IMG/VR virus record: IMGVR_UViG_3300044472_000055
Span: 1-64,000 of that record
Origin: a virus
Length of the DNA stretch: 64,000 bases
Reading direction: 5' to 3' (one strand)
In this document: piece after piece, positions 1 through 64,000 of the stretch
Layout: every line of letters starts with the position of its first letter
How positions within the stretch are numbered: position 1 is the first letter of the stretch
Program-made: the position numbers and the translations under genes
The notes under the pieces: generated by a model
The model's input: the letters and a program-made list of their open reading frames with translations, nothing else
Told to the model about the DNA's origin: nothing
Database searches by the model: none

Positions 1-469
1 CGTGAAGCTTCGCCAGCTGCCACCACCCACGATCTTCTTCACCACCGTCGGTGAGCGCCTTGTGGACGTAGGCGACAATCGCGGCTGCCGTATCACCAGG
101 CTCCTTCGGCGTGAGTGGTCCACCGAACGCGGTGTACAGGATGCAGTCGTACTTCATGCATCCTGTCGGCTTGTGCTCTTCGTGCGGGCCTGCGATCACG
201 GTCACCATACGAGACGGACGCGGAGGTAACGAGACCGTCCGTGACGGATACGTGCGGTTCCCACGCAACGAGAGGCGCGAACGATCCGCCATCGATACGT
301 CGCCCATGAGCGGACCGTAGAGACCACACGGCACGGTCCCCAATTCATCGGGCAGCTCGAACGTATCGATGAAGAACGCAGTGCGATCGGCGTAGCGTTC
401 GAGGATGTGCGCCATCTGTGCATCGGTGATGCCGTGGTCGCGATGAGACTCTGCGTGCAGTGTCAACAT
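1..469 (-). CDS. hypothetical phage protein, truncated by window edge (MLTLHAESHRDHG...LYTAFGGPLTPKEPGD)
   Basis: Translated by hand. Open from ATG 469 to the edge, preceded by the ACAAGGAAC leader shared with other early genes. Absent from the ORF track because no stop lies in the window. Confidence 0.75.
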   Translation of the reverse strand, partial: MLTLHAESHRDHGITDAQMAHILERYADRTAFFIDTFELPDELGTVPCGLYGPLMGDVSMADRSRLSLRGNRTYPSRTVSLPPRPSRMVTVIAGPHEEHKPTGCMKYDCILYTAFGGPLTPKEPGDTAAAIVAYVHKALTDGGEEDRGWWQLAKLH

Positions 470-695
470 GTGCCTGTTCCTTGTCTGGATGAGTGGTTGC
501 TCTGGCAGTAGGTTGTGATCCGCCGCCCCTATATCGTGCGTGGTTGCGCCTCCGTACCAGAACGTCCATCCGGCGCTCGGCTTCTTGAACATACGGATCT
601 GCACCATGAGATTGGCTTTGACCCACACGCTGAAGTCTCTCCCCTGCATCACTCCCCCATGAGGGCTAGACGTCCACGCCGCTCTTTTCTGACAG

Positions 696-1151
696 TCAAT
701 CGACCGTGAACGGCAGCAGCTCGACCGAGAGGTTCCACCGCGCGATCTCGCTATCGATGTCCATGTAGTTCTTGATGAGGAACGATGGCAGCGGCTTGCC
801 CGCTTCGAGATCCTTCGACGCTTCTTCGAGGCGCTGACACAGCGAACGAAGCTCGCCAGCGAGGCGACGCTTCGCCGCATCACGTTCGGTACGCAGACGG
901 CTCGCCATCATGCGCAAACGAAATTCGGGCTTCACGTCTTCGTCAGGGCTCGTTGGCAGCCAGCGCACCACGACCTCACGATCGGAGATGTCGACGTGCG
1001 TGTCAGCGGGACGTACCTGTTCTGCATCTACACGTTGAGGGGCGCCAGGCGGCAGCGGCCCTTTGCACCACGGCATGCCTCGTCCGCGACGCATCACGTA
1101 GACCGCGCCGTCGGGCAAGTCTTTCCACTGAACGACGTCTCCGACCTTCAT
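696..1151 (-). CDS. hypothetical protein
   Basis: ATGA overlap with the rIIB stop; same-strand operon. Confidence 0.7.
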   Translation of the reverse strand: MKVGDVVQWKDLPDGAVYVMRRGRGMPWCKGPLPPGAPQRVDAEQVRPADTHVDISDREVVVRWLPTSPDEDVKPEFRLRMMASRLRTERDAAKRRLAGELRSLCQRLEEASKDLEAGKPLPSFLIKNYMDIDSEIARWNLSVELLPFTVD

Positions 1152-2407
1152 TTCTTGGCCTTCGCTTTCTTCAACGCTTTCGCGTTGCGCTTGCCGCTAC
1201 GTGCCTTCCAGATGGCGTCGACGAGCTTCACCTTGCCACCAGGCAGCTTCGAGGCGCCGACGATGTGCAACCACGAGGCGTAGGCACGCAGGTCGTCCAT
1301 CGACATTTCGAGCAAGCCTCCCACCGTCTTCGTGTTGAGGCGACGCATGCGATCGTTCTTGCGCTTGTTCGCGAGACGCGATGCCGCCGCTACCCGAGCG
1401 TCATCGGGTGCGGGCACGGCGGGCGAGAAGTCGGCGTCATCGTCGTCCTCGTCCTCGTCCTCGTCGTCGTCATCGTCGTCGAGGTCATCGTCATCTTCAT
1501 CGAGATCGACGTCGTCGTCCCCGTCGTCCTCGTCTTCGTCATCCGCATCGAGCGGGCTGAAGTCGACGACGGCTGTCGGACGCCCCTCATCGACGCCACC
1601 CTCGTCCTCGTCCTCGTCCTCGTCCATCTTCGTGTACGAGGTGTCAACCGTCGTGCTAGGCATCGGAGCCGAGTGGAACCCGACGACCGTGTACTCGCAG
1701 ACGCGGATCTTTTGCGCCGAGTGATCCTTCGGGACGCTCACGACGTTCATCGGATCGACGCGGCAGATCAAGATGCGCTTGCCGTAGTCATCGTTCGAAG
1801 AAGTCCCGAAGCTATCCACGTACGCGAGCGCACCCACGTGGAAACCCTCGTCACAGGCGACGTCGGAGTCGTCACTGATCTGATTGCGGGGCATCTTGAG
1901 CACCTTGCCCGGCGAGTTGTCGAACGTGGCCGAGTGGAAGTCGAGCAGGTCGGGACGCACGCTCTTATACGTGAGGATGTGCCCGTCGTCTTCGATGGGG
2001 ATGTGGCGGTGCTGCATGAAGTTGAAGAGCTGCTGCACCGAGCGGTAGCTCGGATTCAGCGCAAGACGCTCGAAGAAGCGCAGGTAGGGCTGCGGGCTCT
2101 CCCCGCTGTTCGCGCTGCGCCAGATGCGCTCTTGCAGCGACGGCGGCACGGCAGTACCGCGATAGAGAATCGTGTGCCCGTTTTCACCGACGGTGAATTC
2201 GGTGCCGCTGATCCACTTGCGCAGCGCGCCGGACGTGGAGGTCAACTCGCGCACGTCGTCCCACGAGCCTTGTCCGAGCTGTGCCTTGAGGATGGCTTCG
2301 GCGAGCTGGTTGTACTGCAGCGTGCCAGCTTGTGCGGTGAAGGTCTTGCCGTCAATGACGACGAGAATGCTCTGTTGCGTGTACGTGAATGGGATTGCAG
2401 TCGACAT
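1148..2407 (-). CDS. rIIB: RIIB-like protein with Asp/Glu-rich linker and C-terminal Rho-N/HEH-like helical domain
   Basis: Motifs QLFNFM..IPIEDDGHILTYKSVR, MPRNQISDD...CDEGFHVG, VDPMNVVSVPKD..KIRVCEYTVV; lies directly downstream of rIIA. Confidence 0.9.
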   Translation of the reverse strand: MSTAIPFTYTQQSILVVIDGKTFTAQAGTLQYNQLAEAILKAQLGQGSWDDVRELTSTSGALRKWISGTEFTVGENGHTILYRGTAVPPSLQERIWRSANSGESPQPYLRFFERLALNPSYRSVQQLFNFMQHRHIPIEDDGHILTYKSVRPDLLDFHSATFDNSPGKVLKMPRNQISDDSDVACDEGFHVGALAYVDSFGTSSNDDYGKRILICRVDPMNVVSVPKDHSAQKIRVCEYTVVGFHSAPMPSTTVDTSYTKMDEDEDEDEGGVDEGRPTAVVDFSPLDADDEDEDDGDDDVDLDEDDDDLDDDDDDEDEDEDDDDADFSPAVPAPDDARVAAASRLANKRKNDRMRRLNTKTVGGLLEMSMDDLRAYASWLHIVGASKLPGGKVKLVDAIWKARSGKRNAKALKKAKAKK

Positions 2408-2416
2408 GAGATCCTC

Positions 2417-4645
2417 CTAGGCCGAAGCCTGTTGCGTGTCGTCTTCGACGTCTTCTTCTGCAGGTACGTTGCTGAGAGCCACGTCCATCATCTTGATGTA
2501 GACGCGCCATGCCTTCCGCTTTGCGGCGGCTTCTGCCTTGTCCTCGCGCCAGTACCCCTGCTCCCACAGCGCTTCGAGGCCGTAGTGTTTGAAGAGGGGA
2601 TACATGCGCATGATCGAATTCTGCGCGTGCCACGCGTCTGACTCGGCGTTGGGGAGTAACCCGAGGCGTGCAGCAACCGCAGTGACTGCATCACGCTTGG
2701 CGCCCGACGGCAGCTCCTTCGAAGCCGTGCGTGCCATCGAGAGGTAGTCGATGAGCGGATGCTTCGCGCCGAGTTGCTTCGCGAGCCCAGTGACGATGGT
2801 ATCGGTGATCGAATCGCCCTTCGCGATCGTGATCCATCGAAGCCATTGCACAAGCCCCACCATTTCAGGTGTGCGTAGCGTTTCGAGCATCTGCTTACGC
2901 CACTCTCGATACTCGGTGCCCGTGCACTGCGACTCCTCGACGGGCTTCTTCTCCGTCGACTTGTACGCGTACACCGCCGGCATGCCGCCGACTCCCAGCA
3001 GATTGAAAATTGCGGCGTCGCTCTTGTAGTCCTCGAAGAAGCCGCTGTACGGCTCGAACTTCTCGATCACCACGAACACGTCGGTGTCCTCGGGAACGCG
3101 TGTGACGACGTCCCAGTTCGCCGAGTAGCCGCCTCGCGTACGCTTGCGAATGCTGTGACCGTTGTACTGAAACATCGTCGCGCGATGCTTGTTGTTGTAC
3201 GTGCCCGTGCGTGAGCCCGGCTGGCGTGGGTTGCTCCACGACAGTTGCGAGAGCTTCTTCGTCGGTATGCCGTCTAGCTGCACCGCATCGAGGGCAGCCT
3301 TGAGCTGCGCTTCGAGCCGCGCTAGCTCGATGTCGTTGAGTGGCGTCTTCGACGGCTTCAGGTACGCCTTCTCGTCGTAGTCGACGTTGTCCATGTCCGT
3401 CATCGAAGCGACGAGGTTGCGGTTGTAGCGAACGACGTAATCGTGCGGACTCAGCTCATAGCCCTTGAGCGCTTTGCCTGTGTCGTCAATGAGCAAACGA
3501 ATATCACCGGTCACCGTGACATCGTTGGTCACGCTGCCGTCGCGCACGAAGTAGAGCTGCGACGCACGCACATCGCCGAACACCGTCACGTGCGCCTTCG
3601 TCAGAGCTTCCCACTCGCCAGGCAAGTCGAAGCCGATCTTGTGCAGCTGGCGTGCTTTGCAGCGACGAAGAAACCCGAGGGACGTGTTCGACTCCAGCAG
3701 CTTGATCGCGTGAATCACGTAGTCGTCGATCAACGCAGTGAACTTCGCAACGATCGCGTCCTTCGTTTGCTTGGAGTAGCGCAGCTCCTCACGCGAGGCG
3801 CTGATTTGCAGCTCGCCGATGTTGAAGGGCAGCACACCCGAGAGGTTCGAGAGGCAACGGTGAACACCCTTGTCCTCGACATCGAGCGGCAGCTGATCGA
3901 GACGAATGCGATAGGGGACGCACCCCATGACCGCGTACCACGTGCCAGCCTGATACGCATAGGCTGCCGTCTCGCTGACGAAATCGACGAAGCCGTTTGG
4001 CAGCACCGTGCGTTCAGCAGGCGGAGGGGGAAGCTCCACGTTCAACGTGGGGCGAGGAATCATGTGAACAAAGAGACGCTGCGCCTTCTCGACAAACTCG
4101 TCGACGTCCGACGGACGCACCGCGATCTTGACCTCGATGCCTGTCTCGTCGTCACACGGCTCGGTGTGCATGTGTTGCATCCGACCCTTGTCGGTCTCGT
4201 CGAGGCTCGCGATGTAGACACGACGTTCGCCACCATGACAGCTCGTGATCGTGAACTGATCGGCGTACGCGAAGGCCGACTTGCAGCCGATACCGAGCAT
4301 GCCCACCGCGTTGTTGTCGAAGCGCTTGGTGCTCTTGCCGTACTGCGTGTAGACGCGGAACACGTCCTCGTGGGAGAGCCCAGGGCCGTAGTCACGAATC
4401 GTGAGCGACAGGTTGTCCTCCGTCGGCAGCTGAACGAGGATCGGCAGGTCGTGCTTGCCGGCCATACGATGCGCATCCCATGCGTTCGCGCTGTACTCGC
4501 GCAGCACCGCTAGAATGCGGTCCGAGTAGATCTGCTCGCGCAGGATCGACATGATGTGGCTGCTGTCGTCGACGGAGATGCCAAAATCGGCAGTCTCGGT
4601 GACGCCGCCGGTAGTGAGCGAACGGTCTGCGTAGTTGGGCTGCAT
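2417..4645 (-). CDS. rIIA: RIIA-like protein with N-terminal GHKL/Hsp90-type ATPase
   Basis: IYSDRILAVLREYSANAWDAH, IRDYGPGLS, YGKSTK, GMLGIGCKSAFAY, SASREELRY. Confidence 0.92.
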   Translation of the reverse strand: MQPNYADRSLTTGGVTETADFGISVDDSSHIMSILREQIYSDRILAVLREYSANAWDAHRMAGKHDLPILVQLPTEDNLSLTIRDYGPGLSHEDVFRVYTQYGKSTKRFDNNAVGMLGIGCKSAFAYADQFTITSCHGGERRVYIASLDETDKGRMQHMHTEPCDDETGIEVKIAVRPSDVDEFVEKAQRLFVHMIPRPTLNVELPPPPAERTVLPNGFVDFVSETAAYAYQAGTWYAVMGCVPYRIRLDQLPLDVEDKGVHRCLSNLSGVLPFNIGELQISASREELRYSKQTKDAIVAKFTALIDDYVIHAIKLLESNTSLGFLRRCKARQLHKIGFDLPGEWEALTKAHVTVFGDVRASQLYFVRDGSVTNDVTVTGDIRLLIDDTGKALKGYELSPHDYVVRYNRNLVASMTDMDNVDYDEKAYLKPSKTPLNDIELARLEAQLKAALDAVQLDGIPTKKLSQLSWSNPRQPGSRTGTYNNKHRATMFQYNGHSIRKRTRGGYSANWDVVTRVPEDTDVFVVIEKFEPYSGFFEDYKSDAAIFNLLGVGGMPAVYAYKSTEKKPVEESQCTGTEYREWRKQMLETLRTPEMVGLVQWLRWITIAKGDSITDTIVTGLAKQLGAKHPLIDYLSMARTASKELPSGAKRDAVTAVAARLGLLPNAESDAWHAQNSIMRMYPLFKHYGLEALWEQGYWREDKAEAAAKRKAWRVYIKMMDVALSNVPAEEDVEDDTQQASA

Positions 4646-4686
4646 GACGAGTTCCTTGTTCGAGTTGTCGTTGATGGGGCTGACAG

Positions 4687-5247
4687 TCAGGAGAGCGCTT
4701 TGAGCGCGACGAGCACACGAGTGGCGCGTTCTTCGTCGAGCACGAGCGTGATGCCGCCCTGCGTGACGTCACGGCGGTCGATCGTTGCCGACACCGAGAG
4801 CTTGCGGGCCTTGAAGGCTTCGTCGCCACCGAGTAGCTCGTACAGCTGAGCCGCGACATCGTTGAGGCGATCCTTGGTGGCAGCCATGTACGCGCGGGCT
4901 GCTTTCATCTCGTCGGTGATCCACGCGAACGTCAGTGCATCACCGATGCGCTCGACCTCGCCTGTCTCTACGAGATGCAGCAAGAACTGCTTGACGCGCG
5001 TACGTTGGCCCGACGTCGGCTCTGTGAGCTTCGCCCCGTCCCAGCTGAGCGCGTCGACGGCGGCGGTTCGCATCGCGTTGCGGCGATCCCACGGCGTGTT
5101 GGGATCAGGGTCGTAGCCGTGAATCATCAGCACGATGGTATCGATCTGCATACGAGCGCCGACCGTCGGGTCGCGCACATCTGCCATCTTCGCGCTCTTG
5201 CGCATGGCTTCACGAACCATCTCTACCGTGATGTCAGCGGGCTTCAT
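4687..5247 (-). CDS. hypothetical protein
   Basis: Start moved to ATG 5247, which follows GGAGG. Confidence 0.7.
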   Translation of the reverse strand: MKPADITVEMVREAMRKSAKMADVRDPTVGARMQIDTIVLMIHGYDPDPNTPWDRRNAMRTAAVDALSWDGAKLTEPTSGQRTRVKQFLLHLVETGEVERIGDALTFAWITDEMKAARAYMAATKDRLNDVAAQLYELLGGDEAFKARKLSVSATIDRRDVTQGGITLVLDEERATRVLVALKALS

Positions 5248-5266
5248 GGCGGGTCCTCCGTGTTGA

Positions 5267-5668
5267 TCAGAGATAGTCCTCGGGCTCGAACGCGTCCATG
5301 ACTGCGTTGAAGCCGTCGACATCGTCGTGCGCGTAGTGCCAATCAGAGATGATATCGATCCCGTTGCCGGAGATGAGCCGCACCGGATGAATCGGACCGT
5401 CCGTTGGGCCGTCTTTGCTGAAGTACAGCCAGCAGTCGTCGAGGTTGAAGATCAGCTCCATCGCGCTCTTGGTATCGTGCACCTTCGTCTCGCGATCGAG
5501 ATCGTTGAGGAGCGCGGGAGACCATCCGTGCTGAGCCATGTGCGCGCACAATGCCGCAACGATGCGACGCTCGATACGTCCGTTGACGTCGACCTTGCTG
5601 CCCCACTTGGCCAGCATCATCGCGTCGTGCTCCAGCTCGGGCACGTCTACTTGCTTACGCAGCTGCAT
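5267..5668 (-). CDS. hypothetical phage protein (GNGIDIISDW motif)
   Basis: SD GAAGGA before ATG 5668; operon context. Confidence 0.7.
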   Translation of the reverse strand: MQLRKQVDVPELEHDAMMLAKWGSKVDVNGRIERRIVAALCAHMAQHGWSPALLNDLDRETKVHDTKSAMELIFNLDDCWLYFSKDGPTDGPIHPVRLISGNGIDIISDWHYAHDDVDGFNAVMDAFEPEDYL

Positions 5669-6185
5669 CGTCCTTCCCCTCATCGGTGGTTTCACGCATA
5701 TCGCCGTAGATCATCGGCGCGAGCGCCTTCAGCTCACACACGATCGCGTAGCGAGCGTGGTTGCTGTCGACGAGCATGGGATCGTTCAACGCGCGCCCCG
5801 TAGCCGCGATGCAATCCCAGTGATCGCACTCGTGACGGCACGGAAACACGTCGCCGCACTTCGTGCACTTCTCGTTCGAGCTACCACGCTTCATTGGTTG
5901 GTAGTCGTGCTCGCGGATGCGGCACTTCGCATGGAGTCGGCGCATGGCTAGCCTTTCTGGGCGCGTGCGTTGAGCATGGTTGCGCAACGTGCACGAGCCC
6001 TTGCACGTTCCGCCGGATCCTGCGGATCGAAATCCCAGCGGAGTGGGTCGCCGTACGTTGTTTTGTCGGGCAACGGCTCCCCCAGGGCGATACGACACAA
6101 GAAGTCCGCGACGCCGCGCGGCTTGCTCGTGCGCGCGCTGTAGTTCGCGGATTTGCTCGTCGGTGATCGTGTCGCCGGTCAGCAT
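5655..6185 (-). CDS. hypothetical Cys/His-rich protein (true start may be 5945)
   Basis: C-terminal half has CTKC and CRHECDHWDC; start uncertain. Confidence 0.45.
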   Translation of the reverse strand: MLTGDTITDEQIRELQRAHEQAARRRGLLVSYRPGGAVARQNNVRRPTPLGFRSAGSGGTCKGSCTLRNHAQRTRPERLAMRRLHAKCRIREHDYQPMKRGSSNEKCTKCGDVFPCRHECDHWDCIAATGRALNDPMLVDSNHARYAIVCELKALAPMIYGDMRETTDEGKDDAAA

Positions 6186-6790
6186 CAGAAACCCTCCTCG
6201 GCTGCGATCCACGGCGGCGCCAAACGCGCGTCTAGCTCGCGTACCGTCGGTCCGTGCATGCTATCGACGTGCTCGGGTACCGGCAGCGGCGACATCGGAT
6301 CGGTGATGACCTCACGCTGCGTGCGCAAAGACCACTGAACCTGTCGTGCGCCTTCGATGCCCATGAACGGATGCATCAGTGCGAACGCCGGCAGCGGCCC
6401 AAACGCGTTCGCCCACGAGTAGTGGAAGAGCACCGTCGGCCGCTTCGTGTGCGGCAGCGTCAACACGTAGCCACGCGTGTGTGGTTTGCGCTCCGTGACT
6501 TCCTTGCTGATGAAGGAATCCGGCGAGGCGAACCAACGTGCGACGTCGCGATCCTCGCTCCACGAGAGGAACTTGTACTCGTACTGGTGCTTGAATTCCT
6601 CGCGAGGGTCGAGCAGCAGGCCCCGGTACAGCTCACTGTTGGGCAGCGGGAAGCGCTTGGACAGCTCGTATGCGACGAAGTAGATGTCACTCGCGGCGGC
6701 GCAGAAAATTGCGTCCGCGTCTGACAGACGACCAAGCACTGCGTTCAACGCGAAATTGATGTACATGCTCTGAGCTTCACCGATGCGCAT
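6185..6790 (-). CDS. putative ADP-ribosyltransferase (R-S-E clade)
   Basis: LYRG ... FLSWSEDRDVARWFA ... TQREVI in canonical ART order; AAGGAG SD before ATG 6790. Confidence 0.6.
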   Translation of the reverse strand: MRIGEAQSMYINFALNAVLGRLSDADAIFCAAASDIYFVAYELSKRFPLPNSELYRGLLLDPREEFKHQYEYKFLSWSEDRDVARWFASPDSFISKEVTERKPHTRGYVLTLPHTKRPTVLFHYSWANAFGPLPAFALMHPFMGIEGARQVQWSLRTQREVITDPMSPLPVPEHVDSMHGPTVRELDARLAPPWIAAEEGF

Positions 6791-6989
6791 GGCGGCTCCT
6801 TGTTCAGTTGTTGGTTGCTGCATCGAAGGCACGAATCGTTCGTGCCCTTGAGGCAACAGCCGTTGTCCTTGGCTGTTGAGGTGAACCTATTTTCGATGGC
6901 GTTCGCAGACACTCGACCGGGACTGCATCGAGTGCGGCCCATTGCTGGGCTCGGTGCGCATGATGTCCTCCTGCGGGGCTTCCGCGTGG

Positions 6990-7253
6990 CTACAGCAACT
7001 CAGCCGTCACGGTCAGACGGACCATGACTGACCATTCATGTTCGTCAGCACCATCGTCGGTGGCGTGGTACATGCCGATCTTCAGCGGCTCGTTGAACGT
7101 CGGGTAGCTCAAGTAGTGGCGATTGGTGCGAAGGTCTCGCGTAATCACCTCACCACACGCTGGGCACTTCGACTTGATCACGATCGGCAGCTGCGTACGT
7201 TTGCAGTCGAGCCCGAACGGCTCCATCGTGACGTTCTCCACGATAGTGGTCAC
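6990..7253 (-). CDS. small hypothetical protein with CxxC
   Basis: CPACG; overlaps upstream gene by 4 nt. Confidence 0.6.
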   Translation of the reverse strand: MTTIVENVTMEPFGLDCKRTQLPIVIKSKCPACGEVITRDLRTNRHYLSYPTFNEPLKIGMYHATDDGADEHEWSVMVRLTVTAELL

Positions 7254-7504
7254 GACGCGCTCTCGTAGACGATCGTCACCCGATCGTCGTCGGCAGTCGC
7301 ATCGAATTCGACGAGCGCCACCGAGTAGGGGAGCCCTTCGAGATGCGAGTCAGCCCACGCACATGCTTCGTCGAGGGCGTCGTAGCATCCGCGAGTGAGC
7401 ACCGCGAACGGCCCCACGTTCGTCGTGGGGTGGTACTTCGTCGAGCGCTCGTGAACGTAGGGAATTTTGACCGTGTAGTACGGCTTCAGCTCCGGGTGCA
7501 GCAT
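7250..7504 (-). CDS. hypothetical protein
   Basis: Translationally coupled to neighbours. Confidence 0.65.
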   Translation of the reverse strand: MLHPELKPYYTVKIPYVHERSTKYHPTTNVGPFAVLTRGCYDALDEACAWADSHLEGLPYSVALVEFDATADDDRVTIVYESAS

Positions 7505-8325
7505 TAGAAACCGACCTCCTCAGCGAGCGTTGGTTGGTGTTTGGGCTCGGGGACGATTGCACCGAGGTACTCGACGTACGGGCAGCCCTTGACGTGAGGA
7601 TTGCTCTCGCAGCTATGGCAGAGGCGAGGCGGTTCGGTCGGCGGCTCGTAGCCCGGCGCGAAGCGAAGCACGCCACACACCGCGCACTCCTGCACGTTCT
7701 TGTTCACGTACGCCGGATCGCGGTGCCCGCACGCCCACGGCTGCTCGAACCACTCCGTCGTCTGCGTGGTCGTCGTCTGCGTGGTCGTCATCTGCGGCTG
7801 CGCTTTGCAGCGCGACAGAATCGTCTGCGACACGCCGCGATACAGCTCGTGCTTCTTCACCGTGCCGGTGAGCACCACTGCATCGCCAACGTCGAGCCGC
7901 TCGCTCGATGCGCGCCACATGAACACGTGCCCGGTGGCGGGCGCCTTGAACAGGTGCAGACGAATGGAGCCGTACTGCCCTTGCAGGTCGACCGTCTTGG
8001 TCACCACGACGGGCACCGCCACCTTCTGGCCGATCGCACCGTAGAACCCAGCGTCGACGTGAGGCAGCTGCTGCTGCGGCATCGGCGGAATCCCGCCCTG
8101 CACGACCGAGACGGCACCGAAGTGCTCGCGTGCGGTCGACTCGACCCACGCAAGCGTCACGCCTGCGTACGCATCGAAGGCCCAGCTGCGCGACTGCCCA
8201 TCCCACTGTGCACGCCCCTGCCGACGACACTGTCGGGCGACGGCGGCGAAGTTGTCGTTGTACGGCCCGCGCACGTGAATGTAGCGCCCGCCGCCCGTGA
8301 AGAAGATCGTTGCTGCGTTGGTCAT
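7504..8325 (-). CDS. putative nucleic-acid-binding protein (HARP-like N-terminus, OB-fold, Zn ribbon)
   Basis: RGPYN..F...AQWDGQSRSWAF; GAIGQKV...GQYG...LTGTVKKH.LYRGVSQT.LSRCK; C-terminal CAVC and CHSC. Confidence 0.6.
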   Translation of the reverse strand: MTNAATIFFTGGGRYIHVRGPYNDNFAAVARQCRRQGRAQWDGQSRSWAFDAYAGVTLAWVESTAREHFGAVSVVQGGIPPMPQQQLPHVDAGFYGAIGQKVAVPVVVTKTVDLQGQYGSIRLHLFKAPATGHVFMWRASSERLDVGDAVVLTGTVKKHELYRGVSQTILSRCKAQPQMTTTQTTTTQTTEWFEQPWACGHRDPAYVNKNVQECAVCGVLRFAPGYEPPTEPPRLCHSCESNPHVKGCPYVEYLGAIVPEPKHQPTLAEEVGF

Positions 8326-8353
8326 GACGTGTGGTCCTTGTTCCGTTGGTTGG

Positions 8354-8701
8354 TTAGCAAGGGTCGACGCCTTGAAGGCGGGCGACCAGGTTGATCTCGT
8401 CGGCTACCTGCTCACGAGTGAACGGCTCGATGCTGGCCACGCGAGCGCACACGCTCATCGCGCCCGTGACATGACTGATGAGACGCTGGCGATCGTGACG
8501 GAGCCACCGCACCAGCACATCCTGCGCCGCTTGACTGCCCGTGCCGAGGCCCGGCGCGATGCTCGTCGCCAGCTCCTGCGAGACGAACCAGCGCAGGTAC
8601 ATCTTGCGTGCGTGCTTCTCGTCGAGCCCTTCGGCACGACTCTCAGCCTCGAACGCGAGCCACGTGCCGCGAGGGTCGTAGGGGTCGAGCGTGCCCGGCA
8701 T
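8354..8701 (-). CDS. hypothetical protein
   Basis: ORF in the early operon. Confidence 0.6.
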   Translation of the reverse strand: MPGTLDPYDPRGTWLAFEAESRAEGLDEKHARKMYLRWFVSQELATSIAPGLGTGSQAAQDVLVRWLRHDRQRLISHVTGAMSVCARVASIEPFTREQVADEINLVARLQGVDPC

Positions 8702-8703
8702 GG

Positions 8704-10689
8704 CTAGTCGACCTCCAGCTCGATCTCGCCGCTGTCGTCCGCATACGGGGACGCGGTGTACTCGCCGCTGTCCTCGTCGCTGGCGTCCTCGTCCTCGTCG
8801 AGTTCGAGGTTCGCCATCATGACTGCGGTGTCATCGAGGAACTGCTCGCAGTACTCGCGGTGCGCCTTGATCTGCATGGCAAGCTGCGCCTTCTCTTCGT
8901 CGGCGAGCAGCTCCATGTAGCCCGCGACCACGACCTCGACCTTGCGCAGATCCTTGAGGCGGTTGCGTGCGACCTCGTCGGTGAGACGGGCTTGCCGTGC
9001 GGCAATGTCCTGCCCTTGCGTATCGAGCCCCGCTGCAATCGCCTTCTCGCGAGCGCGGTTCTGCGCGGTCACCATCGCGGCTTCGATGCTCTTGCCGACC
9101 TTGCGAACCTCGGCAGACAGTGCCGTGGACACGCCGCGCGACCACTTCTTGCCCGTGGTCGTCTCGCCGATGCCGATCTCGCGACCGGCGACCTCACGCA
9201 CAGCCGTGAGCAGCTCCTCCAGCTCGCTCGTGTGCTCACGCGTACCGGGGACGAGCCAGAAGCCGCCCCAGCGCAGCGCCTTGTACGCATTGGTCAGAAC
9301 GTCCGTCTTGAGCCAGCGGTACAGGTCGCCGACATCGAGCATGGCGGCATCCTTGCGCTCGGTGAAGGCCTCCAGCACCTTCGTGCGCATCTCCGCCGAA
9401 CCACCGACGAAGCGCACCTCGTAGTGCTTCTTGCCGTTGGCGTCGGCGACGCGGACGAGATCCGCGATCAGTTCCTTGTCGCCCGACTTGGTAAGGTCGG
9501 TAGACATGTCGAGACGCTGCACGATCCAGCGGCTCTTGACCTCAGAGGGCCACTCGGTGGCGTTCTGGCGCTTCGCAGCGAACGCGTACAGCCCGCCTGA
9601 CTTGAAGCCGGACATGATGCGGCCGAAGAGCGCTTCGTCCGTCTTGAGGCCCGGCACGAGCCCGCGCTGCTGGAACTTCTCGGGCATGTGCTTGACGAAT
9701 TCGATCAGCGGCACCTTGTAGCCGTCCCACGCCGTGCCGGGCGAGACGATCAGGCCCTCACGCGAGTTGACGAGGCCCGCGATCAGAATGCGCTCTGCTT
9801 CAGCGTCGCGTGCGTTCTGCTCGTCCTGCGCCACCTTCTTGGCGAGCGCCTCCGCTTCGGCCTTCGACTTCTTGGCGAGTGCGGCAGGGCTGTTCGCACG
9901 GCGCCATGCCGTTGCCTCACGCGGCGTCATGCCCTGCGTGGCGTCGACGGTACCACCCGCGCCGAAGGCTGCCGGGGCGACGTTGTCGTTCAACAGCGTG
10001 ACCGTGAGGGCCGCGATCTGCGCCTGCGTGTACTTGAAGCGAACGACGAGGATGCGAAGGTACTCGTCGGCGGTCGCCTTCTTCACACCGTTTGCGAGGG
10101 CAGTCACGTAGCCCTCGGCGTTGCGCCAGCCCACACCGAGCATTTCGCCCGTGGCCATCGAGCCGATACCTGCGCCCGCTGCGTTGTTCGCCGCTTCGGT
10201 GCTCGCGTTGGTGAGCGCACCGACGAGCGTACCCGCGTTCTCGATGGACAGCGTGGCAGGCTCCTCGGTGACGACAGCGGGCGCCGCCTGAGCAGCCTGG
10301 CGCTGCGTGATGGCGCTCGACAGCGAGCCCCAGATGAGGGGCCACGCGGCACGAACCTGTGCGAGCACGAAGTGATCGCGACGTGCACGCCACATCAGGC
10401 GCACCTCGTTAGCGGTCGCCTCGGGCAGCGCCTTGAACCAGGCGCCCGCTGCCGTGTTCGCGTCGTTGAGGCGCCCAGCGAGCGCCTGCAGCTCGGACAG
10501 CATCGTGCAGCCACCGACGAGATCGCGAGCCTGCTCCAGCGGCGTGCGCTGCGGCTGCGTGGTGGTGATCGCGGGGCCGACCGTGACCACCGTGGTAGTG
10601 GTCGGGGCGACCGTCGCGACCGGCTCCAGGTCCAGTTCGAGAAGGTCAGCGGCATCGTCGGCGGTGTCGGGTCCGTAGTTGCGAGACAT
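8704..10689 (-). CDS. large Ala-rich hypothetical protein; C-terminal part possibly DUF3150/DUF6744-like
   Basis: Start at ATG 10689 after ACGGAACAAGGAGCACACC; LRWGGFWLVP motif followed by coiled coil and acidic tail. Confidence 0.7.
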   Translation of the reverse strand: MSRNYGPDTADDAADLLELDLEPVATVAPTTTTVVTVGPAITTTQPQRTPLEQARDLVGGCTMLSELQALAGRLNDANTAAGAWFKALPEATANEVRLMWRARRDHFVLAQVRAAWPLIWGSLSSAITQRQAAQAAPAVVTEEPATLSIENAGTLVGALTNASTEAANNAAGAGIGSMATGEMLGVGWRNAEGYVTALANGVKKATADEYLRILVVRFKYTQAQIAALTVTLLNDNVAPAAFGAGGTVDATQGMTPREATAWRRANSPAALAKKSKAEAEALAKKVAQDEQNARDAEAERILIAGLVNSREGLIVSPGTAWDGYKVPLIEFVKHMPEKFQQRGLVPGLKTDEALFGRIMSGFKSGGLYAFAAKRQNATEWPSEVKSRWIVQRLDMSTDLTKSGDKELIADLVRVADANGKKHYEVRFVGGSAEMRTKVLEAFTERKDAAMLDVGDLYRWLKTDVLTNAYKALRWGGFWLVPGTREHTSELEELLTAVREVAGREIGIGETTTGKKWSRGVSTALSAEVRKVGKSIEAAMVTAQNRAREKAIAAGLDTQGQDIAARQARLTDEVARNRLKDLRKVEVVVAGYMELLADEEKAQLAMQIKAHREYCEQFLDDTAVMMANLELDEDEDASDEDSGEYTASPYADDSGEIELEVD

Positions 10690-10828
10690 GGTGTGCTCCT
10701 TGTTCCGTGGTTGGTTGCGGTCAGACGTTCGCGGCGTCCTACGCGGTGTGCTGCGCGAGTGTTCGTCGCGCGCAGCTGCAGGCTGCGCACCGTGTAGAAC
10801 GCCGCCAGCGTCAGAGACGCTCTGCGGG

Positions 10829-11182
10829 TTACTGGTTGTCCGTGATGTAGCGAGCGAGCGCCGACAGCCGCGCTCGCGCCTTGGGCGTCTGCGCCCTGAG
10901 GGCGAGTGCATCGCAGCGTGCGGCCGCGTCCAGGTACGACCGACGGCCGAAGCCTTTCCAGGCCCACGCCGTCGCGGCACGCCGTGCGCGACGCTGACGC
11001 TCGGTACGGCTTTCGTACGTGAGCTGCTTGTTCGTCGGCTTCGTCGACACAGGTTCGCCAGCTACCTCACGCCCGTCACACACCACCGCGTTGGTCCATG
11101 TTCCAGACCAATCCGTGAAGCGACGTTGCACGAGATGCAAACCTGTGGCGCCAGGCGTGCCACACGCAGCACACGTCGTCAC
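10829..11182 (-). CDS. hypothetical protein with CxxC
   Basis: GTGA overlap with the upstream stop; CAACG. Confidence 0.55.
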   Translation of the reverse strand: MTTCAACGTPGATGLHLVQRRFTDWSGTWTNAVVCDGREVAGEPVSTKPTNKQLTYESRTERQRRARRAATAWAWKGFGRRSYLDAAARCDALALRAQTPKARARLSALARYITDNQ

Positions 11183-11415
11183 TGCAGCACCACCCTTCCG
11201 TTGCGAACGTCCGCGACCTCGACGACGTCGTCGAGCGTTGCCTGCATCGCCTCGGGCGCATGCTTGCGGCACGCCGTGCAGTAGCCATCGAGCCCGTCGA
11301 CGGTCCAGTGCGAAGGCGTGCGCCTGCAGTCGAGATCGAAGCAGGTCTCGTCGAGCGCGGTCGTGATGAAGCGCAGCGAGAGTGCCTCGCCGCGAAATTC
11401 GAGTGTGAGCGCCAC
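11179..11415 (-). CDS. small Zn-finger-like protein
   Basis: CFDLDC...YCTAC. Confidence 0.6.
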   Translation of the reverse strand: MALTLEFRGEALSLRFITTALDETCFDLDCRRTPSHWTVDGLDGYCTACRKHAPEAMQATLDDVVEVADVRNGRVVLQ

Positions 11416-11417
11416 GG

Positions 11418-11690
11418 CTAGCCCGCCTTCGCTGCGGTGCGGCCCGCGATCAGCTCTTCGACTGCGATCGACACGTCGGTGAGCGCCGTGTTCACCATGA
11501 TGAGGGCGTGCTCGCTATCGCCGACGCCGAGGCTATCGGCGAGCTGATACGCGTGCCCGGCCTTCGTGATGATTTCGGCCGCTTCCGTCGAGGGGTACTG
11601 CTTGAACAGCACGACGGCGGCGTCGAGCAGGTTGCTTGCCGTGCCCAGAGCGATCTCGATTGCTTTCTTGGTGACCGTGATACGAGCCAT
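11418..11690 (-). CDS. hypothetical helical protein, first gene of the leftward operon
   Basis: Same 19-nt leader as the gene at 10689. Confidence 0.7.
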   Translation of the reverse strand: MARITVTKKAIEIALGTASNLLDAAVVLFKQYPSTEAAEIITKAGHAYQLADSLGVGDSEHALIMVNTALTDVSIAVEELIAGRTAAKAG

Positions 11691-12360
11691 GGTGTGCTCC
11701 TTGTTCCGTTGTGCGCCTGTTACCGGGTGCGGGTTGCGTTCGTCGTCGCGTAGCTCGCGGAATGCGAGGCAATCGCGCCGAACATGACTGCGGCGTAGAC
11801 CCACGCGTTGCCCTTGCTCAGGGCGTGACGCTTGAGGACGTCGCGGTAGTATTTCTGCTGTTCCATGAGGTGACCTTGCCTTGGAGTGGAGTGGTCTGCA
11901 TTGCGTGGCCGGGGCCTGCGTTACCTCGCGTCGCAAGGGAAGGCGCGGCGATGCCACGTAAAAATTGTGCCCTCCGGTAGCAGCGTGCTTGCCGCTGCTA
12001 TCGCAAGGCACACACGGCGCGAGATCCTGCGGGGACTCGTCGTGACGAGGGGCGTGCGTTGTGGTCGTTGGTCTGGGTCGTTCCAGCTTCAACCGCCCGA
12101 CACGCTCTGCTCGTCGACGATAAGGCGCATGAATGCTCGTGTCTTGCTATCGACTTGCCGTTGTGTGCTTCTCAGGTGCCCCCCTTCCCTCGACTCACAC
12201 GCGCTGTACGCCCCGGGTTTCTAGCCGTGGTCGTGCTTGTCCGCGCAGAGGCTGTTCCCAACGTCCCGGGCGTACGCCAAGGGTTGGAGCTGTGCGGCGG
12301 CAGAGGCGCACTGTGCTGGTCGCGGAAGAGACCGCACCGTGCGAGCGCTCGTGAGTGCCT

Positions 12361-12437
12361 TGCCCTAGCTGCCGGACTCGAACCGGCCAGCCACCACCGC
12401 GTCTATCGCAGTGCCGCACGTGGGACCGCGCTGGGGC
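12361..12437 (-). ncRNA. tRNA-like element (acceptor-like stem and perfect T-arm, no canonical D/anticodon arms)
   Basis: GCCGG-TTCGAGT-CCGGC T-arm; GCCCCAGC/GCTAGGGC terminal stem with one mismatch. Confidence 0.4.
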
Positions 12438-12599
12438 GCGGGGTACCGATGCGGGGCATCAGAGGAGAGGGCTATTCGGTTGTCAGAGCAGCGCGAGGGG
12501 GAGCCAGGTTCCGGCCGGGCGCCTCGCCGCGCCTTCCGAGGAGACCCTATTGCTTGCCGCATGCCAGCATTACACCGGTTTACACCAGCATCGTAACTA

Positions 12600-12970
12600 G
12601 GCTATTTTATTGGATAAACTCGGATGATCGGCGCAGATCCCCCTCATGGCACTCGGATCGACTGTGGTGACTTGGTTACACCCGATCCCGGATCCCGTAT
12701 ACGAAACGCCACATCCGAGTCAACCGCTATCGGATCTCGGGGGCTAAGTACCGATTCTATTTGGATAAATCCGGGGATCCTTTCGGTTGAGCCCGAGCCT
12801 AAAGCCCTGTATACATGGACTCGGATCCGTATCCGGATCCCGTTCGGATCGCGCTCGGATCGCGCTCGGATGTCGTCCGATTGCCGTCCGACTCGCGATC
12901 CGAGCGCCCCGCCTGCCCTGCCCCCTACTACCGCCCCGGCTACCGGGGATCGCGCGCGGTTCCGATCAGC
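12600..12970. repeat. GATC/CGGATC-rich non-coding region; candidate origin or operator array
   Basis: 14 GATC counted in ~340 bp; tandem TCGGATCGCGC at 12844-12871; two TTGGATAAA copies. Confidence 0.6.
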
Positions 12971-12987
12971 GTTCGGAGGTTGTCCAA

Positions 12988-13287
12988 ATGGCCGAGTTGA
13001 CCCACAAGCCCGTTTGTTTGCGGCTACAGGCCGATCTGGAGGCGTTCGTGCGAGACATCGCAGCGTCGCAAGGCATCACCGTATCCGAGTGGATCCGGTT
13101 GCTGATCTCGAATGCGGTGTATGGCCAAGCGCCCGACGTCGACGCTGGCTACAACCAAGGCCGTGCCTTCGGTCTCAAGCTTGCGCACGAAATGATCCGC
13201 AAGGCGGCAGAGCTGATGCCGCAGACGCACGAGGAAGCCGTCGTCTACTTCGGTCTCGCAGGTCCCGGCCGAGGACACCACGGCTAG
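12988..13287 (+). CDS. ribbon-helix-helix (CopG-like) regulator
   Basis: KPVCLRLQADLEAFVRDIAASQGITVSEWIRLLI; GGAGG SD at 12975. Confidence 0.75.
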   Translation: MAELTHKPVCLRLQADLEAFVRDIAASQGITVSEWIRLLISNAVYGQAPDVDAGYNQGRAFGLKLAHEMIRKAAELMPQTHEEAVVYFGLAGPGRGHHG

Positions 13288-13673
13288 TCAACAACGAGAT
13301 CGAGATACGCCGCGCCTGCACCACTCGTGTAGACGATGAGCAGCGGACGACCTTGATCGTCGACGCTGGCATCGATCGCAAATGTCGCGAACCCCGATCG
13401 TCGTGCGATCGTCGCTCGCGCAGTCGGAAGCCCGACGACACCTCCGAGCAGCAGGGCTCGTGCGTGCTCGGGCGCCATGTACCCGACGGGAACGGACCCA
13501 TAGCCATCGAGCCCAGCGCGTACGATGCGCTTGAGCGGACCCGCGACCGTATCAACGAGAAGGTCCGGCGAAGCGCCGCCGATCGTAGTGATCGTGACGC
13601 TTGCCGGACCTTCCGTCGCTTCGATCAAGTAGCGCAGACGACGATTGCCGACGAAGACAAGCGTCGCACGCAC
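13284..13673 (-). CDS. putative virion beta-rich protein, paralogue of 13677-14096
   Basis: Shared RYL, PD, G.LK, GYG, ARAL and SGAG..YLD motifs. Confidence 0.65.
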   Translation of the reverse strand: MRATLVFVGNRRLRYLIEATEGPASVTITTIGGASPDLLVDTVAGPLKRIVRAGLDGYGSVPVGYMAPEHARALLLGGVVGLPTARATIARRSGFATFAIDASVDDQGRPLLIVYTSGAGAAYLDLVVD

Positions 13674-13676
13674 TGC

Positions 13677-14096
13677 TTACTGACCGATGCCACCCGGCAT
13701 GTAGATGTCGAGGTACACCGAGCCCGCGCCCGAGAACGTGATGTTGAACGTCGGGTTGCCGCCCGAGACGTTCAGATCGAGGTTCGCGGTGATCGCCGAG
13801 CGCGGCGTGATCGTCGAGATCGCGAGCGGCATGTTCGTGCCGACGAGGTTCGTCGGATCATCCGATGCCCACAGCGCGCGTGCCTGCGCCTGGTTCAACG
13901 CGCCAGCGGCAAGCTTGCCGTAGCCGTTCGCGACCGTCTTCGAGATGGTCTTGAGCTGACCACCGGGCGCGTCGGTCTGGACGTCGGGCGTTGCAGCGCC
14001 CGAGCAGGTGAGGACGCCCGTCTCGGCGCCCGTGGCGGTCGCGAGGTAGCGCATGTGGTTGGGGCTGGCTTTGACGATCGAGAAAGTAACGGCCAT
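13677..14096 (-). CDS. putative virion beta-rich protein
   Basis: Strong SD AAAGGAG; Thr/Gly/Ala-rich. Confidence 0.7.
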   Translation of the reverse strand: MAVTFSIVKASPNHMRYLATATGAETGVLTCSGAATPDVQTDAPGGQLKTISKTVANGYGKLAAGALNQAQARALWASDDPTNLVGTNMPLAISTITPRSAITANLDLNVSGGNPTFNITFSGAGSVYLDIYMPGGIGQ

Positions 14097-14202
14097 GGGT
14101 CAGTTCTCCTTTGTGGCTCTACTTAGCCACGAAATGATTAAGAGATCAAACGACATGAGAGCTAACTCGCGATCTGATCAATCGCTACTCGCTATCTCTG
14201 CG

Positions 14203-14511
14203 TCAAGCGACACGTCGACGTTCGCTGGTGCTGATCAATTGCTTGACCGGATCGTAGGCCTTCTTGTCGACGAGCACGCGAATGTGCGCGACGAGATCGA
14301 TGATGTGGCCGTCACAGAACGGGCACGGCATGCCTGCTCTTGCGATACCACCGATCTCGATATGGCACTCGATGCATACGAGCACGGGCTCCACCGCCCG
14401 TCGGGGGCTGCTATCGAAGTTCGGCGCGGCTGCGTGCGTCCCCTCGCAATCGAGCTGCCCACACAGTGAGCATCTACGATACGAGCGCTTCGTCAACGTC
14501 GATGAGAACAT
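14203..14511 (-). CDS. Zn-finger protein
   Basis: CSLC, CIEC, CPFC. Confidence 0.6.
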   Translation of the reverse strand: MFSSTLTKRSYRRCSLCGQLDCEGTHAAAPNFDSSPRRAVEPVLVCIECHIEIGGIARAGMPCPFCDGHIIDLVAHIRVLVDKKAYDPVKQLISTSERRRVA

Positions 14512-15182
14512 CAGTACTTCACGCCCTTCTGTCGTGGATCCCACTCTTCGGGAATCGGGCGCCCATCGTCGAGCACCGTCGTCGGCGCTGTGCCGACACC
14601 ATCCGCTTCGGCAGCGGGAATCACGACGCCGCTGTAGAGATCGAAGCCAGGATCACCTGGCCGCGTCGCACTCGATTGACGATGCGCGACGTAGACGTTG
14701 ATGCGAGCACCACGTGCGTTCGCGTCTTCTTTGATCCAGTGCGCGACATCGATACACGTCTGCTTCAGCTCGGGCGTGACGATGTTGGGCGGCTTCTTGT
14801 TCCACGTCGTACCGTTGCGCTGTCCGGGAAAGTTTCCCGAGACCTCGATCGAGACAGTGCCGTTGTTCCAGCCGTTCGCGAATGCGCCGCGCACGTCCCA
14901 GTCGTGGAGCCAGATGACCTGGCAGTCGAGTGTCACGCAGACGTGTGCACCGACGGAATCGTAACGCGCCGGGTTCTCACCGAGGTCGACGCCAGCTTGG
15001 TGCCAGCACTCGCCGGTCACGTCCTTCATCAGACGCGACCTGACCTTCCATTCGCGCTGCGGGCCATGTGCCTTCATCGACATCTTGCGACGATCGTGGA
15101 AGGCCTTGCCCGGAAGCACGATGCCCTGTGGCGTAGAGAAGCGCAGCTTCTCGACAGCACGAAGGATGGGGGTGAGCATCAC
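14511..15182 (-). CDS. endolysin, N-acetylmuramoyl-L-alanine amidase (Amidase_2-like)
   Basis: WHQ...AHVCV...ANGWNNGTVSIEVSG...VAHRQ...GDPG Zn-amidase pattern. Confidence 0.75.
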   Translation of the reverse strand: MMLTPILRAVEKLRFSTPQGIVLPGKAFHDRRKMSMKAHGPQREWKVRSRLMKDVTGECWHQAGVDLGENPARYDSVGAHVCVTLDCQVIWLHDWDVRGAFANGWNNGTVSIEVSGNFPGQRNGTTWNKKPPNIVTPELKQTCIDVAHWIKEDANARGARINVYVAHRQSSATRPGDPGFDLYSGVVIPAAEADGVGTAPTTVLDDGRPIPEEWDPRQKGVKY

Positions 15183-15475
15183 GGCTTGGGCTCGCCTTCG
15201 ATGCCGAACTTCTCGCGAAGCTTGTTGAGCTTGCGCTCGTCCATGGTGCGGACGGTGTCGTGCATCTCTTGCAGCTCCAGGTTCACCGTCGCAGCGGGAA
15301 CCTTGCCTTCGAAGCCTTCGCGCAGCACGTGTACGACCTGCGCGATCGTCGCGAGCGCTTGATCCGCGCGATCACCGCCGAGCTTGGTCAAATCGTGGAT
15401 GACCTCCAAACCCTGGACGACGTTGCCGAGCATCTTGAGGCCGTTTTTCGCGATGTCCCATGCCGACATGTTCAC
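15179..15475 (-). CDS. hypothetical helical protein in the lysis module
   Basis: Coupled between the lipoprotein and the amidase. Confidence 0.6.
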   Translation of the reverse strand: MNMSAWDIAKNGLKMLGNVVQGLEVIHDLTKLGGDRADQALATIAQVVHVLREGFEGKVPAATVNLELQEMHDTVRTMDERKLNKLREKFGIEGEPKP

Positions 15476-15882
15476 TGCCCTTTCTTCTGGAAGGCGTTCA
15501 GCTGCTTGTGCAGCTCTGCCGCGAGGCGTGCGACCTCACGTGCTGATTTCTCGTCGAAGTCGGCCTCGTACGCTGCCATGACTGCTTCGAGGAACGTTTC
15601 GAAGAGTGCGATGATCTTGTCGCGCTGCTTCCAGTGCGCCTGAAGCGCGATGAACCCTTCATCGAAGGTCTTCGCCTTCTCGATGATCTCGTCCTGCTTC
15701 TGATCATCGTAGGCATGGAAGCCAACGCGTAGCGTGCTCACAGCAGCACGCGTTGCTTTGACCGCACGCTCGTTCGCTGCCGCGCCGCACGCCGCGAGCG
15801 CACCGAAGGCCAGTAGCAGCGACATGATCAACACAAGGACGTAGACGCCCTCGTACCGTGGATGAAGCCGCGAGCGCATCAC
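15472..15882 (-). CDS. putative lipoprotein (spanin-like)
   Basis: Hydrophobic signal ending LAAC (lipobox), followed by amphipathic helices. Confidence 0.55.
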   Translation of the reverse strand: MMRSRLHPRYEGVYVLVLIMSLLLAFGALAACGAAANERAVKATRAAVSTLRVGFHAYDDQKQDEIIEKAKTFDEGFIALQAHWKQRDKIIALFETFLEAVMAAYEADFDEKSAREVARLAAELHKQLNAFQKKGQ

Positions 15883-16118
15883 GCGACAGGCTCCCCGCTG
15901 GGCATCGGCTTGGGCTCCGCGTCCTTGCCGCGTGCGAGGACTTCAGCGACACCCGTCGCCGACTTGCCCGCCGTGTAGCCGGTGATGATCCACTTGAGCA
16001 GCGATTCCCACTGATCAGCGGTGATGTTTCCGAGTTGGAACATCGTGGTCACCAGCGCAAGGCCGACGATCGCTACGATGCCGCGTTCAGACTTCCAGAG
16101 ATCCGAGATAGCACCCAT
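15879..16118 (-). CDS. holin-like small membrane protein
   Basis: Hydrophobic segments, 79 aa, heads the lysis cassette. Confidence 0.55.
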   Translation of the reverse strand: MGAISDLWKSERGIVAIVGLALVTTMFQLGNITADQWESLLKWIITGYTAGKSATGVAEVLARGKDAEPKPMPSGEPVA

Positions 16119-16162
16119 ATGCGAGGGAGCCTATCACGTACTCATGACAACGCTGTCGGGCT

Positions 16163-16702
16163 CTACGCCCCTGCGGACTTGCGCTTCATCTTGCCGATCG
16201 CGACGAGCAGACCGAGACCGAAGACAGCCCCACTCGCGACCTTGCCCCACGTCGGCATCTTGCGCCAGAAGTCGCCGACGCTCGCCGCAACACCGCCGCC
16301 GCTGCCTGGCAGTGCCCACTTCGACGTGTCGATGGCGGGCGTACTCGTGTAACCACCACCACCGCCGCCACCGCCGCCACCAGAGGCGACTGCAGGCTGC
16401 GGGGCAACCGGAAGCCCGACGGCGTTGGCATTCTGGTTCAGGTACGTCGCCAATCCAGAGGCAGACGTACGCATCTGTTCGAGGTTGTACGAGCCCGTTT
16501 CGAGCACGAGCCGTGCGGTCAAGCCGCTCGCAGTCTCCGATGCACCAGGCACGTTATTCGCGACCCATGCCAGCGCTTTGAGGAGCGCGGAAGCTGTGAA
16601 GGTTCCGAGCTGCCCGTCGATACCGATGGCCGCGAAGCCAGCGTGAGCCGCAAAGCGGTTGATCGCGTTCTGAAGACTGACGACGTTGGGATCTGCGGCC
16701 AT
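16163..16702 (-). CDS. peptidoglycan-binding-domain protein with C-terminal membrane anchor
   Basis: VVSLQNAIN...IDGQLGTFTASAL (PGBD-like); poly-Gly linker; TM followed by KMKRK. Confidence 0.65.
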   Translation of the reverse strand: MAADPNVVSLQNAINRFAAHAGFAAIGIDGQLGTFTASALLKALAWVANNVPGASETASGLTARLVLETGSYNLEQMRTSASGLATYLNQNANAVGLPVAPQPAVASGGGGGGGGGGYTSTPAIDTSKWALPGSGGGVAASVGDFWRKMPTWGKVASGAVFGLGLLVAIGKMKRKSAGA

Positions 16703-16737
16703 GCGGGCAGTGTACCAACACTGAATGTAGGATTCAG

Positions 16738-16899
16738 CTACTGGTCGATCAGCTCCGCAAACGGGCACTTTTTACGGTGCCGGTAGGGCTTCACGTCGAT
16801 CCAGCCGCCCTTACCGCAGTCCTCGCACCACCATACGCGTCCGGCGTGGAAGAACCCGGCGATGCATAGGATCGCGCGGATCTCCAACTTCGACGGCAT
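16738..16899 (-). CDS. small Cys/His protein
   Basis: CEDC, H..KC; overlaps the upstream stop. Confidence 0.45.
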   Translation of the reverse strand: MPSKLEIRAILCIAGFFHAGRVWWCEDCGKGGWIDVKPYRHRKKCPFAELIDQ

Positions 16900-17672
16900 T
16901 ACCGTGGAGCAGACGTCGGCAGCGTCCCACCGAGGGGCGGCGGAACAATCGGCGCCGTGCTGGATCCCGGCTTGATCGCACGAAGCTGTGCGACCCAGTC
17001 GATCACGACGTTCCACTCGTGATTCATGCGGCGCTGTTGCACCTCGGGCGCGAGCGCATTGAATTCGTTGGGCACCGTCGGCACAGCGTTGACGGCCCAA
17101 TCGCTCTTCACTCCGTAGTGGTCGAGCTTGTTCATCTTGCGCCACTCGGCCGCGAGGTAGAGGAACGTCTCCGCGACGAAGAACCGCCGATGCGTCGGAT
17201 CTTGGAAGCCACGGTTGCTACGCCCGTTCGGCACGACGCACGTCATCCAGCCGTCGGGAACGATGATGCGATGGCACTCGTCGAAGAAGCGGAACATCAG
17301 ATCGACGCCCTCGCCGTACGGTACCGGATTGCCATCGTGATCGACCTCGATCATCGGGATGTGTTCGAGGAAGTGCGAGCAGTTCAGCTCAGCGACGGAG
17401 CTGTCCTCGAACGGCCACGGGAACTTGAACAGGTTGACGACGTGCTGCGCGCCCGACCAGCGATCGACGCACTCGAACCCCTCACGTGGGTTTTGCCCAC
17501 CCGCGAGATCGAGCTTGCGCGTGATGACGGGACCGGCGAGCGTCGGCATGATCGGCGCAGGCGTCGCGGCACCATGGCACTCCGCGAATGGCTTGGCGCT
17601 ACCACACGGGCATGCCGCTGGCGTTGGTTGCTGGATGGGCTTCTTCGAGGGCTTGTTCTTGTGCTTGGCCAT
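16899..17672 (-). CDS. SEC-C motif plus class I SAM-dependent methyltransferase
   Basis: CPCGSAKPFAECHG; KLDLAGG, PWPFEDSSV, SHFLEH, DPTH. Confidence 0.85.
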   Translation of the reverse strand: MAKHKNKPSKKPIQQPTPAACPCGSAKPFAECHGAATPAPIMPTLAGPVITRKLDLAGGQNPREGFECVDRWSGAQHVVNLFKFPWPFEDSSVAELNCSHFLEHIPMIEVDHDGNPVPYGEGVDLMFRFFDECHRIIVPDGWMTCVVPNGRSNRGFQDPTHRRFFVAETFLYLAAEWRKMNKLDHYGVKSDWAVNAVPTVPNEFNALAPEVQQRRMNHEWNVVIDWVAQLRAIKPGSSTAPIVPPPLGGTLPTSAPR

Positions 17673-17720
17673 GTTCTTCTCGTGTGTCTCTGGTGTACGC
17701 GCTGGGGCTGACGTTCATGT

Positions 17721-18785
17721 TCAAAGCCCGAGCCACTTCGGGTTGGCGAGGTACCACTTCACGGTCTTTTCGAGCGACTGCTCGATGCCCATCGGTCGCT
17801 TCCAGCCCAGATCGCGGATGCGCCGATCCTGCATCGCGTAGCGCAGATCGTGACCTGGGCGCGAGCTGTGGAAATCGACCAGCTCGTAGTGCAACGGCTT
17901 GCCGACGAAACCCGCGAGCATCTGTGCAAGGTCGAGGTTCGAGATCTCGCGCTCGCCGCAAACGTGCAGCTTGAGCGGCAGCGTAGAATTCGGGAGCGAG
18001 AGCGTACCAAGATCCCCCGGGGCAAACGCCTCACCATCCCGTCGGATCAGAAAGCCCAGAGCATCGGCATACGTGCGGCAGTGCAGGTAGAAGCGTGTTC
18101 CGCTGAACGTCTTCGTCGGATCGGCGTGAATCAAAACCTTCTCACCGAGGAGCGCACGACGAATCACCATCGGGACGAACTTCTCGTGGTGCTGCCGCTC
18201 GCCTACGAGATTCATCGTGTTGACGATCGTGATCGGCAGCTTGTACGTGTTCGCATATGCAAACGCGACCATCTCGCTGCCCGCTTTCGCTGCTGCATAC
18301 GGGTTCGCCGGACGATACGTCGCTTCTTCGTCGAAGCCCGCCACGTCTTCACCGAACTGCGCCGGTCCATAGACCTCATCGGTCGACACGAGGAAGATGC
18401 GTTTGAGGTTCTTGAGGCCACGTGCCCACCACAGCAGGTGATGTGTACCGATCACGTTGCTCTTGAGGAACGGCATCGGGTCGACGATCGAGTTGTCGAC
18501 GTGAGTCTCTGCAGCGGCGTGGATGATGTAGTCGACGTCGCCGACTTCCTGCCCCACCCCGTCTGGGACCGGTTGCGTAAGATCACAGCCGATGATCTTC
18601 ACCCGTGGATGCGTCGTCGCATCGTTGATCCCAGAATTAGTTCGAATGTCGCGAAGGCGATCGTAGCCAGCCGACGCGTAGCTGAGCTTGTCGAGGATGA
18701 CAATGTTGTGCGCCGTGTTCTTGAGCAAGTGCTCGACGATGTGCGAGCCAAGGAAACCGCAGCCGCCCGTGATGAGAATTCGCAT
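17721..18785 (-). CDS. rmlB: dTDP-glucose 4,6-dehydratase
   Basis: ITGGCGFLGS, DKLSYA, HAAAETHVDNSI, STDEVYG, YAAAK, RPGHDLRYA. Confidence 0.95.
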   Translation of the reverse strand: MRILITGGCGFLGSHIVEHLLKNTAHNIVILDKLSYASAGYDRLRDIRTNSGINDATTHPRVKIIGCDLTQPVPDGVGQEVGDVDYIIHAAAETHVDNSIVDPMPFLKSNVIGTHHLLWWARGLKNLKRIFLVSTDEVYGPAQFGEDVAGFDEEATYRPANPYAAAKAGSEMVAFAYANTYKLPITIVNTMNLVGERQHHEKFVPMVIRRALLGEKVLIHADPTKTFSGTRFYLHCRTYADALGFLIRRDGEAFAPGDLGTLSLPNSTLPLKLHVCGEREISNLDLAQMLAGFVGKPLHYELVDFHSSRPGHDLRYAMQDRRIRDLGWKRPMGIEQSLEKTVKWYLANPKWLGL

Positions 18786-18938
18786 CGACTACGGGTGTAA
18801 ACGATGGGGCTGACAGTCAGGTTTACCGTCGAGGAACGGTGTAGTCATGGACGACGCCGCTGTTCGATGGCGGCGCAAACCAGCCCTGCACCGTGATCAC
18901 CATCCACACGAGCACGCGCATCTTTTCGAGGCGATGCA

Positions 18939-19250
18939 TCAGTAGTTGCTCTCAGCGGCACGCACCATCTTCGTGATCGTCGATTCGATCAGCTTGTTCG
19001 CCGCATCGGTGGTGATGTGCTTCTTGACGGCTTCGGCGATGGCGGCATCGAGCTGCTCCGCAAACATCTCGCGGAGCATGCGCTCGGCAACACCAAGGAC
19101 GTATCGCTTGATCGCGTCGTCGATCGGATTGTTGTATCCGCTTTGCAGCGTCTTCTGTACAGCTTCCGAGATGACCTTGCCGAGGCCAGCCTTGATCAGC
19201 TCGTCTTGTACGAGCCGCTCGATGTCTTGTGCGTTGATGTTGATCTGCAT
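18939..19250 (-). CDS. hypothetical helical protein
   Basis: Coupled to the upstream stop. Confidence 0.6.
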   Translation of the reverse strand: MQININAQDIERLVQDELIKAGLGKVISEAVQKTLQSGYNNPIDDAIKRYVLGVAERMLREMFAEQLDAAIAEAVKKHITTDAANKLIESTITKMVRAAESNY

Positions 19251-19456
19251 CAGTTCTTCGTCCCTTTCATGAAGACTTCGAAGGCCTCGATGCACGTGTC
19301 ACAGAGATCCTTCGGCCACTTCCCCTTCAATCGGCCGAAATTGGCCAGGCGATCCCACTTCGGGGGCCACTTCGGGTCGGCCTGCCCTTCGCTGTCGACC
19401 AGCTCGGTCTTACCGCACCGATCGCACTGCACTTCCATCTTGGGCTTGAACCCCAT
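19250..19456 (-). CDS. small Zn-finger protein
   Basis: CDRCG...DLCDTC. Confidence 0.65.
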   Translation of the reverse strand: MGFKPKMEVQCDRCGKTELVDSEGQADPKWPPKWDRLANFGRLKGKWPKDLCDTCIEAFEVFMKGTKN

Positions 19457-20223
19457 CAGTACATCGTCCCTGTCTGCAGGTCGAGGTGCCCGACCTTCAC
19501 GCGCATGTCGACGCCGAACCGCTTGCCACGCTCCTTGGCGTTCTTGCAGAAGTAGAGATCCTGCGTGAAGCCTTGCGTACCTTTGCCTTCGACGATGTCT
19601 GCGACCGTGACGAACCACGGTGCGGCAAGCTCCTTGAACAGCTCCATGCGATAGAGTGAACACCCCATCGCGATGCCGTTGACCTCCATGATTTGGCCCT
19701 TCATGAGCGCCTCACGAATGTCGCGCGGACGGAAGTCGAGGACACCGGTCCGACGGAATTCGTCTGCGTCACCGTACGCCATCGGCATGTTGACCTCACC
19801 CTTCGTGAAGTAGATGCCGCTGACCGCGTCGAAACGGATGTTCGTGCCCACGCCTTCGATCGCTTCGAGAAGGCGTACGTGCGCATCGGGTGGCGGCACG
19901 TTGTCCGATTCCAGCGTCATGATGTACTTCCACGTGCTCAGCTCGGGATTGGCCAAGATGTGTCGGATCATGTTGTCGTACGCGACGCCAACCTCGTCAC
20001 CGATGCAGAAGAGGAACGCACGCTTCTGGTTCATCGGCGTGATGAGGCTCTGCCACGACTGCACGACACGGTGATGAAACTTCGGATCACGCGACGGAAC
20101 GATCACGATCGTCGAGTTGTCCTTGTACGTGCTACCGGGCAGCATGAACACGCGTTCGTAGCCGAGCCCGGTTTGCTTGATGTCTCGGAGGCGCTTGGCG
20201 ACTTCGTCAGCTGAAACGTCCAT
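19456..20223 (-). CDS. glycosyltransferase, GT-A/GT2-like
   Basis: LESDNVPP (DxD-like), AMGCSLY, TQDLYFC, VKVGH. Confidence 0.8.
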   Translation of the reverse strand: MDVSADEVAKRLRDIKQTGLGYERVFMLPGSTYKDNSTIVIVPSRDPKFHHRVVQSWQSLITPMNQKRAFLFCIGDEVGVAYDNMIRHILANPELSTWKYIMTLESDNVPPPDAHVRLLEAIEGVGTNIRFDAVSGIYFTKGEVNMPMAYGDADEFRRTGVLDFRPRDIREALMKGQIMEVNGIAMGCSLYRMELFKELAAPWFVTVADIVEGKGTQGFTQDLYFCKNAKERGKRFGVDMRVKVGHLDLQTGTMY

Positions 20224-20253
20224 CGCTTCGTGTGTACACGATGGGGCTGACGT

Positions 20254-21117
20254 TCATGCGATGATCTGAAAGTAGGGCACGTTCAGCTGAACACCAAGCA
20301 GCGGTGGGAGTGGTGTCGTGCTGACCCACTGTATCGTCTGTCGAATGTCCGAGATATGCACCGACGACGTCGGTAGCGTCGCTGCCGTGAACGTGCCGTC
20401 TGCCCAGTAGTGCGCATAGGTAGCGCCACCCGGGGCGCCCATGTATGTTGCGTCAGGCGCGGTCCACCCAGCGACACGTGTCTCAGCCGTACCTGCGATC
20501 GTGAACGTGCGGCTTGCTGAGCTGACAAGATTGGCTGTAGATCCTGTCATCGTATAGATCCCGACGGCGATGGTGCTGCTCGCCGTTGCGAGGCCGAACA
20601 TGTACTGCCCAGGCGTGATGCTCCACGTCCCTAGCGCACACGAGACAATTTTTTTGGCGTCTGTAGCACCACCAAACACCAGCTCCAACCGTGTTGCAGC
20701 GATCGGCGCACCGATCTCGACGCGTTGAAACAAAGCCCCGATAGGAAGCGTCTGTGAGTTTGCTGTGCTCGTGTACTCACTGCCTGCCGCGCATGGACCA
20801 GGAAACCAACGACTGTTGTCCCAGAACGTGATCGGCACGAACTGCGCCGAGATACTGTTGCCGGTGATCCCGAACGAAATTCCACCGCCACTGTTCAAGA
20901 CGACTGTTCCAGACGTAATGCGTGTAGTACCGGCGCTGATCGATTGGATGCCTGTCGTTGCGCCCGCCGCCGAGGCTGTCACGACATACGACCCGCCCGA
21001 CGTTTGCATCCCAAATGAGACAGCACCGTTGATCAGCGCTACCGTGCCACTGATCGCACGTGTCGTGCTGACGGATACGTTGATGCCTAGTCGAGGCTGC
21101 TGCCGGAAGTCACCCAT
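20254..21117 (-). CDS. fibre/spike paralogue 1
   Basis: SAGT...GTVV...ISFG repeats; WSITPGQY head motif. Confidence 0.75.
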   Translation of the reverse strand: MGDFRQQPRLGINVSVSTTRAISGTVALINGAVSFGMQTSGGSYVVTASAAGATTGIQSISAGTTRITSGTVVLNSGGGISFGITGNSISAQFVPITFWDNSRWFPGPCAAGSEYTSTANSQTLPIGALFQRVEIGAPIAATRLELVFGGATDAKKIVSCALGTWSITPGQYMFGLATASSTIAVGIYTMTGSTANLVSSASRTFTIAGTAETRVAGWTAPDATYMGAPGGATYAHYWADGTFTAATLPTSSVHISDIRQTIQWVSTTPLPPLLGVQLNVPYFQIIA

Positions 21118-21986
21118 CAGAACGTTCCTGCAAGCTGCACAAAGGGTTGCATGCCATTGGTGATGATACCGTCGGCTACGATCTGCCCCTGAATCTGGCT
21201 GGGAACCACGCTCGTCGGAAGCGATGGGGTGCCAGTGGTGTAGTACCCGTACCCGAAATAATCGAGCGCGGTTGTTCCTCCACTATCGTACATGTTGTAG
21301 CGACCCGCCAAGGTCAGGTTACCCGTCGTACCTGCAACGCCGGAAATCGATCCCATCATGCCCAACAGATACTGTCCCGGCGTGATGTTCCACGTGCCGA
21401 GCGCTATCGATCGAAAGCGCGTCCCACTCTGCCCGGCGTACTGACTTGTTGCGCTCGTTGCAGTACCGCTGCTCCACGTAACCGCCGCTGTTGCCGAGCT
21501 GACGAGTGATGCAGTAGATCCACTCATCGTGTACAGCGCCATCGACAGCGTGAAGCTGCCAGCCGTCGAGCCACCAACAGATAGGTGCCCGAGCACATCA
21601 GCTCGGGTGGCTGTCAACGGGCGCCAAAAAATCACGGGCTGAAAGCTCATGTTGAGCACGGTGCTTTCACGTGCAATGCGCAGCACGGCACCATCCCCGG
21701 GGTAGTTGCTCCAGTAGCTCGTGTTGACGAAACCTGCTGTCAACGTCTGCCCATTCACTCCAAACGCGATGCCGTTTGAATTCGAAAACACGGCCTCGCC
21801 CGTCGAGATCAACGCTGTTCCCGCACTCAGCGCGATCGCTGCACCAACGACGGCGTTCCCCGTAACGTTCCACGAGCTGCTCCCAAAGCTCATCCCAAAC
21901 GACACACTGTTCGAATTGGAAAGGACAACCGTGCCCGTGTTCGCCTGTAGCGTGCCTGCCGATACGTTTACGCCAACTTTCGCCAT
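21117..21986 (-). CDS. fibre/spike paralogue 2
   Basis: SNSNSVSFG repeats; YTMSGSTASL, SGTRFRS, WNITPGQY. Confidence 0.75.
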   Translation of the reverse strand: MAKVGVNVSAGTLQANTGTVVLSNSNSVSFGMSFGSSSWNVTGNAVVGAAIALSAGTALISTGEAVFSNSNGIAFGVNGQTLTAGFVNTSYWSNYPGDGAVLRIARESTVLNMSFQPVIFWRPLTATRADVLGHLSVGGSTAGSFTLSMALYTMSGSTASLVSSATAAVTWSSGTATSATSQYAGQSGTRFRSIALGTWNITPGQYLLGMMGSISGVAGTTGNLTLAGRYNMYDSGGTTALDYFGYGYYTTGTPSLPTSVVPSQIQGQIVADGIITNGMQPFVQLAGTF

Positions 21987-22891
21987 CAGAATGTCCCCGC
22001 AAGCCGGATGGTGGGGCGGATGTTCGTGAGCCCAGTACGCGTCTGGTTGATAGCGGTCAAATGCACAGAAGAGGGGAGCACAGAAGAGGCCGCTGAATAA
22101 ATGCCGCCCGCAAAGTAGGGCGTGTGGTCACCACCGCCCGGCTCAAGCAACGTTCTAAAGAACGTCTGCCCACCGAAGCTGATCGATGCCGTGGCGCCAC
22201 CCGTCGCAGAGACGAGGTAGCCAATGAGGTAATCGCCTGGAGTAATGCTCCACGTGCCGAGCGGCACCGAGCGGTAACGCCAGTTCGATTGACCTCCGTA
22301 TGCCGACACTTGATTCGTCTGCGTCCCGTTCGAAAACGTCACTCCTACGCTAGCTGTGCTAGCAAGAGATGCCGTCGACCCGGCGAAGGTGTAGAGCCCC
22401 AACGAAATTGTATAGGACCCCGTGGCTGCAGCTGTCCCGGCCCAGTACATGTAGAAGTCAGCGCGCGTCGCGTCGATCGGAAACATGAACGCTTCACGAA
22501 TCAACGTGACGTTCAATGTCGTGCTTTGCGATGCGATGCTATTGGGTCCGGGATACACCCCGTTGTGCCAGTAGTTCATCTTCGGCTGGCTCGCCGTCAC
22601 CGTCTGGCCGTTGATGCCGAATTGAAGCGCACCGTTGTTCGAGAACGACGCCGTCGTATTGCTTACGTTGCTCGTGCCGACAGCGAGCGCAAGCTTCGCC
22701 GCTGCAGACGCAGACATAGTCAGAACGTACGAGCTAGCTGATGTCGCCATCCCGAACGTGACGTTGTTGCTATTCGAAAACACAACGGTGCCGGTTTCCG
22801 CTAGCAGCGTGCCAGCAGAAAGCGCAAGACCTTGCCGAACGTTCGCAAACGCATTCGTCAGTGATGCGTTGGTGACGAAACTCTGGCCCAT
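21986..22891 (-). CDS. fibre/spike paralogue 3
   Basis: FSNSNNVTFG; YTFAGSTASL; WSITPGDY. Confidence 0.75.
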   Translation of the reverse strand: MGQSFVTNASLTNAFANVRQGLALSAGTLLAETGTVVFSNSNNVTFGMATSASSYVLTMSASAAAKLALAVGTSNVSNTTASFSNNGALQFGINGQTVTASQPKMNYWHNGVYPGPNSIASQSTTLNVTLIREAFMFPIDATRADFYMYWAGTAAATGSYTISLGLYTFAGSTASLASTASVGVTFSNGTQTNQVSAYGGQSNWRYRSVPLGTWSITPGDYLIGYLVSATGGATASISFGGQTFFRTLLEPGGGDHTPYFAGGIYSAASSVLPSSVHLTAINQTRTGLTNIRPTIRLAGTF

Positions 22892-22894
22892 CGT

Positions 22895-23791
22895 CTACGT
22901 CCGTCCGAGGCGGAACCACGCATTGACTGGATCTTGTGACCCAGACAGTCCGTGAAACAGCTGGCTATCCGCTACCGAATTTGGCAACGACGCCGACGTT
23001 GTCGAGTACACCCCGTTGAATTGATATCCGAGCGTAGAAAGCTGACTCGTCGCGGTCGACACGTTATTCGCGCCTTGAAACACGGCACCTAGACCATCAG
23101 CCTGCGATACGCCTCGAATCGAATAGTTCATCGAAGCTGTACCACCGAGCGTGTGGAAATGCAGTCCAAGCACATATGGCCCAGGAGTCAGCGCCGACAT
23201 AGCCGTGGCGACACCAGTGATGAGGAATTGCCGGATGCCACTGACCGACGCTGTCGCGGTATTCGAGAAGCTTGCTGAGAAGCTGCCGAGCAAACTCATC
23301 GTCTGCGAATCGACAAGCGTATAGATCCCGACCGTCATCGAGAACGAGTTGGACCCCGATGTCGAACGACTACCCTCCCACGCGAAGCGATTCCACGCGA
23401 GGTAGTAGGGCAGGTGAAAGGGAATGAAGAACGGACGCTCGCTGAGCGCCGTCAGGTTCGTGACGTTCGAGATCGCGTGATAGCTGATGTTTTCGAAGTC
23501 AGGGTACGTGTATCCAACAGATGCCGTGAGTGTTTGTCCGTTGAGGCCGAAGCTCACACCGTTTGCGTTCGAAAACGATACCGTTCCCGTCGACGCTACG
23601 GCCGTACCCGCGCTGATAGCTACACCCGGATTCGTAGCGGATGCCGTGATCACGAACGACCCACCCGTCGTCGTTGCCATCCCAAACGTGACGTTGTTGC
23701 TGTTGGAGAGTACGACTGTGCCCGTCCTGGCTGTACCGGTACCGGCACCGAGGTTGATGCCGATCCGTTGGTTCGGAAATCCTTGCCCCAT
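22895..23791 (-). CDS. fibre/spike paralogue 4
   Basis: LSNSNNVTFG, FSNANGVSFGLNGQTLTAS; LTPGPY. Confidence 0.75.
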   Translation of the reverse strand: MGQGFPNQRIGINLGAGTGTARTGTVVLSNSNNVTFGMATTTGGSFVITASATNPGVAISAGTAVASTGTVSFSNANGVSFGLNGQTLTASVGYTYPDFENISYHAISNVTNLTALSERPFFIPFHLPYYLAWNRFAWEGSRSTSGSNSFSMTVGIYTLVDSQTMSLLGSFSASFSNTATASVSGIRQFLITGVATAMSALTPGPYVLGLHFHTLGGTASMNYSIRGVSQADGLGAVFQGANNVSTATSQLSTLGYQFNGVYSTTSASLPNSVADSQLFHGLSGSQDPVNAWFRLGRT

Positions 23792-23793
23792 GA

Positions 23794-24135
23794 CTAAGTG
23801 ATCGTCATTCCGCTTGCGCTGAAGGTGGTATTGCCATCGGCAGACTCCACAACAATGAAGTCACCTGCCTCCAGAATGACCGGCGCGTTCATCATGTACG
23901 GATCGCCGAAGTCGAGGACGAGGTTTTGAATGATCGCGTTGTTGTCCTGCGCTGTGCCGCCGCTAGGAACAAGCCACACGTTGATGTTGTCGTCGTTGTT
24001 GGTGTCTACGTTGCAAGCAATGAGCGTTACGAGCAGCGTCTGCGTTGCAACCGGCGCAACCGGCGACGTATAGAGCGTCGTCGGGGTTGCCGCAGCTGGT
24101 TTGCTTCGCCCTAGGAATGCATACGCCTGTGCCAC
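23794..24135 (-). CDS. small beta-sandwich virion protein
   Basis: TTLYTSP...IACN...VILEAGDFIVV. Confidence 0.65.
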   Translation of the reverse strand: MAQAYAFLGRSKPAAATPTTLYTSPVAPVATQTLLVTLIACNVDTNNDDNINVWLVPSGGTAQDNNAIIQNLVLDFGDPYMMNAPVILEAGDFIVVESADGNTTFSASGMTIT

Positions 24136-24169
24136 ACGAAGACGCTATCACGTGGGGGTGACGATGCTG

Positions 24170-24544
24170 CTACACACCTACAAGCTGCATCACGAACACG
24201 TAATCCATTGATCCGCCACCTGTACCGCCCGCCGCACTTGCGGTGATCGTAGATCCGTTGATGCCGAAGCTCACCGTAGGGGAGTTCGAGAACACCAGCT
24301 GACCGTTCGAGAAACGCGTCGTACCTGCGCTAAGCGCCGTGATGAGCCCCATCGTTCCGTTCGCATCAGGCATGCTGATCGAACGCGTCGCCGTTGGGTT
24401 GGCGTAGAGGTGCTGCGCACCACCTGTATTTGCGAACACGACGGACTTCGCACCCGCAGCTGAACCGACAACAAACTGCTCGCCGTAAAACACGAGCGAG
24501 GCGCTCGTGAGTACGACGACATCTTGAAAATTCGATTCGGGCAT
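24170..24544 (-). CDS. short fibre paralogue 5 (lacks the head domain)
   Basis: N-terminus MPESNFQDVVVL closely matches 24558-25892. Confidence 0.7.
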   Translation of the reverse strand: MPESNFQDVVVLTSASLVFYGEQFVVGSAAGAKSVVFANTGGAQHLYANPTATRSISMPDANGTMGLITALSAGTTRFSNGQLVFSNSPTVSFGINGSTITASAAGGTGGGSMDYVFVMQLVGV

Positions 24545-24557
24545 TTAAGCCCCTTCC

Positions 24558-25892
24558 TTAGAAGGAGCCGACGAGGATGACACCCGGCTGACGCAACGCG
24601 GGCAGGCCCGTACGAACGTAGTTCGTGTTCGTGGCCACGATGCTGGCGGGCATCGCCGAGTTGAAGCTCGACGTCGAGTAGCCATCGATGAAGTATCCAG
24701 TTTCGAAGCCATCGTAGGTGCCGACGATGTTGACAGCCTGCCGCCCCATCACGCGCCACTTGTCGATGTTCGCGGTCTGGAAGTGGTATGCGATCAAGTA
24801 GTCGCCGGGGGTGATGTTCAGGTTGATACCGATCGTACGATAGCGCGTGCCACTGACACCGCCGTAACGCGAGCTGGCGCTCGTCTCGCTACCCGACGTC
24901 CACGAGATGACGCGAGAGCCCGAGCTGGCGAGTGATGCCGTCGAGCCCGCAAGCGTGTACACGCCCATGCTGACCGTGAGCGCACCCGTTGATTGCGATC
25001 CAGTCGCACCGGCATTCAGGTCCATCATGATCGCGGCTTGCGTTGCCGAGATCGAGACCGGTGACGAAACCTTCTGCAACAACAGCGAACCATGCGAGAT
25101 GCTCGCGTTGGTGCCGAATTCGGCCCACTGGCTGAACGCGGTGACACGGACGCCCGCTGCGACGCTTGCCGTGATCGTCGCGCCGTTCGCGCCGAAGCTG
25201 ACACCGTTGCTGTTCGAGAACACGATCTGGTTGCCCGTCGCGTTCGTCGTACCGGCCGAGATCGAGCGGACGTAGTCTGCCGTCGCCGTGATCTGCGTCG
25301 AACCCGACATGCCGAAGCTGATGCCGTTCGAGTTGTTGAAGAAGAACGTGCCGCTCGTGCCCGTCTGCGTGCCTGCCGCGAGCGCCGCAGGACCCGTCGA
25401 CTGCGTAGCCGAGATGTTGATCGTCGCGAGCGAGCCTGCAGCCGTTGACTGTGACAGCGTGACAATACCGAGACCCGCAAACACGACCGTGCCTTGCGTC
25501 GTGCCGGTGTTGCCCAACGTGTTGCCGCCCGTCGAGACACCGATGGCCGTGACACCCGGCTGCGTGCTCTGCGCGAAGCTTGCCGTGAGCGTGTTGCCGT
25601 TGAGCCCGAACGAGATGTTGTTCGAGTTCGAAAACACGACCTGGCCATTCGAGGCGAGCGTGGTTCCGGCGCTGAGGGCCGTGATGAGACCCACGGTGCC
25701 GTTGGCGTCCGGCAGGTTGACCGTTCGGTTACCTGCGCCGGTCGCGTTGCCTGCGAAGTGGATCGCACCGACGTCGTTGCTCAGGACGAGAGACTTCGCC
25801 CCCGCGTCTGATCCAAGCGCAATCTGCTGGCCAAGGACACTCAGCGTGGCGTCATTGAGTACAACTACGTCCTGAAAGTTCGATTGCGGCAT
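24558..25892 (-). CDS. long fibre/spike paralogue 6
   Basis: About 4 copies of the SAGT...FSNSN..SFG.NG.T.TAS shaft repeat plus the shared head. Confidence 0.8.
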   Translation of the reverse strand: MPQSNFQDVVVLNDATLSVLGQQIALGSDAGAKSLVLSNDVGAIHFAGNATGAGNRTVNLPDANGTVGLITALSAGTTLASNGQVVFSNSNNISFGLNGNTLTASFAQSTQPGVTAIGVSTGGNTLGNTGTTQGTVVFAGLGIVTLSQSTAAGSLATINISATQSTGPAALAAGTQTGTSGTFFFNNSNGISFGMSGSTQITATADYVRSISAGTTNATGNQIVFSNSNGVSFGANGATITASVAAGVRVTAFSQWAEFGTNASISHGSLLLQKVSSPVSISATQAAIMMDLNAGATGSQSTGALTVSMGVYTLAGSTASLASSGSRVISWTSGSETSASSRYGGVSGTRYRTIGINLNITPGDYLIAYHFQTANIDKWRVMGRQAVNIVGTYDGFETGYFIDGYSTSSFNSAMPASIVATNTNYVRTGLPALRQPGVILVGSF

Positions 25893-25901
25893 TGATTTAC
25901 C

Positions 25902-26639
25902 TTACGTGGTGCCGAAGAGAATCCAGCCCGGTTGTTGACGCGCAGAGAGACCCGTACGGACATAGCCCGTGTCGGTCGCAACAACCGACAAAGGAAACGC
26001 CGCTGTGGTCACCGCAGAGACGCCATCGAGGAAATAGTTCGCATCGGCACTAGCGAACATACCAACGATGTTAACGCCCTGTCGGCCAAAGATGCGCACC
26101 GTTCCGTCATTTGCGGTAGTGAGCGACAAAGCAACTAGATAGTCGCCGGGGGTCATGCTGACACCCCATGCAAAGTCGCGATACCGCGTACCGCTGACTC
26201 CACCGTAGAGGCTGCTCGCCGTCGTTTCGCTGCCGCTGGACCACGTGAACGCCCCAGATGCTGTCGTCACTGCGCTCGCGGTTTGGCCTGAGATCGCATA
26301 CGCCGCGAAGCCAAACGTCACGCCACCGGAGCTGTTTGAATGCCCGGACAGATCCATCACGACTACGCCATTGGCTGCCGAGATCGGCATCGGCAACGAG
26401 ACCTTCTGGTATGACACCACGCCAGCCGTCACCGTGTAGTTCGTGTCGAACTGCGCCCACTGACTGAACACCGAAATCGGCGTCGTCATCACGCTCGCCG
26501 TCGCTGCGATGCTCGCCGTGATCGTGTTGCCGTTGATGCCCCACGTCACGCCATTGGCGTTGGCGAACGACACGCCCTCACCGGTCGCGTACGTCGTGCC
26601 ACCCGAGATCGATCGGATTGCGGGGACGAAGAGAGGCAT
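25902..26639 (-). CDS. fibre/spike paralogue 7
   Basis: One shaft repeat; head closely similar to paralogue 6 (FSQWA, YGGVSGTRYR, GRQ.VNIVG). Confidence 0.75.
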   Translation of the reverse strand: MPLFVPAIRSISGGTTYATGEGVSFANANGVTWGINGNTITASIAATASVMTTPISVFSQWAQFDTNYTVTAGVVSYQKVSLPMPISAANGVVVMDLSGHSNSSGGVTFGFAAYAISGQTASAVTTASGAFTWSSGSETTASSLYGGVSGTRYRDFAWGVSMTPGDYLVALSLTTANDGTVRIFGRQGVNIVGMFASADANYFLDGVSAVTTAAFPLSVVATDTGYVRTGLSARQQPGWILFGTT

Positions 26640-26645
26640 GATGGC

Positions 26646-27056
26646 CTAGGGCAGGTACTCGTCGACCATCGCCGCGCCCGTCGCAGCGGGGTCCCACACG
26701 CCGAACACGTCACCGACGAAGCGAAACGGGTCTTCGTAGTAGCCGTGCGGCGGGAGGGCGACGGTATGAAACGTCGGCGAGACAGCGCCGACGGTGGTGC
26801 TTGCCTTGACGTAAAGCCAATCGGTATCAGAAGAGTTGCGGATCGAGAACCCTAGGCGATTGGCGTTGGCCGCAAGAAGCAACACCGGCACCAACGACGC
26901 CGGGATAGCGGTGAGGCCGCTCGTCGTCGACGGCTCAGGGATAACCGTCGACGGTCCAATTGGACGGACGACAAGGCCCTGCTCGTCAGGAGCGGGCGGG
27001 CTGTCGCGGGTTGCGGCCTCGGAGACCGTTGACCCCGAGAAGGTCAGATCGCTCAC
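26646..27056 (-). CDS. small beta-sandwich virion protein
   Basis: LLAANANRLGFSIRNSS...LYV pattern. Confidence 0.65.
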   Translation of the reverse strand: MSDLTFSGSTVSEAATRDSPPAPDEQGLVVRPIGPSTVIPEPSTTSGLTAIPASLVPVLLLAANANRLGFSIRNSSDTDWLYVKASTTVGAVSPTFHTVALPPHGYYEDPFRFVGDVFGVWDPAATGAAMVDEYLP

Positions 27057-27598
27057 GCAAGCTGCCTCGCTGTGTACGAGACGACAACGCCATTGGTGCT
27101 GCCGCGCGCAAAGAGGTAGTCGCCCGCTTCGAGATCGATGAAGTGCGAATCACCCGCCGGGATGACGATCGATGATGGCCCAGCTTCGGCGCCAGACGTC
27201 TGATCAACATCCGTCGAGAAGATCGCGTAAGCACCCGGAGGACCCACGGTACGCGCCTGCACCGCCCAGCGCCGACCGCCCGATGCACGCATCAAACGAT
27301 TGGCTGCGGTGGCAGAGAGTGTCACCGTCGACATCTTGTTCTTGAGCCCAGGATCCGGAGACGCATCCATCACGGATCCCATCGGAGGAAGCGCAAGCTG
27401 CTGCGGCGCCGAAGGTAGCTGTGCGCCACTACCAACGTTCCAGATGTTGATAGGCCCGTTCAGAGCCTGACCATTCCGGCGTTCGCGCAGCAAAAACACA
27501 GCGACCGCGCCGACCCCAATGGCAACGCCGCACAGCAGCCCGAACCACACGAGCATGCGCCACGACGGGCGGTCGTCTTCGTCACGTTCGGCTGCCAC
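27053..27598 (-). CDS. N-terminally membrane-anchored beta-sandwich protein
   Basis: N-terminal TM; C-terminal VIPAGDSHFIDLEAGDYLFA. Confidence 0.65.
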   Translation of the reverse strand: MAAERDEDDRPSWRMLVWFGLLCGVAIGVGAVAVFLLRERRNGQALNGPINIWNVGSGAQLPSAPQQLALPPMGSVMDASPDPGLKNKMSTVTLSATAANRLMRASGGRRWAVQARTVGPPGAYAIFSTDVDQTSGAEAGPSSIVIPAGDSHFIDLEAGDYLFARGSTNGVVVSYTARQLA

Positions 27599-27649
27599 CC
27601 CTACACGCTACCACGAGCTGAATCAGGGGCGTGGTACGTTTGGCGCAGC

Positions 27650-28327
27650 ATGAACGTCACAGGCCATCGCGTGCTCATCGTCGGCGACAGCCTCTCGTTT
27701 CCGGGGGCGACACCGAAGGAGATCACGCAAGGATCGACCCGACGCAGCGCTGCACCCGGTGATCTCCTGGGCTCGATGCTCCTTGAAGCCGGGGCTTCAG
27801 CCGTGCGTGTCAACGCGAAAGTCGGCCGTAGTGCAGTGTCGTATCTGACGAACGAAAGCGCACTCATCACGAGTGACCTTGCGTGGCGCCCCACGCGAAT
27901 CGTGATCATGCTCGGAACCAACGACACGCAACGTGATTTCAAAGCGACCGCCGCAGCCTTCAAAGAACTGCACGCCGACTACAAGATGAGCGGCGCCGAG
28001 GTTTGGGCGGTAGGCCCTATGGCTTACGTCGGATCGGGCGCACGTCTCACAGCACCTGCGCTGTCGATCGTTGACATCATGCAGAAAGAGTTTGGTCCCA
28101 AATTCATCGACGCACGTCCACTGTCGGCTACCGACGGTCGCGCAAGTGATGGCATCCACTTCACAGCGACGAGCGCACCACCGACCGCAGCCGCCATCGC
28201 GAAGGCTTTGCTGTCGAAGCGCACGATCCCAACGTCGACGTGGATCTTCGGGCTTGCAGGCATCGGCCTAGCCTTCGCTGCGTGGTTCGGGACGAAGGTC
28301 ATCGCTCGCCGTATTGCCCTGCGGTAG
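27650..28327 (+). CDS. SGNH/GDSL hydrolase with C-terminal TM anchor
   Basis: VGDSLS, VGRS, LGTND and DGIHF blocks. Confidence 0.85.
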   Translation: MNVTGHRVLIVGDSLSFPGATPKEITQGSTRRSAAPGDLLGSMLLEAGASAVRVNAKVGRSAVSYLTNESALITSDLAWRPTRIVIMLGTNDTQRDFKATAAAFKELHADYKMSGAEVWAVGPMAYVGSGARLTAPALSIVDIMQKEFGPKFIDARPLSATDGRASDGIHFTATSAPPTAAAIAKALLSKRTIPTSTWIFGLAGIGLAFAAWFGTKVIARRIALR

Positions 28328-28335
28328 CGTAGGGC

Positions 28336-29169
28336 ATGGCGACTGTCGATTGCTGGCCCTGGTTTTCCCCTCAATACCGCGCGTTCGAGAATGAACCGTG
28401 GGCAAAGATCGTCGTCAAAGCGGGTGCGGCCGTCGACGGTAACGGCAACATTCCGATCGCACCCGAGACGCTACGAGCCAACGCCGAGCGCTTTCTCGCG
28501 CAGAACATCCCGCAGGCCCTCGCAATGATGGGCGGACGCCTCTCGCTGGAGACGTACACATACGCGCGCTACATGGCGAGCGAAGCGATGGGTAACTCCA
28601 GCACCGTTGAAGAACGTGTCGCCGTTGGTGAGGCCCTCAAGCACCGCACGAGCTTCGGCCGGTCCATCTACAAGCTCCTCACACCAAGCGGCTACTACGG
28701 TCCGATTCATGGACCCTCGGGCGTAGACTCGGCCCCATATGGACGCTGGGCCGCAACGACCCGCGATCCGAACGTGCTGACTATTCTGCTCGCGCACCTC
28801 GTCACGAGTGGCGCGAGCGGCAACTTCTCGCGGGGAGCCGATGATCAGGCCAACATGCTCGCGCGGGGGCTGGCGTACGGTCAGAGCTGGGTCAAGAACC
28901 ACGCCGCCCGAGGCAACTTCTGGGTCGGGCATCTGCCAGGCGTCGATCACCGAAAGACATTCCTCTACTTCACAGCTGATCCGATGACACGGGCCCTCAA
29001 GGGCAAAGAGCTGCTCGCGCGTGGGCTCGCTGCGCTCGAACAACAGCCCATCTGGCCCCCGACGGAGAACATCTGCAACAAGCCCCCGAAGAGCGGTACG
29101 GTCCTAGCGATTGCGTCGACAGTCGGGATTTTCGTCGGCGGATTCATCGCTGATCGCCTGGCACGTTAG
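28336..29169 (+). CDS. SleB/Hydrolase_2-like cell-wall hydrolase with C-terminal TM anchor
   Basis: YARYMASEA...EERVAVGEALKHR resembles the LAR..EA...AVA..NR motif. Confidence 0.55.
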   Translation: MATVDCWPWFSPQYRAFENEPWAKIVVKAGAAVDGNGNIPIAPETLRANAERFLAQNIPQALAMMGGRLSLETYTYARYMASEAMGNSSTVEERVAVGEALKHRTSFGRSIYKLLTPSGYYGPIHGPSGVDSAPYGRWAATTRDPNVLTILLAHLVTSGASGNFSRGADDQANMLARGLAYGQSWVKNHAARGNFWVGHLPGVDHRKTFLYFTADPMTRALKGKELLARGLAALEQQPIWPPTENICNKPPKSGTVLAIASTVGIFVGGFIADRLAR

Positions 29170-29178
29170 GCTGCCGTC

Positions 29179-29289
29179 GTGCCTGACGATCCTCCGTTTT
29201 TGACGAGTGCCCTCATGGTCACTGTCATACTGGCCCTCTGCCTCGTAGTCGTGCTGTCCAGCAATTGGCCCAGGAAACCAAAAAGCTGA
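29179..29289 (+). CDS. 36-aa single-TM microprotein (MPDDPPFLTSALMVTVILALCLVVVLSSNWPRKPKS)
   Basis: Below the ORF-track cutoff; TAGGCT-N6-GTG leaderless pattern; TM and basic tail. Confidence 0.5.
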   Translation: MPDDPPFLTSALMVTVILALCLVVVLSSNWPRKPKS

Positions 29290-29453
29290 TAAGCTCAACG
29301 TCTATGGGCCCCAACAAGCCAAAGGCACCGCCGAAGTCGTGTTGCACACGGCCGGTGGTGCGCCCTGTCCAGCCTGCGCGACCGGTGACGCGTCCTGTGA
29401 CGCCGCGTGGCGCACAAACTGTCCGCCCCCGCTAGCTCGAAAGGAAATGTGTC

Positions 29454-29693
29454 ATGGCAAAGTGCAAGCGTCAGAAGGTCGTCATCAAGAAGGGCCGCAA
29501 GGTCATCGCCGAATTCATGGGCCGCAAGGGCTCGGACTGCGGTCCGCGCAAGAAGCCGTCCACCGCGCACCTCCGCATGTTCAAGGACGTGATGAAGGAC
29601 GCCGCGCCGAGCTGCAAGCGTGGCGCTCGCGGTAACGTGAAGGCGTACCGCAAGTGCATCGGCGCTGCGGTTCGTCAAGCTGCTCGCGGCTAG
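29454..29693 (+). CDS. small highly basic protein, possible genome-condensing core protein
   Basis: Very K/R-rich; SD AAAGGA; followed by a strong hairpin. Confidence 0.65.
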   Translation: MAKCKRQKVVIKKGRKVIAEFMGRKGSDCGPRKKPSTAHLRMFKDVMKDAAPSCKRGARGNVKAYRKCIGAAVRQAARG

Positions 29694-29698
29694 TCCAC

Positions 29699-29749
29699 TT
29701 TCCAGTTTCGGCCGTTTTCCGTCGCAGGAAAATCAGCCGAAACTGGAAA
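29699..29749 (+). terminator. long inverted repeat after the basic-protein gene
   Basis: TTTCCAGTTTCGGC...GCCGAAACTGGAAA. Confidence 0.55.
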
Positions 29750-29863
29750 CCTCTCCCGCGCGCTGAGTAAGCGCGAGAGCGCGGCGCTCGACGAAGTTCC
29801 CCTTCCTCGCATCGAGTGCAGTCGAGCGCCGCGTGTCCTCCTGACACGAAAGAAGGCGCTCTG

Positions 29864-30163
29864 ATGTGCTGCGACGAAAGCTCAAACTTCGATCCTGAAA
29901 CTGGTAGCGGCAATCGGCAGACGTTTCGTTACGTCGCCGCCGGTGGTGAGGTATCGCCACTGACGATCACGTTGCCAGCGGCGCGGCTCAACGCCAACTA
30001 CAACGTAACGTTGACGATGGCACGTACGGCTGCGGGCGCGACCGCCTTCAAGGAGGTGTGGCCGCTCGTCAACACGTTCACCACGACGGACTTCGATGTC
30101 GAGCCAGCCGTCGCCCTCGAACTTGGTGACATCCTCCTATTTACCGTCGAGGATCTTACATGA
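29864..30163 (+). CDS. putative virion beta protein
   Basis: TITLPAARLNANYNVTLT...TTTDFDV, resembling gp53/H-lectin-like tips. Confidence 0.55.
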   Translation: MCCDESSNFDPETGSGNRQTFRYVAAGGEVSPLTITLPAARLNANYNVTLTMARTAAGATAFKEVWPLVNTFTTTDFDVEPAVALELGDILLFTVEDLT

Positions 30164-31230
30164 GGCATTCCATGCGCAGCTCCCATTTCAATTCGATCCT
30201 GATCGCTATCGTCGCGATCTCCGCTGTCGTCACCGTCTCACAGCGTGACCATGTCGAGCCTTTCTCGACGACGAGGGTCAACAACCTCGAAATCACCGGC
30301 ACGACACAGGCCACGGGCCTCATCACCGCGACGGCTGGCGTCACTTCGCCGTCCGACCTGAACGGCGATGAGGTGCATGGCAACCTCGTCACGAGCGCAG
30401 GCGACGTCACAGCCGCCGAAGACCTTACTGGCGAGACCGTACAGGTCTCCGAGGTTGGCAACGCCGCTTTCGCGAGCTTCGGGCCTGGGCAATCGGCTGC
30501 GGTGAGCGGCGCGAGTGCGGGACGCATTCGCTATAACGCCTCGACACAGAAATTTCAGGTCAGCGAGAACGGTGGAGCATATGCAAACGTCTCCACGAGT
30601 ACGGCAGGCGCTGGCCTCTATGCACCGATCATGGGCACCATCCCTACGGCCGCGAACACGGGATTCAGCAACTCTTGGTACCTGTGGACGGGCGGAACGT
30701 ACACCGACGGCGAGCTAGGGCCCCTCCTCGTGGTCCCGACGACGAGCGGCAACTTCAGGTACAGCGCACGTGGCAAAGCGGCCCCAGCCACTCCTTACAC
30801 GATCACGCTTCTGCTCGCAGCCAGCTTCCCCGTCGCATCGGTCAGCATCTCGGGTGGCCTCTATGTGGGCTGGGGCGAAGCAGCCACTGGCGCTGCGAAC
30901 AAGGGCGATTTTGCGGTGTCCTACCCGGGACAGTCGTCGCAGATGTATCGCGATCAAATGACCAACGCGACTACAAACTCTGCGCATACGACGCTCTCAG
31001 CAGCCATCACGTCGCATCCGTGGGTGAGCTGGTGGCGGCTCCGCGATGACGGGACGACAGCGACCATCAGCATCTCGACGAGCGGCGATGACGCTTCGTT
31101 TTTGCCTGTGTACACGGTGACCAAGGCAGGCAGCTTCCTCGGGGCAACCGGATACAACTACGTCCTGTGGGGCTGCAACGCATCTGCTGGCTCGGGCACG
31201 TGTCAACTAATGGCCTACGAGCTGAACTGA
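30160..31230 (+). CDS. fibre-like protein with N-terminal hydrophobic segment and lectin-like C-terminus
   Basis: GRIRYNASTQKFQVSENG fibre motif; WWRLRDDGTT beta domain. Confidence 0.6.
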   Translation: MRHSMRSSHFNSILIAIVAISAVVTVSQRDHVEPFSTTRVNNLEITGTTQATGLITATAGVTSPSDLNGDEVHGNLVTSAGDVTAAEDLTGETVQVSEVGNAAFASFGPGQSAAVSGASAGRIRYNASTQKFQVSENGGAYANVSTSTAGAGLYAPIMGTIPTAANTGFSNSWYLWTGGTYTDGELGPLLVVPTTSGNFRYSARGKAAPATPYTITLLLAASFPVASVSISGGLYVGWGEAATGAANKGDFAVSYPGQSSQMYRDQMTNATTNSAHTTLSAAITSHPWVSWWRLRDDGTTATISISTSGDDASFLPVYTVTKAGSFLGATGYNYVLWGCNASAGSGTCQLMAYELN

Positions 31231-31460
31231 TGCGCGGCCTACGTGACTTGCTCTCGTCAGAGCGCGGCGCATGGTGCGCAGTCGTGTTGATCATATCGAT
31301 CGTGTTCATGCTAACGCGGCAGCTGACCAGTGAGAGTTGGATCGACCTCATCAAGTTCTTGACGATGGTGCTAGTCGCCAGCAAGACCGTGACGACCGCT
31401 GTCGAGACCCGCACGCTCAAGGAACCGCAGATTCCTCCCGCGCGTGTAGTCGAACGCTAG
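31230..31460 (+). CDS. holin-like protein, paralogue of 15879-16118
   Basis: DL..SERG, TM, T...W..L.K, A.K pattern shared. Confidence 0.6.
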   Translation: MRGLRDLLSSERGAWCAVVLIISIVFMLTRQLTSESWIDLIKFLTMVLVASKTVTTAVETRTLKEPQIPPARVVER

Positions 31461-32200
31461 CCGCCGAAGACGCTCTTCAAGAGAAGGGCGACACCTGCGC
31501 CACCGCTACCAACGAGCGCGGACACAATCGCGACCTTCGCTTTCAGCGTAAGCACGAAGTCTTCGAGGGCACGAATGCGCGTTTCCTTCTGCGCAATGTC
31601 GGCCTTGAGCTGTGTCTCGCGCTTCTCCCAATCGGCGCGCAGCTCGATCATGCTGGCACGCGCATGCGCGAATTGCTCATCGCTACGCTTGATGTATTCA
31701 TCGACGTTGCGTTCGAGACGATCGACGTCTTTCTCGATGCGTCCCATATGCTGCCCGATGTTCTCCAGCGTCTTGAGCGCGGTGGGCCACTCGTGAGACC
31801 AGAAGCGATCTTGGCGAGTGCTGTTCGCGACGTTTGCTCGCTCGATCACGTCGACGCGCCCCAGAAGCGTCTTGACCGCAGGCATCATGAAGTCACGTGT
31901 CAGCGCGACTAGCTCGGTGACGTCCTTGCCAAGCGTGACAACGTTCTCGTGGAGGTTACGTGCCTCCCATACGCGTGCGATGGCCGCTGCGTGCTCCTGA
32001 GCGCCCGCCCGCAGCACCTCGACTTGCTCCTCGATGGACAACGACGCGATGAATTCAGGCGGAGGCGCAGGAGGAGGCGTCATCTCCGGATCGATCTCGA
32101 CCTCAGGAATGGCGAACCTCGGGTTGGTCTTCGTACGTGCACCTTGAGAGGCACGCTCGACATCACCTGCGATACTTCCGGCTCGTCTCTTGTCGGTCAT
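31457..32200 (-). CDS. coiled-coil protein with C-terminal TM
   Basis: Heptad-rich; VAIVSALVGSGGAGVALLL. Confidence 0.7.
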   Translation of the reverse strand: MTDKRRAGSIAGDVERASQGARTKTNPRFAIPEVEIDPEMTPPPAPPPEFIASLSIEEQVEVLRAGAQEHAAAIARVWEARNLHENVVTLGKDVTELVALTRDFMMPAVKTLLGRVDVIERANVANSTRQDRFWSHEWPTALKTLENIGQHMGRIEKDVDRLERNVDEYIKRSDEQFAHARASMIELRADWEKRETQLKADIAQKETRIRALEDFVLTLKAKVAIVSALVGSGGAGVALLLKSVFGG

Positions 32201-32293
32201 TGGCAGAGGCTCCGGTGCAGGGAAACCACATCATCTGCACGCCACACTCTGCCGTTGAGTCTACACGAATCGATTGCGCCGATCGCCGGTTAG

Positions 32294-32653
32294 CTATCGT
32301 CCGGCGGTAGCTGCCTCTACCAACACGTCGTAAATCTCGCCGTCATCGAGGCTTCCCTCATGTTTCGAGGATCCTCGTCCACGTGTGATCAGCACCGTCG
32401 TTGGCATTCCACTCACACCATATTGGTCGGCGAGCGCTTGAATCCCTTGATCTGTACTCGTGGCATCGTAGATGAGGACGGGGATCGTCTTCGGGGCAAT
32501 CGGCTTGCCAGTAGAATGGTAGACGAAGCGATGACCCAGACGTTGGAAGCCCTCCAGCTGACGCTGGAATCGCGGTAGGTAATCTTCACAGGCGCCACAT
32601 CCTGGCATCGCGAAGACGATCAGCACTGCGTTGACGCGCGACAGGTCGCTCAT
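32294..32653 (-). CDS. thioredoxin-like oxidoreductase
   Basis: VFAMPGCGAC; LADQYGVSGMPT cis-Pro motif. Confidence 0.85.
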   Translation of the reverse strand: MSDLSRVNAVLIVFAMPGCGACEDYLPRFQRQLEGFQRLGHRFVYHSTGKPIAPKTIPVLIYDATSTDQGIQALADQYGVSGMPTTVLITRGRGSSKHEGSLDDGEIYDVLVEAATAGR

Positions 32654-33567
32654 GCTGCAGTCGTATCAGATTCGGGCAACGAGAGGAGTGGTTTGCCATC
32701 ACGATGGCGCTGCCACAGCTTCCAAGCGACGATCGCCCCGAACCCCGCGAGAACGGTGAAACCCGTCCATTGCAGAAGCCCCCACGTACCGTTGGCTTCC
32801 CACGACGTCTTGATGTTGGGCTTGTCGATGAGCTTGGCGCAGCGATCGAGGCAGACCTCATTGGTGCCACCCTGTTGCACACAGGTCTGATAGCAAGCAA
32901 GCCGTGACGCCGTGTAATTCGCGAAGGCATCGGCCTGCAGCTTCACCTGCTTGACGTTGGCCTCCTGAATCGCATTGGTCTCCAGATACTTCAAGATCGC
33001 AGAGACGACCGCACCGACGACAACGATGCTGATTACCGCGATCACGATGAGCACACCCGCGCCAATCCCGAGACCCGCGATCTGCTGCTGCTTCTCGTTC
33101 TCGCGATGTGCTTGCAGCTCCATCAGCATCTTGAAGCTCGGGGCAGACTCTGGGTTGTACACCCACTGATCTGTCGTCGAGATATCGATGTCGTTCGTCG
33201 ACAAGTACTGCGTGTTCTCGTCGGGACCGCGCAGCGCCGTGCCCATGAGGCCCGACAGTGGCTGGTTCTGCCCATCGCAGTTGATCTTCCAGGCCTCAGA
33301 ACCTTGGATACCCTTCCACGTGAACAACGTCGGCATCGGGGGCTCCGACGGAACATTCTGCCCCGCCGCCTTGAGTGTCGACAGCATGCCGCGTTGCGCA
33401 TTCCAGATCATCAACGCGAACACGTTGTAGGTCTTGACCTCAGCACACGTCGCGCGTCCGAGCTGCAAGAGCCCGCTGATCTGTGCCGCTGACTTCCGCA
33501 GGCTCTCGTACGTCTGCTGCAGTGCGTCCGCGATATTTTTCAAACGTTGCTCTTCACTCGTCGCCAT
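32650..33567 (-). CDS. two-TM Cys-containing putative virion membrane protein
   Basis: TMs flank CYQTC...CLDRC; TAGACT-N6-ATG. Confidence 0.7.
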   Translation of the reverse strand: MATSEEQRLKNIADALQQTYESLRKSAAQISGLLQLGRATCAEVKTYNVFALMIWNAQRGMLSTLKAAGQNVPSEPPMPTLFTWKGIQGSEAWKINCDGQNQPLSGLMGTALRGPDENTQYLSTNDIDISTTDQWVYNPESAPSFKMLMELQAHRENEKQQQIAGLGIGAGVLIVIAVISIVVVGAVVSAILKYLETNAIQEANVKQVKLQADAFANYTASRLACYQTCVQQGGTNEVCLDRCAKLIDKPNIKTSWEANGTWGLLQWTGFTVLAGFGAIVAWKLWQRHRDGKPLLSLPESDTTAA

Positions 33568-33922
33568 GCCTGAAGTCTAAACTAAATGAATGTCCTTGGA
33601 GTGGCGTGCTTTGCGGAGCTTCACGTAGGAGTGCCGCAGCTGGCCAAGCGTTGCGTCGCAGCGCCAGACAGTGGCTTGCCAGGCCCGACAGTGCTTCGCA
33701 TCGTAGTGCGGCTATAGCACAACAAAAACAAGGCGTGCTACAAGCGCCGTCCGCTATGCCCGTGACCCCCGAAGAGAAGACCGAACGCGCTCTCTGCACC
33801 CTCGCCGATTGGGCCTTCGAGTGTCGAGATCTGCTCGAAGCAAAGCCCGCCGTGAGGGTCGAATCTCTCGACGTGTTGCTTCGGCCGGGTGTGCTTCGGA
33901 GGCGTCGTGACGAGCGCGAGCG

Positions 33923-34888
33923 CTAGTCTTCGAGACCGACGGTCCAACCGCTGATACGACCGTTGCCACTGGTTTCTGCGTACAGCATGAGATACGCCGC
34001 CGCTGGATTGCAGATGTGGAACCGGACACTCGCCAAGCCACCGGCATCTGCCGTCTCGGTTCGCTCACCGACAGTCTCTTCCTGTACGGTGGCGCTGTAG
34101 TTCATCGTCCGCAGAACTGCTGCACGGAACGTGAACGTGTCGCCACCTGCTGCGTTGTTGCCGCGCATTTTGACGACAACATTCTTGCGCCCGTAGATCG
34201 GCACCTGCTGAATCAGCACTTCACCGAGACCTGCTAGCGCCGTCGTCGCATTGTCGACGTTGCCGAAGATCTGCGGCATGCGTTTGGTAGAAACCAAAAT
34301 GTCCGGGCGCAGCAACAGACGCAGCTGCAACGTCGGTGGAATCCACTTGGCATTGATACCCGGTGGGATCGGGTTCAACGTGACAACGGTGCCATCCTCC
34401 TTCAGATACGAAGGCGGCACTTCCGTCGACGTGATATTCGACGCGCCTTGCCGCTGGATGTTCGCGACCACATACATGAGCCCCTGCGACTGCGCGAGCC
34501 ACGGGTTGTTCACGTTGGTGGGAGTGTATGGCGAGATCGTATTCGAAAGGGACGGAGCCCTCTTCGCGGCCTGCGTGAACAGCAAAGGCTGTTCAACACT
34601 GATCCCGCGCACGAGATCGGCCGTACGGTTCAGCTGCGCGACATCCTTGCTCGGGTTTGTCGAGATCCAGCAACGATCGACCATGCTCTCGGGACCGATG
34701 GCAATACCGGCCAACGAGTTCGGCAACCCGGGCTGGGTGAAGTACGGGTACGAATCGATGCCGAGCAACGAAGGCAGGTTGTTGACGTCGATGCGTGTGC
34801 CCCAGTAGTGCACCCACACGTCGTAAACGTCTGCCTGACGCGCGATCGCGTCCTGGAGGCTCAGCGACGGTGTTTCGATAATTGCCAT
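33923..34888 (-). CDS. putative virion structural protein
   Basis: Beta-rich; downstream of the small capsid candidate. Confidence 0.6.
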   Translation of the reverse strand: MAIIETPSLSLQDAIARQADVYDVWVHYWGTRIDVNNLPSLLGIDSYPYFTQPGLPNSLAGIAIGPESMVDRCWISTNPSKDVAQLNRTADLVRGISVEQPLLFTQAAKRAPSLSNTISPYTPTNVNNPWLAQSQGLMYVVANIQRQGASNITSTEVPPSYLKEDGTVVTLNPIPPGINAKWIPPTLQLRLLLRPDILVSTKRMPQIFGNVDNATTALAGLGEVLIQQVPIYGRKNVVVKMRGNNAAGGDTFTFRAAVLRTMNYSATVQEETVGERTETADAGGLASVRFHICNPAAAYLMLYAETSGNGRISGWTVGLED

Positions 34889-34891
34889 GGC

Positions 34892-35215
34892 CTAGGACTC
34901 CATCTGCCCCTGAGACAGCGCCTCAGAGACCGCGATCGAGGCGAACCCGCCAGCGCCGATACACGCCGCGTAAATGCCCTGCTTCGGCATCAGCACGAAG
35001 ACCTCGGAGGCGCCCGCTGGCAGGCGGAAGCATCCTGCCAACGGGTTGTCGTTCTGCAGCACCGTTGTCTCGTGTGCGATGATCATCAGCGCACCACCCG
35101 AATTGCGCACGACGATACGCATCGGAACGTCATTCGCCTTGAACAAGGTGGCCGGATCATTGCCTTGCGCAGGCACGAGCAGCGTGTTGATGAAGCTATC
35201 GGTCGGCTTACGCAT
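34892..35215 (-). CDS. small beta-sandwich (penton-like) protein
   Basis: RIVVRNSG...FRLPAGASEVFVL. Confidence 0.55.
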   Translation of the reverse strand: MRKPTDSFINTLLVPAQGNDPATLFKANDVPMRIVVRNSGGALMIIAHETTVLQNDNPLAGCFRLPAGASEVFVLMPKQGIYAACIGAGGFASIAVSEALSQGQMES

Positions 35216-35247
35216 GACTGTCACCCCCAGCGCTTACGGTGAAGGTG

Positions 35248-35757
35248 TTAGCGGCTCTCCGACGCGGGGGCCACGACGATGAGGAACCCTTGGAACGAGA
35301 TCTCCAGCCGCAGCCCGTTCAGATCATCGATCGGCGCGGGATTCACCGGGAACGTCAGCGCATCAGCGACGATCTGGATCAGCTCGGTGCGGATGAGGTA
35401 GTAGGGTTCGGCCCACTCCCACGTACGCTCGCTCGAACCCTTCGTGAGCAGGTTCAGGAGCGTCGGCGACTTCGTGAGTGGCGTGTTCTTGCCGAGGTCG
35501 GTGATCGCCACGCGCAGCAACGACTGCATGAGATCCTGATCCGGCTGCGTGGCCAGCGCGACACCCGTGCTGTCGAGCGCCGTGACGCGCGGGATCATGC
35601 GATGGATCTCGAACGGCTTGTCGATGTTGTTCGCGAAGGTCGCGTCCGGGAACTGCTGTCCCGTTGCACCCGACGTCAGCGTCAGCTCCCCGTCCATCTC
35701 GTAGGGGATGCGCATCGTGATGAGCTTTTCAGCCCAGTGGCTTGGCAGACGACCCAT
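35248..35757 (-). CDS. candidate small single-jelly-roll capsid protein
   Basis: 169 aa, alternating beta pattern ending RLEISFQGFLIV; SD AGGAG; size comparable to small MCPs of two-MCP SJR viruses. Confidence 0.45.
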   Translation of the reverse strand: MGRLPSHWAEKLITMRIPYEMDGELTLTSGATGQQFPDATFANNIDKPFEIHRMIPRVTALDSTGVALATQPDQDLMQSLLRVAITDLGKNTPLTKSPTLLNLLTKGSSERTWEWAEPYYLIRTELIQIVADALTFPVNPAPIDDLNGLRLEISFQGFLIVVAPASESR

Positions 35758-35786
35758 TGTGTAGCTCCTGTCGCCGTTTGAACTTG

Positions 35787-36200
35787 ATGGCGACGGAAGT
35801 GAGCGTACCAGAAGCGAAACCCAACGTCATGATTTGCACACACCCCACTACGCAAGCACCGAACATGAGCAGCGGAGTCTCTTACACAGCCCCGACAATC
35901 GGTCCGAAGGTCTACGTCACGCGTGGCCCCTCAGGCTGGCCCGAGACCTTTCAGCGCAAGGAAGCCGATGCCAAGCTGCTCGACTTCGTAGGGCCCGTAC
36001 CGCTCGAAGACCTCATCTTGACGTTCATCCGGCAGCGCACCCTCGCGGACGAACCCGAGCCGACAACGTGGGCGCACATCACGCACTACCTCGCTCGCAA
36101 CCTCAGCGTCCCTGTCACCACAATCCCTGATGCGGTAGGCGTCGCTTTCTGGGCGCACGTCGTCACGGCAATGGCCGCACACGGCCAGGCGTTGAACTAA
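35787..36200 (+). CDS. hypothetical protein
   Basis: Coupled to the downstream gene; start uncertain. Confidence 0.5.
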   Translation: MATEVSVPEAKPNVMICTHPTTQAPNMSSGVSYTAPTIGPKVYVTRGPSGWPETFQRKEADAKLLDFVGPVPLEDLILTFIRQRTLADEPEPTTWAHITHYLARNLSVPVTTIPDAVGVAFWAHVVTAMAAHGQALN

Positions 36201-36586
36201 TGTCAAAGTTTTGGATCGAGGCGATTGGCATCGCTGCGTTCGCCACGAACGTCTGGGCCAACATTCTCATCGCGCGAAAGAGCGAGACCGGCTGGGTCGT
36301 CCGCTTGGTCTCGAATGCCTTCTGGCTTGCCTTCGGCATCGTCGCATTCAGCTTTGCTAACATCCTCAACGCAGTCGTGTTCGCGGGAATCAACGTCTAC
36401 GGCCTACTTCGTTGGCGAAAGGAACGACTGATGCCGAAAAAGTGCGACGATCATTTTCGAATCGACTGCCGCTTCTGTAGCAACATCGTGAAGCAATGTG
36501 GCTGCCACATTGGTACGGACAAGCCGATCACACACGACGGCGTTTGTGGCCCGTGTGGGCGACAGATGCCGCCTATTCGACGTTGA
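36200..36586 (+). CDS. PnuC-like 3-TM protein with Cys-rich tail
   Basis: ARKSETGW...NAFW...INVYGLLRW; CRFC, CGC, CGPC. Confidence 0.6.
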   Translation: MSKFWIEAIGIAAFATNVWANILIARKSETGWVVRLVSNAFWLAFGIVAFSFANILNAVVFAGINVYGLLRWRKERLMPKKCDDHFRIDCRFCSNIVKQCGCHIGTDKPITHDGVCGPCGRQMPPIRR

Positions 36587-37109
36587 GCACGTTCTTGAGG
36601 ATCGTCTTCACCGCAGCATCGTCCGTCTCGTAGTGATCCGCGAGCGCCGTGAAGATCGAACGCTCCGTACCTGCGACGATGATCCAACGATCAGCCTCGG
36701 ATGGAATCGGCGCACCCTGCGAGCGCATCTGCTCGACGAATGCCTGCATCGCGAGGATGTAGCCGAATTCGACGGGCGCCCCGTCGGTGTACACACCCTT
36801 CGGCGGCAGCAGATAAAGGAAGATCGACGACTGCGAGACCTCGTGCAGATCGACTGCCGACCACATCGCACGTTGATCACGATCCGCTGTCATCAGGTTC
36901 GCGTCACCGACCTTCCTGATCACGTCGACCCACGTCGATGTCACGAGCATGCCGTTCGCGCGTAGCTGCGCCATTACAGCTTCGGCACGATCGATTTCAC
37001 GTGATGCCGCCGCGACATAGATCGCACGAGGAAAGTCATTGGGCGAGACTTGCTTGAGCTGCGGCACCTTGACGTCGTTGCTGGGTTCTTTGTTGACGAG
37101 ACCAAACAT
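36573..37109 (-). CDS. nucleoside 2-deoxyribosyltransferase-like protein
   Basis: IYVAA...STW...DLHEV...GAPVEFGY. Confidence 0.65.
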   Translation of the reverse strand: MFGLVNKEPSNDVKVPQLKQVSPNDFPRAIYVAAASREIDRAEAVMAQLRANGMLVTSTWVDVIRKVGDANLMTADRDQRAMWSAVDLHEVSQSSIFLYLLPPKGVYTDGAPVEFGYILAMQAFVEQMRSQGAPIPSEADRWIIVAGTERSIFTALADHYETDDAAVKTILKNVLNVE

Positions 37110-37381
37110 TACTTTTTCTCCTGGGTAGCGATGAGCAAACGTTCATGCGTTTCGTCTAGGATTCGTGTGAGCACGTCGCGCAACGCACGGGTTCGATTCA
37201 AATCGAGATGCTGTGATGCCAGCAAACGATCGCCGCTTTCGAGCACCATGATTTGCGTGCCACCGTCAGCGGGAAACAACCGCAACATGCCTTCGTTGTC
37301 GCCGCACTCTGTGATCACATCAGCACGCTTCAAGTGCCCCGTCTTGTCGCAGACGTTTTGCAAAACGATGATCTTCGCCAT
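37109..37381 (-). CDS. hypothetical protein
   Basis: Directly follows a motif promoter. Confidence 0.6.
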   Translation of the reverse strand: MAKIIVLQNVCDKTGHLKRADVITECGDNEGMLRLFPADGGTQIMVLESGDRLLASQHLDLNRTRALRDVLTRILDETHERLLIATQEKK

Positions 37382-37413
37382 CCAGCGGAACCTAACCGCT
37401 GGGGATGACAGTC

Positions 37414-37977
37414 ATGCACCTGCAAGACACTCCCATGTGGTACGCCCGACCCATGTCGCTACTACTCTTCCTGTGGGCTCTCGTCGGCACCGACGCCATC
37501 TACGCCAATAACGTGCATGCCCTCGTGCCGCACATCGATCGCTCTGTCGTCGATGATCACGTGCGTGCCGCACGCCTCGCCGCCACAGAGCATGGCTTCG
37601 ATGTGGAGCTGCTCCTTGCTGTCGCGTACGTCGAAAGCCGCTTCGAGGGGAATGCCATCGGCCGCATGGAGGATGGGCGTCGTCGTGGTGGGGCGTGGAT
37701 CCACGAACACGCGCCTGGCACCGGTCCTCGTTTCTGCGGCGTCATGCAGGTGGGCACGCGTCACGATTGGAAGGCTTGCGCCGCCCTGCGAGACCTGACG
37801 GCGGGCTATGCGGCGGGGGCTCGCCTGCTCAAAGACTGGCTCAAGCTCAGCCGTGGCGACGTCTCAGACGCGTTGAACGGGTACGGTTGCGGGATGTGGG
37901 GGCTCAAGAACGGCTGCAAGCGTTACGCGAACCGCGTACTGGCCTACAGGCGCCACATCGCACGTACATCGAGCTGA
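37414..37977 (+). CDS. SLT-domain lytic transglycosylase with signal/TM segment
   Basis: LLLAVAYVESRF, GVMQV, AGARLL, ALNGY. Confidence 0.85.
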   Translation: MHLQDTPMWYARPMSLLLFLWALVGTDAIYANNVHALVPHIDRSVVDDHVRAARLAATEHGFDVELLLAVAYVESRFEGNAIGRMEDGRRRGGAWIHEHAPGTGPRFCGVMQVGTRHDWKACAALRDLTAGYAAGARLLKDWLKLSRGDVSDALNGYGCGMWGLKNGCKRYANRVLAYRRHIARTSS

Positions 37978-38011
37978 TCACGTTCCCCGGCTTGAGGTCG
38001 CGATCGGCAAC

Positions 38012-38032
38012 GTCAGCCCCAGCGCCTAAGGT
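38012..38032 (+). promoter_or_regulatory. representative copy of the GTCAGCCCCAGCG-NN-TAnnnT promoter (12 copies in the window)
   Basis: Other copies start at 4672, 17700, 18802, 20239, 24150, 37397, 52125, 60380 (-) and 35220, 41502, 55797 (+). Confidence 0.8.
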
Positions 38033-38039
38033 CGAGCCC

Positions 38040-38285
38040 ATGGCCCACAACCTCGAACCTACTTCGTTCCAACTCACCATCGTGTCGCAAAGCCCTGCAG
38101 TCGATGACCTGAGCGTCATGTTCGACCGCATCTTCGTACCGCCCGCTGATCACGCTATGCCATGGCAAGCGCAGATGATGGTTGCTGTGCGTGCGAAGAC
38201 GCCTGCCGATACCAAGGCGCTTCTCGTCAGGCGGCTACGCGAAGTGGCCGACGACATCGAGCATGCGGAGATCGTGGGCCCATGA
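38040..38285 (+). CDS. hypothetical protein
   Basis: Motif promoter with TAAGGT-N7-ATG. Confidence 0.6.
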   Translation: MAHNLEPTSFQLTIVSQSPAVDDLSVMFDRIFVPPADHAMPWQAQMMVAVRAKTPADTKALLVRRLREVADDIEHAEIVGP

Positions 38286-38575
38286 GCGCCAAAGAAGCGA
38301 ACGACCTCTACAAGCGCCTCGTCCGTGAGGCAGCAGCTGCCAAGAACATCCCCACTGAAAAGATCGCGATCATTGAATGGGGCATCGATGAGGTCGTCGC
38401 GATTCAAGGGCTGCCGATCGACAAAAGCAGCAAGCGCATCCTCGAAGTTGCCGTAGCGATCGAAGCCTTACGGCGCGCAACAGGACTGTCCCACATCACG
38501 TACGAAGATGTTCGCGAACACATCCTCAACGGGCGCTTTACGTTCTTGAGCCCATTCGTCGACGAGAAGGCATAG
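38282..38575 (+). CDS. hypothetical protein
   Basis: ATGA coupling. Confidence 0.6.
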   Translation: MSAKEANDLYKRLVREAAAAKNIPTEKIAIIEWGIDEVVAIQGLPIDKSSKRILEVAVAIEALRRATGLSHITYEDVREHILNGRFTFLSPFVDEKA

Positions 38576-38582
38576 CCTCCCG

Positions 38583-38618
38583 AAAACGGCGAAAGCCGCC
38601 CGAAGGCGGCTCTCGTTG
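38583..38618 (-). terminator. intrinsic terminator after the candidate major capsid gene
   Basis: GAGAGCCGCC-TTCG-GGCGGCTTTC hairpin followed by TTTT. Confidence 0.75.
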
Positions 38619-38650
38619 ACGAACCAGCGCGTTTCGCGCTGCGTGACTGC

Positions 38651-39358
38651 TTAGGTCACGTTACGGCGGACGAGGCCGTAGAGGTACGTCTTGCAGTCGG
38701 CGAACGTGAGGGCGGTCGAGCCGTCCGACGCAACCTGGTTGATCACCAGGGCGGCTTCGGGCGAGAACGCCATCTTGTAGCCGAGGTTCTCGCGCAGCCA
38801 GATCGGCAGCACGAGCGCGTTGCGATCACGCGGCGACGGGACGCCGTTCTGCGCCAGCTCGAAGTTCGAGTTGGTCGAGAACACGTTGAAGCCGTGACCC
38901 TGCGGGTAGTCCTGCATCACGCCGAACGTGTAGCGCTTCGCGTTGTACTCGAAGAACAGGAACGTCACGCGGTCGATGTTGAACAGCGTGCGGAGCGTCG
39001 GCGGATCCGACAGCGCGCCCGAGCCGTCCGCGAGGACCGGCTGCGACGCACCCGTCGCCGGGCGACACGCACGCGTGATCTTCACGCCGATGCCGTAGAT
39101 GTACATCTCCCACGACATCGGGAGACCCGTGTCACCGTTGCGGGGGACGTTCGTATCCACGTTCGTCATCGTGCGCGTGCCACCGGGGATCTGCTGCGAG
39201 CGACCGGCGGTGAACGCCTCGACCGGCGTGGTCTGGCCGTTCGCGAACTGCACCGTCGAGTACAGCTTGTCGTCGATCCAGTCCTCGATCGCGATCGTCT
39301 GACCGCTCGGGAGCGTGAGAGTGGAAGTACCAGGAGCAACACCAACAGTTCCAGCCAT
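38651..39358 (-). CDS. candidate major capsid protein, single jelly-roll type
   Basis: LYSTVQF...AF...T.VDTNV...GLP..WEMYIYGIGV...LVLPIWLREN...YLYG beta pattern; strong codon bias, AAGGA SD and its own UUCG terminator. Confidence 0.55.
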   Translation of the reverse strand: MAGTVGVAPGTSTLTLPSGQTIAIEDWIDDKLYSTVQFANGQTTPVEAFTAGRSQQIPGGTRTMTNVDTNVPRNGDTGLPMSWEMYIYGIGVKITRACRPATGASQPVLADGSGALSDPPTLRTLFNIDRVTFLFFEYNAKRYTFGVMQDYPQGHGFNVFSTNSNFELAQNGVPSPRDRNALVLPIWLRENLGYKMAFSPEAALVINQVASDGSTALTFADCKTYLYGLVRRNVT

Positions 39359-39467
39359 TGTCTTTTCCTTGCGAGGGTTGTCGTTTTGCTCTTGGTCGGG
39401 GTCGTCCCCAGTCCGCGAGCGGTGATGGAATCAAGGCGCGATCACCGCGCCGGGAAGAGAGTGAGGG

Positions 39468-40085
39468 TTAGCGACCGCCGCCGAGCAGCGTGGCACCGTA
39501 CGAAGCCGAGAGGCCGTGGACCTGCGGACCGCCCATGCCGAGCAGCTGCGCCGCCATCGGACCCGGGTTGCCGAGCAGGCTCACCGGAGGACCGGAGAGG
39601 TGGCCAGCCATGCCGACCTGGTTGCCGGCGACACCCGGGATCGTGCCGACGGGCGGACGAACCTGGTTGATCGACGGAACACCGAGGCTGACACCACTGA
39701 GCGAGCGGATCTGCGGCATGCCGAGACCACCGTTCAGATCACGGATCTGCGGGATGCCCATGCCCGAGACGCCTGCTGCGGCCTTGCCGCCGAAGAGCAG
39801 CCCCTCGACCCAGCGGAGACCCGCTGCGATGAGTGCACCGAACGCAACGCCCGCCGCCGCATGACGCGTCGACTTCATCGCGTAGAAGGTGCCGGCGGTC
39901 GCGAGACCGAGACCGAGACCGATCAGCTCGCGGTGCTTCGCCTGCGACGTATGAGCCGCCGCGAGCGAACCAACGAACGAGACGCCACCACCGATGAGAG
40001 CACCAGTGAGAGGGGAGATGCCGCCACCGAAGTCGCTGAGACCGAGGAGGTCGACCTTGCCGAGCATGCCGCGCTTACGAGCCAT
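39468..40085 (-). CDS. Gly-rich multi-TM virion membrane protein
   Basis: 3 hydrophobic segments; repeated G(M/L)G.PQIR; upstream of the capsid candidate. Confidence 0.7.
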   Translation of the reverse strand: MARKRGMLGKVDLLGLSDFGGGISPLTGALIGGGVSFVGSLAAAHTSQAKHRELIGLGLGLATAGTFYAMKSTRHAAAGVAFGALIAAGLRWVEGLLFGGKAAAGVSGMGIPQIRDLNGGLGMPQIRSLSGVSLGVPSINQVRPPVGTIPGVAGNQVGMAGHLSGPPVSLLGNPGPMAAQLLGMGGPQVHGLSASYGATLLGGGR

Positions 40086-40112
40086 TTTCTTGTTCTCCGT
40101 TGAGGAAGGGGG

Positions 40113-40298
40113 TTATCGGCGGCAGAGCCCGTGAAGGTCCTTCTTGAAGGCCTTACCGCTTCGAGATTGCGAGCGAGGAACGGTGCAGAGGAGGACGGAC
40201 TTCTTCGTGCGCGGGTTGTAGACGCACTTGCATTCGTCCGTTGCGCCGAGCGAGCGGCGCTCCTTGGCCGAACCGGCGAGCGTCATGATCTGCGCCAT
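40113..40298 (-). CDS. small basic Cys-containing protein
   Basis: In the capsid operon; K/R-rich. Confidence 0.6.
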   Translation of the reverse strand: MAQIMTLAGSAKERRSLGATDECKCVYNPRTKKSVLLCTVPRSQSRSGKAFKKDLHGLCRR

Positions 40299-40301
40299 GC
40301 G

Positions 40302-40769
40302 TTAGCCCGCCCAGTAGAGGGACGCCGCGCGACGCGCCGCCATCACATCCGCTGCCTCGCGGATCGTGTAGTCACGGCGCATGCCGGGGTTGCCGACGAG
40401 CATGAACACGGCCTTCGCACGACCCGCCATCTCGGGCGAGAGCACGCCTGCGGCTGCAGACGCCGTCGGGCCTGGGGCCTGCGCGATCGGCGGGCCCGAC
40501 ACCGGAGCCGCCGACGCCATGAACTTCGCCGCCTTCTTTGCCGCGATGCGCGCCTTGAGCGTCGCCCACCACTGCGAGAGACGACCACCGCTCGCGCCGA
40601 GACCGGACAGCTGCATGCCACTCGGGGGACCGAGTGTGAATGCGGCAGCAACGGCCTGCACGTCTGCCTGCGGCTGATAGCCGACGATCGACGTGAGGAC
40701 GCCCGTGCGATAAACGCGATCGGGCCGAACAACGTGCGCTTCGCCGCCGTGACGCAGGATGGTTGTCAT
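40302..40769 (-). CDS. putative virion protein
   Basis: In the capsid operon; contains LSGLG. Confidence 0.65.
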   Translation of the reverse strand: MTTILRHGGEAHVVRPDRVYRTGVLTSIVGYQPQADVQAVAAAFTLGPPSGMQLSGLGASGGRLSQWWATLKARIAAKKAAKFMASAAPVSGPPIAQAPGPTASAAAGVLSPEMAGRAKAVFMLVGNPGMRRDYTIREAADVMAARRAASLYWAG

Positions 40770-40962
40770 GGAAAGAACGATGCACCACGTAGGCATTGTT
40801 CGTCAACGATTCTAAATACTTAGACACTACAGCGAAGATCGACACCTGCAAGATCCTGATTAGTAACCAACTGGCGATCTGCCGAATTGATCAATTCAGA
40901 TCAGGAAGTGCTAGTGTCTTCGCAGAGCTGGGGGCAGCTCGAACCGAAATCGCTGCCCATCT

Positions 40963-41502
40963 ATGCTCATCGTCTCCCCTTCAACCGCATCTGCTCTCGC
41001 GCCACACGCGGCCGAGCGATCGTGGGTGATGTTCGTGCAGGTCAATCCGCCCGGCGGCGGACAGGGACCGATCAAGATCGAAGCGGTGAAGGGATCGCAG
41101 ATCGGTACACGCCTCGCGACACTCGCGCGCGAGAACGCCTTCGATCCGATGCTCATCGGTTTGATCGAATCACCGACGCCACTCGAACACGCACAAGCGA
41201 TCATCGAGCAGTACGCCGCTGGCCATCTTCATCACGATTGGTACGCGCCGAGCGCAGATCTGCTCGCATACATTCAACACGTCGCTCAAGGTCCGATCCA
41301 AGCGCTACTCGCTGAAACGCATCCTGGCGGACTCTCCGAGGAGAGCGTCGAGATCGAAGAGATGGCCGACATCCTCAACGTGTCGGTGCCGACAGTGCGC
41401 CGCATGATCAAACAAGAGGTCATTCCGTACCTCAAGTTCGGCCGCATCTACCGCTTCGTTCCTGCCGACGTCATCGCCTCGCTTGCTCGACGAACACGAT
41501 AG
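40963..41502 (+). CDS. T5orf172/GIY-YIG-like N-terminus fused to excisionase-type HTH
   Basis: FVQ...GPIKI...HDWY; EEMADILNVSVPTVRRMIK..IPYLKFGRIYRF. Confidence 0.7.
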   Translation: MLIVSPSTASALAPHAAERSWVMFVQVNPPGGGQGPIKIEAVKGSQIGTRLATLARENAFDPMLIGLIESPTPLEHAQAIIEQYAAGHLHHDWYAPSADLLAYIQHVAQGPIQALLAETHPGGLSEESVEIEEMADILNVSVPTVRRMIKQEVIPYLKFGRIYRFVPADVIASLARRTR

Positions 41503-41532
41503 TCAGCCCCGGCGAGTAGTCTCAGAAGCACG

Positions 41533-41844
41533 ATGAATATTCGGCTCTGCGACTACTGCATGAAAGCCATCAACGAGAACGACACGTTGATGATCACGGT
41601 GAGCATCACGCCCAAGCTAGTGCGTGGTTTCGGCGGCGGTGTCCTCGATGCTCCATTCAATAGTGTCGACGTCGTTCCGCTCCCGTTTCCCATGCCGCTG
41701 TCACGAACCGAGAGCAAGCATTTCGATATGTGTATCGAGTGCGCTAAAGGCAAAGGGCTCGTCGAGACCGAGACGACAGTGAAAGCTATCGTTGGGCAGC
41801 TCACTCCCGAGGAGATCGAGAAGATCGAAAAAGGCACGTTCTGA
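41533..41844 (+). CDS. Zn-finger protein
   Basis: CDYC...DMCIEC; motif promoter upstream. Confidence 0.65.
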   Translation: MNIRLCDYCMKAINENDTLMITVSITPKLVRGFGGGVLDAPFNSVDVVPLPFPMPLSRTESKHFDMCIECAKGKGLVETETTVKAIVGQLTPEEIEKIEKGTF

Positions 41845-41856
41845 TAGGCTGCGGGC

Positions 41857-42138
41857 GTGAGCTGCAAGCACAACAACGTCGTCGCCGTGTTCACGCAAAG
41901 TGCAATCTGCGTCGATTGTGGGACGCCTGTGTGCCGCATTTGTCGAGGACAAACCGCGAAACCGACTTTGCCCTCGAATGAGATCTGCAACGTGTTTTCG
42001 TGGCAACACGCCCTCGAAACGAACACATGGCAGGGGCGTGCACTCAGCTACGAAGATGCGGCGCGTGCCTTGGGCAGCGCGCAGCTTCTATGCCGATACC
42101 GATCCCGTGATCTACGGGACGTGCTCGTCAACAATTGA
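41857..42138 (+). CDS. Cys-rich hypothetical protein
   Basis: CVDC, CRIC; TAGGCT-N6-GTG. Confidence 0.55.
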   Translation: MSCKHNNVVAVFTQSAICVDCGTPVCRICRGQTAKPTLPSNEICNVFSWQHALETNTWQGRALSYEDAARALGSAQLLCRYRSRDLRDVLVNN

Positions 42139-42222
42139 CCGGCTAGCAGGCCTTCTGCTATAGCCGGTGTAACAGAGTTACTTGGGTGTCCCAAGGACTA
42201 CTACAAAGGGAAAGGGAAGAAG

Positions 42223-43089
42223 ATGAGGACAATTTTGAACTGTTTGGTACTCGCATACGCTCTGCTGGCAACGACTACGGTGGCGCATGCCACGGATGTT
42301 CCTGCGTACCGCACGCACGTAACTGCCGTCGGAAACAGTCCGACGGTGCAGATTGCTGCAGAAGCCGGTGACCTGATCGTCGTGCTCGGGATGTACAACG
42401 GTCACCTGACCAGTAGCCAGCTGCCGCAGATGTTCTCGTACAGCGACGGCGCGGGTGGGGCCTACAACGATCCGTACTGCGGTGCGCAGTGGAACCAGGG
42501 CCAGGTCTTCGTTCCAGCCGGCCACGGTAAGCCCGGTAGCGGCACGTGGTACTACACGTACGCGAAGTGGCACGCCAAGATGCGGACGCAACTCGTATCG
42601 TCGACGGGAACGCTGACGATTTCGGTGAACACCAGTGGTCGTATCGGCACCGTCGCGGTCATCGCAATCAGCGGCCTGACGGCAATCAATGGCTACCCGC
42701 CGATCAACGGCTGCGGCACGCTCAACACGCAACTTGCGACCGTACGTCAGGTGAAGGCGAACCTGTACTGCGCAAACTGCGGCAACGTGAATCCGATCCT
42801 CGCCGGAACAACGCCGCTGGTCCCCAAGAGCACGACCACGCAGCAGCAGGCGTTCCTGTCGTCGAGCCTGATCATTGCTGTCGCAATGAATGACGAAGCA
42901 GCGCCATCGCCGGCTGCACCGTCAGGATGGACGCAGCGCTTCACTGTCGGGACTACGGCCAACTCCGATACCTTCGGAATGACCGTATCGACAAGGGACG
43001 CCGGATTCTCCGGCACCACCGTCACATGGTCATCGACCACGCCGACGGATGGCAACGCAGCTGCGATCGAAATCCAAGCGATCCAGTAA
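42223..43089 (+). CDS. exported beta-rich protein
   Basis: Sec signal peptide ending VAHA; AGDLIVV and PSGWT motifs. Confidence 0.75.
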   Translation: MRTILNCLVLAYALLATTTVAHATDVPAYRTHVTAVGNSPTVQIAAEAGDLIVVLGMYNGHLTSSQLPQMFSYSDGAGGAYNDPYCGAQWNQGQVFVPAGHGKPGSGTWYYTYAKWHAKMRTQLVSSTGTLTISVNTSGRIGTVAVIAISGLTAINGYPPINGCGTLNTQLATVRQVKANLYCANCGNVNPILAGTTPLVPKSTTTQQQAFLSSSLIIAVAMNDEAAPSPAAPSGWTQRFTVGTTANSDTFGMTVSTRDAGFSGTTVTWSSTTPTDGNAAAIEIQAIQ

Positions 43090-43092
43090 GGA

Positions 43093-43668
43093 TCAGCGGC
43101 GACCGCAGCGGCCGACGACCTTGGTGCTCTTCGCGCCTCGGGTCATGCCCTTGGCCCACTCGATCGCCAGCTCTTTCGACGGAGCCTCGATACAGAGGCT
43201 CTGCGAGCCCTTGAGCTTGCGATGCCGCACCGACACGCGGTAACCCGCGAGCCCGTTCATCGCCGAGGGCGGGGGCGTCTTCGACAGCTTCTTGCGGATC
43301 GTGCCTGCTGCGAGTAGGCCGGCACCGACGAGAACAGCGCCGACGATCCACTTGCCGTAGCCCTTGGCCACGCTCTTCGCGTTCGTCACGATGCGCACGG
43401 GCAGCGGGCCATCATCGAGTGCCTGTAGCACTGGAATGAGGTCGTCTTCGGTCTTGTCGAAGGCTGCCGCATACGCAACTGATTCATCCGCGACGGCTTC
43501 GTTGTACGCCTCTTCGAGAAGCTCACGATTGCCGAACGGAATCGTCTCTGCATTGACACCGCTCGGGCCGAACGTCACCAGGACGTAGGTCCAGTCGGAG
43601 TTGTGCGAGCGCCGTGCGGCCTCGGTCTTGTAGTCGAAAGCTTCGCCGAGCGAACGAATGTTCATCAT
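43093..43668 (-). CDS. membrane protein with basic C-terminal domain
   Basis: Internal TM WIVGAVLVGAGLLAA; MNGLAG precedes the basic tail. Confidence 0.7.
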   Translation of the reverse strand: MMNIRSLGEAFDYKTEAARRSHNSDWTYVLVTFGPSGVNAETIPFGNRELLEEAYNEAVADESVAYAAAFDKTEDDLIPVLQALDDGPLPVRIVTNAKSVAKGYGKWIVGAVLVGAGLLAAGTIRKKLSKTPPPSAMNGLAGYRVSVRHRKLKGSQSLCIEAPSKELAIEWAKGMTRGAKSTKVVGRCGRR

Positions 43669-43862
43669 CGCAGCACCTTCCCGATGATCACGAGTGCGCC
43701 AATTCCGAGGACGCCGACGGCACTGAGCGCGATCGGCTTGCGGTTACGCCACCACCACGAATCGAACGGGTTGTTCGTCAGGAGGTCGGGCAGATCGACA
43801 AGTCCGAAGGGGCGCGGCCCCCAGAGCTGATCGGCCATCGTATGTTGACGCATGAGCATCAT
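43665..43862 (-). CDS. small tail-anchored membrane protein
   Basis: WWWRNRK followed by TM. Confidence 0.65.
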   Translation of the reverse strand: MMLMRQHTMADQLWGPRPFGLVDLPDLLTNNPFDSWWWRNRKPIALSAVGVLGIGALVIIGKVLR

Positions 43863-43868
43863 GGCTCG

Positions 43869-44261
43869 TTACTTCTTCACCTTCCGCTTGCCGAAGCCCT
43901 GCGAGAAGGCGACGACCGGCGTCACGATGGGTGCGATGCTACCGAAGAAGCCCCACACGAGAGCCCAACCGATGGACTCGTTACGCTTGTAGCCATGATA
44001 CGTGCTGAGCGCGCCCGACACGATGCTGAGCGCCGCCCAGATCTTCGACGCCACGCTCGACTCCCCGAGGCCGTTCAAGCCGTTCATGCCCGAGAAGTAC
44101 GGCCCGAGAGGCTGCACCGTCGTCTGGAAGACGCCCTCAGGGAACTTCACGAATGGGTTGATCTTCGGATTGACGGCAGGATCCATCGAGAACTGCCACG
44201 ACGGGATCAGTCCGAGACCTGCGATACCCGCCGGCTTGGCGGAGTTGCGTGCGATCATCAT
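43869..44261 (-). CDS. small membrane protein (YHGYKRN family)
   Basis: Paralogue of 44265-44666. Confidence 0.7.
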   Translation of the reverse strand: MMIARNSAKPAGIAGLGLIPSWQFSMDPAVNPKINPFVKFPEGVFQTTVQPLGPYFSGMNGLNGLGESSVASKIWAALSIVSGALSTYHGYKRNESIGWALVWGFFGSIAPIVTPVVAFSQGFGKRKVKK

Positions 44262-44264
44262 GTG

Positions 44265-44666
44265 CTATTTCTCCTCGGCAAAGCCTTGCGCGACCATGAT
44301 CGCGCTGGTGAACACGGGGAAGACGGTTCCACAGGCGAACCAAATCATCCCCCACAAGATTGAAGTGTTGCGGCGATAGCCGTGGTACGCGGCGAACGCT
44401 GCTGCAGTGAGTGTGAGTGCACCCTTGATCTGCGAGCCGCTGAGCTTGCCTGCCGTATCGATCCACGACAACGCACCCGCGACCGCCGATGCTGCAACGC
44501 CACGCTCGATGAGCCGTTGTGCGGCTTCGGTACGTTCGGCGCCGTACACCTGAAGGAACGGCACGATCTCCGTGCTCGTTGGCTTCGGCGTCTTGAGCAG
44601 GAAAGCGTCGACGGCGCGATCGAGATCATCGCCGGTCGCGCCGAGGCTGAAGACATGCGCGTTCAT
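44265..44666 (-). CDS. small membrane protein (YHGYRRN family)
   Basis: Shared YHGY.RN.SI.W...W...P......QGF. Confidence 0.7.
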   Translation of the reverse strand: MNAHVFSLGATGDDLDRAVDAFLLKTPKPTSTEIVPFLQVYGAERTEAAQRLIERGVAASAVAGALSWIDTAGKLSGSQIKGALTLTAAAFAAYHGYRRNTSILWGMIWFACGTVFPVFTSAIMVAQGFAEEK

Positions 44667-44668
44667 CG

Positions 44669-45373
44669 TTACGCCGGGAAGTCCAGGGTGTCAGCCGCAG
44701 GAACCTCGACACCGAACTTGTCGTTGCCCGGTAGTGTCGTATCGAGCGCGATGAACTTCTCGCCGCCGAACTTCGGCAGGAGCGCGCCCGGATAGATGTG
44801 GCTCCAGTCGTCCCGCTTGCGCTCCTTCATCACACGCAGGCGTGGCGTGATGCCGTTGAGCGCGAGCAGCGTCGCCGTCAGAATCGACTGGTCGTCGCAG
44901 TCGCCGCCGCCGAATTCGAGCGTGCGAGAGCCCATCTGGTAGAGGTCGACACCTTCGACAGTGCCGTCCTCCCACGCGATCGGCGCGATGTCGCCCGTGT
45001 AGCGGACATTCTGCTTCACGTAGTCGTAGATCGCCTTCGCTTCGCAAAGGCCGTCACGCTCCGGGCAGTTACGCGTGATGTCGAGCGCGAGCTTGCGCAT
45101 GCGCCCGTCCTGCACACCCTCGCGAACGTAGCGCTGGATCGTCGCCAGTCGCTGCTCGATCGGCATGTCGTCCGCCTTGCGCAGCTGCGTGCGAAATCCG
45201 CCCGCGTTGCGCTCGCTGATGACGGGCGCTTCAGGTACCTGCTTCAGCGAGAGTCGGCCGAGTGCGCCTTGCTTTTGCTGGCGTCGAAAGAGGATCGCAC
45301 CACCGATGACCAAGCCCACGCCAGTGAGGCCGGTGAGCAACATAAGGCGATTGGTCTGCACGCCTGTCAGCAT
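44669..45373 (-). CDS. membrane-anchored transglutaminase-like cysteine protease
   Basis: GGGDCDDQSIL (Cys), WSHIYP (His), ALDTT (Asp); N-terminal TM. Confidence 0.85.
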   Translation of the reverse strand: MLTGVQTNRLMLLTGLTGVGLVIGGAILFRRQQKQGALGRLSLKQVPEAPVISERNAGGFRTQLRKADDMPIEQRLATIQRYVREGVQDGRMRKLALDITRNCPERDGLCEAKAIYDYVKQNVRYTGDIAPIAWEDGTVEGVDLYQMGSRTLEFGGGDCDDQSILTATLLALNGITPRLRVMKERKRDDWSHIYPGALLPKFGGEKFIALDTTLPGNDKFGVEVPAADTLDFPA

Positions 45374-45396
45374 ACACGAAGTGATAGGCTGACTCT

Positions 45397-47043
45397 GTGC
45401 TGACCTTCGGTCGTAAATTCTTCGGACTCGGTGCATTGGCACCTACGCGCTCCACGGAGCCCAGCAAAACATCGCTCTTTACGACGACAACGCCAACCAA
45501 TACGACTCCAGTGCCAGTCGTTGGCATGTGTACACCAGATGGAAAGTACATTTGGAGTGGCAGCGGTTGGGCAGCAAAGCGCGCCGCCCAAACGTGTCAG
45601 GGCACGTTTGATCCGAACATCAAGGTGCCCGCACCGACGGCTGCTCCGAGCTATTCGTGCTCGCCCGATGGATTGGAGTACGTCTACGACGGTGCTGCAG
45701 GCGTGTGGCAACCGACAGGCCGCACGTGCACGCCGACGGCAACCCCGACGACACCGCCAGCATCGGTGAACACGCCGACGAATCCGTACAGCGCAACGAA
45801 CCTGCCGACGAGCAGCGGTGGCGGCATCACGGTCACCGAACGTCCAAGCCTGCGCACGGTTCTTGGGAAGCGAGACGCGCTTGTCTCGAAACTCAACATC
45901 GATGCGATCGCGGAATTGATCGCGCTCGCACCGACTCTACCCGCGTGCCCAGAATCGTCTCTCGGTACCGACGGAGATTGCTACAGCCAGACACCACATC
46001 CTTCGCTTCCTTCGATGACCTTGCCGCCAGGTTCATTCGAATACTTCGGCGTGGTGTTCCACGTCAGCGAGATTCAGGCGGGCGGACGGTTCGAGAAGAA
46101 CTTCTTCGTGCCCGACGCGAATCAGAAGCTGCTGATGGATGCCGCGCTCCTCGAAGCTTCACATCGAGTCTACGCGAGCTACGACGACATCTCATTTTCG
46201 GTGAAGGCTGCATCACAGAATCGACCGGATGATTTCCGGACGGCTGTGGATGGCTTCGCGCTCAATCCCGTGCAGCCCACTGAGGAGGAGATGACTACGG
46301 GTGGCGGCTACGCACGGTGGCGGGCTCGTGGCGGATACCCCCTCTCGTTGGAGATTCTGCGTGGAGCAAAGCGCGTCAATGAAACTGGCGTGAGCTTTCC
46401 AATCTGCGCGTCCATCAAATGCGCGTGTCCCCAGGACAACGCGAAATACGATGCATGGCGCGGCGTCGGGTACATCGCGCCCGACCAGCAAGTCGTGCAG
46501 TGGCCTCGCTGCATTGGCGGTGTGATCTCAGCCAAAGGGCTTCAGACAGGCATCGGCACGGACCCGATCAGCTGGGACGTGTTCATCGCGATCGACGAGT
46601 CCAACCCGTCGCAGTACTCGATGCACCTCGTCGCGCAAAAAGACAGCTGGGTGGAAAAGGTCGGCGAGTTCATGGCCGAACAGCTGCAGAAACTGGCCGG
46701 TGTGTTCTGCGCGGCCGCGCCCTCGGTCAAGGAGCAGCTCACGACAAGCGTCTCCGAGAAGTGCGTCGACAAGCAGCAGAAGTCTTGTACGAAAGGCGCG
46801 CCTGGCTGCACATGCGTGAAGCCGACAACGTCGGCGCAGGTTGGTGTTCACGCGTTCAACGCGTGGGCATCGTATTGGTGCGGCGCATGGATGCAGGAAA
46901 ATACGGCCCCCATGCACGAGGAGCCGATGCCGCAGGTACCGCCTGAAATGCAAGCTGCGCCTTCGATGCCATGGTGGCAGTGGGGCCTTGTCGCCGCTGG
47001 TGGCGTTGGTGTCGGCGCCATGCTCTTCAATCGGAGGAAGTGA
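45397..47043 (+). CDS. large Cys-rich protein with Pro/Thr linkers and C-terminal TM
   Basis: Two C.PDG..Y repeats; many Cys; PWWQW followed by TM. Confidence 0.75.
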   Translation: MLTFGRKFFGLGALAPTRSTEPSKTSLFTTTTPTNTTPVPVVGMCTPDGKYIWSGSGWAAKRAAQTCQGTFDPNIKVPAPTAAPSYSCSPDGLEYVYDGAAGVWQPTGRTCTPTATPTTPPASVNTPTNPYSATNLPTSSGGGITVTERPSLRTVLGKRDALVSKLNIDAIAELIALAPTLPACPESSLGTDGDCYSQTPHPSLPSMTLPPGSFEYFGVVFHVSEIQAGGRFEKNFFVPDANQKLLMDAALLEASHRVYASYDDISFSVKAASQNRPDDFRTAVDGFALNPVQPTEEEMTTGGGYARWRARGGYPLSLEILRGAKRVNETGVSFPICASIKCACPQDNAKYDAWRGVGYIAPDQQVVQWPRCIGGVISAKGLQTGIGTDPISWDVFIAIDESNPSQYSMHLVAQKDSWVEKVGEFMAEQLQKLAGVFCAAAPSVKEQLTTSVSEKCVDKQQKSCTKGAPGCTCVKPTTSAQVGVHAFNAWASYWCGAWMQENTAPMHEEPMPQVPPEMQAAPSMPWWQWGLVAAGGVGVGAMLFNRRK

Positions 47044-47501
47044 TGTTGACTGCTGTGGTGCTGCCGACAACGTTCGTGCAGAAACGAGCAACAGATGCAC
47101 TCGCACCGAACGTCGGAGACCGAGCGGCACTGCTAGTGGCAACGCCGACGCCGACACCAGTGGCGACGCCGACGGCATCGAGCCTGAAGTGGTGGCACTG
47201 GGCAGCTGTGATCGGTGGTGGCGCCATTCTCGGGGCATTCCTGCTTCCTCGCAGAACGATGCTCGCCGGCACGTCCATGCTGACAACGATTGCCCAGGAA
47301 GCGCGATCGCCTGAAGAATTCGCGCGTCGCGCGGAAGCATGGAACGCGGCCGAAGCACAGCCTTTGTCGATCACGCGTCTCGTGAAGGCGTATCGTGGCG
47401 CAAGCCCGGGAACGACAGCACGCCTGATCCGTGAAGCCCGTGAAGCACGTCTCGTGAAGCGCGAGCGGCTGTGGTCGGGTATGTCTAAGGGCTTGCGATA
47501 G
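47043..47501 (+). CDS. membrane protein
   Basis: KWWHW plus TM; coupled to the upstream stop. Confidence 0.6.
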   Translation: MLTAVVLPTTFVQKRATDALAPNVGDRAALLVATPTPTPVATPTASSLKWWHWAAVIGGGAILGAFLLPRRTMLAGTSMLTTIAQEARSPEEFARRAEAWNAAEAQPLSITRLVKAYRGASPGTTARLIREAREARLVKRERLWSGMSKGLR

Positions 47502-47544
47502 CGCGCTCGCGCAGCGCAAACGATAGATGGTAGGCTCAGCAGCA

Positions 47545-48036
47545 ATGCTGATCCCCGTCGTGCTTTCTGGTCCGCCCGCGCATCTCATGGGGTCGGCAGC
47601 TATCGAACAGCTGCAGACCGCACTGACGAGCCTCGCGAAGGTTCGTAATCGTCCCGCGATCAATCCCGGTGGTGTGACCGGCGAGCTGAACGATCAGACG
47701 ATGGTCGCGCTCAACGCTGCTCTCGGCATTCTCGCCGAAGAACTTCCGAGCTGGCTCTACCTCGCACTGCAGGGTGCATTCATCGCGGGCGGCACGTCCG
47801 ACACCGCGAAGAAGTACACCGCGCAATACGCGCCACAGCTCACGATTGCCATCAACACGGCAGTCACGAAGTACCGCATGAGTCATCCGACGGCGCCCGT
47901 TGTCGTCGCGGATCCTGTGGTCGCTGTGAGTCCATGGGACGGCTGGTACAAGAAGCCGTGGGGCATCGGTCTCATCGTCATCGGCGTGCTCGGAGTGGGT
48001 TACTTCATGTTCTCGCCCAAGAAGGCAGCTGCGTAA
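47545..48036 (+). CDS. PGBD-like protein with C-terminal TM
   Basis: IEQLQTAL...PGGVTGELNDQTMVAL; WYKKPW plus TM. Confidence 0.65.
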   Translation: MLIPVVLSGPPAHLMGSAAIEQLQTALTSLAKVRNRPAINPGGVTGELNDQTMVALNAALGILAEELPSWLYLALQGAFIAGGTSDTAKKYTAQYAPQLTIAINTAVTKYRMSHPTAPVVVADPVVAVSPWDGWYKKPWGIGLIVIGVLGVGYFMFSPKKAAA

Positions 48037-48045
48037 GCTCGTCCC

Positions 48046-48381
48046 ATGTTCTTCGGTGTCATCGAAGACGTTCAGGCGATCGTCCACAAGGCAGGTCCGT
48101 ACCTGAACACGATCGTCAAGGTCGTCAACGACCCGGCGCTTCCGCAGTTCATTGCGCGAGTCGAAGCGATCGACGCGCTCGATTCAGGCGGGAGTCCGAG
48201 TAGCTCGTCGACCGCAAATGCTGATCGCAGTGGCGTCGGGCTCAAGAATTTCTTGATGCCTCTCGACGCATACATCTACGTTCGAAAGAATCCGTGGGTG
48301 CCGTGGGCGCTCGGTGGCGCGTTTGTGCTCCTCGTCGGCGGAATCGGGTATGGCATCGGAAAACGAAGGGCCGTACGATAG
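48046..48381 (+). CDS. tail-anchored membrane protein
   Basis: NPWVPW, TM, KRR; TAAGCT-N6-ATG. Confidence 0.7.
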   Translation: MFFGVIEDVQAIVHKAGPYLNTIVKVVNDPALPQFIARVEAIDALDSGGSPSSSSTANADRSGVGLKNFLMPLDAYIYVRKNPWVPWALGGAFVLLVGGIGYGIGKRRAVR

Positions 48382-48385
48382 CCGC

Positions 48386-48685
48386 ATGCATACTGTCGGC
48401 GTCGCGCCTGGAACCATCACGATGCAGCTCGGGCAGTGCCCGGCCGACCCGCCGTGGCAGTACTTCACGCCGCCGTATCCAGGCTACGGCATGAAGCGGC
48501 CCGTTGCTGCGGCCGGTCCGACGGTCAAGCCGATCGAAACGACGTTCGAGCCCTACGGCACGGAGAGCAAGCTAATGGGGTTGCGCGCCGCCGATCCGCT
48601 GGCGACGCGCTGGGACATCGTCGCTATGGCAGCCGGCGGTACGCTGCTCGCGGCCGTCGTACTTGCAGCCATTGCTACGCGATGA
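48386..48685 (+). CDS. tail-anchored membrane protein
   Basis: TACGAT-N6-ATG; C-terminal TM. Confidence 0.65.
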   Translation: MHTVGVAPGTITMQLGQCPADPPWQYFTPPYPGYGMKRPVAAAGPTVKPIETTFEPYGTESKLMGLRAADPLATRWDIVAMAAGGTLLAAVVLAAIATR

Positions 48686-48903
48686 GCACGCCGCCCATTA
48701 CGGCGCTCCTGTGTGAGCGCTGCGGGCGAGACGGCAACGCGAACGCCGTGGCAAACGCCGAAGAGTACGCAAAGCAAGCATCGACACCGAAGCAGGCTGC
48801 GGAACGCTTCAGAGGCTACATTCGGCGGCATCCGTACCTGCAACGATGTGGTAAGTGCTCGACGGTGTACTGCACCCGAGAAGGCTGCACGTGCCGATGC
48901 TAG
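48682..48903 (+). CDS. small Zn-finger protein
   Basis: CERC...CGKC...C. Confidence 0.55.
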   Translation: MSTPPITALLCERCGRDGNANAVANAEEYAKQASTPKQAAERFRGYIRRHPYLQRCGKCSTVYCTREGCTCRC

Positions 48904-48945
48904 TGCTATGCATGGGCTGATTGAGGTCGTGGTAGCGTAGTGTCC

Positions 48946-49488
48946 ATGAGCCTCGGCATCATCCTCACGCCCTACGGCCAGATTCCTGGCGCGTACCCGT
49001 CGGCGATCAACTACAGCTACGGCGGCAACGGGCAGTATCTTTGCCCGCCCGATCCGCAGTTCAACACGCGTGGCGAGCAGGGGCTCTACTTCGACACGCA
49101 GCTCGGCAACGGTCAGAAGCTATCGTTCTGGCAGCGAATGAAGCTGCGCCGTCAGCTCGGACAGATCCCGACTGACGCCGAGTTGTCGACGGTGTATCAG
49201 TACACGCCTGTCGCTTCGGGATGGGTTGCCTCGAAGGAGGCCTACTACCCGAACCCGTGGCTGCCGCCGAATGGGTGGAATCAGGCCGGAGCATACGGCC
49301 CGCAGCCGCAGCTACGTGGTCTTGCCGAGGGCGAGGTCTCTGCTGATGCACACGATGTCATCGCGGCGCTTAATGCCCACAATGCACGCGTGTTCGCGCT
49401 GACGTTGGTGTCGACGGCAGCCGTCGCGATCTCGGCGACTCTTGGCGCGTACCGCACGCTCAAGCTACTGCGCGAACGCAAGAAGTAG
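48946..49488 (+). CDS. tail-anchored membrane protein
   Basis: TAGCGT-N7-ATG; C-terminal TM and basic end. Confidence 0.7.
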   Translation: MSLGIILTPYGQIPGAYPSAINYSYGGNGQYLCPPDPQFNTRGEQGLYFDTQLGNGQKLSFWQRMKLRRQLGQIPTDAELSTVYQYTPVASGWVASKEAYYPNPWLPPNGWNQAGAYGPQPQLRGLAEGEVSADAHDVIAALNAHNARVFALTLVSTAAVAISATLGAYRTLKLLRERKK

Positions 49489-49689
49489 TGTTCTCCGAGG
49501 ACGAATATCGAACAGACACTGAGCGCGTGATCGCATACGCGATCGCTACTGGTCGAGCAGTTGTCACGAGAGCCGATGGGACACCGAGAGTTGTTATCTT
49601 GATCCCGAAAGTAGAAATCCCCGCCCCGAGAGAATTCTCAGGACGGGGGATTGTCGACGAGTAATTCGGCGTGAACCCCGTCGACGAAA

Positions 49690-50430
49690 CTACGTCTTCT
49701 CGATGATGACCTCTTCGCCGCCTGCGTAGAGGATAGAGAACGGGCGCGAGAGATGCGCGGTCCGCACGCGGCCGTCGACGAGGATCTTGCCGCCTTCTTC
49801 CTTCACCTTGTGACAGAAGTATAGATCCTCGCTCAGCTCGTCGGTGAACTTGAAGTTCAGGTGGCCTGCCTTCTTGATGTTCACCGCGAAGATCGCTGTC
49901 GCGAGCGCGTCACACGATGTGAGCTTGCGTGGAAGCTCGCTCGGCGCCAATGCGACGAGCTTGCCTTCGGCAGGCGTAGCTTCGTGTTCGCCATATCCCG
50001 CATAGGCGATGCCTGCCGGTTTGGTTTCGTGCCAGTCGTAGACCATCAGCTCCGACGTCGGAGGCTTGAAACGATCGTGCCCGCTGTAGCGACGGATCAC
50101 GGGAGCACCGACGATCGTCGCTCCTTCTTTGTCGGCTTGCGAGATCATGCGCAGCAGTTGCACGCCCGCGTCCTCGTCACCGTTATTCACGGCCCACGTA
50201 TCGGCGTCGATCATCAGGAGCCAATCGGCGCCCGCATCGAGCGCTTCACGCAGTAGCCGATTGCGTGCCTTCTCGATGCCGCAATTGTCGATCATGAACC
50301 ATCCTGCAAGCTGGAAGCGTTCGTGACTCAGGGCCAGCGTGTGACCCAATTCGAGGAACATGAGAGTGTGTTCGGCAGAGACCTTGCCGCCGTACGCGGG
50401 CAGCCCGAAGGCGATTTTAAGGATGCTCAC
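49690..50430 (-). CDS. glycosyltransferase, GT2-like
   Basis: LPAYGG, ARNRL, WLLMIDAD, SEDLYFC, TAH; start moved to GTG 50430 after AAGGA. Confidence 0.85.
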   Translation of the reverse strand: MSILKIAFGLPAYGGKVSAEHTLMFLELGHTLALSHERFQLAGWFMIDNCGIEKARNRLLREALDAGADWLLMIDADTWAVNNGDEDAGVQLLRMISQADKEGATIVGAPVIRRYSGHDRFKPPTSELMVYDWHETKPAGIAYAGYGEHEATPAEGKLVALAPSELPRKLTSCDALATAIFAVNIKKAGHLNFKFTDELSEDLYFCHKVKEEGGKILVDGRVRTAHLSRPFSILYAGGEEVIIEKT

Positions 50431-50618
50431 AGGTGTCCTTGGTTGAGGGCCCAGACAGCAATCGTTGCCGTCAGAAGCGTCAGGAAGAGGCAGACAGCAA
50501 GGATCAGGCGCCAATACTCACCGTTGTCATCGATGTGATCACCGACGAGCACGAGGGCCATGAGAGTCAAAAAGCCGAGAAAGATGATCATTGGATTCAA
50601 CCTTGGTAGGCTCGATGC

Positions 50619-50918
50619 ATGGCCGAGGCCCGTCTCCCGACGTACAAGACTGCCGCAAGCGTTCTCGAACGAGACAAGGGCTCGGGCCTACGCCTCGCCG
50701 GATGGACGGTCGCACGCACGCTGCTGATCGCACCGCCAATGATGGTTGTCGGCGTTCCAGCGCGGCAGGCATTCATGGGTGCCGGCATTGCGTCGTTCTT
50801 CATCTCGATGCTCACGGTGCTTCGCGTGTTCGATGCGAGGTCTACGAACCTTGCCGGATTGAAGTACGGGAAGCGGCAGCACGCGCTCGCCGCTGGCCGA
50901 CGCCCCAAGCGACGATAA
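50619..50918 (+). CDS. small 2-TM membrane protein
   Basis: TAGGCT-N6-ATG; basic tail after LAGL. Confidence 0.65.
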   Translation: MAEARLPTYKTAASVLERDKGSGLRLAGWTVARTLLIAPPMMVVGVPARQAFMGAGIASFFISMLTVLRVFDARSTNLAGLKYGKRQHALAAGRRPKRR

Positions 50919-51234
50919 TCGGCAGCGCCGGCCATAGTGCGCCGAGAAGCGCCCCAGAACCCGCCGCGATCGCGAGATCGCGCCATGCAAACCCATGCAC
51001 GCCTTCGTCCACGTCGAGGTCTTGCTTGCCAGGCACTGCCAGCAGACAGCCTGTGATAACCATCGCTGCGAGCACGGCGCCGATGATGTAGACGTCGACA
51101 CCAAGGAACCACGCACTACCGAGCGATAGTGCGATGGAGAAGATGAGCTGCACGATGAACGTGATCACAGGCGCTCCTTGCAGACCGGATGCGTGTACTG
51201 CCAGTGCTTGGAGTCCGCCGGACGGTACTGCCAC
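50842..51234 (-). CDS. multi-TM hypothetical protein
   Basis: 3 hydrophobic segments; start uncertain. Confidence 0.5.
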   Translation of the reverse strand: MAVPSGGLQALAVHASGLQGAPVITFIVQLIFSIALSLGSAWFLGVDVYIIGAVLAAMVITGCLLAVPGKQDLDVDEGVHGFAWRDLAIAAGSGALLGALWPALPIIVAWGVGQRRARAAASRTSIRQGS

Positions 51235-51437
51235 CGTCCGATGCGCTCGTTAACCGAACGGATCACGATCCGACGCATTTTGCCGTCGCGTCCTCTGGTC
51301 GAACGACGCCGGCACTTACAGCGAAGACATTTCGCTGGACGTCCAGATCGGATCAACCCGTACTTGTGCGTACGGTAATACTTGAATCCGTCGTGTGCGT
51401 GGTCACCTTCGCGATCGCCCTCGTCGATATCACTCAC
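51165..51437 (-). CDS. basic hypothetical protein
   Basis: Overlaps the stop of the J-domain gene. Confidence 0.5.
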   Translation of the reverse strand: MSDIDEGDREGDHAHDGFKYYRTHKYGLIRSGRPAKCLRCKCRRRSTRGRDGKMRRIVIRSVNERIGRWQYRPADSKHWQYTHPVCKERL

Positions 51438-52110
51438 GGTTCTTCAGCTCCTGTTCAGCGGTTTCCATCGCCGCATTCAATTCACTCGCGCGAGCATCAC
51501 TGCCGCCGACATCTGGATGCGCTTCGGCGATCAAGATCCGATGACGAGCTTTCGCGACAGCGAGTAGCTCTGACGGTTCGAGGCCTTCCGGCCATGCACG
51601 CCCGCATGAAAGCACCGTGCGCCAATCGCTATGTGGCTGTTGCGGTACGATCTCTTGCCCACTACCGGGCGGGAGCGCAGCGAAGCCGGCAAACGCTTGC
51701 TCGACGGTAACCGCACCCCAGCGTTCCATGCCTCGCATCGCGTTGATCGACAGTGCGATCGCGTGGAGGTTGTCGGCAATGGAGTTGTACTTGTCGCAAG
51801 GAATGCAGTACGGCACGTGCATCCACCTGCCGCCGCGTTTCTCTTGTCGCGTCCAGTACACGGCGACGCCCGGATCTCCGTTGGGCGCTACGCCCTGCCG
51901 CGCGTAAGGGGCAGAGTTGTCGCCATTCAGTGCCAGGTTCGACGAGATGACGATCGTCTTGGCTCCTGCCAAACGCAGCTCGTTGCGAATGCGCTCGTAT
52001 TCGGTCACCACCGAAGGCTTATCGAATGCGCTGACACGCCGGTATCGTGTGCGAACGACGCCTTGTGGCCACGTCAGTGGGTGCGCGCTCTTGGGTACGA
52101 TGATCGACAC
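51430..52110 (-). CDS. phage J-domain (DnaJ-like) protein
   Basis: PLTWP, VISSN, DPGVAVYW, CDKY...DNLHAI, AFAGFAALP, HPDVGG. Confidence 0.85.
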   Translation of the reverse strand: MSIIVPKSAHPLTWPQGVVRTRYRRVSAFDKPSVVTEYERIRNELRLAGAKTIVISSNLALNGDNSAPYARQGVAPNGDPGVAVYWTRQEKRGGRWMHVPYCIPCDKYNSIADNLHAIALSINAMRGMERWGAVTVEQAFAGFAALPPGSGQEIVPQQPHSDWRTVLSCGRAWPEGLEPSELLAVAKARHRILIAEAHPDVGGSDARASELNAAMETAEQELKNRE

Positions 52111-52223
52111 GCAAGCGTTGTACGCGCTGGGGCTGACGATGCCGTCAACTGGCCGAAAAAATTCGAGGCCGTCATCCTGCGCACGATGACGGCCCCGACG
52201 GTGTTTCTCGTGATGTGGTGGCG

Positions 52224-54413
52224 CTAGTGTGTCACAGGCCGCTTGCCGTTGCGAGCGTTTCGCGCAGGCGGCGGCTGCATCTGAACGACCTTGCCGTCGT
52301 TTTCGTCGTTCTCCGGATCGGCGTCGTCGTTGTCGTCATCCTCGTCGTCGTCGTCGTCATCATCGTCGTCATCATCAGGCGACGTGTTACCGGGCTTGCT
52401 CTGTCCGACGGCCGGCTTGTCGATACCGATCGTCTTCAGCTTGGCGATGACTGCCGTAACGACATCATCACGGAAGGCCTGCGTCGCATCGGGAAGCAGG
52501 ACATCCATGAAGTCTGCGTAGCGCTGCTGGTTGAGCAAATCGACCATCGCCGGAATCGGCAGGTTCTGCTGCATGACGATCTGCATCGCGGTCACGACGC
52601 CCGTCGCAGCCGTATCGACATCGATGCCTTGTTCGATTGGCGGCTCCTGGCGCAGACCGATGAGGTATGCCGTCGTGCCTTCACGCAGCTGCATCACTTC
52701 GCCGAGGAGGGGGCCGAACCATTCGAAGTCGGTACGCCCGAAACGCTTGGGCGAAAGCGGATCGGAATTGTCGACTGCCGGTGTCTGTGCGGCTGCGTTG
52801 CGCTTCCGCCGACGTCCGACGGGCGGGCCTGCGAGCTGTGCTTCGACGCGTGGAGGGGGCGGTGCATGCGTCTGTGCCTGCGGGTTGCGCATGGCTGCCT
52901 CGACCTCCATCGCGCGCACCTGCTGCTTGGTCATCTCGACCTGAGCCTGTGCGGCGACGGTGGCCTTCGCCTGCTGCGCGCCAACGTAGCGTTCCGCGAG
53001 ATCCTTGATGCCGGTCATGCCGTCACGGATCAGCTCGGCCGCGCCGCCGCCCTGCGGCTGCAGCTGAAGCGCCTGCTCCATCACGCGCGTCTGCATGTCG
53101 AGCACACCCGTCATATGACGGCTCATGCGCTCGGTGACCTGATCGACGGAGCTTTGTGACTCCTTCGTCAGCATCAGCAGATCGGTGGGCTTCATCATGA
53201 GGCCTTGCATGCGCTCGGCCTGCAGTTGGTGCTGATGCGCCAGATCCTTCTGAGACTGCGTCGTCTGCGCGATGATCTCCTTCACGAGAGTGAAGGCCGG
53301 ATCAGGGCCACGAGTCTCCGACGCCTTCGCGAGCGCCCCAAGCTGCGCTTCGAGACGACGATCGAGCGCCTCCATCTGACGCTTCGTGTCTTCTTGCTGC
53401 GCCTTGATCATGTCCCGAAGCGCTTGGTCACGGCGCTCCGATTCACGCTCACGACGCTCCTGCTCGCGCTCGCGCTGCTCGCGTTCGAGACGTGCCTCGG
53501 TCTGGCGCTGCTGCTCACGCAGGGCTTCCAGCTCGGGGTTCTTGGCCGACTGCGAGGCCTGCGCCGTCTGCGCCGTCGCCATGTTGGCGATCATCTGACG
53601 CAGCTCGGTCATCTGATTCTCGAACGTCTTGATCTTCTCGTTCGAGGCCGAACGCTCGCGTTCGAGCTGAGCCTCGTACTCGCGGCGCATGGCAGCTTCA
53701 CGTGCAGCCTGCAGCTCGGCTTCGAGCTTGCGCTGACGTTCTTCCATCGCCTTCTTTTCGTCCTCGGCCTTCCGCCGCTCGTCTTCGGTACGACGACGCT
53801 CGGCCTCGGCCTGCCATGCCTGTGCAGACTGCTGCGCCTGCTGGGCCTGGCCGTAGCCGCCTCCGTATACATTCGCGCCACCGCCGTAATACGGCGGGTA
53901 GGCTCCACCGCCGAAGAAGGCCTGCGGGGAGGGCGCCGGCTGCGCGGCCGGTTGAGGAGGGAGGCCGGGCGGGAATCCGCCGGGGAACGCGGGCGTGGTC
54001 ATCTGGCGCACCTGAGGGGGGCTGGGGGTGGGGGTAGGGCGAGATTGGGATGCCGCCGCTTCAGCGAGCGGCGGAGGAGTCTTCTCGGGGTACTCGGTGG
54101 GATTCCAGAACGGCTCCCACTTCATCACGATCGCAGGCGTCGACGAATCGGTGACGGTGACCTCGTAGTAGCCACCACCCGCCCATTCGTTGACGAGCCA
54201 TTGTTCGAGCCCGCGCACGTCCTCTTGCGTGAGGCCTGTGCCGGGCGGGCGCCCATCATCCGAGGGCGGCATTGGAATCGGCGTGCGTGTCGATCCCTTC
54301 CGCTTCTCGATGCGGACGGTAAGGGGCTCCGTCATGGAACCCAGTTTGGCGTCGTCGAACGTGCGTGCACCTTGCGGGGAGGGTCGGCCGGCCATTGGCG
54401 ACATACTGATCAC
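52224..54413 (-). CDS. large coiled-coil protein with Pro/Gln-rich and acidic regions
   Basis: Long ORF with strong codon bias; extended E/R/Q heptads. Confidence 0.8.
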   Translation of the reverse strand: MISMSPMAGRPSPQGARTFDDAKLGSMTEPLTVRIEKRKGSTRTPIPMPPSDDGRPPGTGLTQEDVRGLEQWLVNEWAGGGYYEVTVTDSSTPAIVMKWEPFWNPTEYPEKTPPPLAEAAASQSRPTPTPSPPQVRQMTTPAFPGGFPPGLPPQPAAQPAPSPQAFFGGGAYPPYYGGGANVYGGGYGQAQQAQQSAQAWQAEAERRRTEDERRKAEDEKKAMEERQRKLEAELQAAREAAMRREYEAQLERERSASNEKIKTFENQMTELRQMIANMATAQTAQASQSAKNPELEALREQQRQTEARLEREQREREQERRERESERRDQALRDMIKAQQEDTKRQMEALDRRLEAQLGALAKASETRGPDPAFTLVKEIIAQTTQSQKDLAHQHQLQAERMQGLMMKPTDLLMLTKESQSSVDQVTERMSRHMTGVLDMQTRVMEQALQLQPQGGGAAELIRDGMTGIKDLAERYVGAQQAKATVAAQAQVEMTKQQVRAMEVEAAMRNPQAQTHAPPPPRVEAQLAGPPVGRRRKRNAAAQTPAVDNSDPLSPKRFGRTDFEWFGPLLGEVMQLREGTTAYLIGLRQEPPIEQGIDVDTAATGVVTAMQIVMQQNLPIPAMVDLLNQQRYADFMDVLLPDATQAFRDDVVTAVIAKLKTIGIDKPAVGQSKPGNTSPDDDDDDDDDDDEDDDNDDADPENDENDGKVVQMQPPPARNARNGKRPVTH

Positions 54414-54515
54414 TTATTGGATGGTCGGCAACAAATCCGTATACCAAGTCGCAACTCGTGGATAAGCGGGATCACTTTTCGCCGGATTATTTGACCGATC
54501 GGATTGTAGGGATTA

Positions 54516-55037
54516 GTGATCAACGACATGGGGAATCCACCAAACCACGACAACGACGACCCCGATAAGGTCGCGCTGTTCGATGGCCGCACCTTCGAGC
54601 GCACCCAAGGGTGCTGGAACTGCAAGCACTGGAGCGTCAAAGGTGCCGTCGATCGCTGGAGCGATCAGCGTCAGATGAACCTTCAGCGAGCGCTCACGAT
54701 CGCGCTCGAATCACCGCAGGGTGAAGACGACGAACGCGTCAAGAATATCAAGGGCATGGTCAACAAGCTCGACCACGAGATCGCGCGTGGATCGGCGGGA
54801 ACGTGCTCGGGAGGCGGCAAGACCGCTAACAACGACCCCGTCGGCGAGTACGTCGTCCACAACTTCCTTTGCGGGCAGTGGTCCGGCGCGTCCGGCGCAT
54901 CGATCGCACGTGGGGGTGCCAAAGCCGACAAGCTCCCCGAGGAGTTGCAGGAGCGGCTGGATGGTCCGAGGTCGACCAACAACACCAAGATGCCTCTCAT
55001 CCCCGGCGGCTCTCTCGTACGAAAGGGTGTGAGCTGA
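54516..55037 (+). CDS. 4-Cys metal-binding hypothetical protein
   Basis: CWNCKHW...GTC...CGQW. Confidence 0.7.
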   Translation: MINDMGNPPNHDNDDPDKVALFDGRTFERTQGCWNCKHWSVKGAVDRWSDQRQMNLQRALTIALESPQGEDDERVKNIKGMVNKLDHEIARGSAGTCSGGGKTANNDPVGEYVVHNFLCGQWSGASGASIARGGAKADKLPEELQERLDGPRSTNNTKMPLIPGGSLVRKGVS

Positions 55038-55288
55038 TGGCCACTACAGGCACCCCAACCACCGACGAACACCCTGACGGCCCACGCTGGTCGGCTACCC
55101 CAGAAACCGGTTGGCTCATCGAGCTGAACGATCCGAGCGGTAGTCCAGGCGCATTATGGTGGAAGCCCGGCTGCTGGACCGCCGACTCCACAATCGCCGT
55201 GCGTTTCTCGCGCAAGTGCGACGCTGAAGCAGTCATTCGCGGCATGGGCTTCAAGAAAGCCATCGCAACGGAGCACCAATGGGGGTGA
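55037..55288 (+). CDS. hypothetical phage protein
   Basis: GWLIE...WT.D...AVRFSRK.DAE...ATEHQW. Confidence 0.65.
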   Translation: MATTGTPTTDEHPDGPRWSATPETGWLIELNDPSGSPGALWWKPGCWTADSTIAVRFSRKCDAEAVIRGMGFKKAIATEHQWG

Positions 55289-55448
55289 GCGAACGTTTCA
55301 CGTGGAGCCACGTAAGCCCAAACTGCGACAACAACTGCGATTGCTACGAAAAAGCAGCAGCAGCTGCGAGAGCACGTGAAGCCCTCAAGCAGATGACGAA
55401 GAAAGATCGCGCCGCTCGTGATGTTCGTCGCCCCAGGAGCCCACGCCG

Positions 55449-55829
55449 ATGACAATTCTGCTGCTCTACCCCCTTCTCACGGCCGCGCTGTATTACCTCG
55501 GTAGTCGCGCGAAGATCACTTCGTGGTTATGGTCCAAGTATCCGCCTGCGTTGGCGTCTTTCATGGACTGTGCGGCCTGCACGGGTTTCTGGTACGGCTT
55601 CCTCGTCGAGTGTGTATACGGCGGGGCTGAGCCGATGTTCGCGCCCTACGCGTTGACCGAACCCTTCCGCGTCGGGTTGTCGGCGATCACCGTCGGCCTC
55701 TGCTCGTTAGTGCTGACACCAATCGTCGCAAACGTCATGCAGAACAGCCTGTTCATGCTCGGAACACCCTTACCCGAGACCCCTGGCGACACGACTGTCA
55801 GCCCCAGCGGTGATGGTACGAATCCATGA
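55449..55829 (+). CDS. DUF1360-like membrane protein
   Basis: TMs with MDCAACTGFW. Confidence 0.6.
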   Translation: MTILLLYPLLTAALYYLGSRAKITSWLWSKYPPALASFMDCAACTGFWYGFLVECVYGGAEPMFAPYALTEPFRVGLSAITVGLCSLVLTPIVANVMQNSLFMLGTPLPETPGDTTVSPSGDGTNP

Positions 55830-56260
55830 GCATCACAGGTGGCAGCATCACCCTCACGATCGACGATTACAACGGGCTGCAAAACGCGAAGAGCACGGCC
55901 GAGAACGAAGCTGCCAGCCTGAAGCGGCAGCTGATCGAGACGCGTCTCAATGCCGATCCTGCCGGGACCATTCGTGCTCTCACGGCAAGCCAGCGCCGCA
56001 TGCTGCACATCATTCGCTTCGCAGTCGGCAACCTGCCGCCCGAGAGCGTTCGCGGCTGGCCGACAGACGTACTCACGCAGGTGAGTGCAGACATCCTTCA
56101 GCTCGCAGACGCGACGACTGACGATGCCGCGTTTGCTGCTGAACTTCTCGTGTTCGTCGAGGACTGCAAGAAGGTCGATCGTTTTCGCGCCGCGCGCGAC
56201 GCAACCAAGCAGGTCGAAATCGTCGACATGCGTGCCGCTAAGCTGGAGAGTCCGACATGA
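55826..56260 (+). CDS. hypothetical helical protein
   Basis: Motif promoter upstream. Confidence 0.7.
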   Translation: MSITGGSITLTIDDYNGLQNAKSTAENEAASLKRQLIETRLNADPAGTIRALTASQRRMLHIIRFAVGNLPPESVRGWPTDVLTQVSADILQLADATTDDAAFAAELLVFVEDCKKVDRFRAARDATKQVEIVDMRAAKLESPT

Positions 56261-56499
56261 GCATGGTCGCCGGAGTCGAAACCATTCGTGGGTTCTGTCC
56301 GATTCGTTGGGTCGGACGCAAAGGCCTCAGCGTCAAAGCGATCACCTACTGCAACGACGAAGTGAACGTTGCCGACGGTGTTCTTCAGGTGCCAGCGACG
56401 CTGCTCAAAGAAGGCGTCACAGCGTCGGTGCGCGATCACGGCAAGCTGATCAGCTGTTGCCCGAAATGCAAACAAGGGCTGCCTGCAGCGATGACGTAG
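56257..56499 (+). CDS. small Cys protein
   Basis: ATGA coupling; CCPKC. Confidence 0.6.
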   Translation: MSMVAGVETIRGFCPIRWVGRKGLSVKAITYCNDEVNVADGVLQVPATLLKEGVTASVRDHGKLISCCPKCKQGLPAAMT

Positions 56500-56655
56500 C
56501 TGCGCAGAAAATTTGATCCGCAGAAACGCATCGTGGTACGACAACATCAAGATCGCGAGCTGACCCGACCGGCAGACGATCCTAGGCACCCTCCTCCTTG
56601 CCCCCAAGTCGTAGGAGGGTGCCCCACTACCTTTCAAATCGGGTAGCATCGTGGC

Positions 56656-56919
56656 GTGAGTTTCCCAAACGCAGGCCCACAGCTTCCCTCGCCGCAGCTT
56701 CCCGTCGGTCCGACGCCTGACGTGATGACGATGCCCCCTGCCGTCGCAAATCTCGGCTGCATGGGTTGCGGCCCAACGCTGCCGATGCTCGGTGAAGTCG
56801 TGAAACCGCCGATGCCGTTGTGGCTCAAGATCTTCGGCGTCATGCTCTTCTTCGGTGGCGTGTTCGGCCTCATGGCGATCACGAGCCGCAAGCAGCCTCG
56901 GTTCCCCACGCGCCCATGA
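56656..56919 (+). CDS. Pro-rich tail-anchored membrane protein
   Basis: TAGCAT-N6-GTG; PLWLK plus TM. Confidence 0.65.
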   Translation: MSFPNAGPQLPSPQLPVGPTPDVMTMPPAVANLGCMGCGPTLPMLGEVVKPPMPLWLKIFGVMLFFGGVFGLMAITSRKQPRFPTRP

Positions 56920-57359
56920 AGTACGGCGAATCCAAATTCTCCGTCGGTGTCGGAAGCCAAGCCTTCCGCGATAACTACGAACGCATGTTCGGCACCGATC
57001 CGACGACTGATCTAGAACGCAATCTCATCAGAGCTGGCGTACGCACGCGCACCGAGGAATTCGCGCTGTGGGCGACGTTCGCGCAGCGCGTGTCGCTGAC
57101 GTTTCCATTTCAGGTCGACGTGCTTGTTTCCGAGAGCGATCGCGATCGCGTGAAGATGGGCGTCCAGTTGCACGTTCTCGATCGCGACACACGCGAACCG
57201 ATTACGGTACTCACACAACGTCACTGCGCTGCGTGGACGAACGACGCCGATGCGATCGAGATGCTGCGTGACCTCTTGGAGATCGCGCTCAAGCACGAGA
57301 CGAATGAATCACTCCGTCTCGACGGCAAGCTCGTCAATGACGTACACAGCATGCGTTAG
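56916..57359 (+). CDS. hypothetical protein
   Basis: HETNESLR...DVH motif; ATGA coupling. Confidence 0.6.
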   Translation: MKYGESKFSVGVGSQAFRDNYERMFGTDPTTDLERNLIRAGVRTRTEEFALWATFAQRVSLTFPFQVDVLVSESDRDRVKMGVQLHVLDRDTREPITVLTQRHCAAWTNDADAIEMLRDLLEIALKHETNESLRLDGKLVNDVHSMR

Positions 57360-57643
57360 TTCGTCTGACGCCGGTTGGCTTCCGTCTCGTGGTGCGCATC
57401 GGCGATGATCGATTCGAGTGCACTACGAATCAGCTCGTCGGGTAGACCATCCTCGATGCACATCTGCACGCCAAGACCGAACGTCGCCTCAGAGAGTAAC
57501 GTGACGACGAAGTCGGCTGCGAGATCAGGTGGCACCGATGCCGGTACGCGTGCGAGTAGCTCGTCGATCAACTCTTTGTGAGCCGCTTTGAGGCGCGTCG
57601 TGATGATCGCTGAGAGCTTCGCGATTTCTTCGAGAGCTGCCAT
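57356..57643 (-). CDS. hypothetical protein
   Basis: Follows the AP2 gene. Confidence 0.55.
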   Translation of the reverse strand: MAALEEIAKLSAIITTRLKAAHKELIDELLARVPASVPPDLAADFVVTLLSEATFGLGVQMCIEDGLPDELIRSALESIIADAHHETEANRRQTN

Positions 57644-57645
57644 TT

Positions 57646-58338
57646 CTAGTCGCCCCCAAAGATTTCATCCGCTGCTGCATCATCGATTCCGATCGGTTTG
57701 GGCTCCGCATTCCTCGTCGGAGCGACGGGCGTCGTGACCTCGTGCCTGGATAGCGCGAAGATCTCATCGTAGGTGCCGGCGTTGAGCGCGTGCTTCTTGA
57801 TCTCCTCGATGAGCTGCGCATCGGTGCCCTTGAACGGCGTACCAAGCTCACCTTTGCGCCAGCGCTCCATCTCGATCTCCAGCTCGCCGTACGGCAGCCC
57901 ATTGCTGAGGTAGTGCTCGCGACGACGCCACGCGGCCTCCTCAGCCGACGGGAACGTGCCGATCGAATGCATGCTCTCGCCGCTGGTCACCATCGCGCGG
58001 AAGCCCTTGCCGTTGGCGTACACGCCGACGAAACCGCTCTTCGTTTTGGTGCTGCGGTGCAGGAGGCTGAGGTTGATCGGCTTGGCCTCGTTGAGCATGC
58101 CGAAGTTCTTCTCTCGCGCGCTCGTGACAGCACGTTCGAAGTCGCCCGAGAGGAACCCAACGTCGAACTTGAGGATCCGCTGATCCACCTGAAGGAGGAG
58201 CATTCGGAAGGCGACCTCGGGCTTCACCCCCAAATCGGAAGCGAGCTGGACGCAGACCTTCCACGTAGCAAGTGGAACGTCCACTCGAAGGGCTACCGAA
58301 CCACTAGGAAGTGAGGTCAGCCGGGGGGCTTTGGGCAT
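57646..58338 (-). CDS. AP2-domain DNA-binding protein
   Basis: KSGFVGVY...FRAMV...HSIGTFPSAEEAA. Confidence 0.8.
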   Translation of the reverse strand: MPKAPRLTSLPSGSVALRVDVPLATWKVCVQLASDLGVKPEVAFRMLLLQVDQRILKFDVGFLSGDFERAVTSAREKNFGMLNEAKPINLSLLHRSTKTKSGFVGVYANGKGFRAMVTSGESMHSIGTFPSAEEAAWRRREHYLSNGLPYGELEIEMERWRKGELGTPFKGTDAQLIEEIKKHALNAGTYDEIFALSRHEVTTPVAPTRNAEPKPIGIDDAAADEIFGGD

Positions 58339-58339
58339 G

Positions 58340-58680
58340 CTTTACGTTAACAATCGACCCTTACACTTACTAGAGGATCGCCCCGAACAATGGGCTAGAT
58401 TACCGATCCGCAAGGCGTCTCCGAAAGTGGATCCGCCAAACGTAGCCCATCACACGTTAGACCCCCTTACTCCGCCGAAAATTTTTGTGAGATTCCGACG
58501 TTTCCCGTGTACAGCGCGGCTATATTCTTTTTAGGACATAGCGTTTGTACTTCTTGATATCAAGAAGTTCAAAAGGGGTAAGGGTCTAAAGAATAGAACA
58601 GTTGCTTATCACCGTTTTCCGGAAGATAAGTCAGGCCCCTTACGTTTGAAGGAGCGTTCAGTCTAGACGCCTAACCGCGC
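58340..58680. promoter_or_regulatory. AT-rich intergenic region with 20-bp palindrome and CCCTTAC repeats
   Basis: ACTTCTTGATATCAAGAAGT at 58549-58568; CCCTTAC-containing repeats near 58356, 58457, 58575 (inverted) and 58634. Confidence 0.6.
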
Positions 58681-58689
58681 GAAAGATCT

Positions 58690-59577
58690 TCAGCTGCCCG
58701 TTGTCGACCGTTTGTGCGCGGCCGCGCCGAACATGATGCCGATCGCGCCCGCACTCAGGAGATCGCCGCGCTTGTACCACCGCTTCGCCGGGGGCGACGA
58801 CATTGGCCATGTCCCGCCGGCCACATCGTAGGCCATGAGCGTGTTGGTGGTCTGGTCCTTGATGATCTGCAGGCAGCGCGCGATCGCTTGGTCGGAGAGC
58901 GCAGAGAGCGTGACACGCGTTGCCCAGTCCCAACCCGAGACGGGCAGCTCGGCCTTGAGCTTGAAGATGGCTCCGTCTTGCGCGCGATCAGCGCCAGGAA
59001 CGGCGCCAGGTGCCCCTAGGAGCACGTCAAGCCAGATGACGGGGATGGCGAGGTCTCGCACGATTTTGAGCGCGGCTGCGCGGACGTATGGATGGCCGTC
59101 GTTGCCGATGGCATGGGCAAGCCCACCACCACCGAGCGTCGATCCGATCAACGTTGCTTGCAGCCACGACGCGATACCTGATGGATCAGAGGCGCTGAAG
59201 AAACCACCCGTTGCTGCCTTGTGGATGCCTTCGAGCATGATCAGGCGTGGTGGCTTGTTGTCGAACTTGCTGAACATGGCCTGCGCCGTCGCGCTGATCA
59301 CGTTGTTGCCCAGCTGACCCGAATTCTTGAGCAGCCAATCGGTGTAGCCCGTCGACTCGTTGAACAGCGCTCGCGAGAAAATGGGCGACTCCGCCCATAC
59401 CGTCTGCCGCGTGTATGGGTTCGCCGCGCATTGCGCGACCAATTCGGTCATCGCCATCGCAGCCGTGTACAGCCGCCGTGGCCCCTCGCCTGCGCGATAT
59501 ACCGCGTTGTCACGGTACTTGTTCGCATGGTCCCAGTAGGCGAGGAGGGTCTGAACATTCTCGGCAGGCGTTGCCAT
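58690..59577 (-). CDS. protein with C-terminal membrane anchor
   Basis: TAGGCT-N7-ATG; RWYKR followed by a hydrophobic tail. Confidence 0.7.
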   Translation of the reverse strand: MATPAENVQTLLAYWDHANKYRDNAVYRAGEGPRRLYTAAMAMTELVAQCAANPYTRQTVWAESPIFSRALFNESTGYTDWLLKNSGQLGNNVISATAQAMFSKFDNKPPRLIMLEGIHKAATGGFFSASDPSGIASWLQATLIGSTLGGGGLAHAIGNDGHPYVRAAALKIVRDLAIPVIWLDVLLGAPGAVPGADRAQDGAIFKLKAELPVSGWDWATRVTLSALSDQAIARCLQIIKDQTTNTLMAYDVAGGTWPMSSPPAKRWYKRGDLLSAGAIGIMFGAAAHKRSTTGS

Positions 59578-59601
59578 GCCTCCGAGCCTATCAGGTTCGC
59601 A

Positions 59602-60351
59602 TTACGCCAGCGTTGCGATGATCAAATCCTTCGCGGCGTCGACGAGAAGACCGTCCGTTTTCGACTGATCCTTGAAGACAACCTGGAGGCGAATCAACCC
59701 TTCCGGATCGGCTTTCGTTCCATCTGTATCCATCTGGACGATGCACTGTCCTTTGTCGCTGATGACAAACAATGCCCGAAGCAAATCGTCGTCGTGCGTG
59801 ACCTTGAACACCTTGAGACTGGAGATCGGCCCGAGCCAATCGTAGCGCAGCACAGCAAGCTCGCTATGAAGCGCCACTGCATCAAGCTCTGCCGGATCGA
59901 TCTCGGCTTCTTCGCGAGTCTTGCCGGCAGGACGTCCCCAGAGATCAGGGATTTGCCTGTGGTCTTGCTCGAACGACGTCGGCTTCTGATTTTGAAGCAT
60001 AGGCGTTACGCGTTGAACGACGCGCTCGGCGACGACATCGACAATCTTGTCGAGGAAATCACCGACGATCTTTCCGATCGTTTCGACCTCTTTTTTCACG
60101 TCGCCTTCGACGACGAAGTTCGCGCCCGCCGCCTTGGTCGCGCTCTCGTTATGCAACGGGCAAAATCCTTTGCCGCCTGAGCACGGACCGCAAAGCTGTT
60201 GCGTGCCCGGTAGTGTTGTTGCTGGTTGGCCCGGCGGCAAAATCACCGAACCAGCGATGACCGAGGAGCCGTAGGCAGTATCAAACGGGAGACGTGTTCC
60301 TTCCATTCCGCGAACAGTAGTCACTTGCCGTTGATATGGGAAGCCCCGCAT
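59602..60351 (-). CDS. hypothetical protein
   Basis: Motif promoter upstream; CGPC...CPLH. Confidence 0.65.
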   Translation of the reverse strand: MRGFPYQRQVTTVRGMEGTRLPFDTAYGSSVIAGSVILPPGQPATTLPGTQQLCGPCSGGKGFCPLHNESATKAAGANFVVEGDVKKEVETIGKIVGDFLDKIVDVVAERVVQRVTPMLQNQKPTSFEQDHRQIPDLWGRPAGKTREEAEIDPAELDAVALHSELAVLRYDWLGPISSLKVFKVTHDDDLLRALFVISDKGQCIVQMDTDGTKADPEGLIRLQVVFKDQSKTDGLLVDAAKDLIIATLA

Positions 60352-60399
60352 GAGCAGGGCCCCGTCCAGCGACTCTAGTCGCTGGGGCTGACGCTTACG

Positions 60400-61878
60400 T
60401 TACGGTGTCACGGGGCAGCATTCGAGCTGCACACGAGCCACTACAGAGACGTTCGCGGTGGCAGCGTCCGCTCCCGTGGCGAATTGAATCTGAAGGCCGA
60501 GACCACCGGTCGGGTTCGCCGTGATCGTCCACTGTGCAACGGGCGTCGCATGACCGATGATTGACTGCGCACCAGACGCGATGAGAACCGTCGATCCCGC
60601 TGTCGTACGCACGATGAATTGACGCTGAATCGCAGCGCTGATCGCACCCGCTGCACCGCCACCGGCAACCGCCGTCACCGTGACGGTGTACGCGCGGTCA
60701 TCAACGAGGGCGATAGCGGTACTTCCACCACCATCACCAAAGTTGAGCGACGTCGCAGCGATCGGAGCGTTGGAAGGCCCGAGCTTCATGACGATCATGG
60801 TGCTCTGCGCATCACCGTCAGCGAGGAAGCGGCCAGACGCGTGAGCACGTTCGCCATCATTGGTGGCGCGTGCACGCACACCCGTGGCACTGGAGAAGCT
60901 CGCGCTCGCCGTGTTCGATCCGCCCTCGGCGTGGCTCGCGTAGCCGCTCGCGACCGTGCTGTCACCTTCGGCGTGCGAGCGCTGACCGCTTGCGAGTGTG
61001 CCAACGCCTTCAGCGTGCGCTCCCGTAGCAGTCGCCTGCGTGGTCTGCCCCTCCGCGTGAGATGCACTGCCCGACGCTGTCGTGCCGTTACCTTCGGCGT
61101 GCGCCGTTTGATTCGAGGCAGTCGTGCTCAGACCTTCGGCGTGCGCGTAGTTCGCGGTGGCCTGCGAGCTTTGGCCTTCGGCGTGCGAGTAGTCACCTTG
61201 TGCAACCGTGTTACGGCCTACGGCATGCGCAGCTGCTCCGCTTGCCTGTGCACCATCGCCAGTGGCGAACGCAGCACTGCCTGACGCCACGTTGTCGTAG
61301 CCGCCCGGAATCGACGCGCCGTCACCGGACGCCGTGTTGCCGTAGCCGCCCGCAACCGTCGCGTATTCGTCCGTCGCAGCGTTGTCATCGCCGCCGCCGA
61401 TGGTCGAGTAGTTCGCGGTGGCACCGGGCGCCGCACCGCCCGTATTGCTGCCGAGGTTAGTGATACCCGCCTGAGTGTTGTCGATGGGTGACTGATCCGA
61501 AGCACGATCGCTACGGATGTTGACCTTATCGGCTGCGACAGCGTCATCGAAGATGACAGCCGGATCACCGCCGCCGCTACCAGCGCTGCCAGTAGAGGCC
61601 GCGAAGGGCACCGGGCTCAGTGTGGCGCTCGTGCTACCGAGCGCACGTTCGACAGAATGCTCGCGCTTGACCCACACACGAATGGTTGCCTGCGCGCCGC
61701 TGTTGTTGGTCACACTGACATTCGTCGCGTCAGCTGTGATCCCGAATCCTGCGACGTCGCCCGCAAGATAGTCGGGTGTCGTCGCAGTACCGTTGATGTT
61801 GATGTCGTGGGCTTGCGCGACGGTTGCGCCATCTGCAACGTCCGTGAACGTGAGGATCTGAACCAGACGAGTTGCCAT
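60400..61878 (-). CDS. fibre/adhesin with YadA-like (Hep/Hag) SHAEG repeats
   Basis: 14-aa period (S/A)HAEG..T.A repeats and GGY.N.ASG repeats. Confidence 0.85.
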   Translation of the reverse strand: MATRLVQILTFTDVADGATVAQAHDININGTATTPDYLAGDVAGFGITADATNVSVTNNSGAQATIRVWVKREHSVERALGSTSATLSPVPFAASTGSAGSGGGDPAVIFDDAVAADKVNIRSDRASDQSPIDNTQAGITNLGSNTGGAAPGATANYSTIGGGDDNAATDEYATVAGGYGNTASGDGASIPGGYDNVASGSAAFATGDGAQASGAAAHAVGRNTVAQGDYSHAEGQSSQATANYAHAEGLSTTASNQTAHAEGNGTTASGSASHAEGQTTQATATGAHAEGVGTLASGQRSHAEGDSTVASGYASHAEGGSNTASASFSSATGVRARATNDGERAHASGRFLADGDAQSTMIVMKLGPSNAPIAATSLNFGDGGGSTAIALVDDRAYTVTVTAVAGGGAAGAISAAIQRQFIVRTTAGSTVLIASGAQSIIGHATPVAQWTITANPTGGLGLQIQFATGADAATANVSVVARVQLECCPVTP

Positions 61879-61920
61879 GTAGCAACTCTACTAGAATCGA
61901 TTGCACTGCATCTAACTTTG

Positions 61921-61993
61921 CGCGCGCTGTCGGATTCGAACCGACGACCCACGGATTATAAAGTCCGCAGCTCTACCGCTGAGCTAAACGCGC
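61921..61993 (-). tRNA. tRNA with 8-nt anticodon loop (CUUUAUAA); identity undetermined; no encoded CCA
   Basis: GCGCGTT/AGCGCGC acceptor, GCTC-AGCGGTA-GAGC D-arm, GCGGA/TCCGT anticodon stem, GTCGG-TTCGAAT-CCGAC T-arm. Confidence 0.85.
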
Positions 61994-61994
61994 A

Positions 61995-62064
61995 TGGTCT
62001 TGTGAAAGCCGGTAGTACTCGCTCCGTTGAACGCCTGCCGATGCGTCTGGCGCACTTTCACAAG
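61995..62064 (-). ncRNA. CCA-terminated tRNA-mimic RNA
   Basis: Perfect 10-bp CTTGTGAAAG/CTTTCACAAG stem followed by ACCA; two internal hairpins. Confidence 0.6.
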
Positions 62065-62065
62065 G

Positions 62066-62139
62066 TGCAGAAGGATGGGCTCGAACCACCGACCATCGTG
62101 CCTTTTGGGCCCGACGCTCTACCACTGAGCTACTTCTGC
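62066..62139 (-). tRNA. tRNA body with aberrant 19-nt anticodon arm; identity undetermined
   Basis: GCAGAAG/CTTCTGC acceptor, canonical D-arm, GGTGG-TTCGAGC-CCATC T-arm; arm TCGGGCCCAAAAGGCACGA lacks U33. Confidence 0.8.
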
Positions 62140-62140
62140 A

Positions 62141-62216
62141 TGGCGGCGCGGCTGGGTCGCGGGCTCCAGCTAAACGGCCTACGGGGATTCGCGATGATCT
62201 CCCCCACCGACGCGCC
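62141..62216 (-). ncRNA. 76-nt CCA-terminated tRNA-mimic RNA
   Basis: GGCGCG/CGCGCC plus GCCA; GCTGG/CCAGC stem at the T-arm position; one long arm replaces the D and anticodon arms. Confidence 0.6.
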
Positions 62217-62223
62217 ATAAGCG

Positions 62224-62514
62224 TTACTTCCGTCGGCCTGCGATCGGCAGGCTCGACAGCACCTTTCTGACCGCAGCACGGTCGGCAGTAGGCTTGGCAC
62301 CGATCGCGACGAGTTGATCCGTGAACGGACCCGCATCTTCGACGATCGGCACGTGTTGGATGCCGGCAGCTGCGAGAGCTTCGGCGTAGCGCTTCAGCGA
62401 GGCCTCATCGGGCACTGCGAGCACCACCATCACCACGGGCGCGTGGCCGACAGCCTCTTGAGCGGCGTGGCCTGTTTGCGCAAGTTGTGCCCCTTCGGGC
62501 AAGTCGCTACGCAC
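62224..62514 (-). CDS. pth2: peptidyl-tRNA hydrolase, Pth2 family (N-terminus may extend via a frameshift)
   Basis: (YVL)VRSDL..GAQLAQTGHA...VVLAVPDE..L...I.EDAG...LVAIG..P...LSSLP. Confidence 0.8.
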   Translation of the reverse strand: MRSDLPEGAQLAQTGHAAQEAVGHAPVVMVVLAVPDEASLKRYAEALAAAGIQHVPIVEDAGPFTDQLVAIGAKPTADRAAVRKVLSSLPIAGRRK

Positions 62515-62596
62515 GAGGACGTAGCAGGTTTCAGCGGGGGATTGCTGGGCGACGGGTGCTTCCCGTTCACCTTATCGAGCTGTGAAGCATGCATGG

Positions 62597-62625
62597 ATGA
62601 TGTGTCGGCTCTGCGAAGCTGTCAA
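62597..62625 (-). promoter_or_regulatory. sigma70-type promoter upstream of pth2 and the tRNA cluster
   Basis: TTGACA-N17-CATCAT on the minus strand. Confidence 0.5.
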
Positions 62626-62936
62626 GGGATTCAGCCGAAGGCGATCACTTCGAAGATCCACAGCGTCTTCCATGGGCGCCACTTGTTGATCGTGAGCTTG
62701 TCGTAGGCATCGCGATACACCCAGCATCGTGGACTATTCGCTGCTGAACAGTAGAGGTCGTCACGATCCATTACGGTGACCTTTCATGATGGGTTCGACG
62801 GCAACGACGAGCTGTCCTCGTCGATAATGAAACCAGCCGCGATCGTGGATCATCGCGTTGTTGATCAGTGCCTGTGGGGTCGCGTTGACTGCGAACAGAT
62901 ATAGACGTTCCTGTCGCTTTCGTTTCGACTCGTGCA

Positions 62937-63197
62937 TCAGTTCGGGAGCGCCTTGATGACCTTCTTCTGCATCTCGATGCCCTCGTCGGTGAGCATCCAT
63001 TTGCTACGCGACGGCGAGTAGTGGCCAACCGCACGTACGAGCCCACGCTCGCGCATTGCCGACAGCATTGCCGTCGGGTTTTTCATCTTGAGATGCTCAC
63101 CGACTTCTTTGGTCGTGTAGCCCTTCGTCTTCGAGAGCAGCAACAGCGTCTGTTTTTGTGCTGCACTGAGGTCTTCGATCTTCGCGCTCATCCTTGC
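62937..63197 (-). CDS. winged-helix DNA-binding protein
   Basis: LSAAQKQTLLLL...TTKEVGEHL...LSAMRERGLV...WMLTDEG; start uncertain. Confidence 0.7.
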   Translation of the reverse strand, partial: ARMSAKIEDLSAAQKQTLLLLSKTKGYTTKEVGEHLKMKNPTAMLSAMRERGLVRAVGHYSPSRSKWMLTDEGIEMQKKVIKALPN

Positions 63198-63382
63198 CAT
63201 CCTCGCTGACAGCCTACAACACGTGCACGATGCACGATCGGACGGAAGCCTCCCGTGCAATACAGCTGATCATCGAGGCGTCGTTGCACGTCGTGCGTCG
63301 GTGCAATGAGGGCCGCGATCGCAAGGATCACTGCCACGATCACTACGAAGACGATCTCGATCAACGTGCTCATGCCACGAAT

Positions 63383-63697
63383 CTACTCTTGGACGATTGG
63401 AATCGCAGCGTCTTTCAGGAGTGCCAGATCTTCACCGAGCTTATCGATGAACTGCTTCGCTGCGGTGAGTGCGCCAATCCGGGCTTCTTCGAGCGAGAGG
63501 ATCCTGCCGCTACTCTCCGATGACCGGTACGCACGTTCGTCGCACTTGTCTTCGTCGTCTGGCATCAAGTACCAGTGGAAGAACCCGCCATCGTAATCGT
63601 GTTCTTCGATCGCAAGATAGAGCGGCCCAAAGCGTGCCATCCAAAAACGACCGCCCCCATGCCACTTGCCCAGTTCGATTTGACGGTTCCACGCCAT
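63383..63697 (-). CDS. hypothetical protein
   Basis: Coupled minus-strand ORF. Confidence 0.6.
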   Translation of the reverse strand: MAWNRQIELGKWHGGGRFWMARFGPLYLAIEEHDYDGGFFHWYLMPDDEDKCDERAYRSSESSGRILSLEEARIGALTAAKQFIDKLGEDLALLKDAAIPIVQE

Positions 63698-64000
63698 TAC
63701 TTCGAGTCGGTGCCCTTCTTGAAGAGCAGGTTGTACAGCTCGATCGTCGTGCGGCCCTTCGCCATCTCCTCGAATTCCTCCTCGGTGATGTCGTTCGCGA
63801 CGAGTGGCTTCTCGTTGCGCCAGCGTTCACGTACCTCGGGATCACGTGTCACGGGCAGTGCTGTCGCCTCAGAGGGTGTGAGGTTCTCGGACCTGATCCA
63901 GGTGTCGAGGCATGCCTGCGCCTCTTCGGCTGCGCGTGCGAACACGTAGACATCCCAGATGCGGATGACATTGAAGAGCTTGGCGTCGTTCTCGCCGGGG
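63697..64000 (-). CDS. hypothetical protein, 5' truncated
   Basis: Frame stays open to the window edge. Confidence 0.55.
   Translation of the reverse strand, partial: PGENDAKLFNVIRIWDVYVFARAAEEAQACLDTWIRSENLTPSEATALPVTRDPEVRERWRNEKPLVANDITEEEFEEMAKGRTTIELYNLLFKKGTDSK

What the first reader, a model, noticed from the sequence alone, without database searches (positions are those of the whole stretch)
32650..50918. Recurrent (L/M/I)-x-G-(L/M)-G motif in virion proteins next to a membrane-anchored Cys protease: adenovirus-like maturation?
Seen: LSGLG (40302), IAGLG and MNGLNGLG (43869), MNGLAG (43093), VSGMG/LNGGLG/LLGMG (39468), IAGLG and LSGLMG (32650), LAGLG (33923), FFGLG (45397), LMGL (48386), LRGLA (48946), LAGL (50619). 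These often sit at boundaries between an N-terminal segment and a TM or basic domain. Gene 44669-45373 has a Cys-His-Asp transglutaminase-like triad. Known: adenovirus protease cleaves (M/L/I)xGx|G and (M/L/I)xGG|x, and transglutaminase-fold proteins can be proteases. Inference: a virus-encoded system that matures many virion pre-proteins at a shared signal.
Basis: partly seen in the sequence, partly recalled or inferred. Interest (0 to 1): 0.75.

Follow-up and report, generated by a model that had tools for sequence, protein, structure and literature searches.

The report
Shared Leu-x-Gly-Leu-Gly tag beside viral cysteine enzyme
A large uncultured bacterial virus and its relatives put the same short tag (Leu-x-Gly-Leu-Gly) on many unrelated, mostly membrane-anchored particle-module proteins next to a conserved cysteine enzyme that may cut there, as adenovirus does when its particle ripens, but no cutting has been shown.

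Summary
The motif is real. In this window alone the excess does not survive correction for after-the-fact motif choice: 7 observed against 1.04 expected, family-wise p 0.78. The pre-specified motif replicates in 23 related virus loci: 80 against 17.6 expected, still about 21 under local shuffles. An unbiased pattern scan ranks it first in three of those loci. It is kept at aligned positions inside variable linkers.

Gene 44669-45373(-) is a transglutaminase-fold enzyme with an invariant Cys-His-Asp set, an N-terminal membrane anchor and its own copy of the tag. It lies within 10 kb of the jelly-roll shell-protein candidate in 27 of 29 shell-anchored loci. Its only relative among deposited phages is a recorded structural protein of the membrane-containing phage SSIP-1.

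Cleavage is inferred, not shown. A docking-tag role and a cell-wall-lysin role for the enzyme remain open. The site has adenovirus form, but the enzyme fold is different. Earlier notes of this scan report the same motif and enzyme on other genomes.

The parts
44669..45373 (-). Membrane-anchored transglutaminase-fold Cys-His-Asp enzyme. It is 234 aa from the Met at 45373; the ORF is open up to 45442. Layout: N-terminal Gly-rich TM, a basic stretch, its own tag copy (GALG, nt 45257-45268), then the catalytic domain.
   Evidence: Pfam Transglut_core 27.8 bits against a cut-off of 23. 396 homologues, typically about 230 aa. C159, H192 and D211 are invariant, as are C103 and C110, and G39 is near-invariant in 42 sequences. 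AF2 model pLDDT 89.6. VIA-align Z 12.8 to 3kd4 and 11.5 to 3isr.
38651..39358 (-). Best-conserved protein of the module, 235 aa: candidate single jelly-roll major capsid protein.
   Evidence: 35-93% identical in 20 of 23 enzyme-anchored loci. AF2 model is mostly beta strands but weak, pLDDT 61. Best VIA matches are SPV1 capsid 6oj0 (Z 7.1) and HHIV-2 (Z 6.7), all below Z 8.
39468..40085 (-). Gly-rich 205-aa membrane protein with an N-terminal LLGL (nt 40035-40049), three tandem G-phi-G-[IML]-P repeats about 11 aa apart (nt 39681-39770) and LLGMG (nt 39531-39545). Candidate multi-site substrate or multivalent adaptor.
   Evidence: At the aligned sites, 9, 8 and 9 of 11 homologues keep G-phi-[GRA], and 11 of 11 keep phi-x-G at the first and last sites.
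40302..40796 (-). 164-aa protein with LSGLG (nt 40596-40610) ahead of a basic helix.
   Evidence: G-phi-[GR] is kept in 8 of 10 homologues and phi-x-G in 10 of 10.
43869..44261 (-). 130-aa protein: a short leader ending in IAGLG (nt 44211-44225), a conserved segment, MNGLNGLG (nt 44064-44078), then a C-terminal membrane domain with a basic tail.
   Evidence: Leader length varies (17, 9 and 5 aa) while conservation starts right after the G-L-G. The first site is kept in 5 of 11 members of a mixed paralogue family; the second is kept in only 2 of 12.
44265..44666 (-). Paralogue of the C-terminal membrane domain of 43869-44261, with a short N-terminal leader ending in SLG.
   Evidence: Homologues start with leaders ending in LLGLG or QLLG. 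Phi-x-G is present in 5 of 8.
32650..33567 (-). 305-aa protein with two TMs. IAGLG (nt 33067-33081) lies at the start of TM1, and LSGLMG (nt 33241-33258) lies upstream. It also has a Cys-rich segment.
   Evidence: GLG is kept in 4 of 4 homologues and LSG in 4 of 4.
48386..48685 (+). 99-aa tail-anchored protein. LMGLR (nt 48572-48586) lies about 10 aa before the TM. Its N-terminus resembles that of the capsid candidate.
   Evidence: L-x-G-L-[RG] is present in the homologues found.
48940..49488 (+). 182-aa tail-anchored protein. LRGLA (nt 49312-49326) lies in a highly variable linker about 25 aa before the TM and basic tail.
   Evidence: 10 of 11 locus homologues keep G-phi-[GRA]. In 81 database homologues the motif columns hold L 58, G 66, L 47 and G 48.
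50619..50918 (+). 99-aa membrane protein with LAGLK (nt 50850-50864) before a basic C-terminal tail.
   Evidence: Phi-x-G is kept in 7 of 9 homologues.
45397..47043 (+). 548-aa tail-anchored protein with an N-terminal FFGLG (nt 45418-45432).
   Evidence: An N-terminal G-phi-G is present in 3 of 5 homologues.
33923..34888 (-). 321-aa protein with LAGLG (nt 34223-34237). This is probably a chance match.
   Evidence: The site is kept in 1 of 4 homologues.
43093..43668 (-). 191-aa protein with MNGLAG (nt 43243-43260) after its TM. Conservation could not be shown.
   Evidence: 0 of 2 homologues keep the site.
37405..37977 (+). Lytic transglycosylase with a hydrophobic N-terminus. It shows that this genome already holds a cell-wall enzyme in the module.
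   Evidence: Pfam SLT 23.2 bits against a cut-off of 21.3. It is found in only 1 of 23 related loci.

Best explanation
L-x-G-phi-G is the recognition site of a virion-module cysteine protease, the membrane-anchored transglutaminase-fold enzyme encoded at 44669-45373(-). The core of the motif is G-[LMF]-G, and Leu at -4 and Gly at -2 are the best-kept positions.

Proposed mechanism. During or after assembly of a jelly-roll, internal-membrane particle, the enzyme sits on the cytoplasmic, capsid-facing side of the membrane. There it cuts itself free at its own tag. It also removes short N-terminal leaders, releases ectodomains from their C-terminal membrane anchors, chops the multi-site Gly-rich protein 39468-40085, and possibly removes poly-Arg tails from the basic proteins at 87.9-95 kb.

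What is shown: the motif, its conservation, the fold, the catalytic triad and the synteny. What is inferred: that cutting happens, that this enzyme does it, where in the motif the bond is cut, and that the substrates are virion proteins.
For: 1. The motif is order-specific, not compositional. In 23 related loci it occurs 80 times against 17.6 expected by global shuffles and about 21 by local shuffles.
2. The core G[LMFYW]G occurs 369 times against 177.6 expected in those loci. In this genome the region holds 19 against 9.1, while the rest holds 29 against 29.8.
3. De novo scans rank it first in L002, L003 and L004, with family-wise p of 0-0.02.
4. Sites are kept inside variable, indel-rich linkers of unrelated families. 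New sites appear at non-homologous places in relatives.
5. The conservation profile puts Leu and the first Gly highest. This matches the form of the adenovirus site (M/I/L)XGX-G (PMC3386624, passage), for example IVGL|G (PMC4246237, passage).
6. The enzyme has Pfam Transglut_core above its cut-off, a Cys-His-Asp set invariant in 42 of 42 sequences, and fold matches of Z 12.8 and 11.5 to putative cysteine proteases and 9.0-9.4 to LapG.
7. LapG and DvhG are transglutaminase-like proteases that cut at Ala-Ala, and DvhG is predicted to be membrane-bound (PMC10990149, passages).
8. The enzyme carries its own tag 4-28 residues after the 19-residue TM window (modal offset 10-12): G-x-G in 32 of 42 sequences and x-L-G in the rest.
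9. K and R residues number 3.5 after the TM against 1.5 before it, with more after in 32 of 42 sequences. This predicts a cytoplasmic catalytic domain.
10. The enzyme is a core gene. It lies within 10 kb of the capsid candidate in 27 of 29 capsid-anchored loci, including 7 of the 9 contigs not already in the enzyme-anchored set.
11. SSIP-1 gp34, the only relative among 50,697 phage records, is annotated as a structural protein.
Against: 1. There are no cleavage data.
2. In this window alone the excess is not significant after correction.
3. The fold matches cross-linking transglutaminases (Z 9.8) and viral pseudomurein endoisopeptidases PeiP and PeiW (Z 9.9 and 9.3) as well as it matches proteases.
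4. A profile search against PDB sequences finds nothing.
5. More distant relatives keep the enzyme but show no LxGLG excess: L005, L017, L021, L022 and L026, and L042, L049, L050 and L052. The link between enzyme and motif is therefore not one to one.
6. Motif positions are no closer to N-termini or TM anchors than random positions in the same proteins.
7. There is no significant avoidance of the motif in the rest of the genome (1 against 2.5).
8. My gene calls come from a crude home-made caller covering 44-90% of a locus. L001 gave 5 motifs with one model and 0 with another.
9. Homologous sites are counted once per locus, so the pooled counts are not independent.
Confidence: 0.42

Rival explanations
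1. The tag is a docking or loading signal rather than a cut site. In this reading a short G-phi-G peptide in flexible leaders and linkers plugs into a pocket on the jelly-roll shell protein or on a vertex or membrane protein. That would recruit unrelated proteins, and the enzyme itself, into the particle, with the tandem-repeat protein 39468-40085 acting as a multivalent adaptor or scaffold. The tag could be cut off afterwards or never.
For: All the motif evidence fits equally well. The tandem copies 11 aa apart in 39468-40085 are kept in 8-9 of 11 homologues, which suits multivalent binding. The enzyme's own tag would then be its loading signal. A small membrane protein (48386-48685) shares the N-terminal VGVAPGT peptide with the shell candidate, which suggests peptide arms are used for lattice contacts. 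Known precedents are recalled, not checked here: encapsulin cargo-loading peptides and the T4 capsid targeting sequence.
Against: The best-kept positions are Gly and Leu with a free third residue, the pattern of Gly-specific cysteine-protease sites. A conserved catalytic enzyme sits in the middle of the tagged genes.
Confidence: 0.28
2. The enzyme is a virion-associated cell-wall hydrolase used at entry or lysis, like the transglutaminase-fold endoisopeptidases PeiW and PeiP or the NlpC/P60 lysins. It would then have nothing to do with the tag, which is read by another factor, a host protease, or none.
For: Fold matches to PeiP (Z 9.9) and PeiW (Z 9.3) are as good as to LapG, and psiM2 PeiP also appears in the viral library. 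The TM is Gly-rich, 4.2 Gly per 19 residues, as in signal-anchor-release lysins (recalled). The SLT lysin of this window is found in only 1 of 23 related loci, so relatives need some other conserved wall enzyme. A virion location, as for SSIP-1 gp34, also suits an entry lysin.
Against: Charge distribution predicts a cytoplasmic catalytic domain in 32 of 42 sequences. No cell-wall-binding domain was found. The enzyme's own conserved tag and its position among tagged genes would be coincidence.
Confidence: 0.15
3. The motif has no specific function. It would be a by-product of Gly/Leu-rich flexible linkers and membrane-proximal segments, inherited across related viruses.
For: The window alone is not significant after correction. 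There is no positional bias. 11 of 90 instances lie inside predicted TM helices. Shared ancestry inflates the pooled counts.
Against: Local shuffles that keep 10-20 aa composition still give only about 21 against 80 observed. Reversed and permuted versions are much less enriched, as are GG-phi, phi-GG, G-phi-A and A-phi-G. The rest of this genome shows no excess. Sites are retained where their flanks diverge, and they arise anew at non-homologous places.
Confidence: 0.07

Closest known systems
Adenovirus protease (AVP, adenain) and its sites (M/I/L)XGX-G and (M/I/L)XGG-X
   Same: The site has the same form; pVI is cut at IVGL|G (passages in PMC3386624 and PMC4246237). As in adenovirus, one signal is shared by many unrelated particle proteins, including membrane-active and very basic ones. 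The virus has a jelly-roll shell candidate.
   Different: AVP is a soluble enzyme of a different fold and catalytic order (clan CE is recalled, not checked). Here the order is Cys, His, Asp on a transglutaminase fold with a membrane anchor. The host is a bacterium, and no cleavage is shown. Any likeness would be convergent.
LapG / DvhG, bacterial transglutaminase-like cysteine proteinases (BTLCP)
   Same: Transglutaminase-fold Cys-His-Asp proteases that cut a defined site made of two small residues (Ala-Ala). DvhG is predicted to be membrane-bound (PMC10990149, passages). Fold match Z 9.0-9.4.
   Different: No sequence-family hit: only PF01841 and PF04473 appear at E up to 0.1. LapG and DvhG are cellular, act in the periplasm, depend on calcium and have a single adhesin substrate. 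Here the predicted orientation is cytoplasmic and there are many candidate substrates.
Salisaeta icosahedral phage 1 (SSIP-1) gp34
   Same: The only match among 50,697 deposited phage records (26% identity over 70% of the query, E 2e-7). It is annotated as a structural protein of a tailless, membrane-containing phage. SSIP-1's late gene block also shows a G-phi-G excess, 17 against 8.9 expected.
   Different: gp34 is 304 aa with its hydrophobic anchor at the C-terminus. The SSIP-1 genome is 43.8 kb against 121 kb or more here. Its function is unknown, and I could not read the primary paper.
T4 prohead protease gp21 with L/I-x-E sites and the capsid targeting sequence; phiKZ gp175 (recalled, not checked here)
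   Same: One short site is shared by many head proteins, and N-terminal leaders both load proteins and are then removed.
   Different: These are serine proteases of tailed phages with Glu at P1. There is no sequence or fold relation.
PeiW / PeiP pseudomurein endoisopeptidases of Methanobacterium (pro)viruses
   Same: Virus-encoded transglutaminase-fold cysteine enzymes; Z 9.3-9.9.
   Different: These are wall lysins. No membrane anchor or shared peptide tag is known to me for them (recalled).

Membership tests
Transglutaminase-like superfamily (Pfam PF01841, papain-like Cys-His-Asp) | Sequence match above the curated cut-off | tested here: met
   27.8 bits against a cut-off of 23, E 3.2e-6. 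Many homologues carry precomputed PF01841.
Transglutaminase-like superfamily (Pfam PF01841, papain-like Cys-His-Asp) | Catalytic Cys, His and Asp, in that order, conserved | tested here: met
   C159, H192 and D211 are invariant in 42 of 42 aligned homologues.
Transglutaminase-like superfamily (Pfam PF01841, papain-like Cys-His-Asp) | Transglutaminase core fold | tested here: met
   Model pLDDT 89.6. Z 12.8 to 3kd4, 11.5 to 3isr, and 9-10 to factor XIII, TG2 and TG3.
BTLCP / LapG proteases (Peptidase C93) | Sequence membership of the BTLCP family | tested here: not met
   A Pfam scan at E up to 0.1 lists only PF01841 and PF04473. A profile search of PDB sequences, which include LapG, finds nothing at E up to 1.
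BTLCP / LapG proteases (Peptidase C93) | Site-specific cleavage between small residues; calcium dependence; periplasmic action | not testable with these tools
   The fold is similar (Z 9.0-9.4). Charge bias predicts a cytoplasmic domain in 32 of 42 sequences.
Adenain (adenovirus protease) | Adenain fold and catalytic order | tested here: not met
   The order is Cys, His, Asp and the fold is the transglutaminase core. That adenain belongs to clan CE with His before Cys is recalled, not checked.
Adenain (adenovirus protease) | Substrate sites of the form (M/I/L)XGX-G on several virion precursors | tested here: met
   The motif form is present and conserved. This concerns sequence form only; cleavage was not tested.
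Virion or SAR-type cell-wall lysin | Catalytic domain exported to the periplasm (N-in anchor), or a wall-binding domain | tested here: inconclusive
   More K and R residues follow the TM than precede it in 32 of 42 sequences, which argues against export. No wall-binding domain was found. The Gly-rich TM and the PeiP/PeiW fold matches keep this reading open.
Jelly-roll, internal-membrane tailless viruses (SPV1, Sphaerolipoviridae, SSIP-1 type) | Jelly-roll major capsid protein | tested here: inconclusive
   Model pLDDT 61. Best matches are SPV1 (Z 7.1), HHIV-2 (6.7), HCIV-1 (6.2) and P23-77 VP17 (5.1), all below the Z 8 caution line. Foldseek finds no match at E up to 0.001, although many of its top rows are jelly-roll capsid proteins.
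Jelly-roll, internal-membrane tailless viruses (SPV1, Sphaerolipoviridae, SSIP-1 type) | No tailed-phage head or packaging genes; many small membrane proteins in the structural module | tested here: met
   Six-frame search of the 121-kb record (CheckV completeness 88%) finds no Terminase_6N, TerL_ATPase, Phage_portal or Phage_capsid. 13 of 28 region proteins have a predicted TM, against 18 of 117 elsewhere. Only four families were searched.

The most novel reading that the evidence does not exclude
The transglutaminase-fold enzyme may act like a sortase rather than as a simple protease. It would cut tail-anchored particle proteins at L-x-G-phi-G, upstream of their TM and basic tail, which is the three-part layout of sortase, exosortase and rhombosortase signals. 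Through its thioester intermediate it would then transfer them to an amine, either a capsid lysine or phosphatidylethanolamine of the internal membrane. The protein anchor would thus be exchanged for a covalent link. This would be the first enzyme-made covalent protein-lipid or protein-shell link in a bacterial virus. The evidence fits it no better than plain proteolysis, but does not exclude it: the fold matches true acyl-transferring transglutaminases at Z 9.8, and several substrates have the layout tag, TM, basic tail.
Probability: 0.07. Interest if true: 0.9.

Novelty: new variant of a known kind. Interest (0 to 1): 0.66.

Why it matters
If the tags are cut, this is a particle-maturation protease system in a bacterial jelly-roll, membrane-containing virus. 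[quoted passage not shown]

It would have arisen independently of the adenovirus enzyme, on a different fold, yet with almost the same site grammar. That would be a clear case of convergence.

It would also give a practical rule, the tag, for picking out particle proteins and their mature ends in a large and widespread group of uncultured viruses. That group has 396 enzyme homologues on contigs of 30-221 kb, and nearly all of its genes lack annotation.

My literature searches found no description of this motif or of this enzyme's role. They cover only open-access papers and bioRxiv.

Tried and rejected
Composition artefact: rejected. Local shuffles and permuted, reversed and Ala control motifs do not reproduce the excess.

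Unbiased tripeptide enrichment in the window region: GLG is not among the 12 most over-represented tripeptides listed. The window alone cannot carry the claim.

Positional bias towards N-termini or TM anchors: tested and not found.

Co-variation of enzyme and motif across clades. Distant clades keep the enzyme. Some show a G-phi-G excess without the upstream Leu (L015 31 against 9.4, L018 23 against 7.4, L017 19 against 8.1). Others show nothing (L022-L025; L042, L048-L052).

Link to the phage's ubiquitin-like set (E1, Ubl, JAMM at about 103-106 kb): the Ubl candidate does not end in the tag, so I dropped this.

PDB sequence-profile search with the enzyme family found nothing. PHROGs gave nothing for 10 region proteins. 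The shell candidate has no match in deposited phages.

Packaging ATPase: a Walker-A search found only three proteins, all outside the region, and I did not follow them up.

The SSIP-1 primary paper (Aalto et al. 2012), which may hold N-terminal sequences of virion proteins, is not held. Paper supplements are closed and may bear on the same point.

Full report
WHAT THE RECORD IS. The window is the first 64 kb of a single 121,351-bp virus record. CheckV puts its completeness at 88%, and it has no end repeats. GC is about 61%.

Almost all genes lack annotation. Pfam and PHROGs scans of 143 called proteins find replication and nucleotide-metabolism genes: family-A DNA polymerase, helicases, methyltransferases, dCMP deaminase, RIIA/RIIB and an integrase. 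No head, tail or terminase family appears among the 25 families listed by each scan. Six-frame searches for Terminase_6N, TerL_ATPase, Phage_portal and Phage_capsid find nothing.

In the finding's region, 13 of 28 called proteins have a predicted membrane helix, against 18 of 117 elsewhere.

The best-conserved protein of the region is 38651-39358(-), 235 aa. It folds into a mostly beta-strand model of low confidence, pLDDT 61. Its best structural neighbours are single jelly-roll capsid proteins of internal-membrane viruses: SPV1 Z 7.1, HHIV-2 6.7, HCIV-1 6.2 and P23-77 VP17 5.1. All are below the tool's caution line of Z 8.

I therefore read the region as the particle module of a large tailless, membrane-containing virus. 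That remains an inference.

THE OBSERVATION.

With my own rough gene calls, strict [LMI]xG[LM]G occurs 7 times in 5 of 28 region proteins. Both global and 20-aa local shuffles give 1.04-1.09 expected, and 0 of 500 shuffles reach 7. In the other 117 proteins it occurs once against 2.5 expected. Reversed and permuted controls are flat.

The motif ranks second, with 8 observed against 1.45 expected. However, 78% of shuffled protein sets yield some pattern at least as extreme. GLG is not among the 12 most over-represented tripeptides listed. The window alone proves nothing.

REPLICATION IN RELATIVES. The enzyme gene brought in 23 related IMG/VR loci with ±10 kb of flank. Enzyme identity to the window ranges from 83% down to 28%.

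The motif, now fixed in advance, occurs 80 times against 17.6 expected. Controls give: reversed 37 against 17.2, two permutations 26 against 17.1 and 21 against 16.5, and the Ala version 38 against 28.0. Shuffling within 10-20-residue blocks still gives only 21-23, with a maximum of 37 in 100 shuffles.

Single loci are strong on their own: L002 12 against 0.76, L003 10 against 0.98, L004 9 against 0.70, L011 6 against 0.60.

The same unbiased pattern scan, run locus by locus, ranks the motif first in L002, L003 and L004 (family-wise p 0.00-0.02). It ranks second in L011 and third in L013.

Of nine further contigs found through the shell protein rather than the enzyme, the three closer ones are enriched: L030 6 against 1.1, L037 6 against 0.9, L038 4 against 0.8. 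The six more distant or truncated ones are not.

The core G-[LMFYW]-G occurs 369 times against 177.6 expected in the 23 loci. By contrast GG-phi is 215 against 178, phi-GG 209 against 183, G-phi-A 194 against 219, A-phi-G 240 against 219 and G-[IV]-G 129 against 125. In this genome the core is 19 against 9.1 in the region and 29 against 29.8 elsewhere.

Caveats. The gene caller is home-made and covers 44-90% of a locus. L001 gave 5 motifs with the window-trained model and 0 with the self-trained one. Homologous sites are counted once per locus, so pooled numbers are not independent.

CONSERVATION. The sites persist where their surroundings do not.

In the 39468-40085 family, three tandem G-phi-G-[IML]-P units about 11 residues apart are kept in 9, 8 and 9 of 11 homologues. 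The N-terminal LLGL and the C-terminal L-x-G-x-GGP are kept in 11 of 11.

In the 48940-49488 family the tag sits in a linker full of insertions. 10 of 11 locus homologues keep G-phi-[GRA]. Among 81 database homologues that span the site, the motif columns hold L 58, G 66, L 47 (F 8) and G 48 (R 12). Leu at -4 and Gly at -2 are therefore the best-kept positions.

Other sites: 40302-40796 keeps the tag in 8 of 10 homologues, 32650-33567 in 4 of 4, and 50619-50918 keeps phi-x-G in 7 of 9.

LNGLR in 35248-35757, which I added, also fails (0 of 11).

Relatives also carry tags at non-homologous places, often within the first 10-35 residues.

In the 43869-44261 family the leader before the tag is 17, 9 or 5 residues long, and conservation begins right after it.

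Of 90 instances, 18 lie in the first 40 residues (16.9 expected at random positions in the same proteins), 12 lie within 40 residues upstream of a TM (9.7 expected) and 11 lie inside a TM (6.4 expected). Tag-bearing proteins are, however, more often membrane proteins: 38 of 63 against 151 of 365 overall.

Outside the region, several small basic proteins at 87.9-95 kb end in G-L-[SR]-G-A followed by a run of Arg. One begins with a string of L-x-G-L units.

THE ENZYME. Gene 44669-45373(-) matches Pfam Transglut_core above its cut-off. It has 396 database homologues, typically about 230 aa.

In 42 aligned homologues Cys159, His192 and Asp211 are invariant, as are two further cysteines, C103 and C110.

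The AF2 model is confident, pLDDT 89.6. Its neighbours are:
- putative cysteine proteases 3kd4 (Z 12.8) and 3isr (Z 11.5);
- factor XIII and TG3 (9.8);
- the viral pseudomurein endoisopeptidases PeiP (9.9) and PeiW (9.3);
- LapG (9.0-9.4).

The fold is therefore certain, but the chemistry is open: protease, cross-linker or wall hydrolase.

The protein starts with a Gly-rich TM, followed by a basic stretch. Then, 4-28 residues after the 19-residue TM window (modal offset 10-12), comes G-x-G (GLG in 26, GFG in 3, other middle residues in 3) in 32 of 42 sequences, and x-L-G in the rest. K and R residues average 3.5 after the TM and 1.5 before it, with more after in 32 of 42 sequences. This predicts a cytoplasmic catalytic domain.

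The enzyme is a core gene of the module. It lies within 10 kb of the shell candidate in 20 of 23 enzyme-anchored loci and in 27 of 29 shell-anchored loci. One exception is cut at the contig end and one has no hit. Of the nine contigs not found through the enzyme, 7 have it.

Among 50,697 deposited phage records the only match is gp34 of Salisaeta icosahedral phage 1 (26% identity, E 2e-7). SSIP-1 is a tailless phage with an internal membrane, and the record marks gp34 as a structural protein. An earlier scan note (e1-5831883) gave this lead, and I confirmed it. SSIP-1's late block shows a modest G-phi-G excess, 17 against 8.9 with 2 of 300 shuffles reaching it. Its tags lie at residues 17-34 of small proteins and between the catalytic domain and the C-terminal anchor of gp34.

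HOW IT MOST LIKELY WORKS. I rate proteolytic maturation as most likely, at 0.42.

The tag has the form of the adenovirus site (M/I/L)XGX-G (PMC3386624, passage read); pVI is cut at IVGL|G (PMC4246237, passage read). Transglutaminase-fold proteases that cut between two small residues are known, and one, DvhG, is predicted to be membrane-bound (PMC10990149, passages read). The enzyme carries its own tag where self-release would occur.

Against this: there are no cleavage data. More distant relatives keep the enzyme without the LxGLG excess. The fold fits other chemistries equally well.

A docking or loading tag (0.28) explains the same sequence facts, and suits the tandem repeats. An entry or lysis wall hydrolase unrelated to the tag (0.15) is kept alive by three points: the PeiP/PeiW matches, the Gly-rich anchor, and the fact that the window's SLT lysin occurs in only 1 of 23 relatives. 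Pure chance or linker composition (0.07) is unlikely after the controls.

NOVELTY. [quoted passage not shown] My three literature searches found no description of this motif or enzyme role in membrane-containing phages. They cover only open-access papers and bioRxiv.

Earlier notes of this scan report the same motif and enzyme pair on other genomes. Those notes are unchecked leads, not evidence.

I class this as a new variant of a known kind: site-specific proteolytic particle maturation, with a different enzyme fold and a new virus group. That classification is conditional on cleavage being shown.

Noticed in passing
window 39302-39358 (N-terminus of 38651-39358, - strand) and window 48386-48450 (+): The shell-protein candidate and the small tail-anchored protein 48386-48685 share an N-terminal peptide, VGVAPGT-x-T. 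It is conserved in the homologues of both (MCP consensus; the other family). It may be a shared arm that inserts into the capsid lattice.
   Followed up: partly
genome 87907-95047 (beyond the window; L008:4907-12047): Several small basic proteins end in G-L-[SR]-G-A followed by 4-6 Arg/Lys. The protein at 88218-88643 begins with repeated L-x-G-L units. This could be the same tag used to remove or load basic tails.
   Followed up: partly
window 32294-32653 (-): A thioredoxin-family protein (Pfam 25.6 bits against a cut-off of 23.5) lies directly downstream of the Cys-rich two-TM protein 32650-33567. It is present in 5 of 23 related loci.
   Followed up: no
window 43665-44666 (-) and L002:10688-11217: Domain shuffling occurs at the tag. 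The N-terminal segment and the C-terminal membrane domain that are fused through MNGLNGLG in 43869-44261 are encoded by separate genes in L002, each with its own tag or anchor.
   Followed up: partly
window 20254-23791 (-): Four consecutive ORFs of 287-301 aa have no Pfam match and low codon-usage scores. They may be a paralogue array.
   Followed up: no
window 52224-54413 (-): A 729-aa protein with a Pro/Gly/Tyr-rich segment, a long Glu/Arg/Gln coiled-coil-like middle and a C-terminal run of about 25 Asp/Glu. It is conserved in 13 of 23 related loci. Function unknown.
   Followed up: no
genome 103101-105567 (beyond the window): A ThiF/E1-like protein, a ubiquitin-like candidate and a JAMM-like ORF (noted earlier in the scan). 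The Ubl candidate does not end in the tag.
   Followed up: partly
window 61920-61993 (-): ARAGORN reports a tRNA with a four-base anticodon (ttat) next to a tRNA-Phe. This is the subject of another finding of this scan.
   Followed up: no

What the first reader, a model, noticed from the sequence alone, without database searches (positions are those of the whole stretch)
61921..62625. Pth2 gene followed by four abutting tRNA-like RNAs, none with a normal anticodon arm
Seen (minus strand): promoter, pth2, then four units about 1 nt apart. Unit A (62141-62216) is 76 nt with an acceptor-like stem and GCCA but no cloverleaf. Unit B (62066-62139) has a canonical tRNA body with a 19-nt anticodon arm. 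Unit C (61995-62064) has a 10-bp stem and ACCA. Unit D (61921-61993) has a canonical body with an 8-nt loop. The two non-cloverleaf units encode CCA; the two cloverleafs do not. Known: Pth2 recycles peptidyl-tRNA, RNase P/Z cut tandem tRNA precursors, and hosts use anticodon nucleases and tRNA-end-modifying toxins against phages. Inference: a processed tRNA-mimic/decoy cassette coupled to a tRNA-recycling enzyme, either anti-defence or translation-rewiring. The cloverleafs may serve as processing signals that release A and C.
Basis: partly seen in the sequence, partly recalled or inferred. Interest (0 to 1): 0.85.

Follow-up and report, generated by a model that had tools for sequence, protein, structure and literature searches.

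The report
Phage four-base tRNA gates Pth2
The last of four odd RNAs behind a phage peptidyl-tRNA-hydrolase gene is a tRNA with a four-base anticodon that exactly matches a four-base site in the gene's tiny leader, so the enzyme can apparently be made only when this tRNA shifts the ribosome's reading frame.

Summary
On the minus strand a sigma-70-like promoter and a Pth2-fold gene are followed by four abutting units. Two of them, B and D, are tRNAs by Rfam but have abnormal anticodon arms.

The decoy reading is not what the evidence supports. The pth2 frame has no start codon before its first beta-strand. A 7-codon leader ORF (ATG at 62590) lies one base out of frame. Its codon ATA plus the next A (62575-62572) is the exact complement of nucleotides 3-6 (UUAU) of D's 8-nt loop.

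The closest relative needs AGUA and carries UACU. Of 40 testable related loci, 34 show such a match, with 14 different quadruplets (label shuffles: mean 6.5, maximum 15). Controls read in the other two registers gave 1 and 0 matches. Cultured Myxococcus phage Mx1 has the CAUU/AAUG version.

D is therefore best read as a natural quadruplet-decoding tRNA that gates Pth2 synthesis by a +1 shift. This rests on comparison only; nothing was tested at the bench.

Units A and C have no detectable relatives. B belongs to a tRNA-like family with non-decoding anticodon arms. All three remain unexplained.

My literature searches found no paper describing this. Earlier notes of this scan describe the same switch on other DNA.

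The parts
62597..62625 (-). Sigma-70-like promoter: TTGACA, 17-nt spacer, CATCAT. The leader ATG begins at the 7th base after the -10 hexamer, so the mRNA is probably leaderless or nearly so.
   Evidence: 10 of 12 consensus positions, and the only site in 1.1 kb; a TTGAC box lies 34-40 nt before the leader ATG in 23 of 33 related loci.
62567..62590 (-). Leader ORF (peptide MLHSSIR, then TGA). It lies in the frame from which a +1 shift enters pth2.
   Evidence: The homologous leader MLSSSM is present in relative L001.
62572..62575 (-). Quadruplet AUAA: the rare codon AUA plus A. Its last three bases are the TAA that closes the pth2 frame upstream.
   Evidence: only 2 sense-codon sites (AUAA, AGGU) can lead into the open pth2 frame, and AUAA is the reverse complement of D loop nt 3-6. 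ATA is 27 of 31,416 codons; reading ATAA as one step gives an open 121-aa product.
62224..62571 (-). pth2 coding frame after the shift (115 codons plus TAA). The first canonical start in this frame is GTG at 62514, inside beta-strand 1.
   Evidence: In the model, strand 1 is residues 14-21 (ETCYVLVR) and the GTG is residue 20.
62141..62216 (-). Unit A: 76 nt with a 6-bp terminal stem and a GCCA tail, followed by T and then tRNA B. Function unknown.
   Evidence: It has no cloverleaf, no relative and no significant fold. Only its position and its GCCA-T end are shared with L001 and with the R1 RNA family.
62064..62139 (-). Unit B: a tRNA-like RNA with a 19-nt anticodon arm (7 bp with one G.A mismatch plus a 5-nt loop, or 6 bp plus CCAAAAG). 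It is followed by CC. It belongs to a family whose anticodon arm is hypervariable.
   Evidence: Relatives with the same D and T arms carry C-GCAA-G, C-GAAA-G or UCAAAAG in place of an anticodon loop.
61995..62064 (-). Unit C: 70 nt with an 11-bp terminal stem, two inner hairpins and an ACCA tail, followed by T and then tRNA D. Function unknown.
   Evidence: It is absent from L001 and has no relative in 67 loci; it has a 10-nt complement to the pth2 3' end, which 10 of 500 shuffles also reach.
61921..61993 (-). Unit D: a tRNA with the 8-nt loop CUUUAUAA. It is the proposed quadruplet decoder of AUAA.
61958..61961 (-). Four-base anticodon UUAU of tRNA D, preceded by CU and followed by AA.

Best explanation
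The stretch is a self-contained phage operon: promoter, 7-codon leader, pth2, then a processed RNA array. Pth2 can be translated only after a +1 frameshift in the leader.

Proposed mechanism:
- Ribosomes start at the leader ATG (62590), probably on a leaderless mRNA.
- At the sixth codon, tRNA D pairs with AUAA through all four bases of its expanded anticodon (UUAU, in the frame CU-NNNN-AA).
- The ribosome then continues one base further on, in the pth2 frame, and makes a 121-residue Pth2-fold enzyme that includes its first beta-strand.
- Ribosomes that read AUA with a host tRNA instead stop two codons later at UGA.

So Pth2 synthesis is gated by the amount of working tRNA D, which is cut out of the same transcript. 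It is set against the speed of ordinary decoding of a very rare codon.

Shown here:
- the anatomy;
- the missing start codon;
- the exact 4-base complementarity;
- its co-variation in relatives;
- the absence of other AUAA targets in the genome.

Inferred:
- that D is charged and decodes on the ribosome;
- that the enzyme hydrolyses peptidyl-tRNA;
- that the gate serves as a feed-forward or homeostatic control, in the manner of prfB.

Units A, B and C are co-transcribed and probably processed RNAs. Their role is not explained.
For: 1. No start codon. There is no ATG, GTG or TTG in the pth2 frame between the upstream TAA and GTG 62514. That GTG lies inside strand 1 of the predicted Pth2 fold. 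The residues before it are conserved in homologues. Three of four natural variants there are synonymous in this frame (read).

2. Window match. Only two sense-codon sites allow entry into the frame, and one of them is the exact complement of D loop nt 3-6.

3. Closest relative. L001 (Pth2 75% identical) has the same promoter and a similar leader, but AGUA at the site and UACU in its 8-nt loop.

4. Family test. Of 40 testable non-identical loci, 34 have a tRNA whose loop nt 3-6 complement a leader codon plus the next base.
   - Shuffling tRNA sets among loci gave a mean of 6.5 and a maximum of 15 in 10,000 shuffles.
   - Random 4-mers gave a mean of 2.3 and a maximum of 10.
   - The same test in the other two registers gave 1 of 40 and 0 of 40.
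   - There are 14 distinct pairs in this test, and two more by eye (GAUU/AAUC in L061, AUGC/GCAU in L037).

5. Relatives lack a start too. In 28 of 33 matched loci there is no canonical start between the quadruplet and strand 1.

6. Decoder design. The 4-mer is usually preceded by U and followed by A, in loops of mostly 7-9 nt, as in engineered quadruplet tRNAs.

7. A dedicated site. The pth2 leader is the only AUAA site in the 121-kb genome with a short leader and a start-less coding +1 ORF. The same holds for AGUA in the 138-kb relative.

8. Cultured example. Myxococcus phage Mx1 has the CAUU/AAUG version, and its GenBank CDS is called too short.
Against: - There is no experimental evidence: no RNA run holds the stretch, and there is no proteomic or tRNA-charging information.
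- Six of the 40 testable loci did not match in the automated test. One (L004) has an ordinary in-frame ATG yet keeps GAUG tRNAs, as does L008, so these tRNAs may have other uses or may be relics.
- L045 has TGA and TAG in the path.
- Five of 33 loci have a GTG, TTG or ATG that could serve as an internal start.
- Classical suppressor studies conclude that most such tRNAs pair with only three bases at a time (PMC5009743, passages seen). True 4-base pairing on the ribosome is therefore an inference from co-variation.
- D has no encoded CCA, and its amino-acid identity is unknown.
- The selective reason for gating Pth2 is not established.
Confidence: 0.8

Rival explanations
1. tRNA-mimic or decoy cassette. 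The four RNAs soak up or mislead host anticodon nucleases or tRNA-end-modifying toxins, and Pth2 recycles the damaged tRNAs. The odd loops are escape or decoy variants, not decoders.
For: - All four units lack a normal anticodon arm.
- Relatives of B carry stable tetraloops in place of an anticodon loop, so some units cannot decode.
- A and C end in an encoded CCA.
- Phage tRNAs with altered anticodon loops have been proposed to evade host nucleases (PMC10264068; abstract and one passage seen).
Against: - It does not predict that loop nt 3-6 complement a site in the leader, in the right register, in 34 of 40 loci and with 14 different sequences.
- It does not explain the missing start codon.
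- No defence gene or target was identified.
- A and C are not conserved.
Confidence: 0.07
2. Decayed tRNA genes with ordinary initiation. B and D are degenerating tRNA genes, A and C are spacers, and Pth2 starts at GTG 62514 or at a non-canonical codon. On this view the AUAA/UUAU match is chance.
For: - A GTG exists at 62514, and gene callers start many homologues at the equivalent M or V.
- A's fold is no better than shuffles.
- With 2 sites and 2 tRNAs, a chance match in the window alone has odds of roughly 1 in 60 (my arithmetic).
Against: - The GTG start would delete 6 of the 8 residues of strand 1.
- In many relatives the equivalent codon is GTC or ATC, which is not a start.
- The match recurs with different sequences far above shuffled expectation.
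- The abnormal loops are conserved and identical in independent runs.
Confidence: 0.05
3. RNA-RNA sensing without quadruplet decoding. The tRNA loop pairs with the leader mRNA as a T-box-like or antisense signal that alters initiation or mRNA structure. The frame change happens by another route.
For: Four-base complementarity alone does not show where the pairing occurs. T-box leaders do read tRNA anticodons (recalled).
Against: - The complementary 4-mer always starts at a codon boundary of the ATG-led leader, in the one register that leads into pth2: 34, 1 and 0 of 40 for the three registers.
- No T-box or other Rfam family matches the leader, even at E up to 10.
- The loop has the U-NNNN-A layout of a decoder.
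Confidence: 0.05
4. Rare-codon slippage without D. Ribosomes pause at the tandem rare codons AUA-AGG before UGA, and the P-site tRNA slips +1, as at the prfB site. On this view D is irrelevant.
For: - ATA is the second-rarest sense codon: 27 of 31,416.
- In 16 of 34 relatives the next 0-frame codon is a stop, often in the context UGA-C as in prfB (the prfB site is recalled).
Against: - Slippage needs re-pairing of the P-site tRNA in the +1 frame, which these sites do not generally allow.
- It does not explain the co-varying tRNA loops.
Confidence: 0.03

Closest known systems
+1 frameshift-suppressor tRNAs (sufD, sufJ, sufA6/SufB2) and engineered quadruplet-decoding tRNAs
   Same: Both have an extra nucleotide in the anticodon loop, with U before and a purine after a 4-base anticodon that is complementary to a 4-base codon, and the outcome is a +1 change of frame. 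Papers: PMC4238358, PMC8481270 and PMC9094753 seen as search listings with abstracts; PMC5009743 seen as passages.
   Different: The known examples are laboratory mutants or designs that repair mutations or insert new amino acids. This one is a wild-type, conserved gene paired with a dedicated target site in its own operon, and the two co-evolve. Loops here range from 6 to 10 nt.
prfB (release factor 2) autoregulatory programmed +1 frameshift
   Same: Both have a short upstream frame, a +1 shift needed to make a translation factor, and a competing slow 0-frame event. In 16 of 34 relatives that event is a stop codon right after the shift codon, often UGA-C followed by GAC. The prfB site is recalled; PMC5009743 is the review.
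   Different: prfB uses cis signals and slippage of an ordinary tRNA. Here a dedicated trans-acting tRNA pairs with four bases. In the window the next 0-frame codon is AGG, not a stop. Whether the product feeds back on its own synthesis is unknown.
bldA tRNA-Leu(UAA) and UUA-containing regulators in Streptomyces
   Same: In both, a single tRNA acts as a translational switch for genes that carry its very rare codon (PMC10732093, passages seen).
   Different: bldA reads a normal triplet in frame and has many targets. Here the codon has four bases, the frame changes, and only one target per genome was found.
Phage suppressor tRNAs that read stop codons
   Same: In both, a phage-encoded tRNA with no host counterpart is needed to read through a block in phage genes. 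XacN1 carries CUA tRNAs with no known target (PMC5852040, passages seen). Cluster C mycobacteriophages have a tRNA(CUA) right behind pth, and NTG-TAG right before its annotated start.
   Different: Those tRNAs read a triplet in frame. The mycobacteriophage case is ambiguous, because an SD-like GAAGG or AGGGG lies 7 nt before the annotated GTG (my reading).
Lambda bar minigenes and Pth (recalled, not searched)
   Same: Both involve very short ORFs ending in a rare codon before a stop, with a link to peptidyl-tRNA hydrolase activity. The leaders here are 2-9 codons long.
   Different: bar minigenes poison Pth-deficient hosts by tRNA sequestration. Here the mini-ORF sits in front of a phage pth2 gene and is escaped by frameshifting. 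No drop-off was tested.
T4 stable RNAs species 1 and 2 in the tRNA cluster (recalled), as a comparison for units A and C
   Same: Both are non-tRNA RNAs embedded in a phage tRNA array, abutting tRNAs so that tRNA processing would release them.
   Different: No sequence or structural similarity was tested or is known. A and C are tRNA-sized and end in an encoded NCCA.

Membership tests
Pth2 (PF01981) peptidyl-tRNA hydrolase | Sequence match to the family profile above the curated cut-off | tested here: met
   25.3 bits against a cut-off of 23, E 1.9e-5; 8 of 15 homologues carry a precomputed PF01981 hit; the profile of 15 sequences hits PDB 24bt_A, a peptidyl-tRNA hydrolase, at E 4.9e-4.
Pth2 (PF01981) peptidyl-tRNA hydrolase | Pth2 alpha/beta fold | tested here: met
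   model with pLDDT 83 and pTM 0.74; the 12 matches at E <= 0.001 are all Pth2-family structures (1q7s, 2zv3, 3erj, 1wn2, 1xty, 1rlk), TM 0.60-0.69.
Pth2 (PF01981) peptidyl-tRNA hydrolase | Catalytic residues and hydrolysis of peptidyl-tRNA | not tested
   Invariant columns are listed (H35, A36, E39, D55, E78 and others) but were not mapped onto the known active site. There is no assay.
tRNA (Rfam RF00005) | Cloverleaf scoring above the gathering score | tested here: met
   D scores 62.6 bits and B 53.6 bits (gathering score 29). A and C have no match, even at E up to 10.
tRNA (Rfam RF00005) | 5-bp anticodon stem with a 7-nt loop | tested here: not met
   D has an 8-nt loop and B has a 19-nt arm.
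Quadruplet-decoding / +1 frameshift-suppressor tRNA | Expanded loop with a 4-base anticodon framed by U33 and a 3' purine | tested here: met
   the loop reads CU-UUAU-AA. The same layout appears in the matched tRNAs of relatives.
Quadruplet-decoding / +1 frameshift-suppressor tRNA | A cognate 4-base codon at a site where a +1 shift restores an open frame | tested here: met
Quadruplet-decoding / +1 frameshift-suppressor tRNA | Aminoacylation and demonstrated frameshifting on the ribosome | not testable with these tools
   No RNA holder is listed, and there is no assay.
prfB-type programmed +1 frameshift site | A 0-frame stop codon directly after the shift codon, plus an upstream SD-like stimulator | tested here: not met
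   in the window the next codon is AGG and the stop comes one codon later. A stop follows directly in 16 of 34 relatives. An SD stimulator was not examined.
T-box leader | Stem I specifier loop and the T-box motif | tested here: not met
   no T-box or other cis-regulatory family matches on the minus strand of 61700-62700 at E up to 10.
R1 family: the CCA-ended hairpin RNA behind pth2 in the CAUC clade (defined here) | 13-bp terminal stem, inner 5-bp hairpin, GCCA tail; fit to covariance model R1 | tested here: not met
   9 sequences, with compensatory changes in 6 of 18 pairs; the window's unit A and the L001 element give no hit at E up to 10. Only the position and the GCCA-T end are shared.
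tRNA decoy / anti-defence tRNA | Resemblance to a host tRNA targeted by a defence nuclease, and protection in infection assays | not testable with these tools
   The host is unknown. No relative of the gene was found in 185,579 species genomes.

The most novel reading that the evidence does not exclude
The operon is a natural four-base genetic-code device built as a homeostat. True four-base codon-anticodon pairing by a dedicated phage tRNA competes with slow decoding of a rare codon, or of a stop codon. Pth2 output would then rise when free tRNA or termination capacity falls, giving a prfB-like feedback for peptidyl-tRNA recycling. On this reading the CCA-ended hairpin RNAs (A, C and the R1 family) and the tetraloop tRNA-likes (B) are acceptor-arm mimics that bind or tune Pth2.
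Probability: 0.2. Interest if true: 0.95.

Novelty: new variant of a known kind. Interest (0 to 1): 0.88.

Why it matters
Four-base decoding is known from laboratory suppressor mutants and from synthetic biology. The 2016 recoding review treats natural quadruplet pairing as exceptional and doubtful (PMC5009743, passages seen).

What is new here:
- A wild-type tRNA and its four-base codon change together through at least 14 sequences, with Watson-Crick pairing at all four positions. That is comparative evidence that four bases are read.
- It makes the old question of three-base versus four-base pairing directly testable.
- The test can be done in a cultured system: Myxococcus phage Mx1, and possibly the cluster C mycobacteriophages.

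Practical consequences:
- It gives natural scaffolds for code-expansion work.
- It shows a new way for a phage to gate one gene with a private tRNA.
- It explains why gene callers truncate these pth2 genes, as in the Mx1 record.

Tried and rejected
- Units A and C as conserved RNAs. blastn-short and nhmmer against 67 loci plus the whole genome gave only self-hits. Covariance model R1 did not hit unit A. A two-sequence consensus fold of A with the L001 element gave 8 pairs and nothing usable.
- Antisense role for the units. The longest complements to the leader plus pth2 mRNA were 7, 6, 10 and 8 nt for A, B, C and D. Only C's 10-mer is uncommon (reached by 10 of 500 shuffles), and this is uncorrected for four tests. 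It is not pursued as a claim.
- Other AUAA targets. None was found. In-frame ATA-A is 3 of 27 ATA codons, too few to show avoidance.
- AGUA targets in the relative. None beyond pth2.
- Prophage or host search. No relative in genome contigs.
- Expression. No RNA holder is listed.
- Closer relatives. A and C therefore could not be tested in near kin.
- XacN1. The weak tblastn hit lies inside a larger unrelated ORF, so it was dropped.
- Stenotrophomonas phage CM1. It has a long ordinary ORF and no tRNA within 3.3 kb, so it is not an example.
- Arrest-peptide idea, from earlier scan notes (RGPP/RAPP). No such motif appears in the window's leader or N-terminal extension (read).
- Literature. Searches found no description of a natural phage quadruplet tRNA gating a gene.
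- Rows dropped before the count:
  - 13 of 68 loci were identical over the last 250 nt of pth2.
  - 4 of the 55 non-identical loci had no anchor motif.
  - 11 more had no ARAGORN tRNA or no leader candidate. These were contig ends, ARAGORN misses, a fused N-terminal domain in L026, an ordinary ATG in L008, and L045.
  - A hairpin search then found matching loops in L014, L018, L033 and L063.
Full report
WHAT IS THERE

The window is the first 64 kb of a 121,351-base virus record with 61% G+C. The minus strand between 62625 and 61921 carries the following parts.

- Promoter. The one sigma-70-like promoter in the region is TTGACA, 17 nt, CATCAT.
- Pth2-like gene. Pfam PTH2 scores 25.3 bits against a cut-off of 23. 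A profile of 15 homologues hits a solved peptidyl-tRNA hydrolase. The AlphaFold model has pLDDT 83, and its 12 best PDB matches are all Pth2 structures.
  - Unit A has a 6-bp terminal stem and a GCCA tail. It has no cloverleaf and folds no better than shuffled sequence.
  - Unit B is a tRNA by Rfam (53.6 bits) with two extra nucleotides in its anticodon arm.
  - Unit C has an 11-bp terminal stem and an ACCA tail.
  - Unit D is a tRNA (62.6 bits) with the 8-nt loop CUUUAUAA.

Contigs from other public DNA runs reproduce D and the leader without any listed difference in the loop or the leader. The best holder may be the sample of origin. The odd loops are therefore real sequence, not assembly errors.

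THE GENE HAS NO START OF ITS OWN

The pth2 frame opens directly after a TAA at 62574-62572. It has no ATG, GTG or TTG until GTG 62514. That GTG is residue 20 of the open frame, and the model's first beta-strand is residues 14-21. Starting there would remove most of a core strand.

The residues before it are conserved in homologues. Of four natural variants in this part, three are synonymous in this frame. This is my reading.

A note from this scan (e1-6139899) pointed me to a leader ORF, and I then checked it. An ATG at 62590 is the seventh base after the -10 hexamer. It opens a 7-codon ORF (MLHSSIR, then TGA) one base out of frame. Only two of its sense codons, each taken with the following base, lead into the open pth2 frame. 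One of the two, AUAA at 62575-62572, is the exact reverse complement of UUAU, nucleotides 3-6 of D's loop. Reading ATAA as one step gives an uninterrupted 121-residue product.

CO-VARIATION IN RELATIVES

The closest relative is L001, a complete 137.9-kb viral contig whose Pth2 is 75% identical.

- It has the same promoter spacing and a similar leader (MLSSSM).
- At the shift site it has AGUA.
- Its 8-nt-loop tRNA carries UACU.

An alignment of 15 homologues brought in 36 viral and 30 metagenomic loci. Most have odd-looped tRNAs next to the gene.

The automated test ran as follows:

- 55 of the 68 sequences were non-identical.
- 51 had the anchor motif.
- 40 had both a leader candidate and at least one ARAGORN tRNA.
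- 34 of those 40 had a tRNA whose loop nt 3-6 complement a leader codon plus the next base.
- Shuffling tRNA sets among loci gave a mean of 6.5 and a maximum of 15 in 10,000 trials.
- Random 4-mers gave a mean of 2.3 and a maximum of 10.

Asking for the same match one or two bases out of register gave 1 and 0 of 40.

Fourteen different quadruplets occur in this test: AUAA, AGUA, CAUC, CAUU, GAAU, GAGC, CCAA, CUAC, CCAC, CUAA, CCGU, GCUU, GUAU and CCAU. Two more were seen by eye: GAUU in L061 and AUGC in L037.

The six misses are:

- L004, which has an ordinary ATG.
- L014, whose tRNA ARAGORN missed; it was found.
- L039, L049 and L062, where the contig ends too soon.
- L061, whose leader lies beyond the script's 150-nt limit.

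Matching loops that ARAGORN missed were also found in L018, L033 and L063.

FEATURES OF THE SITES

over the 34 matched loci:

- The 0-frame codon ends in U or A in 30 of 34.
- It is directly followed by a stop in 16 of 34.
- The leader ends within five codons in all but one.

over 33 of the matched loci:

- 28 have no canonical start between the quadruplet and strand 1.
- 23 have a TTGAC box 34-40 nt before the leader ATG, which fits leaderless or near-leaderless mRNAs.

The 4-base anticodon is usually preceded by U and followed by A, in loops of mostly 7-9 nt once mismatched closing pairs are opened.

In the window's genome ATA is the second-rarest sense codon, 27 of 31,416 codons in my rough gene set. 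The pth2 leader is the only AUAA site that combines a short ATG-led leader with a start-less, coding-like +1 ORF. The same scan for AGUA in the relative's whole genome returns only its pth2 leader. The tRNA thus looks dedicated to this one gene.

HOW IT MOST LIKELY WORKS

Ribosomes start on the leader. If a host tRNA reads the rare AUA, they stop two codons later. If tRNA D reads AUAA, they move on in the pth2 frame and make the full enzyme.

D lies at the end of the same transcript and must first be cut out, so Pth2 output depends on transcript and tRNA together. What this gate is for is inference.

- The prfB-like layout in many relatives (shift codon, then UGA-C, then GAC) suggests a homeostat. 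So do the mini-ORF leaders, which recall lambda bar minigenes (recalled). On this idea the gate would respond to slow decoding or slow termination.
- A simple feed-forward delay is equally possible.

Nothing here shows charging of D, its amino acid, or hydrolase activity.

UNITS A, B AND C

These are not explained.

- Unit B shares its D and T arms with tRNA-likes in other loci. Their anticodon arm ends in C-GCAA-G, C-GAAA-G or similar, so this family probably does not decode.
- In one clade, the place directly after pth2 is held by a 61-65-nt RNA with a 13-bp stem, an inner hairpin and a GCCA tail. Six of its 18 pairs show compensatory changes in 9 sequences.
- The window's unit A does not fit that model. 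Neither A nor C has any relative in the 67 loci, and C is missing from L001.
- The junction NCCA-U-tRNA recurs. This fits release by tRNA-processing enzymes, but that is inference.

CULTURED RELATIVES

Myxococcus phage Mx1 has a leader with CAUU and a downstream tRNA whose 9-nt loop carries AAUG. Its GenBank CDS starts after the conserved RRDLP motif.

Cluster C mycobacteriophages (Cane17, HyRo, ScoobyDoobyDoo) have ATG-TAG or GTG-TAG directly before the annotated GTG of pth, and a tRNA(CUA) just behind the gene. This may be an in-frame amber version of the same gate. However, an SD-like GAAGG or AGGGG 7 nt before the GTG leaves ordinary initiation open.

WHAT IS KNOWN

- PMC5966550 (passages) notes a PTH2-like gene in about 96% of cluster C tRNA arrays, but no gating.
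- PMC5852040 (passages) reports phage CUA tRNAs without known targets.
- PMC5009743 (passages) calls natural quadruplet pairing exceptional.
- PMC10264068 (abstract and one passage) proposes nuclease evasion by loop changes and does not mention hydrolases, suppressors or frameshifts.
- Eight searches found no paper on a natural phage quadruplet tRNA that gates a gene.
- Earlier AI notes of this scan describe the same switch in at least 40 other genomes. My counts above are from my own calls.

VERDICT

- The decoy interpretation is not supported.
- The 'translation-rewiring' alternative is supported in a specific form: D is a quadruplet decoder for the pth2 leader (confidence about 0.8, comparative evidence only).
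- A, B and C remain open.

Noticed in passing
L076 1440-2185, L078 and L077 (Mycobacterium phages Cane17, HyRo, ScoobyDoobyDoo): The pth gene of cluster C mycobacteriophages is preceded by ATG-TAG or GTG-TAG in frame with the annotated GTG, behind a TTGACA box. A tRNA with anticodon CUA follows the gene; in HyRo this tRNA is not annotated. This may be an in-frame amber-suppressor version of the same gate. It is ambiguous because an SD-like GAAGG or AGGGG lies 7 nt before the GTG.
   Followed up: partly
L075 93-1742 (Myxococcus phage Mx1): A TROVE-domain (Ro60-like) gene lies about 0.8 kb upstream of the tRNA and pth module. Ro proteins bind Y RNAs that have tRNA-like parts. In the window, the only YrlA match was noise (E 9).
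   Followed up: no
L037 / L067, inside pth2: The pth2 body itself needs a second +1 shift at a run of C (CCC plus T, before TGG TGA) to keep the conserved GESSPG...VLAVPD sequence in frame. No tRNA with AGGG was seen. This is either a sequencing error in a homopolymer or a second recoding site.
   Followed up: no
L045 about 2440-2470: The leader reads ATG ATC TGA. After an AUCU shift (a tRNA with AGAU is present), the pth2 frame still meets a TAG where the relative L047 has AAG. This could be a pseudogene, a suppressor, or another code.
   Followed up: no
L004 and L008: In these two loci pth2 has an ordinary in-frame ATG and no leader, yet tRNAs with GAUG or AAUG loops remain behind it. The quadruplet tRNAs may therefore have further targets, or may be relics.
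   Followed up: partly
L003, L004, L008, L013, L019, L021, L028, L055, L064 and window 62066-62139: tRNA-like genes with normal acceptor, D and T arms have an anticodon arm that ends in a GNRA or UUCG tetraloop (C-GCAA-G, C-GAAA-G, C-UUCG-G). These RNAs have a tRNA body and no anticodon.
   Followed up: partly
L004, L039, L041, L046, between the B-type tRNA and the first GAUG tRNA: A conserved hairpin element of about 60 nt (an outer GUGAU/AUCAC stem around an inner UUCACGC/GCGUGAA stem) sits where the window has unit C. It is not similar to C.
   Followed up: no
L055 3160-3504 and L056: ARAGORN calls a tmRNA gene (tag ANDNAVPFIAEKIAA) on the opposite strand, just after the pth2 and tRNA module.
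   Followed up: no
G000:C1:101534-101892 (outside the window): There are two more tRNA-model matches on the minus strand, one only 63 nt long.
   Followed up: no
window 61995-62064 versus 62243-62252: Unit C's inner loop holds a 10-nt perfect complement to the 3' end of the pth2 coding region. Ten of 500 shuffles reach this length.
   Followed up: partly
window 60400-61878 (minus strand): The gene right after tRNA D encodes a 492-aa protein with repeated HAEG motifs and a weak YadA-head repeat match (E 0.0096, below the cut-off). It is probably a fibre or adhesin.
   Followed up: no
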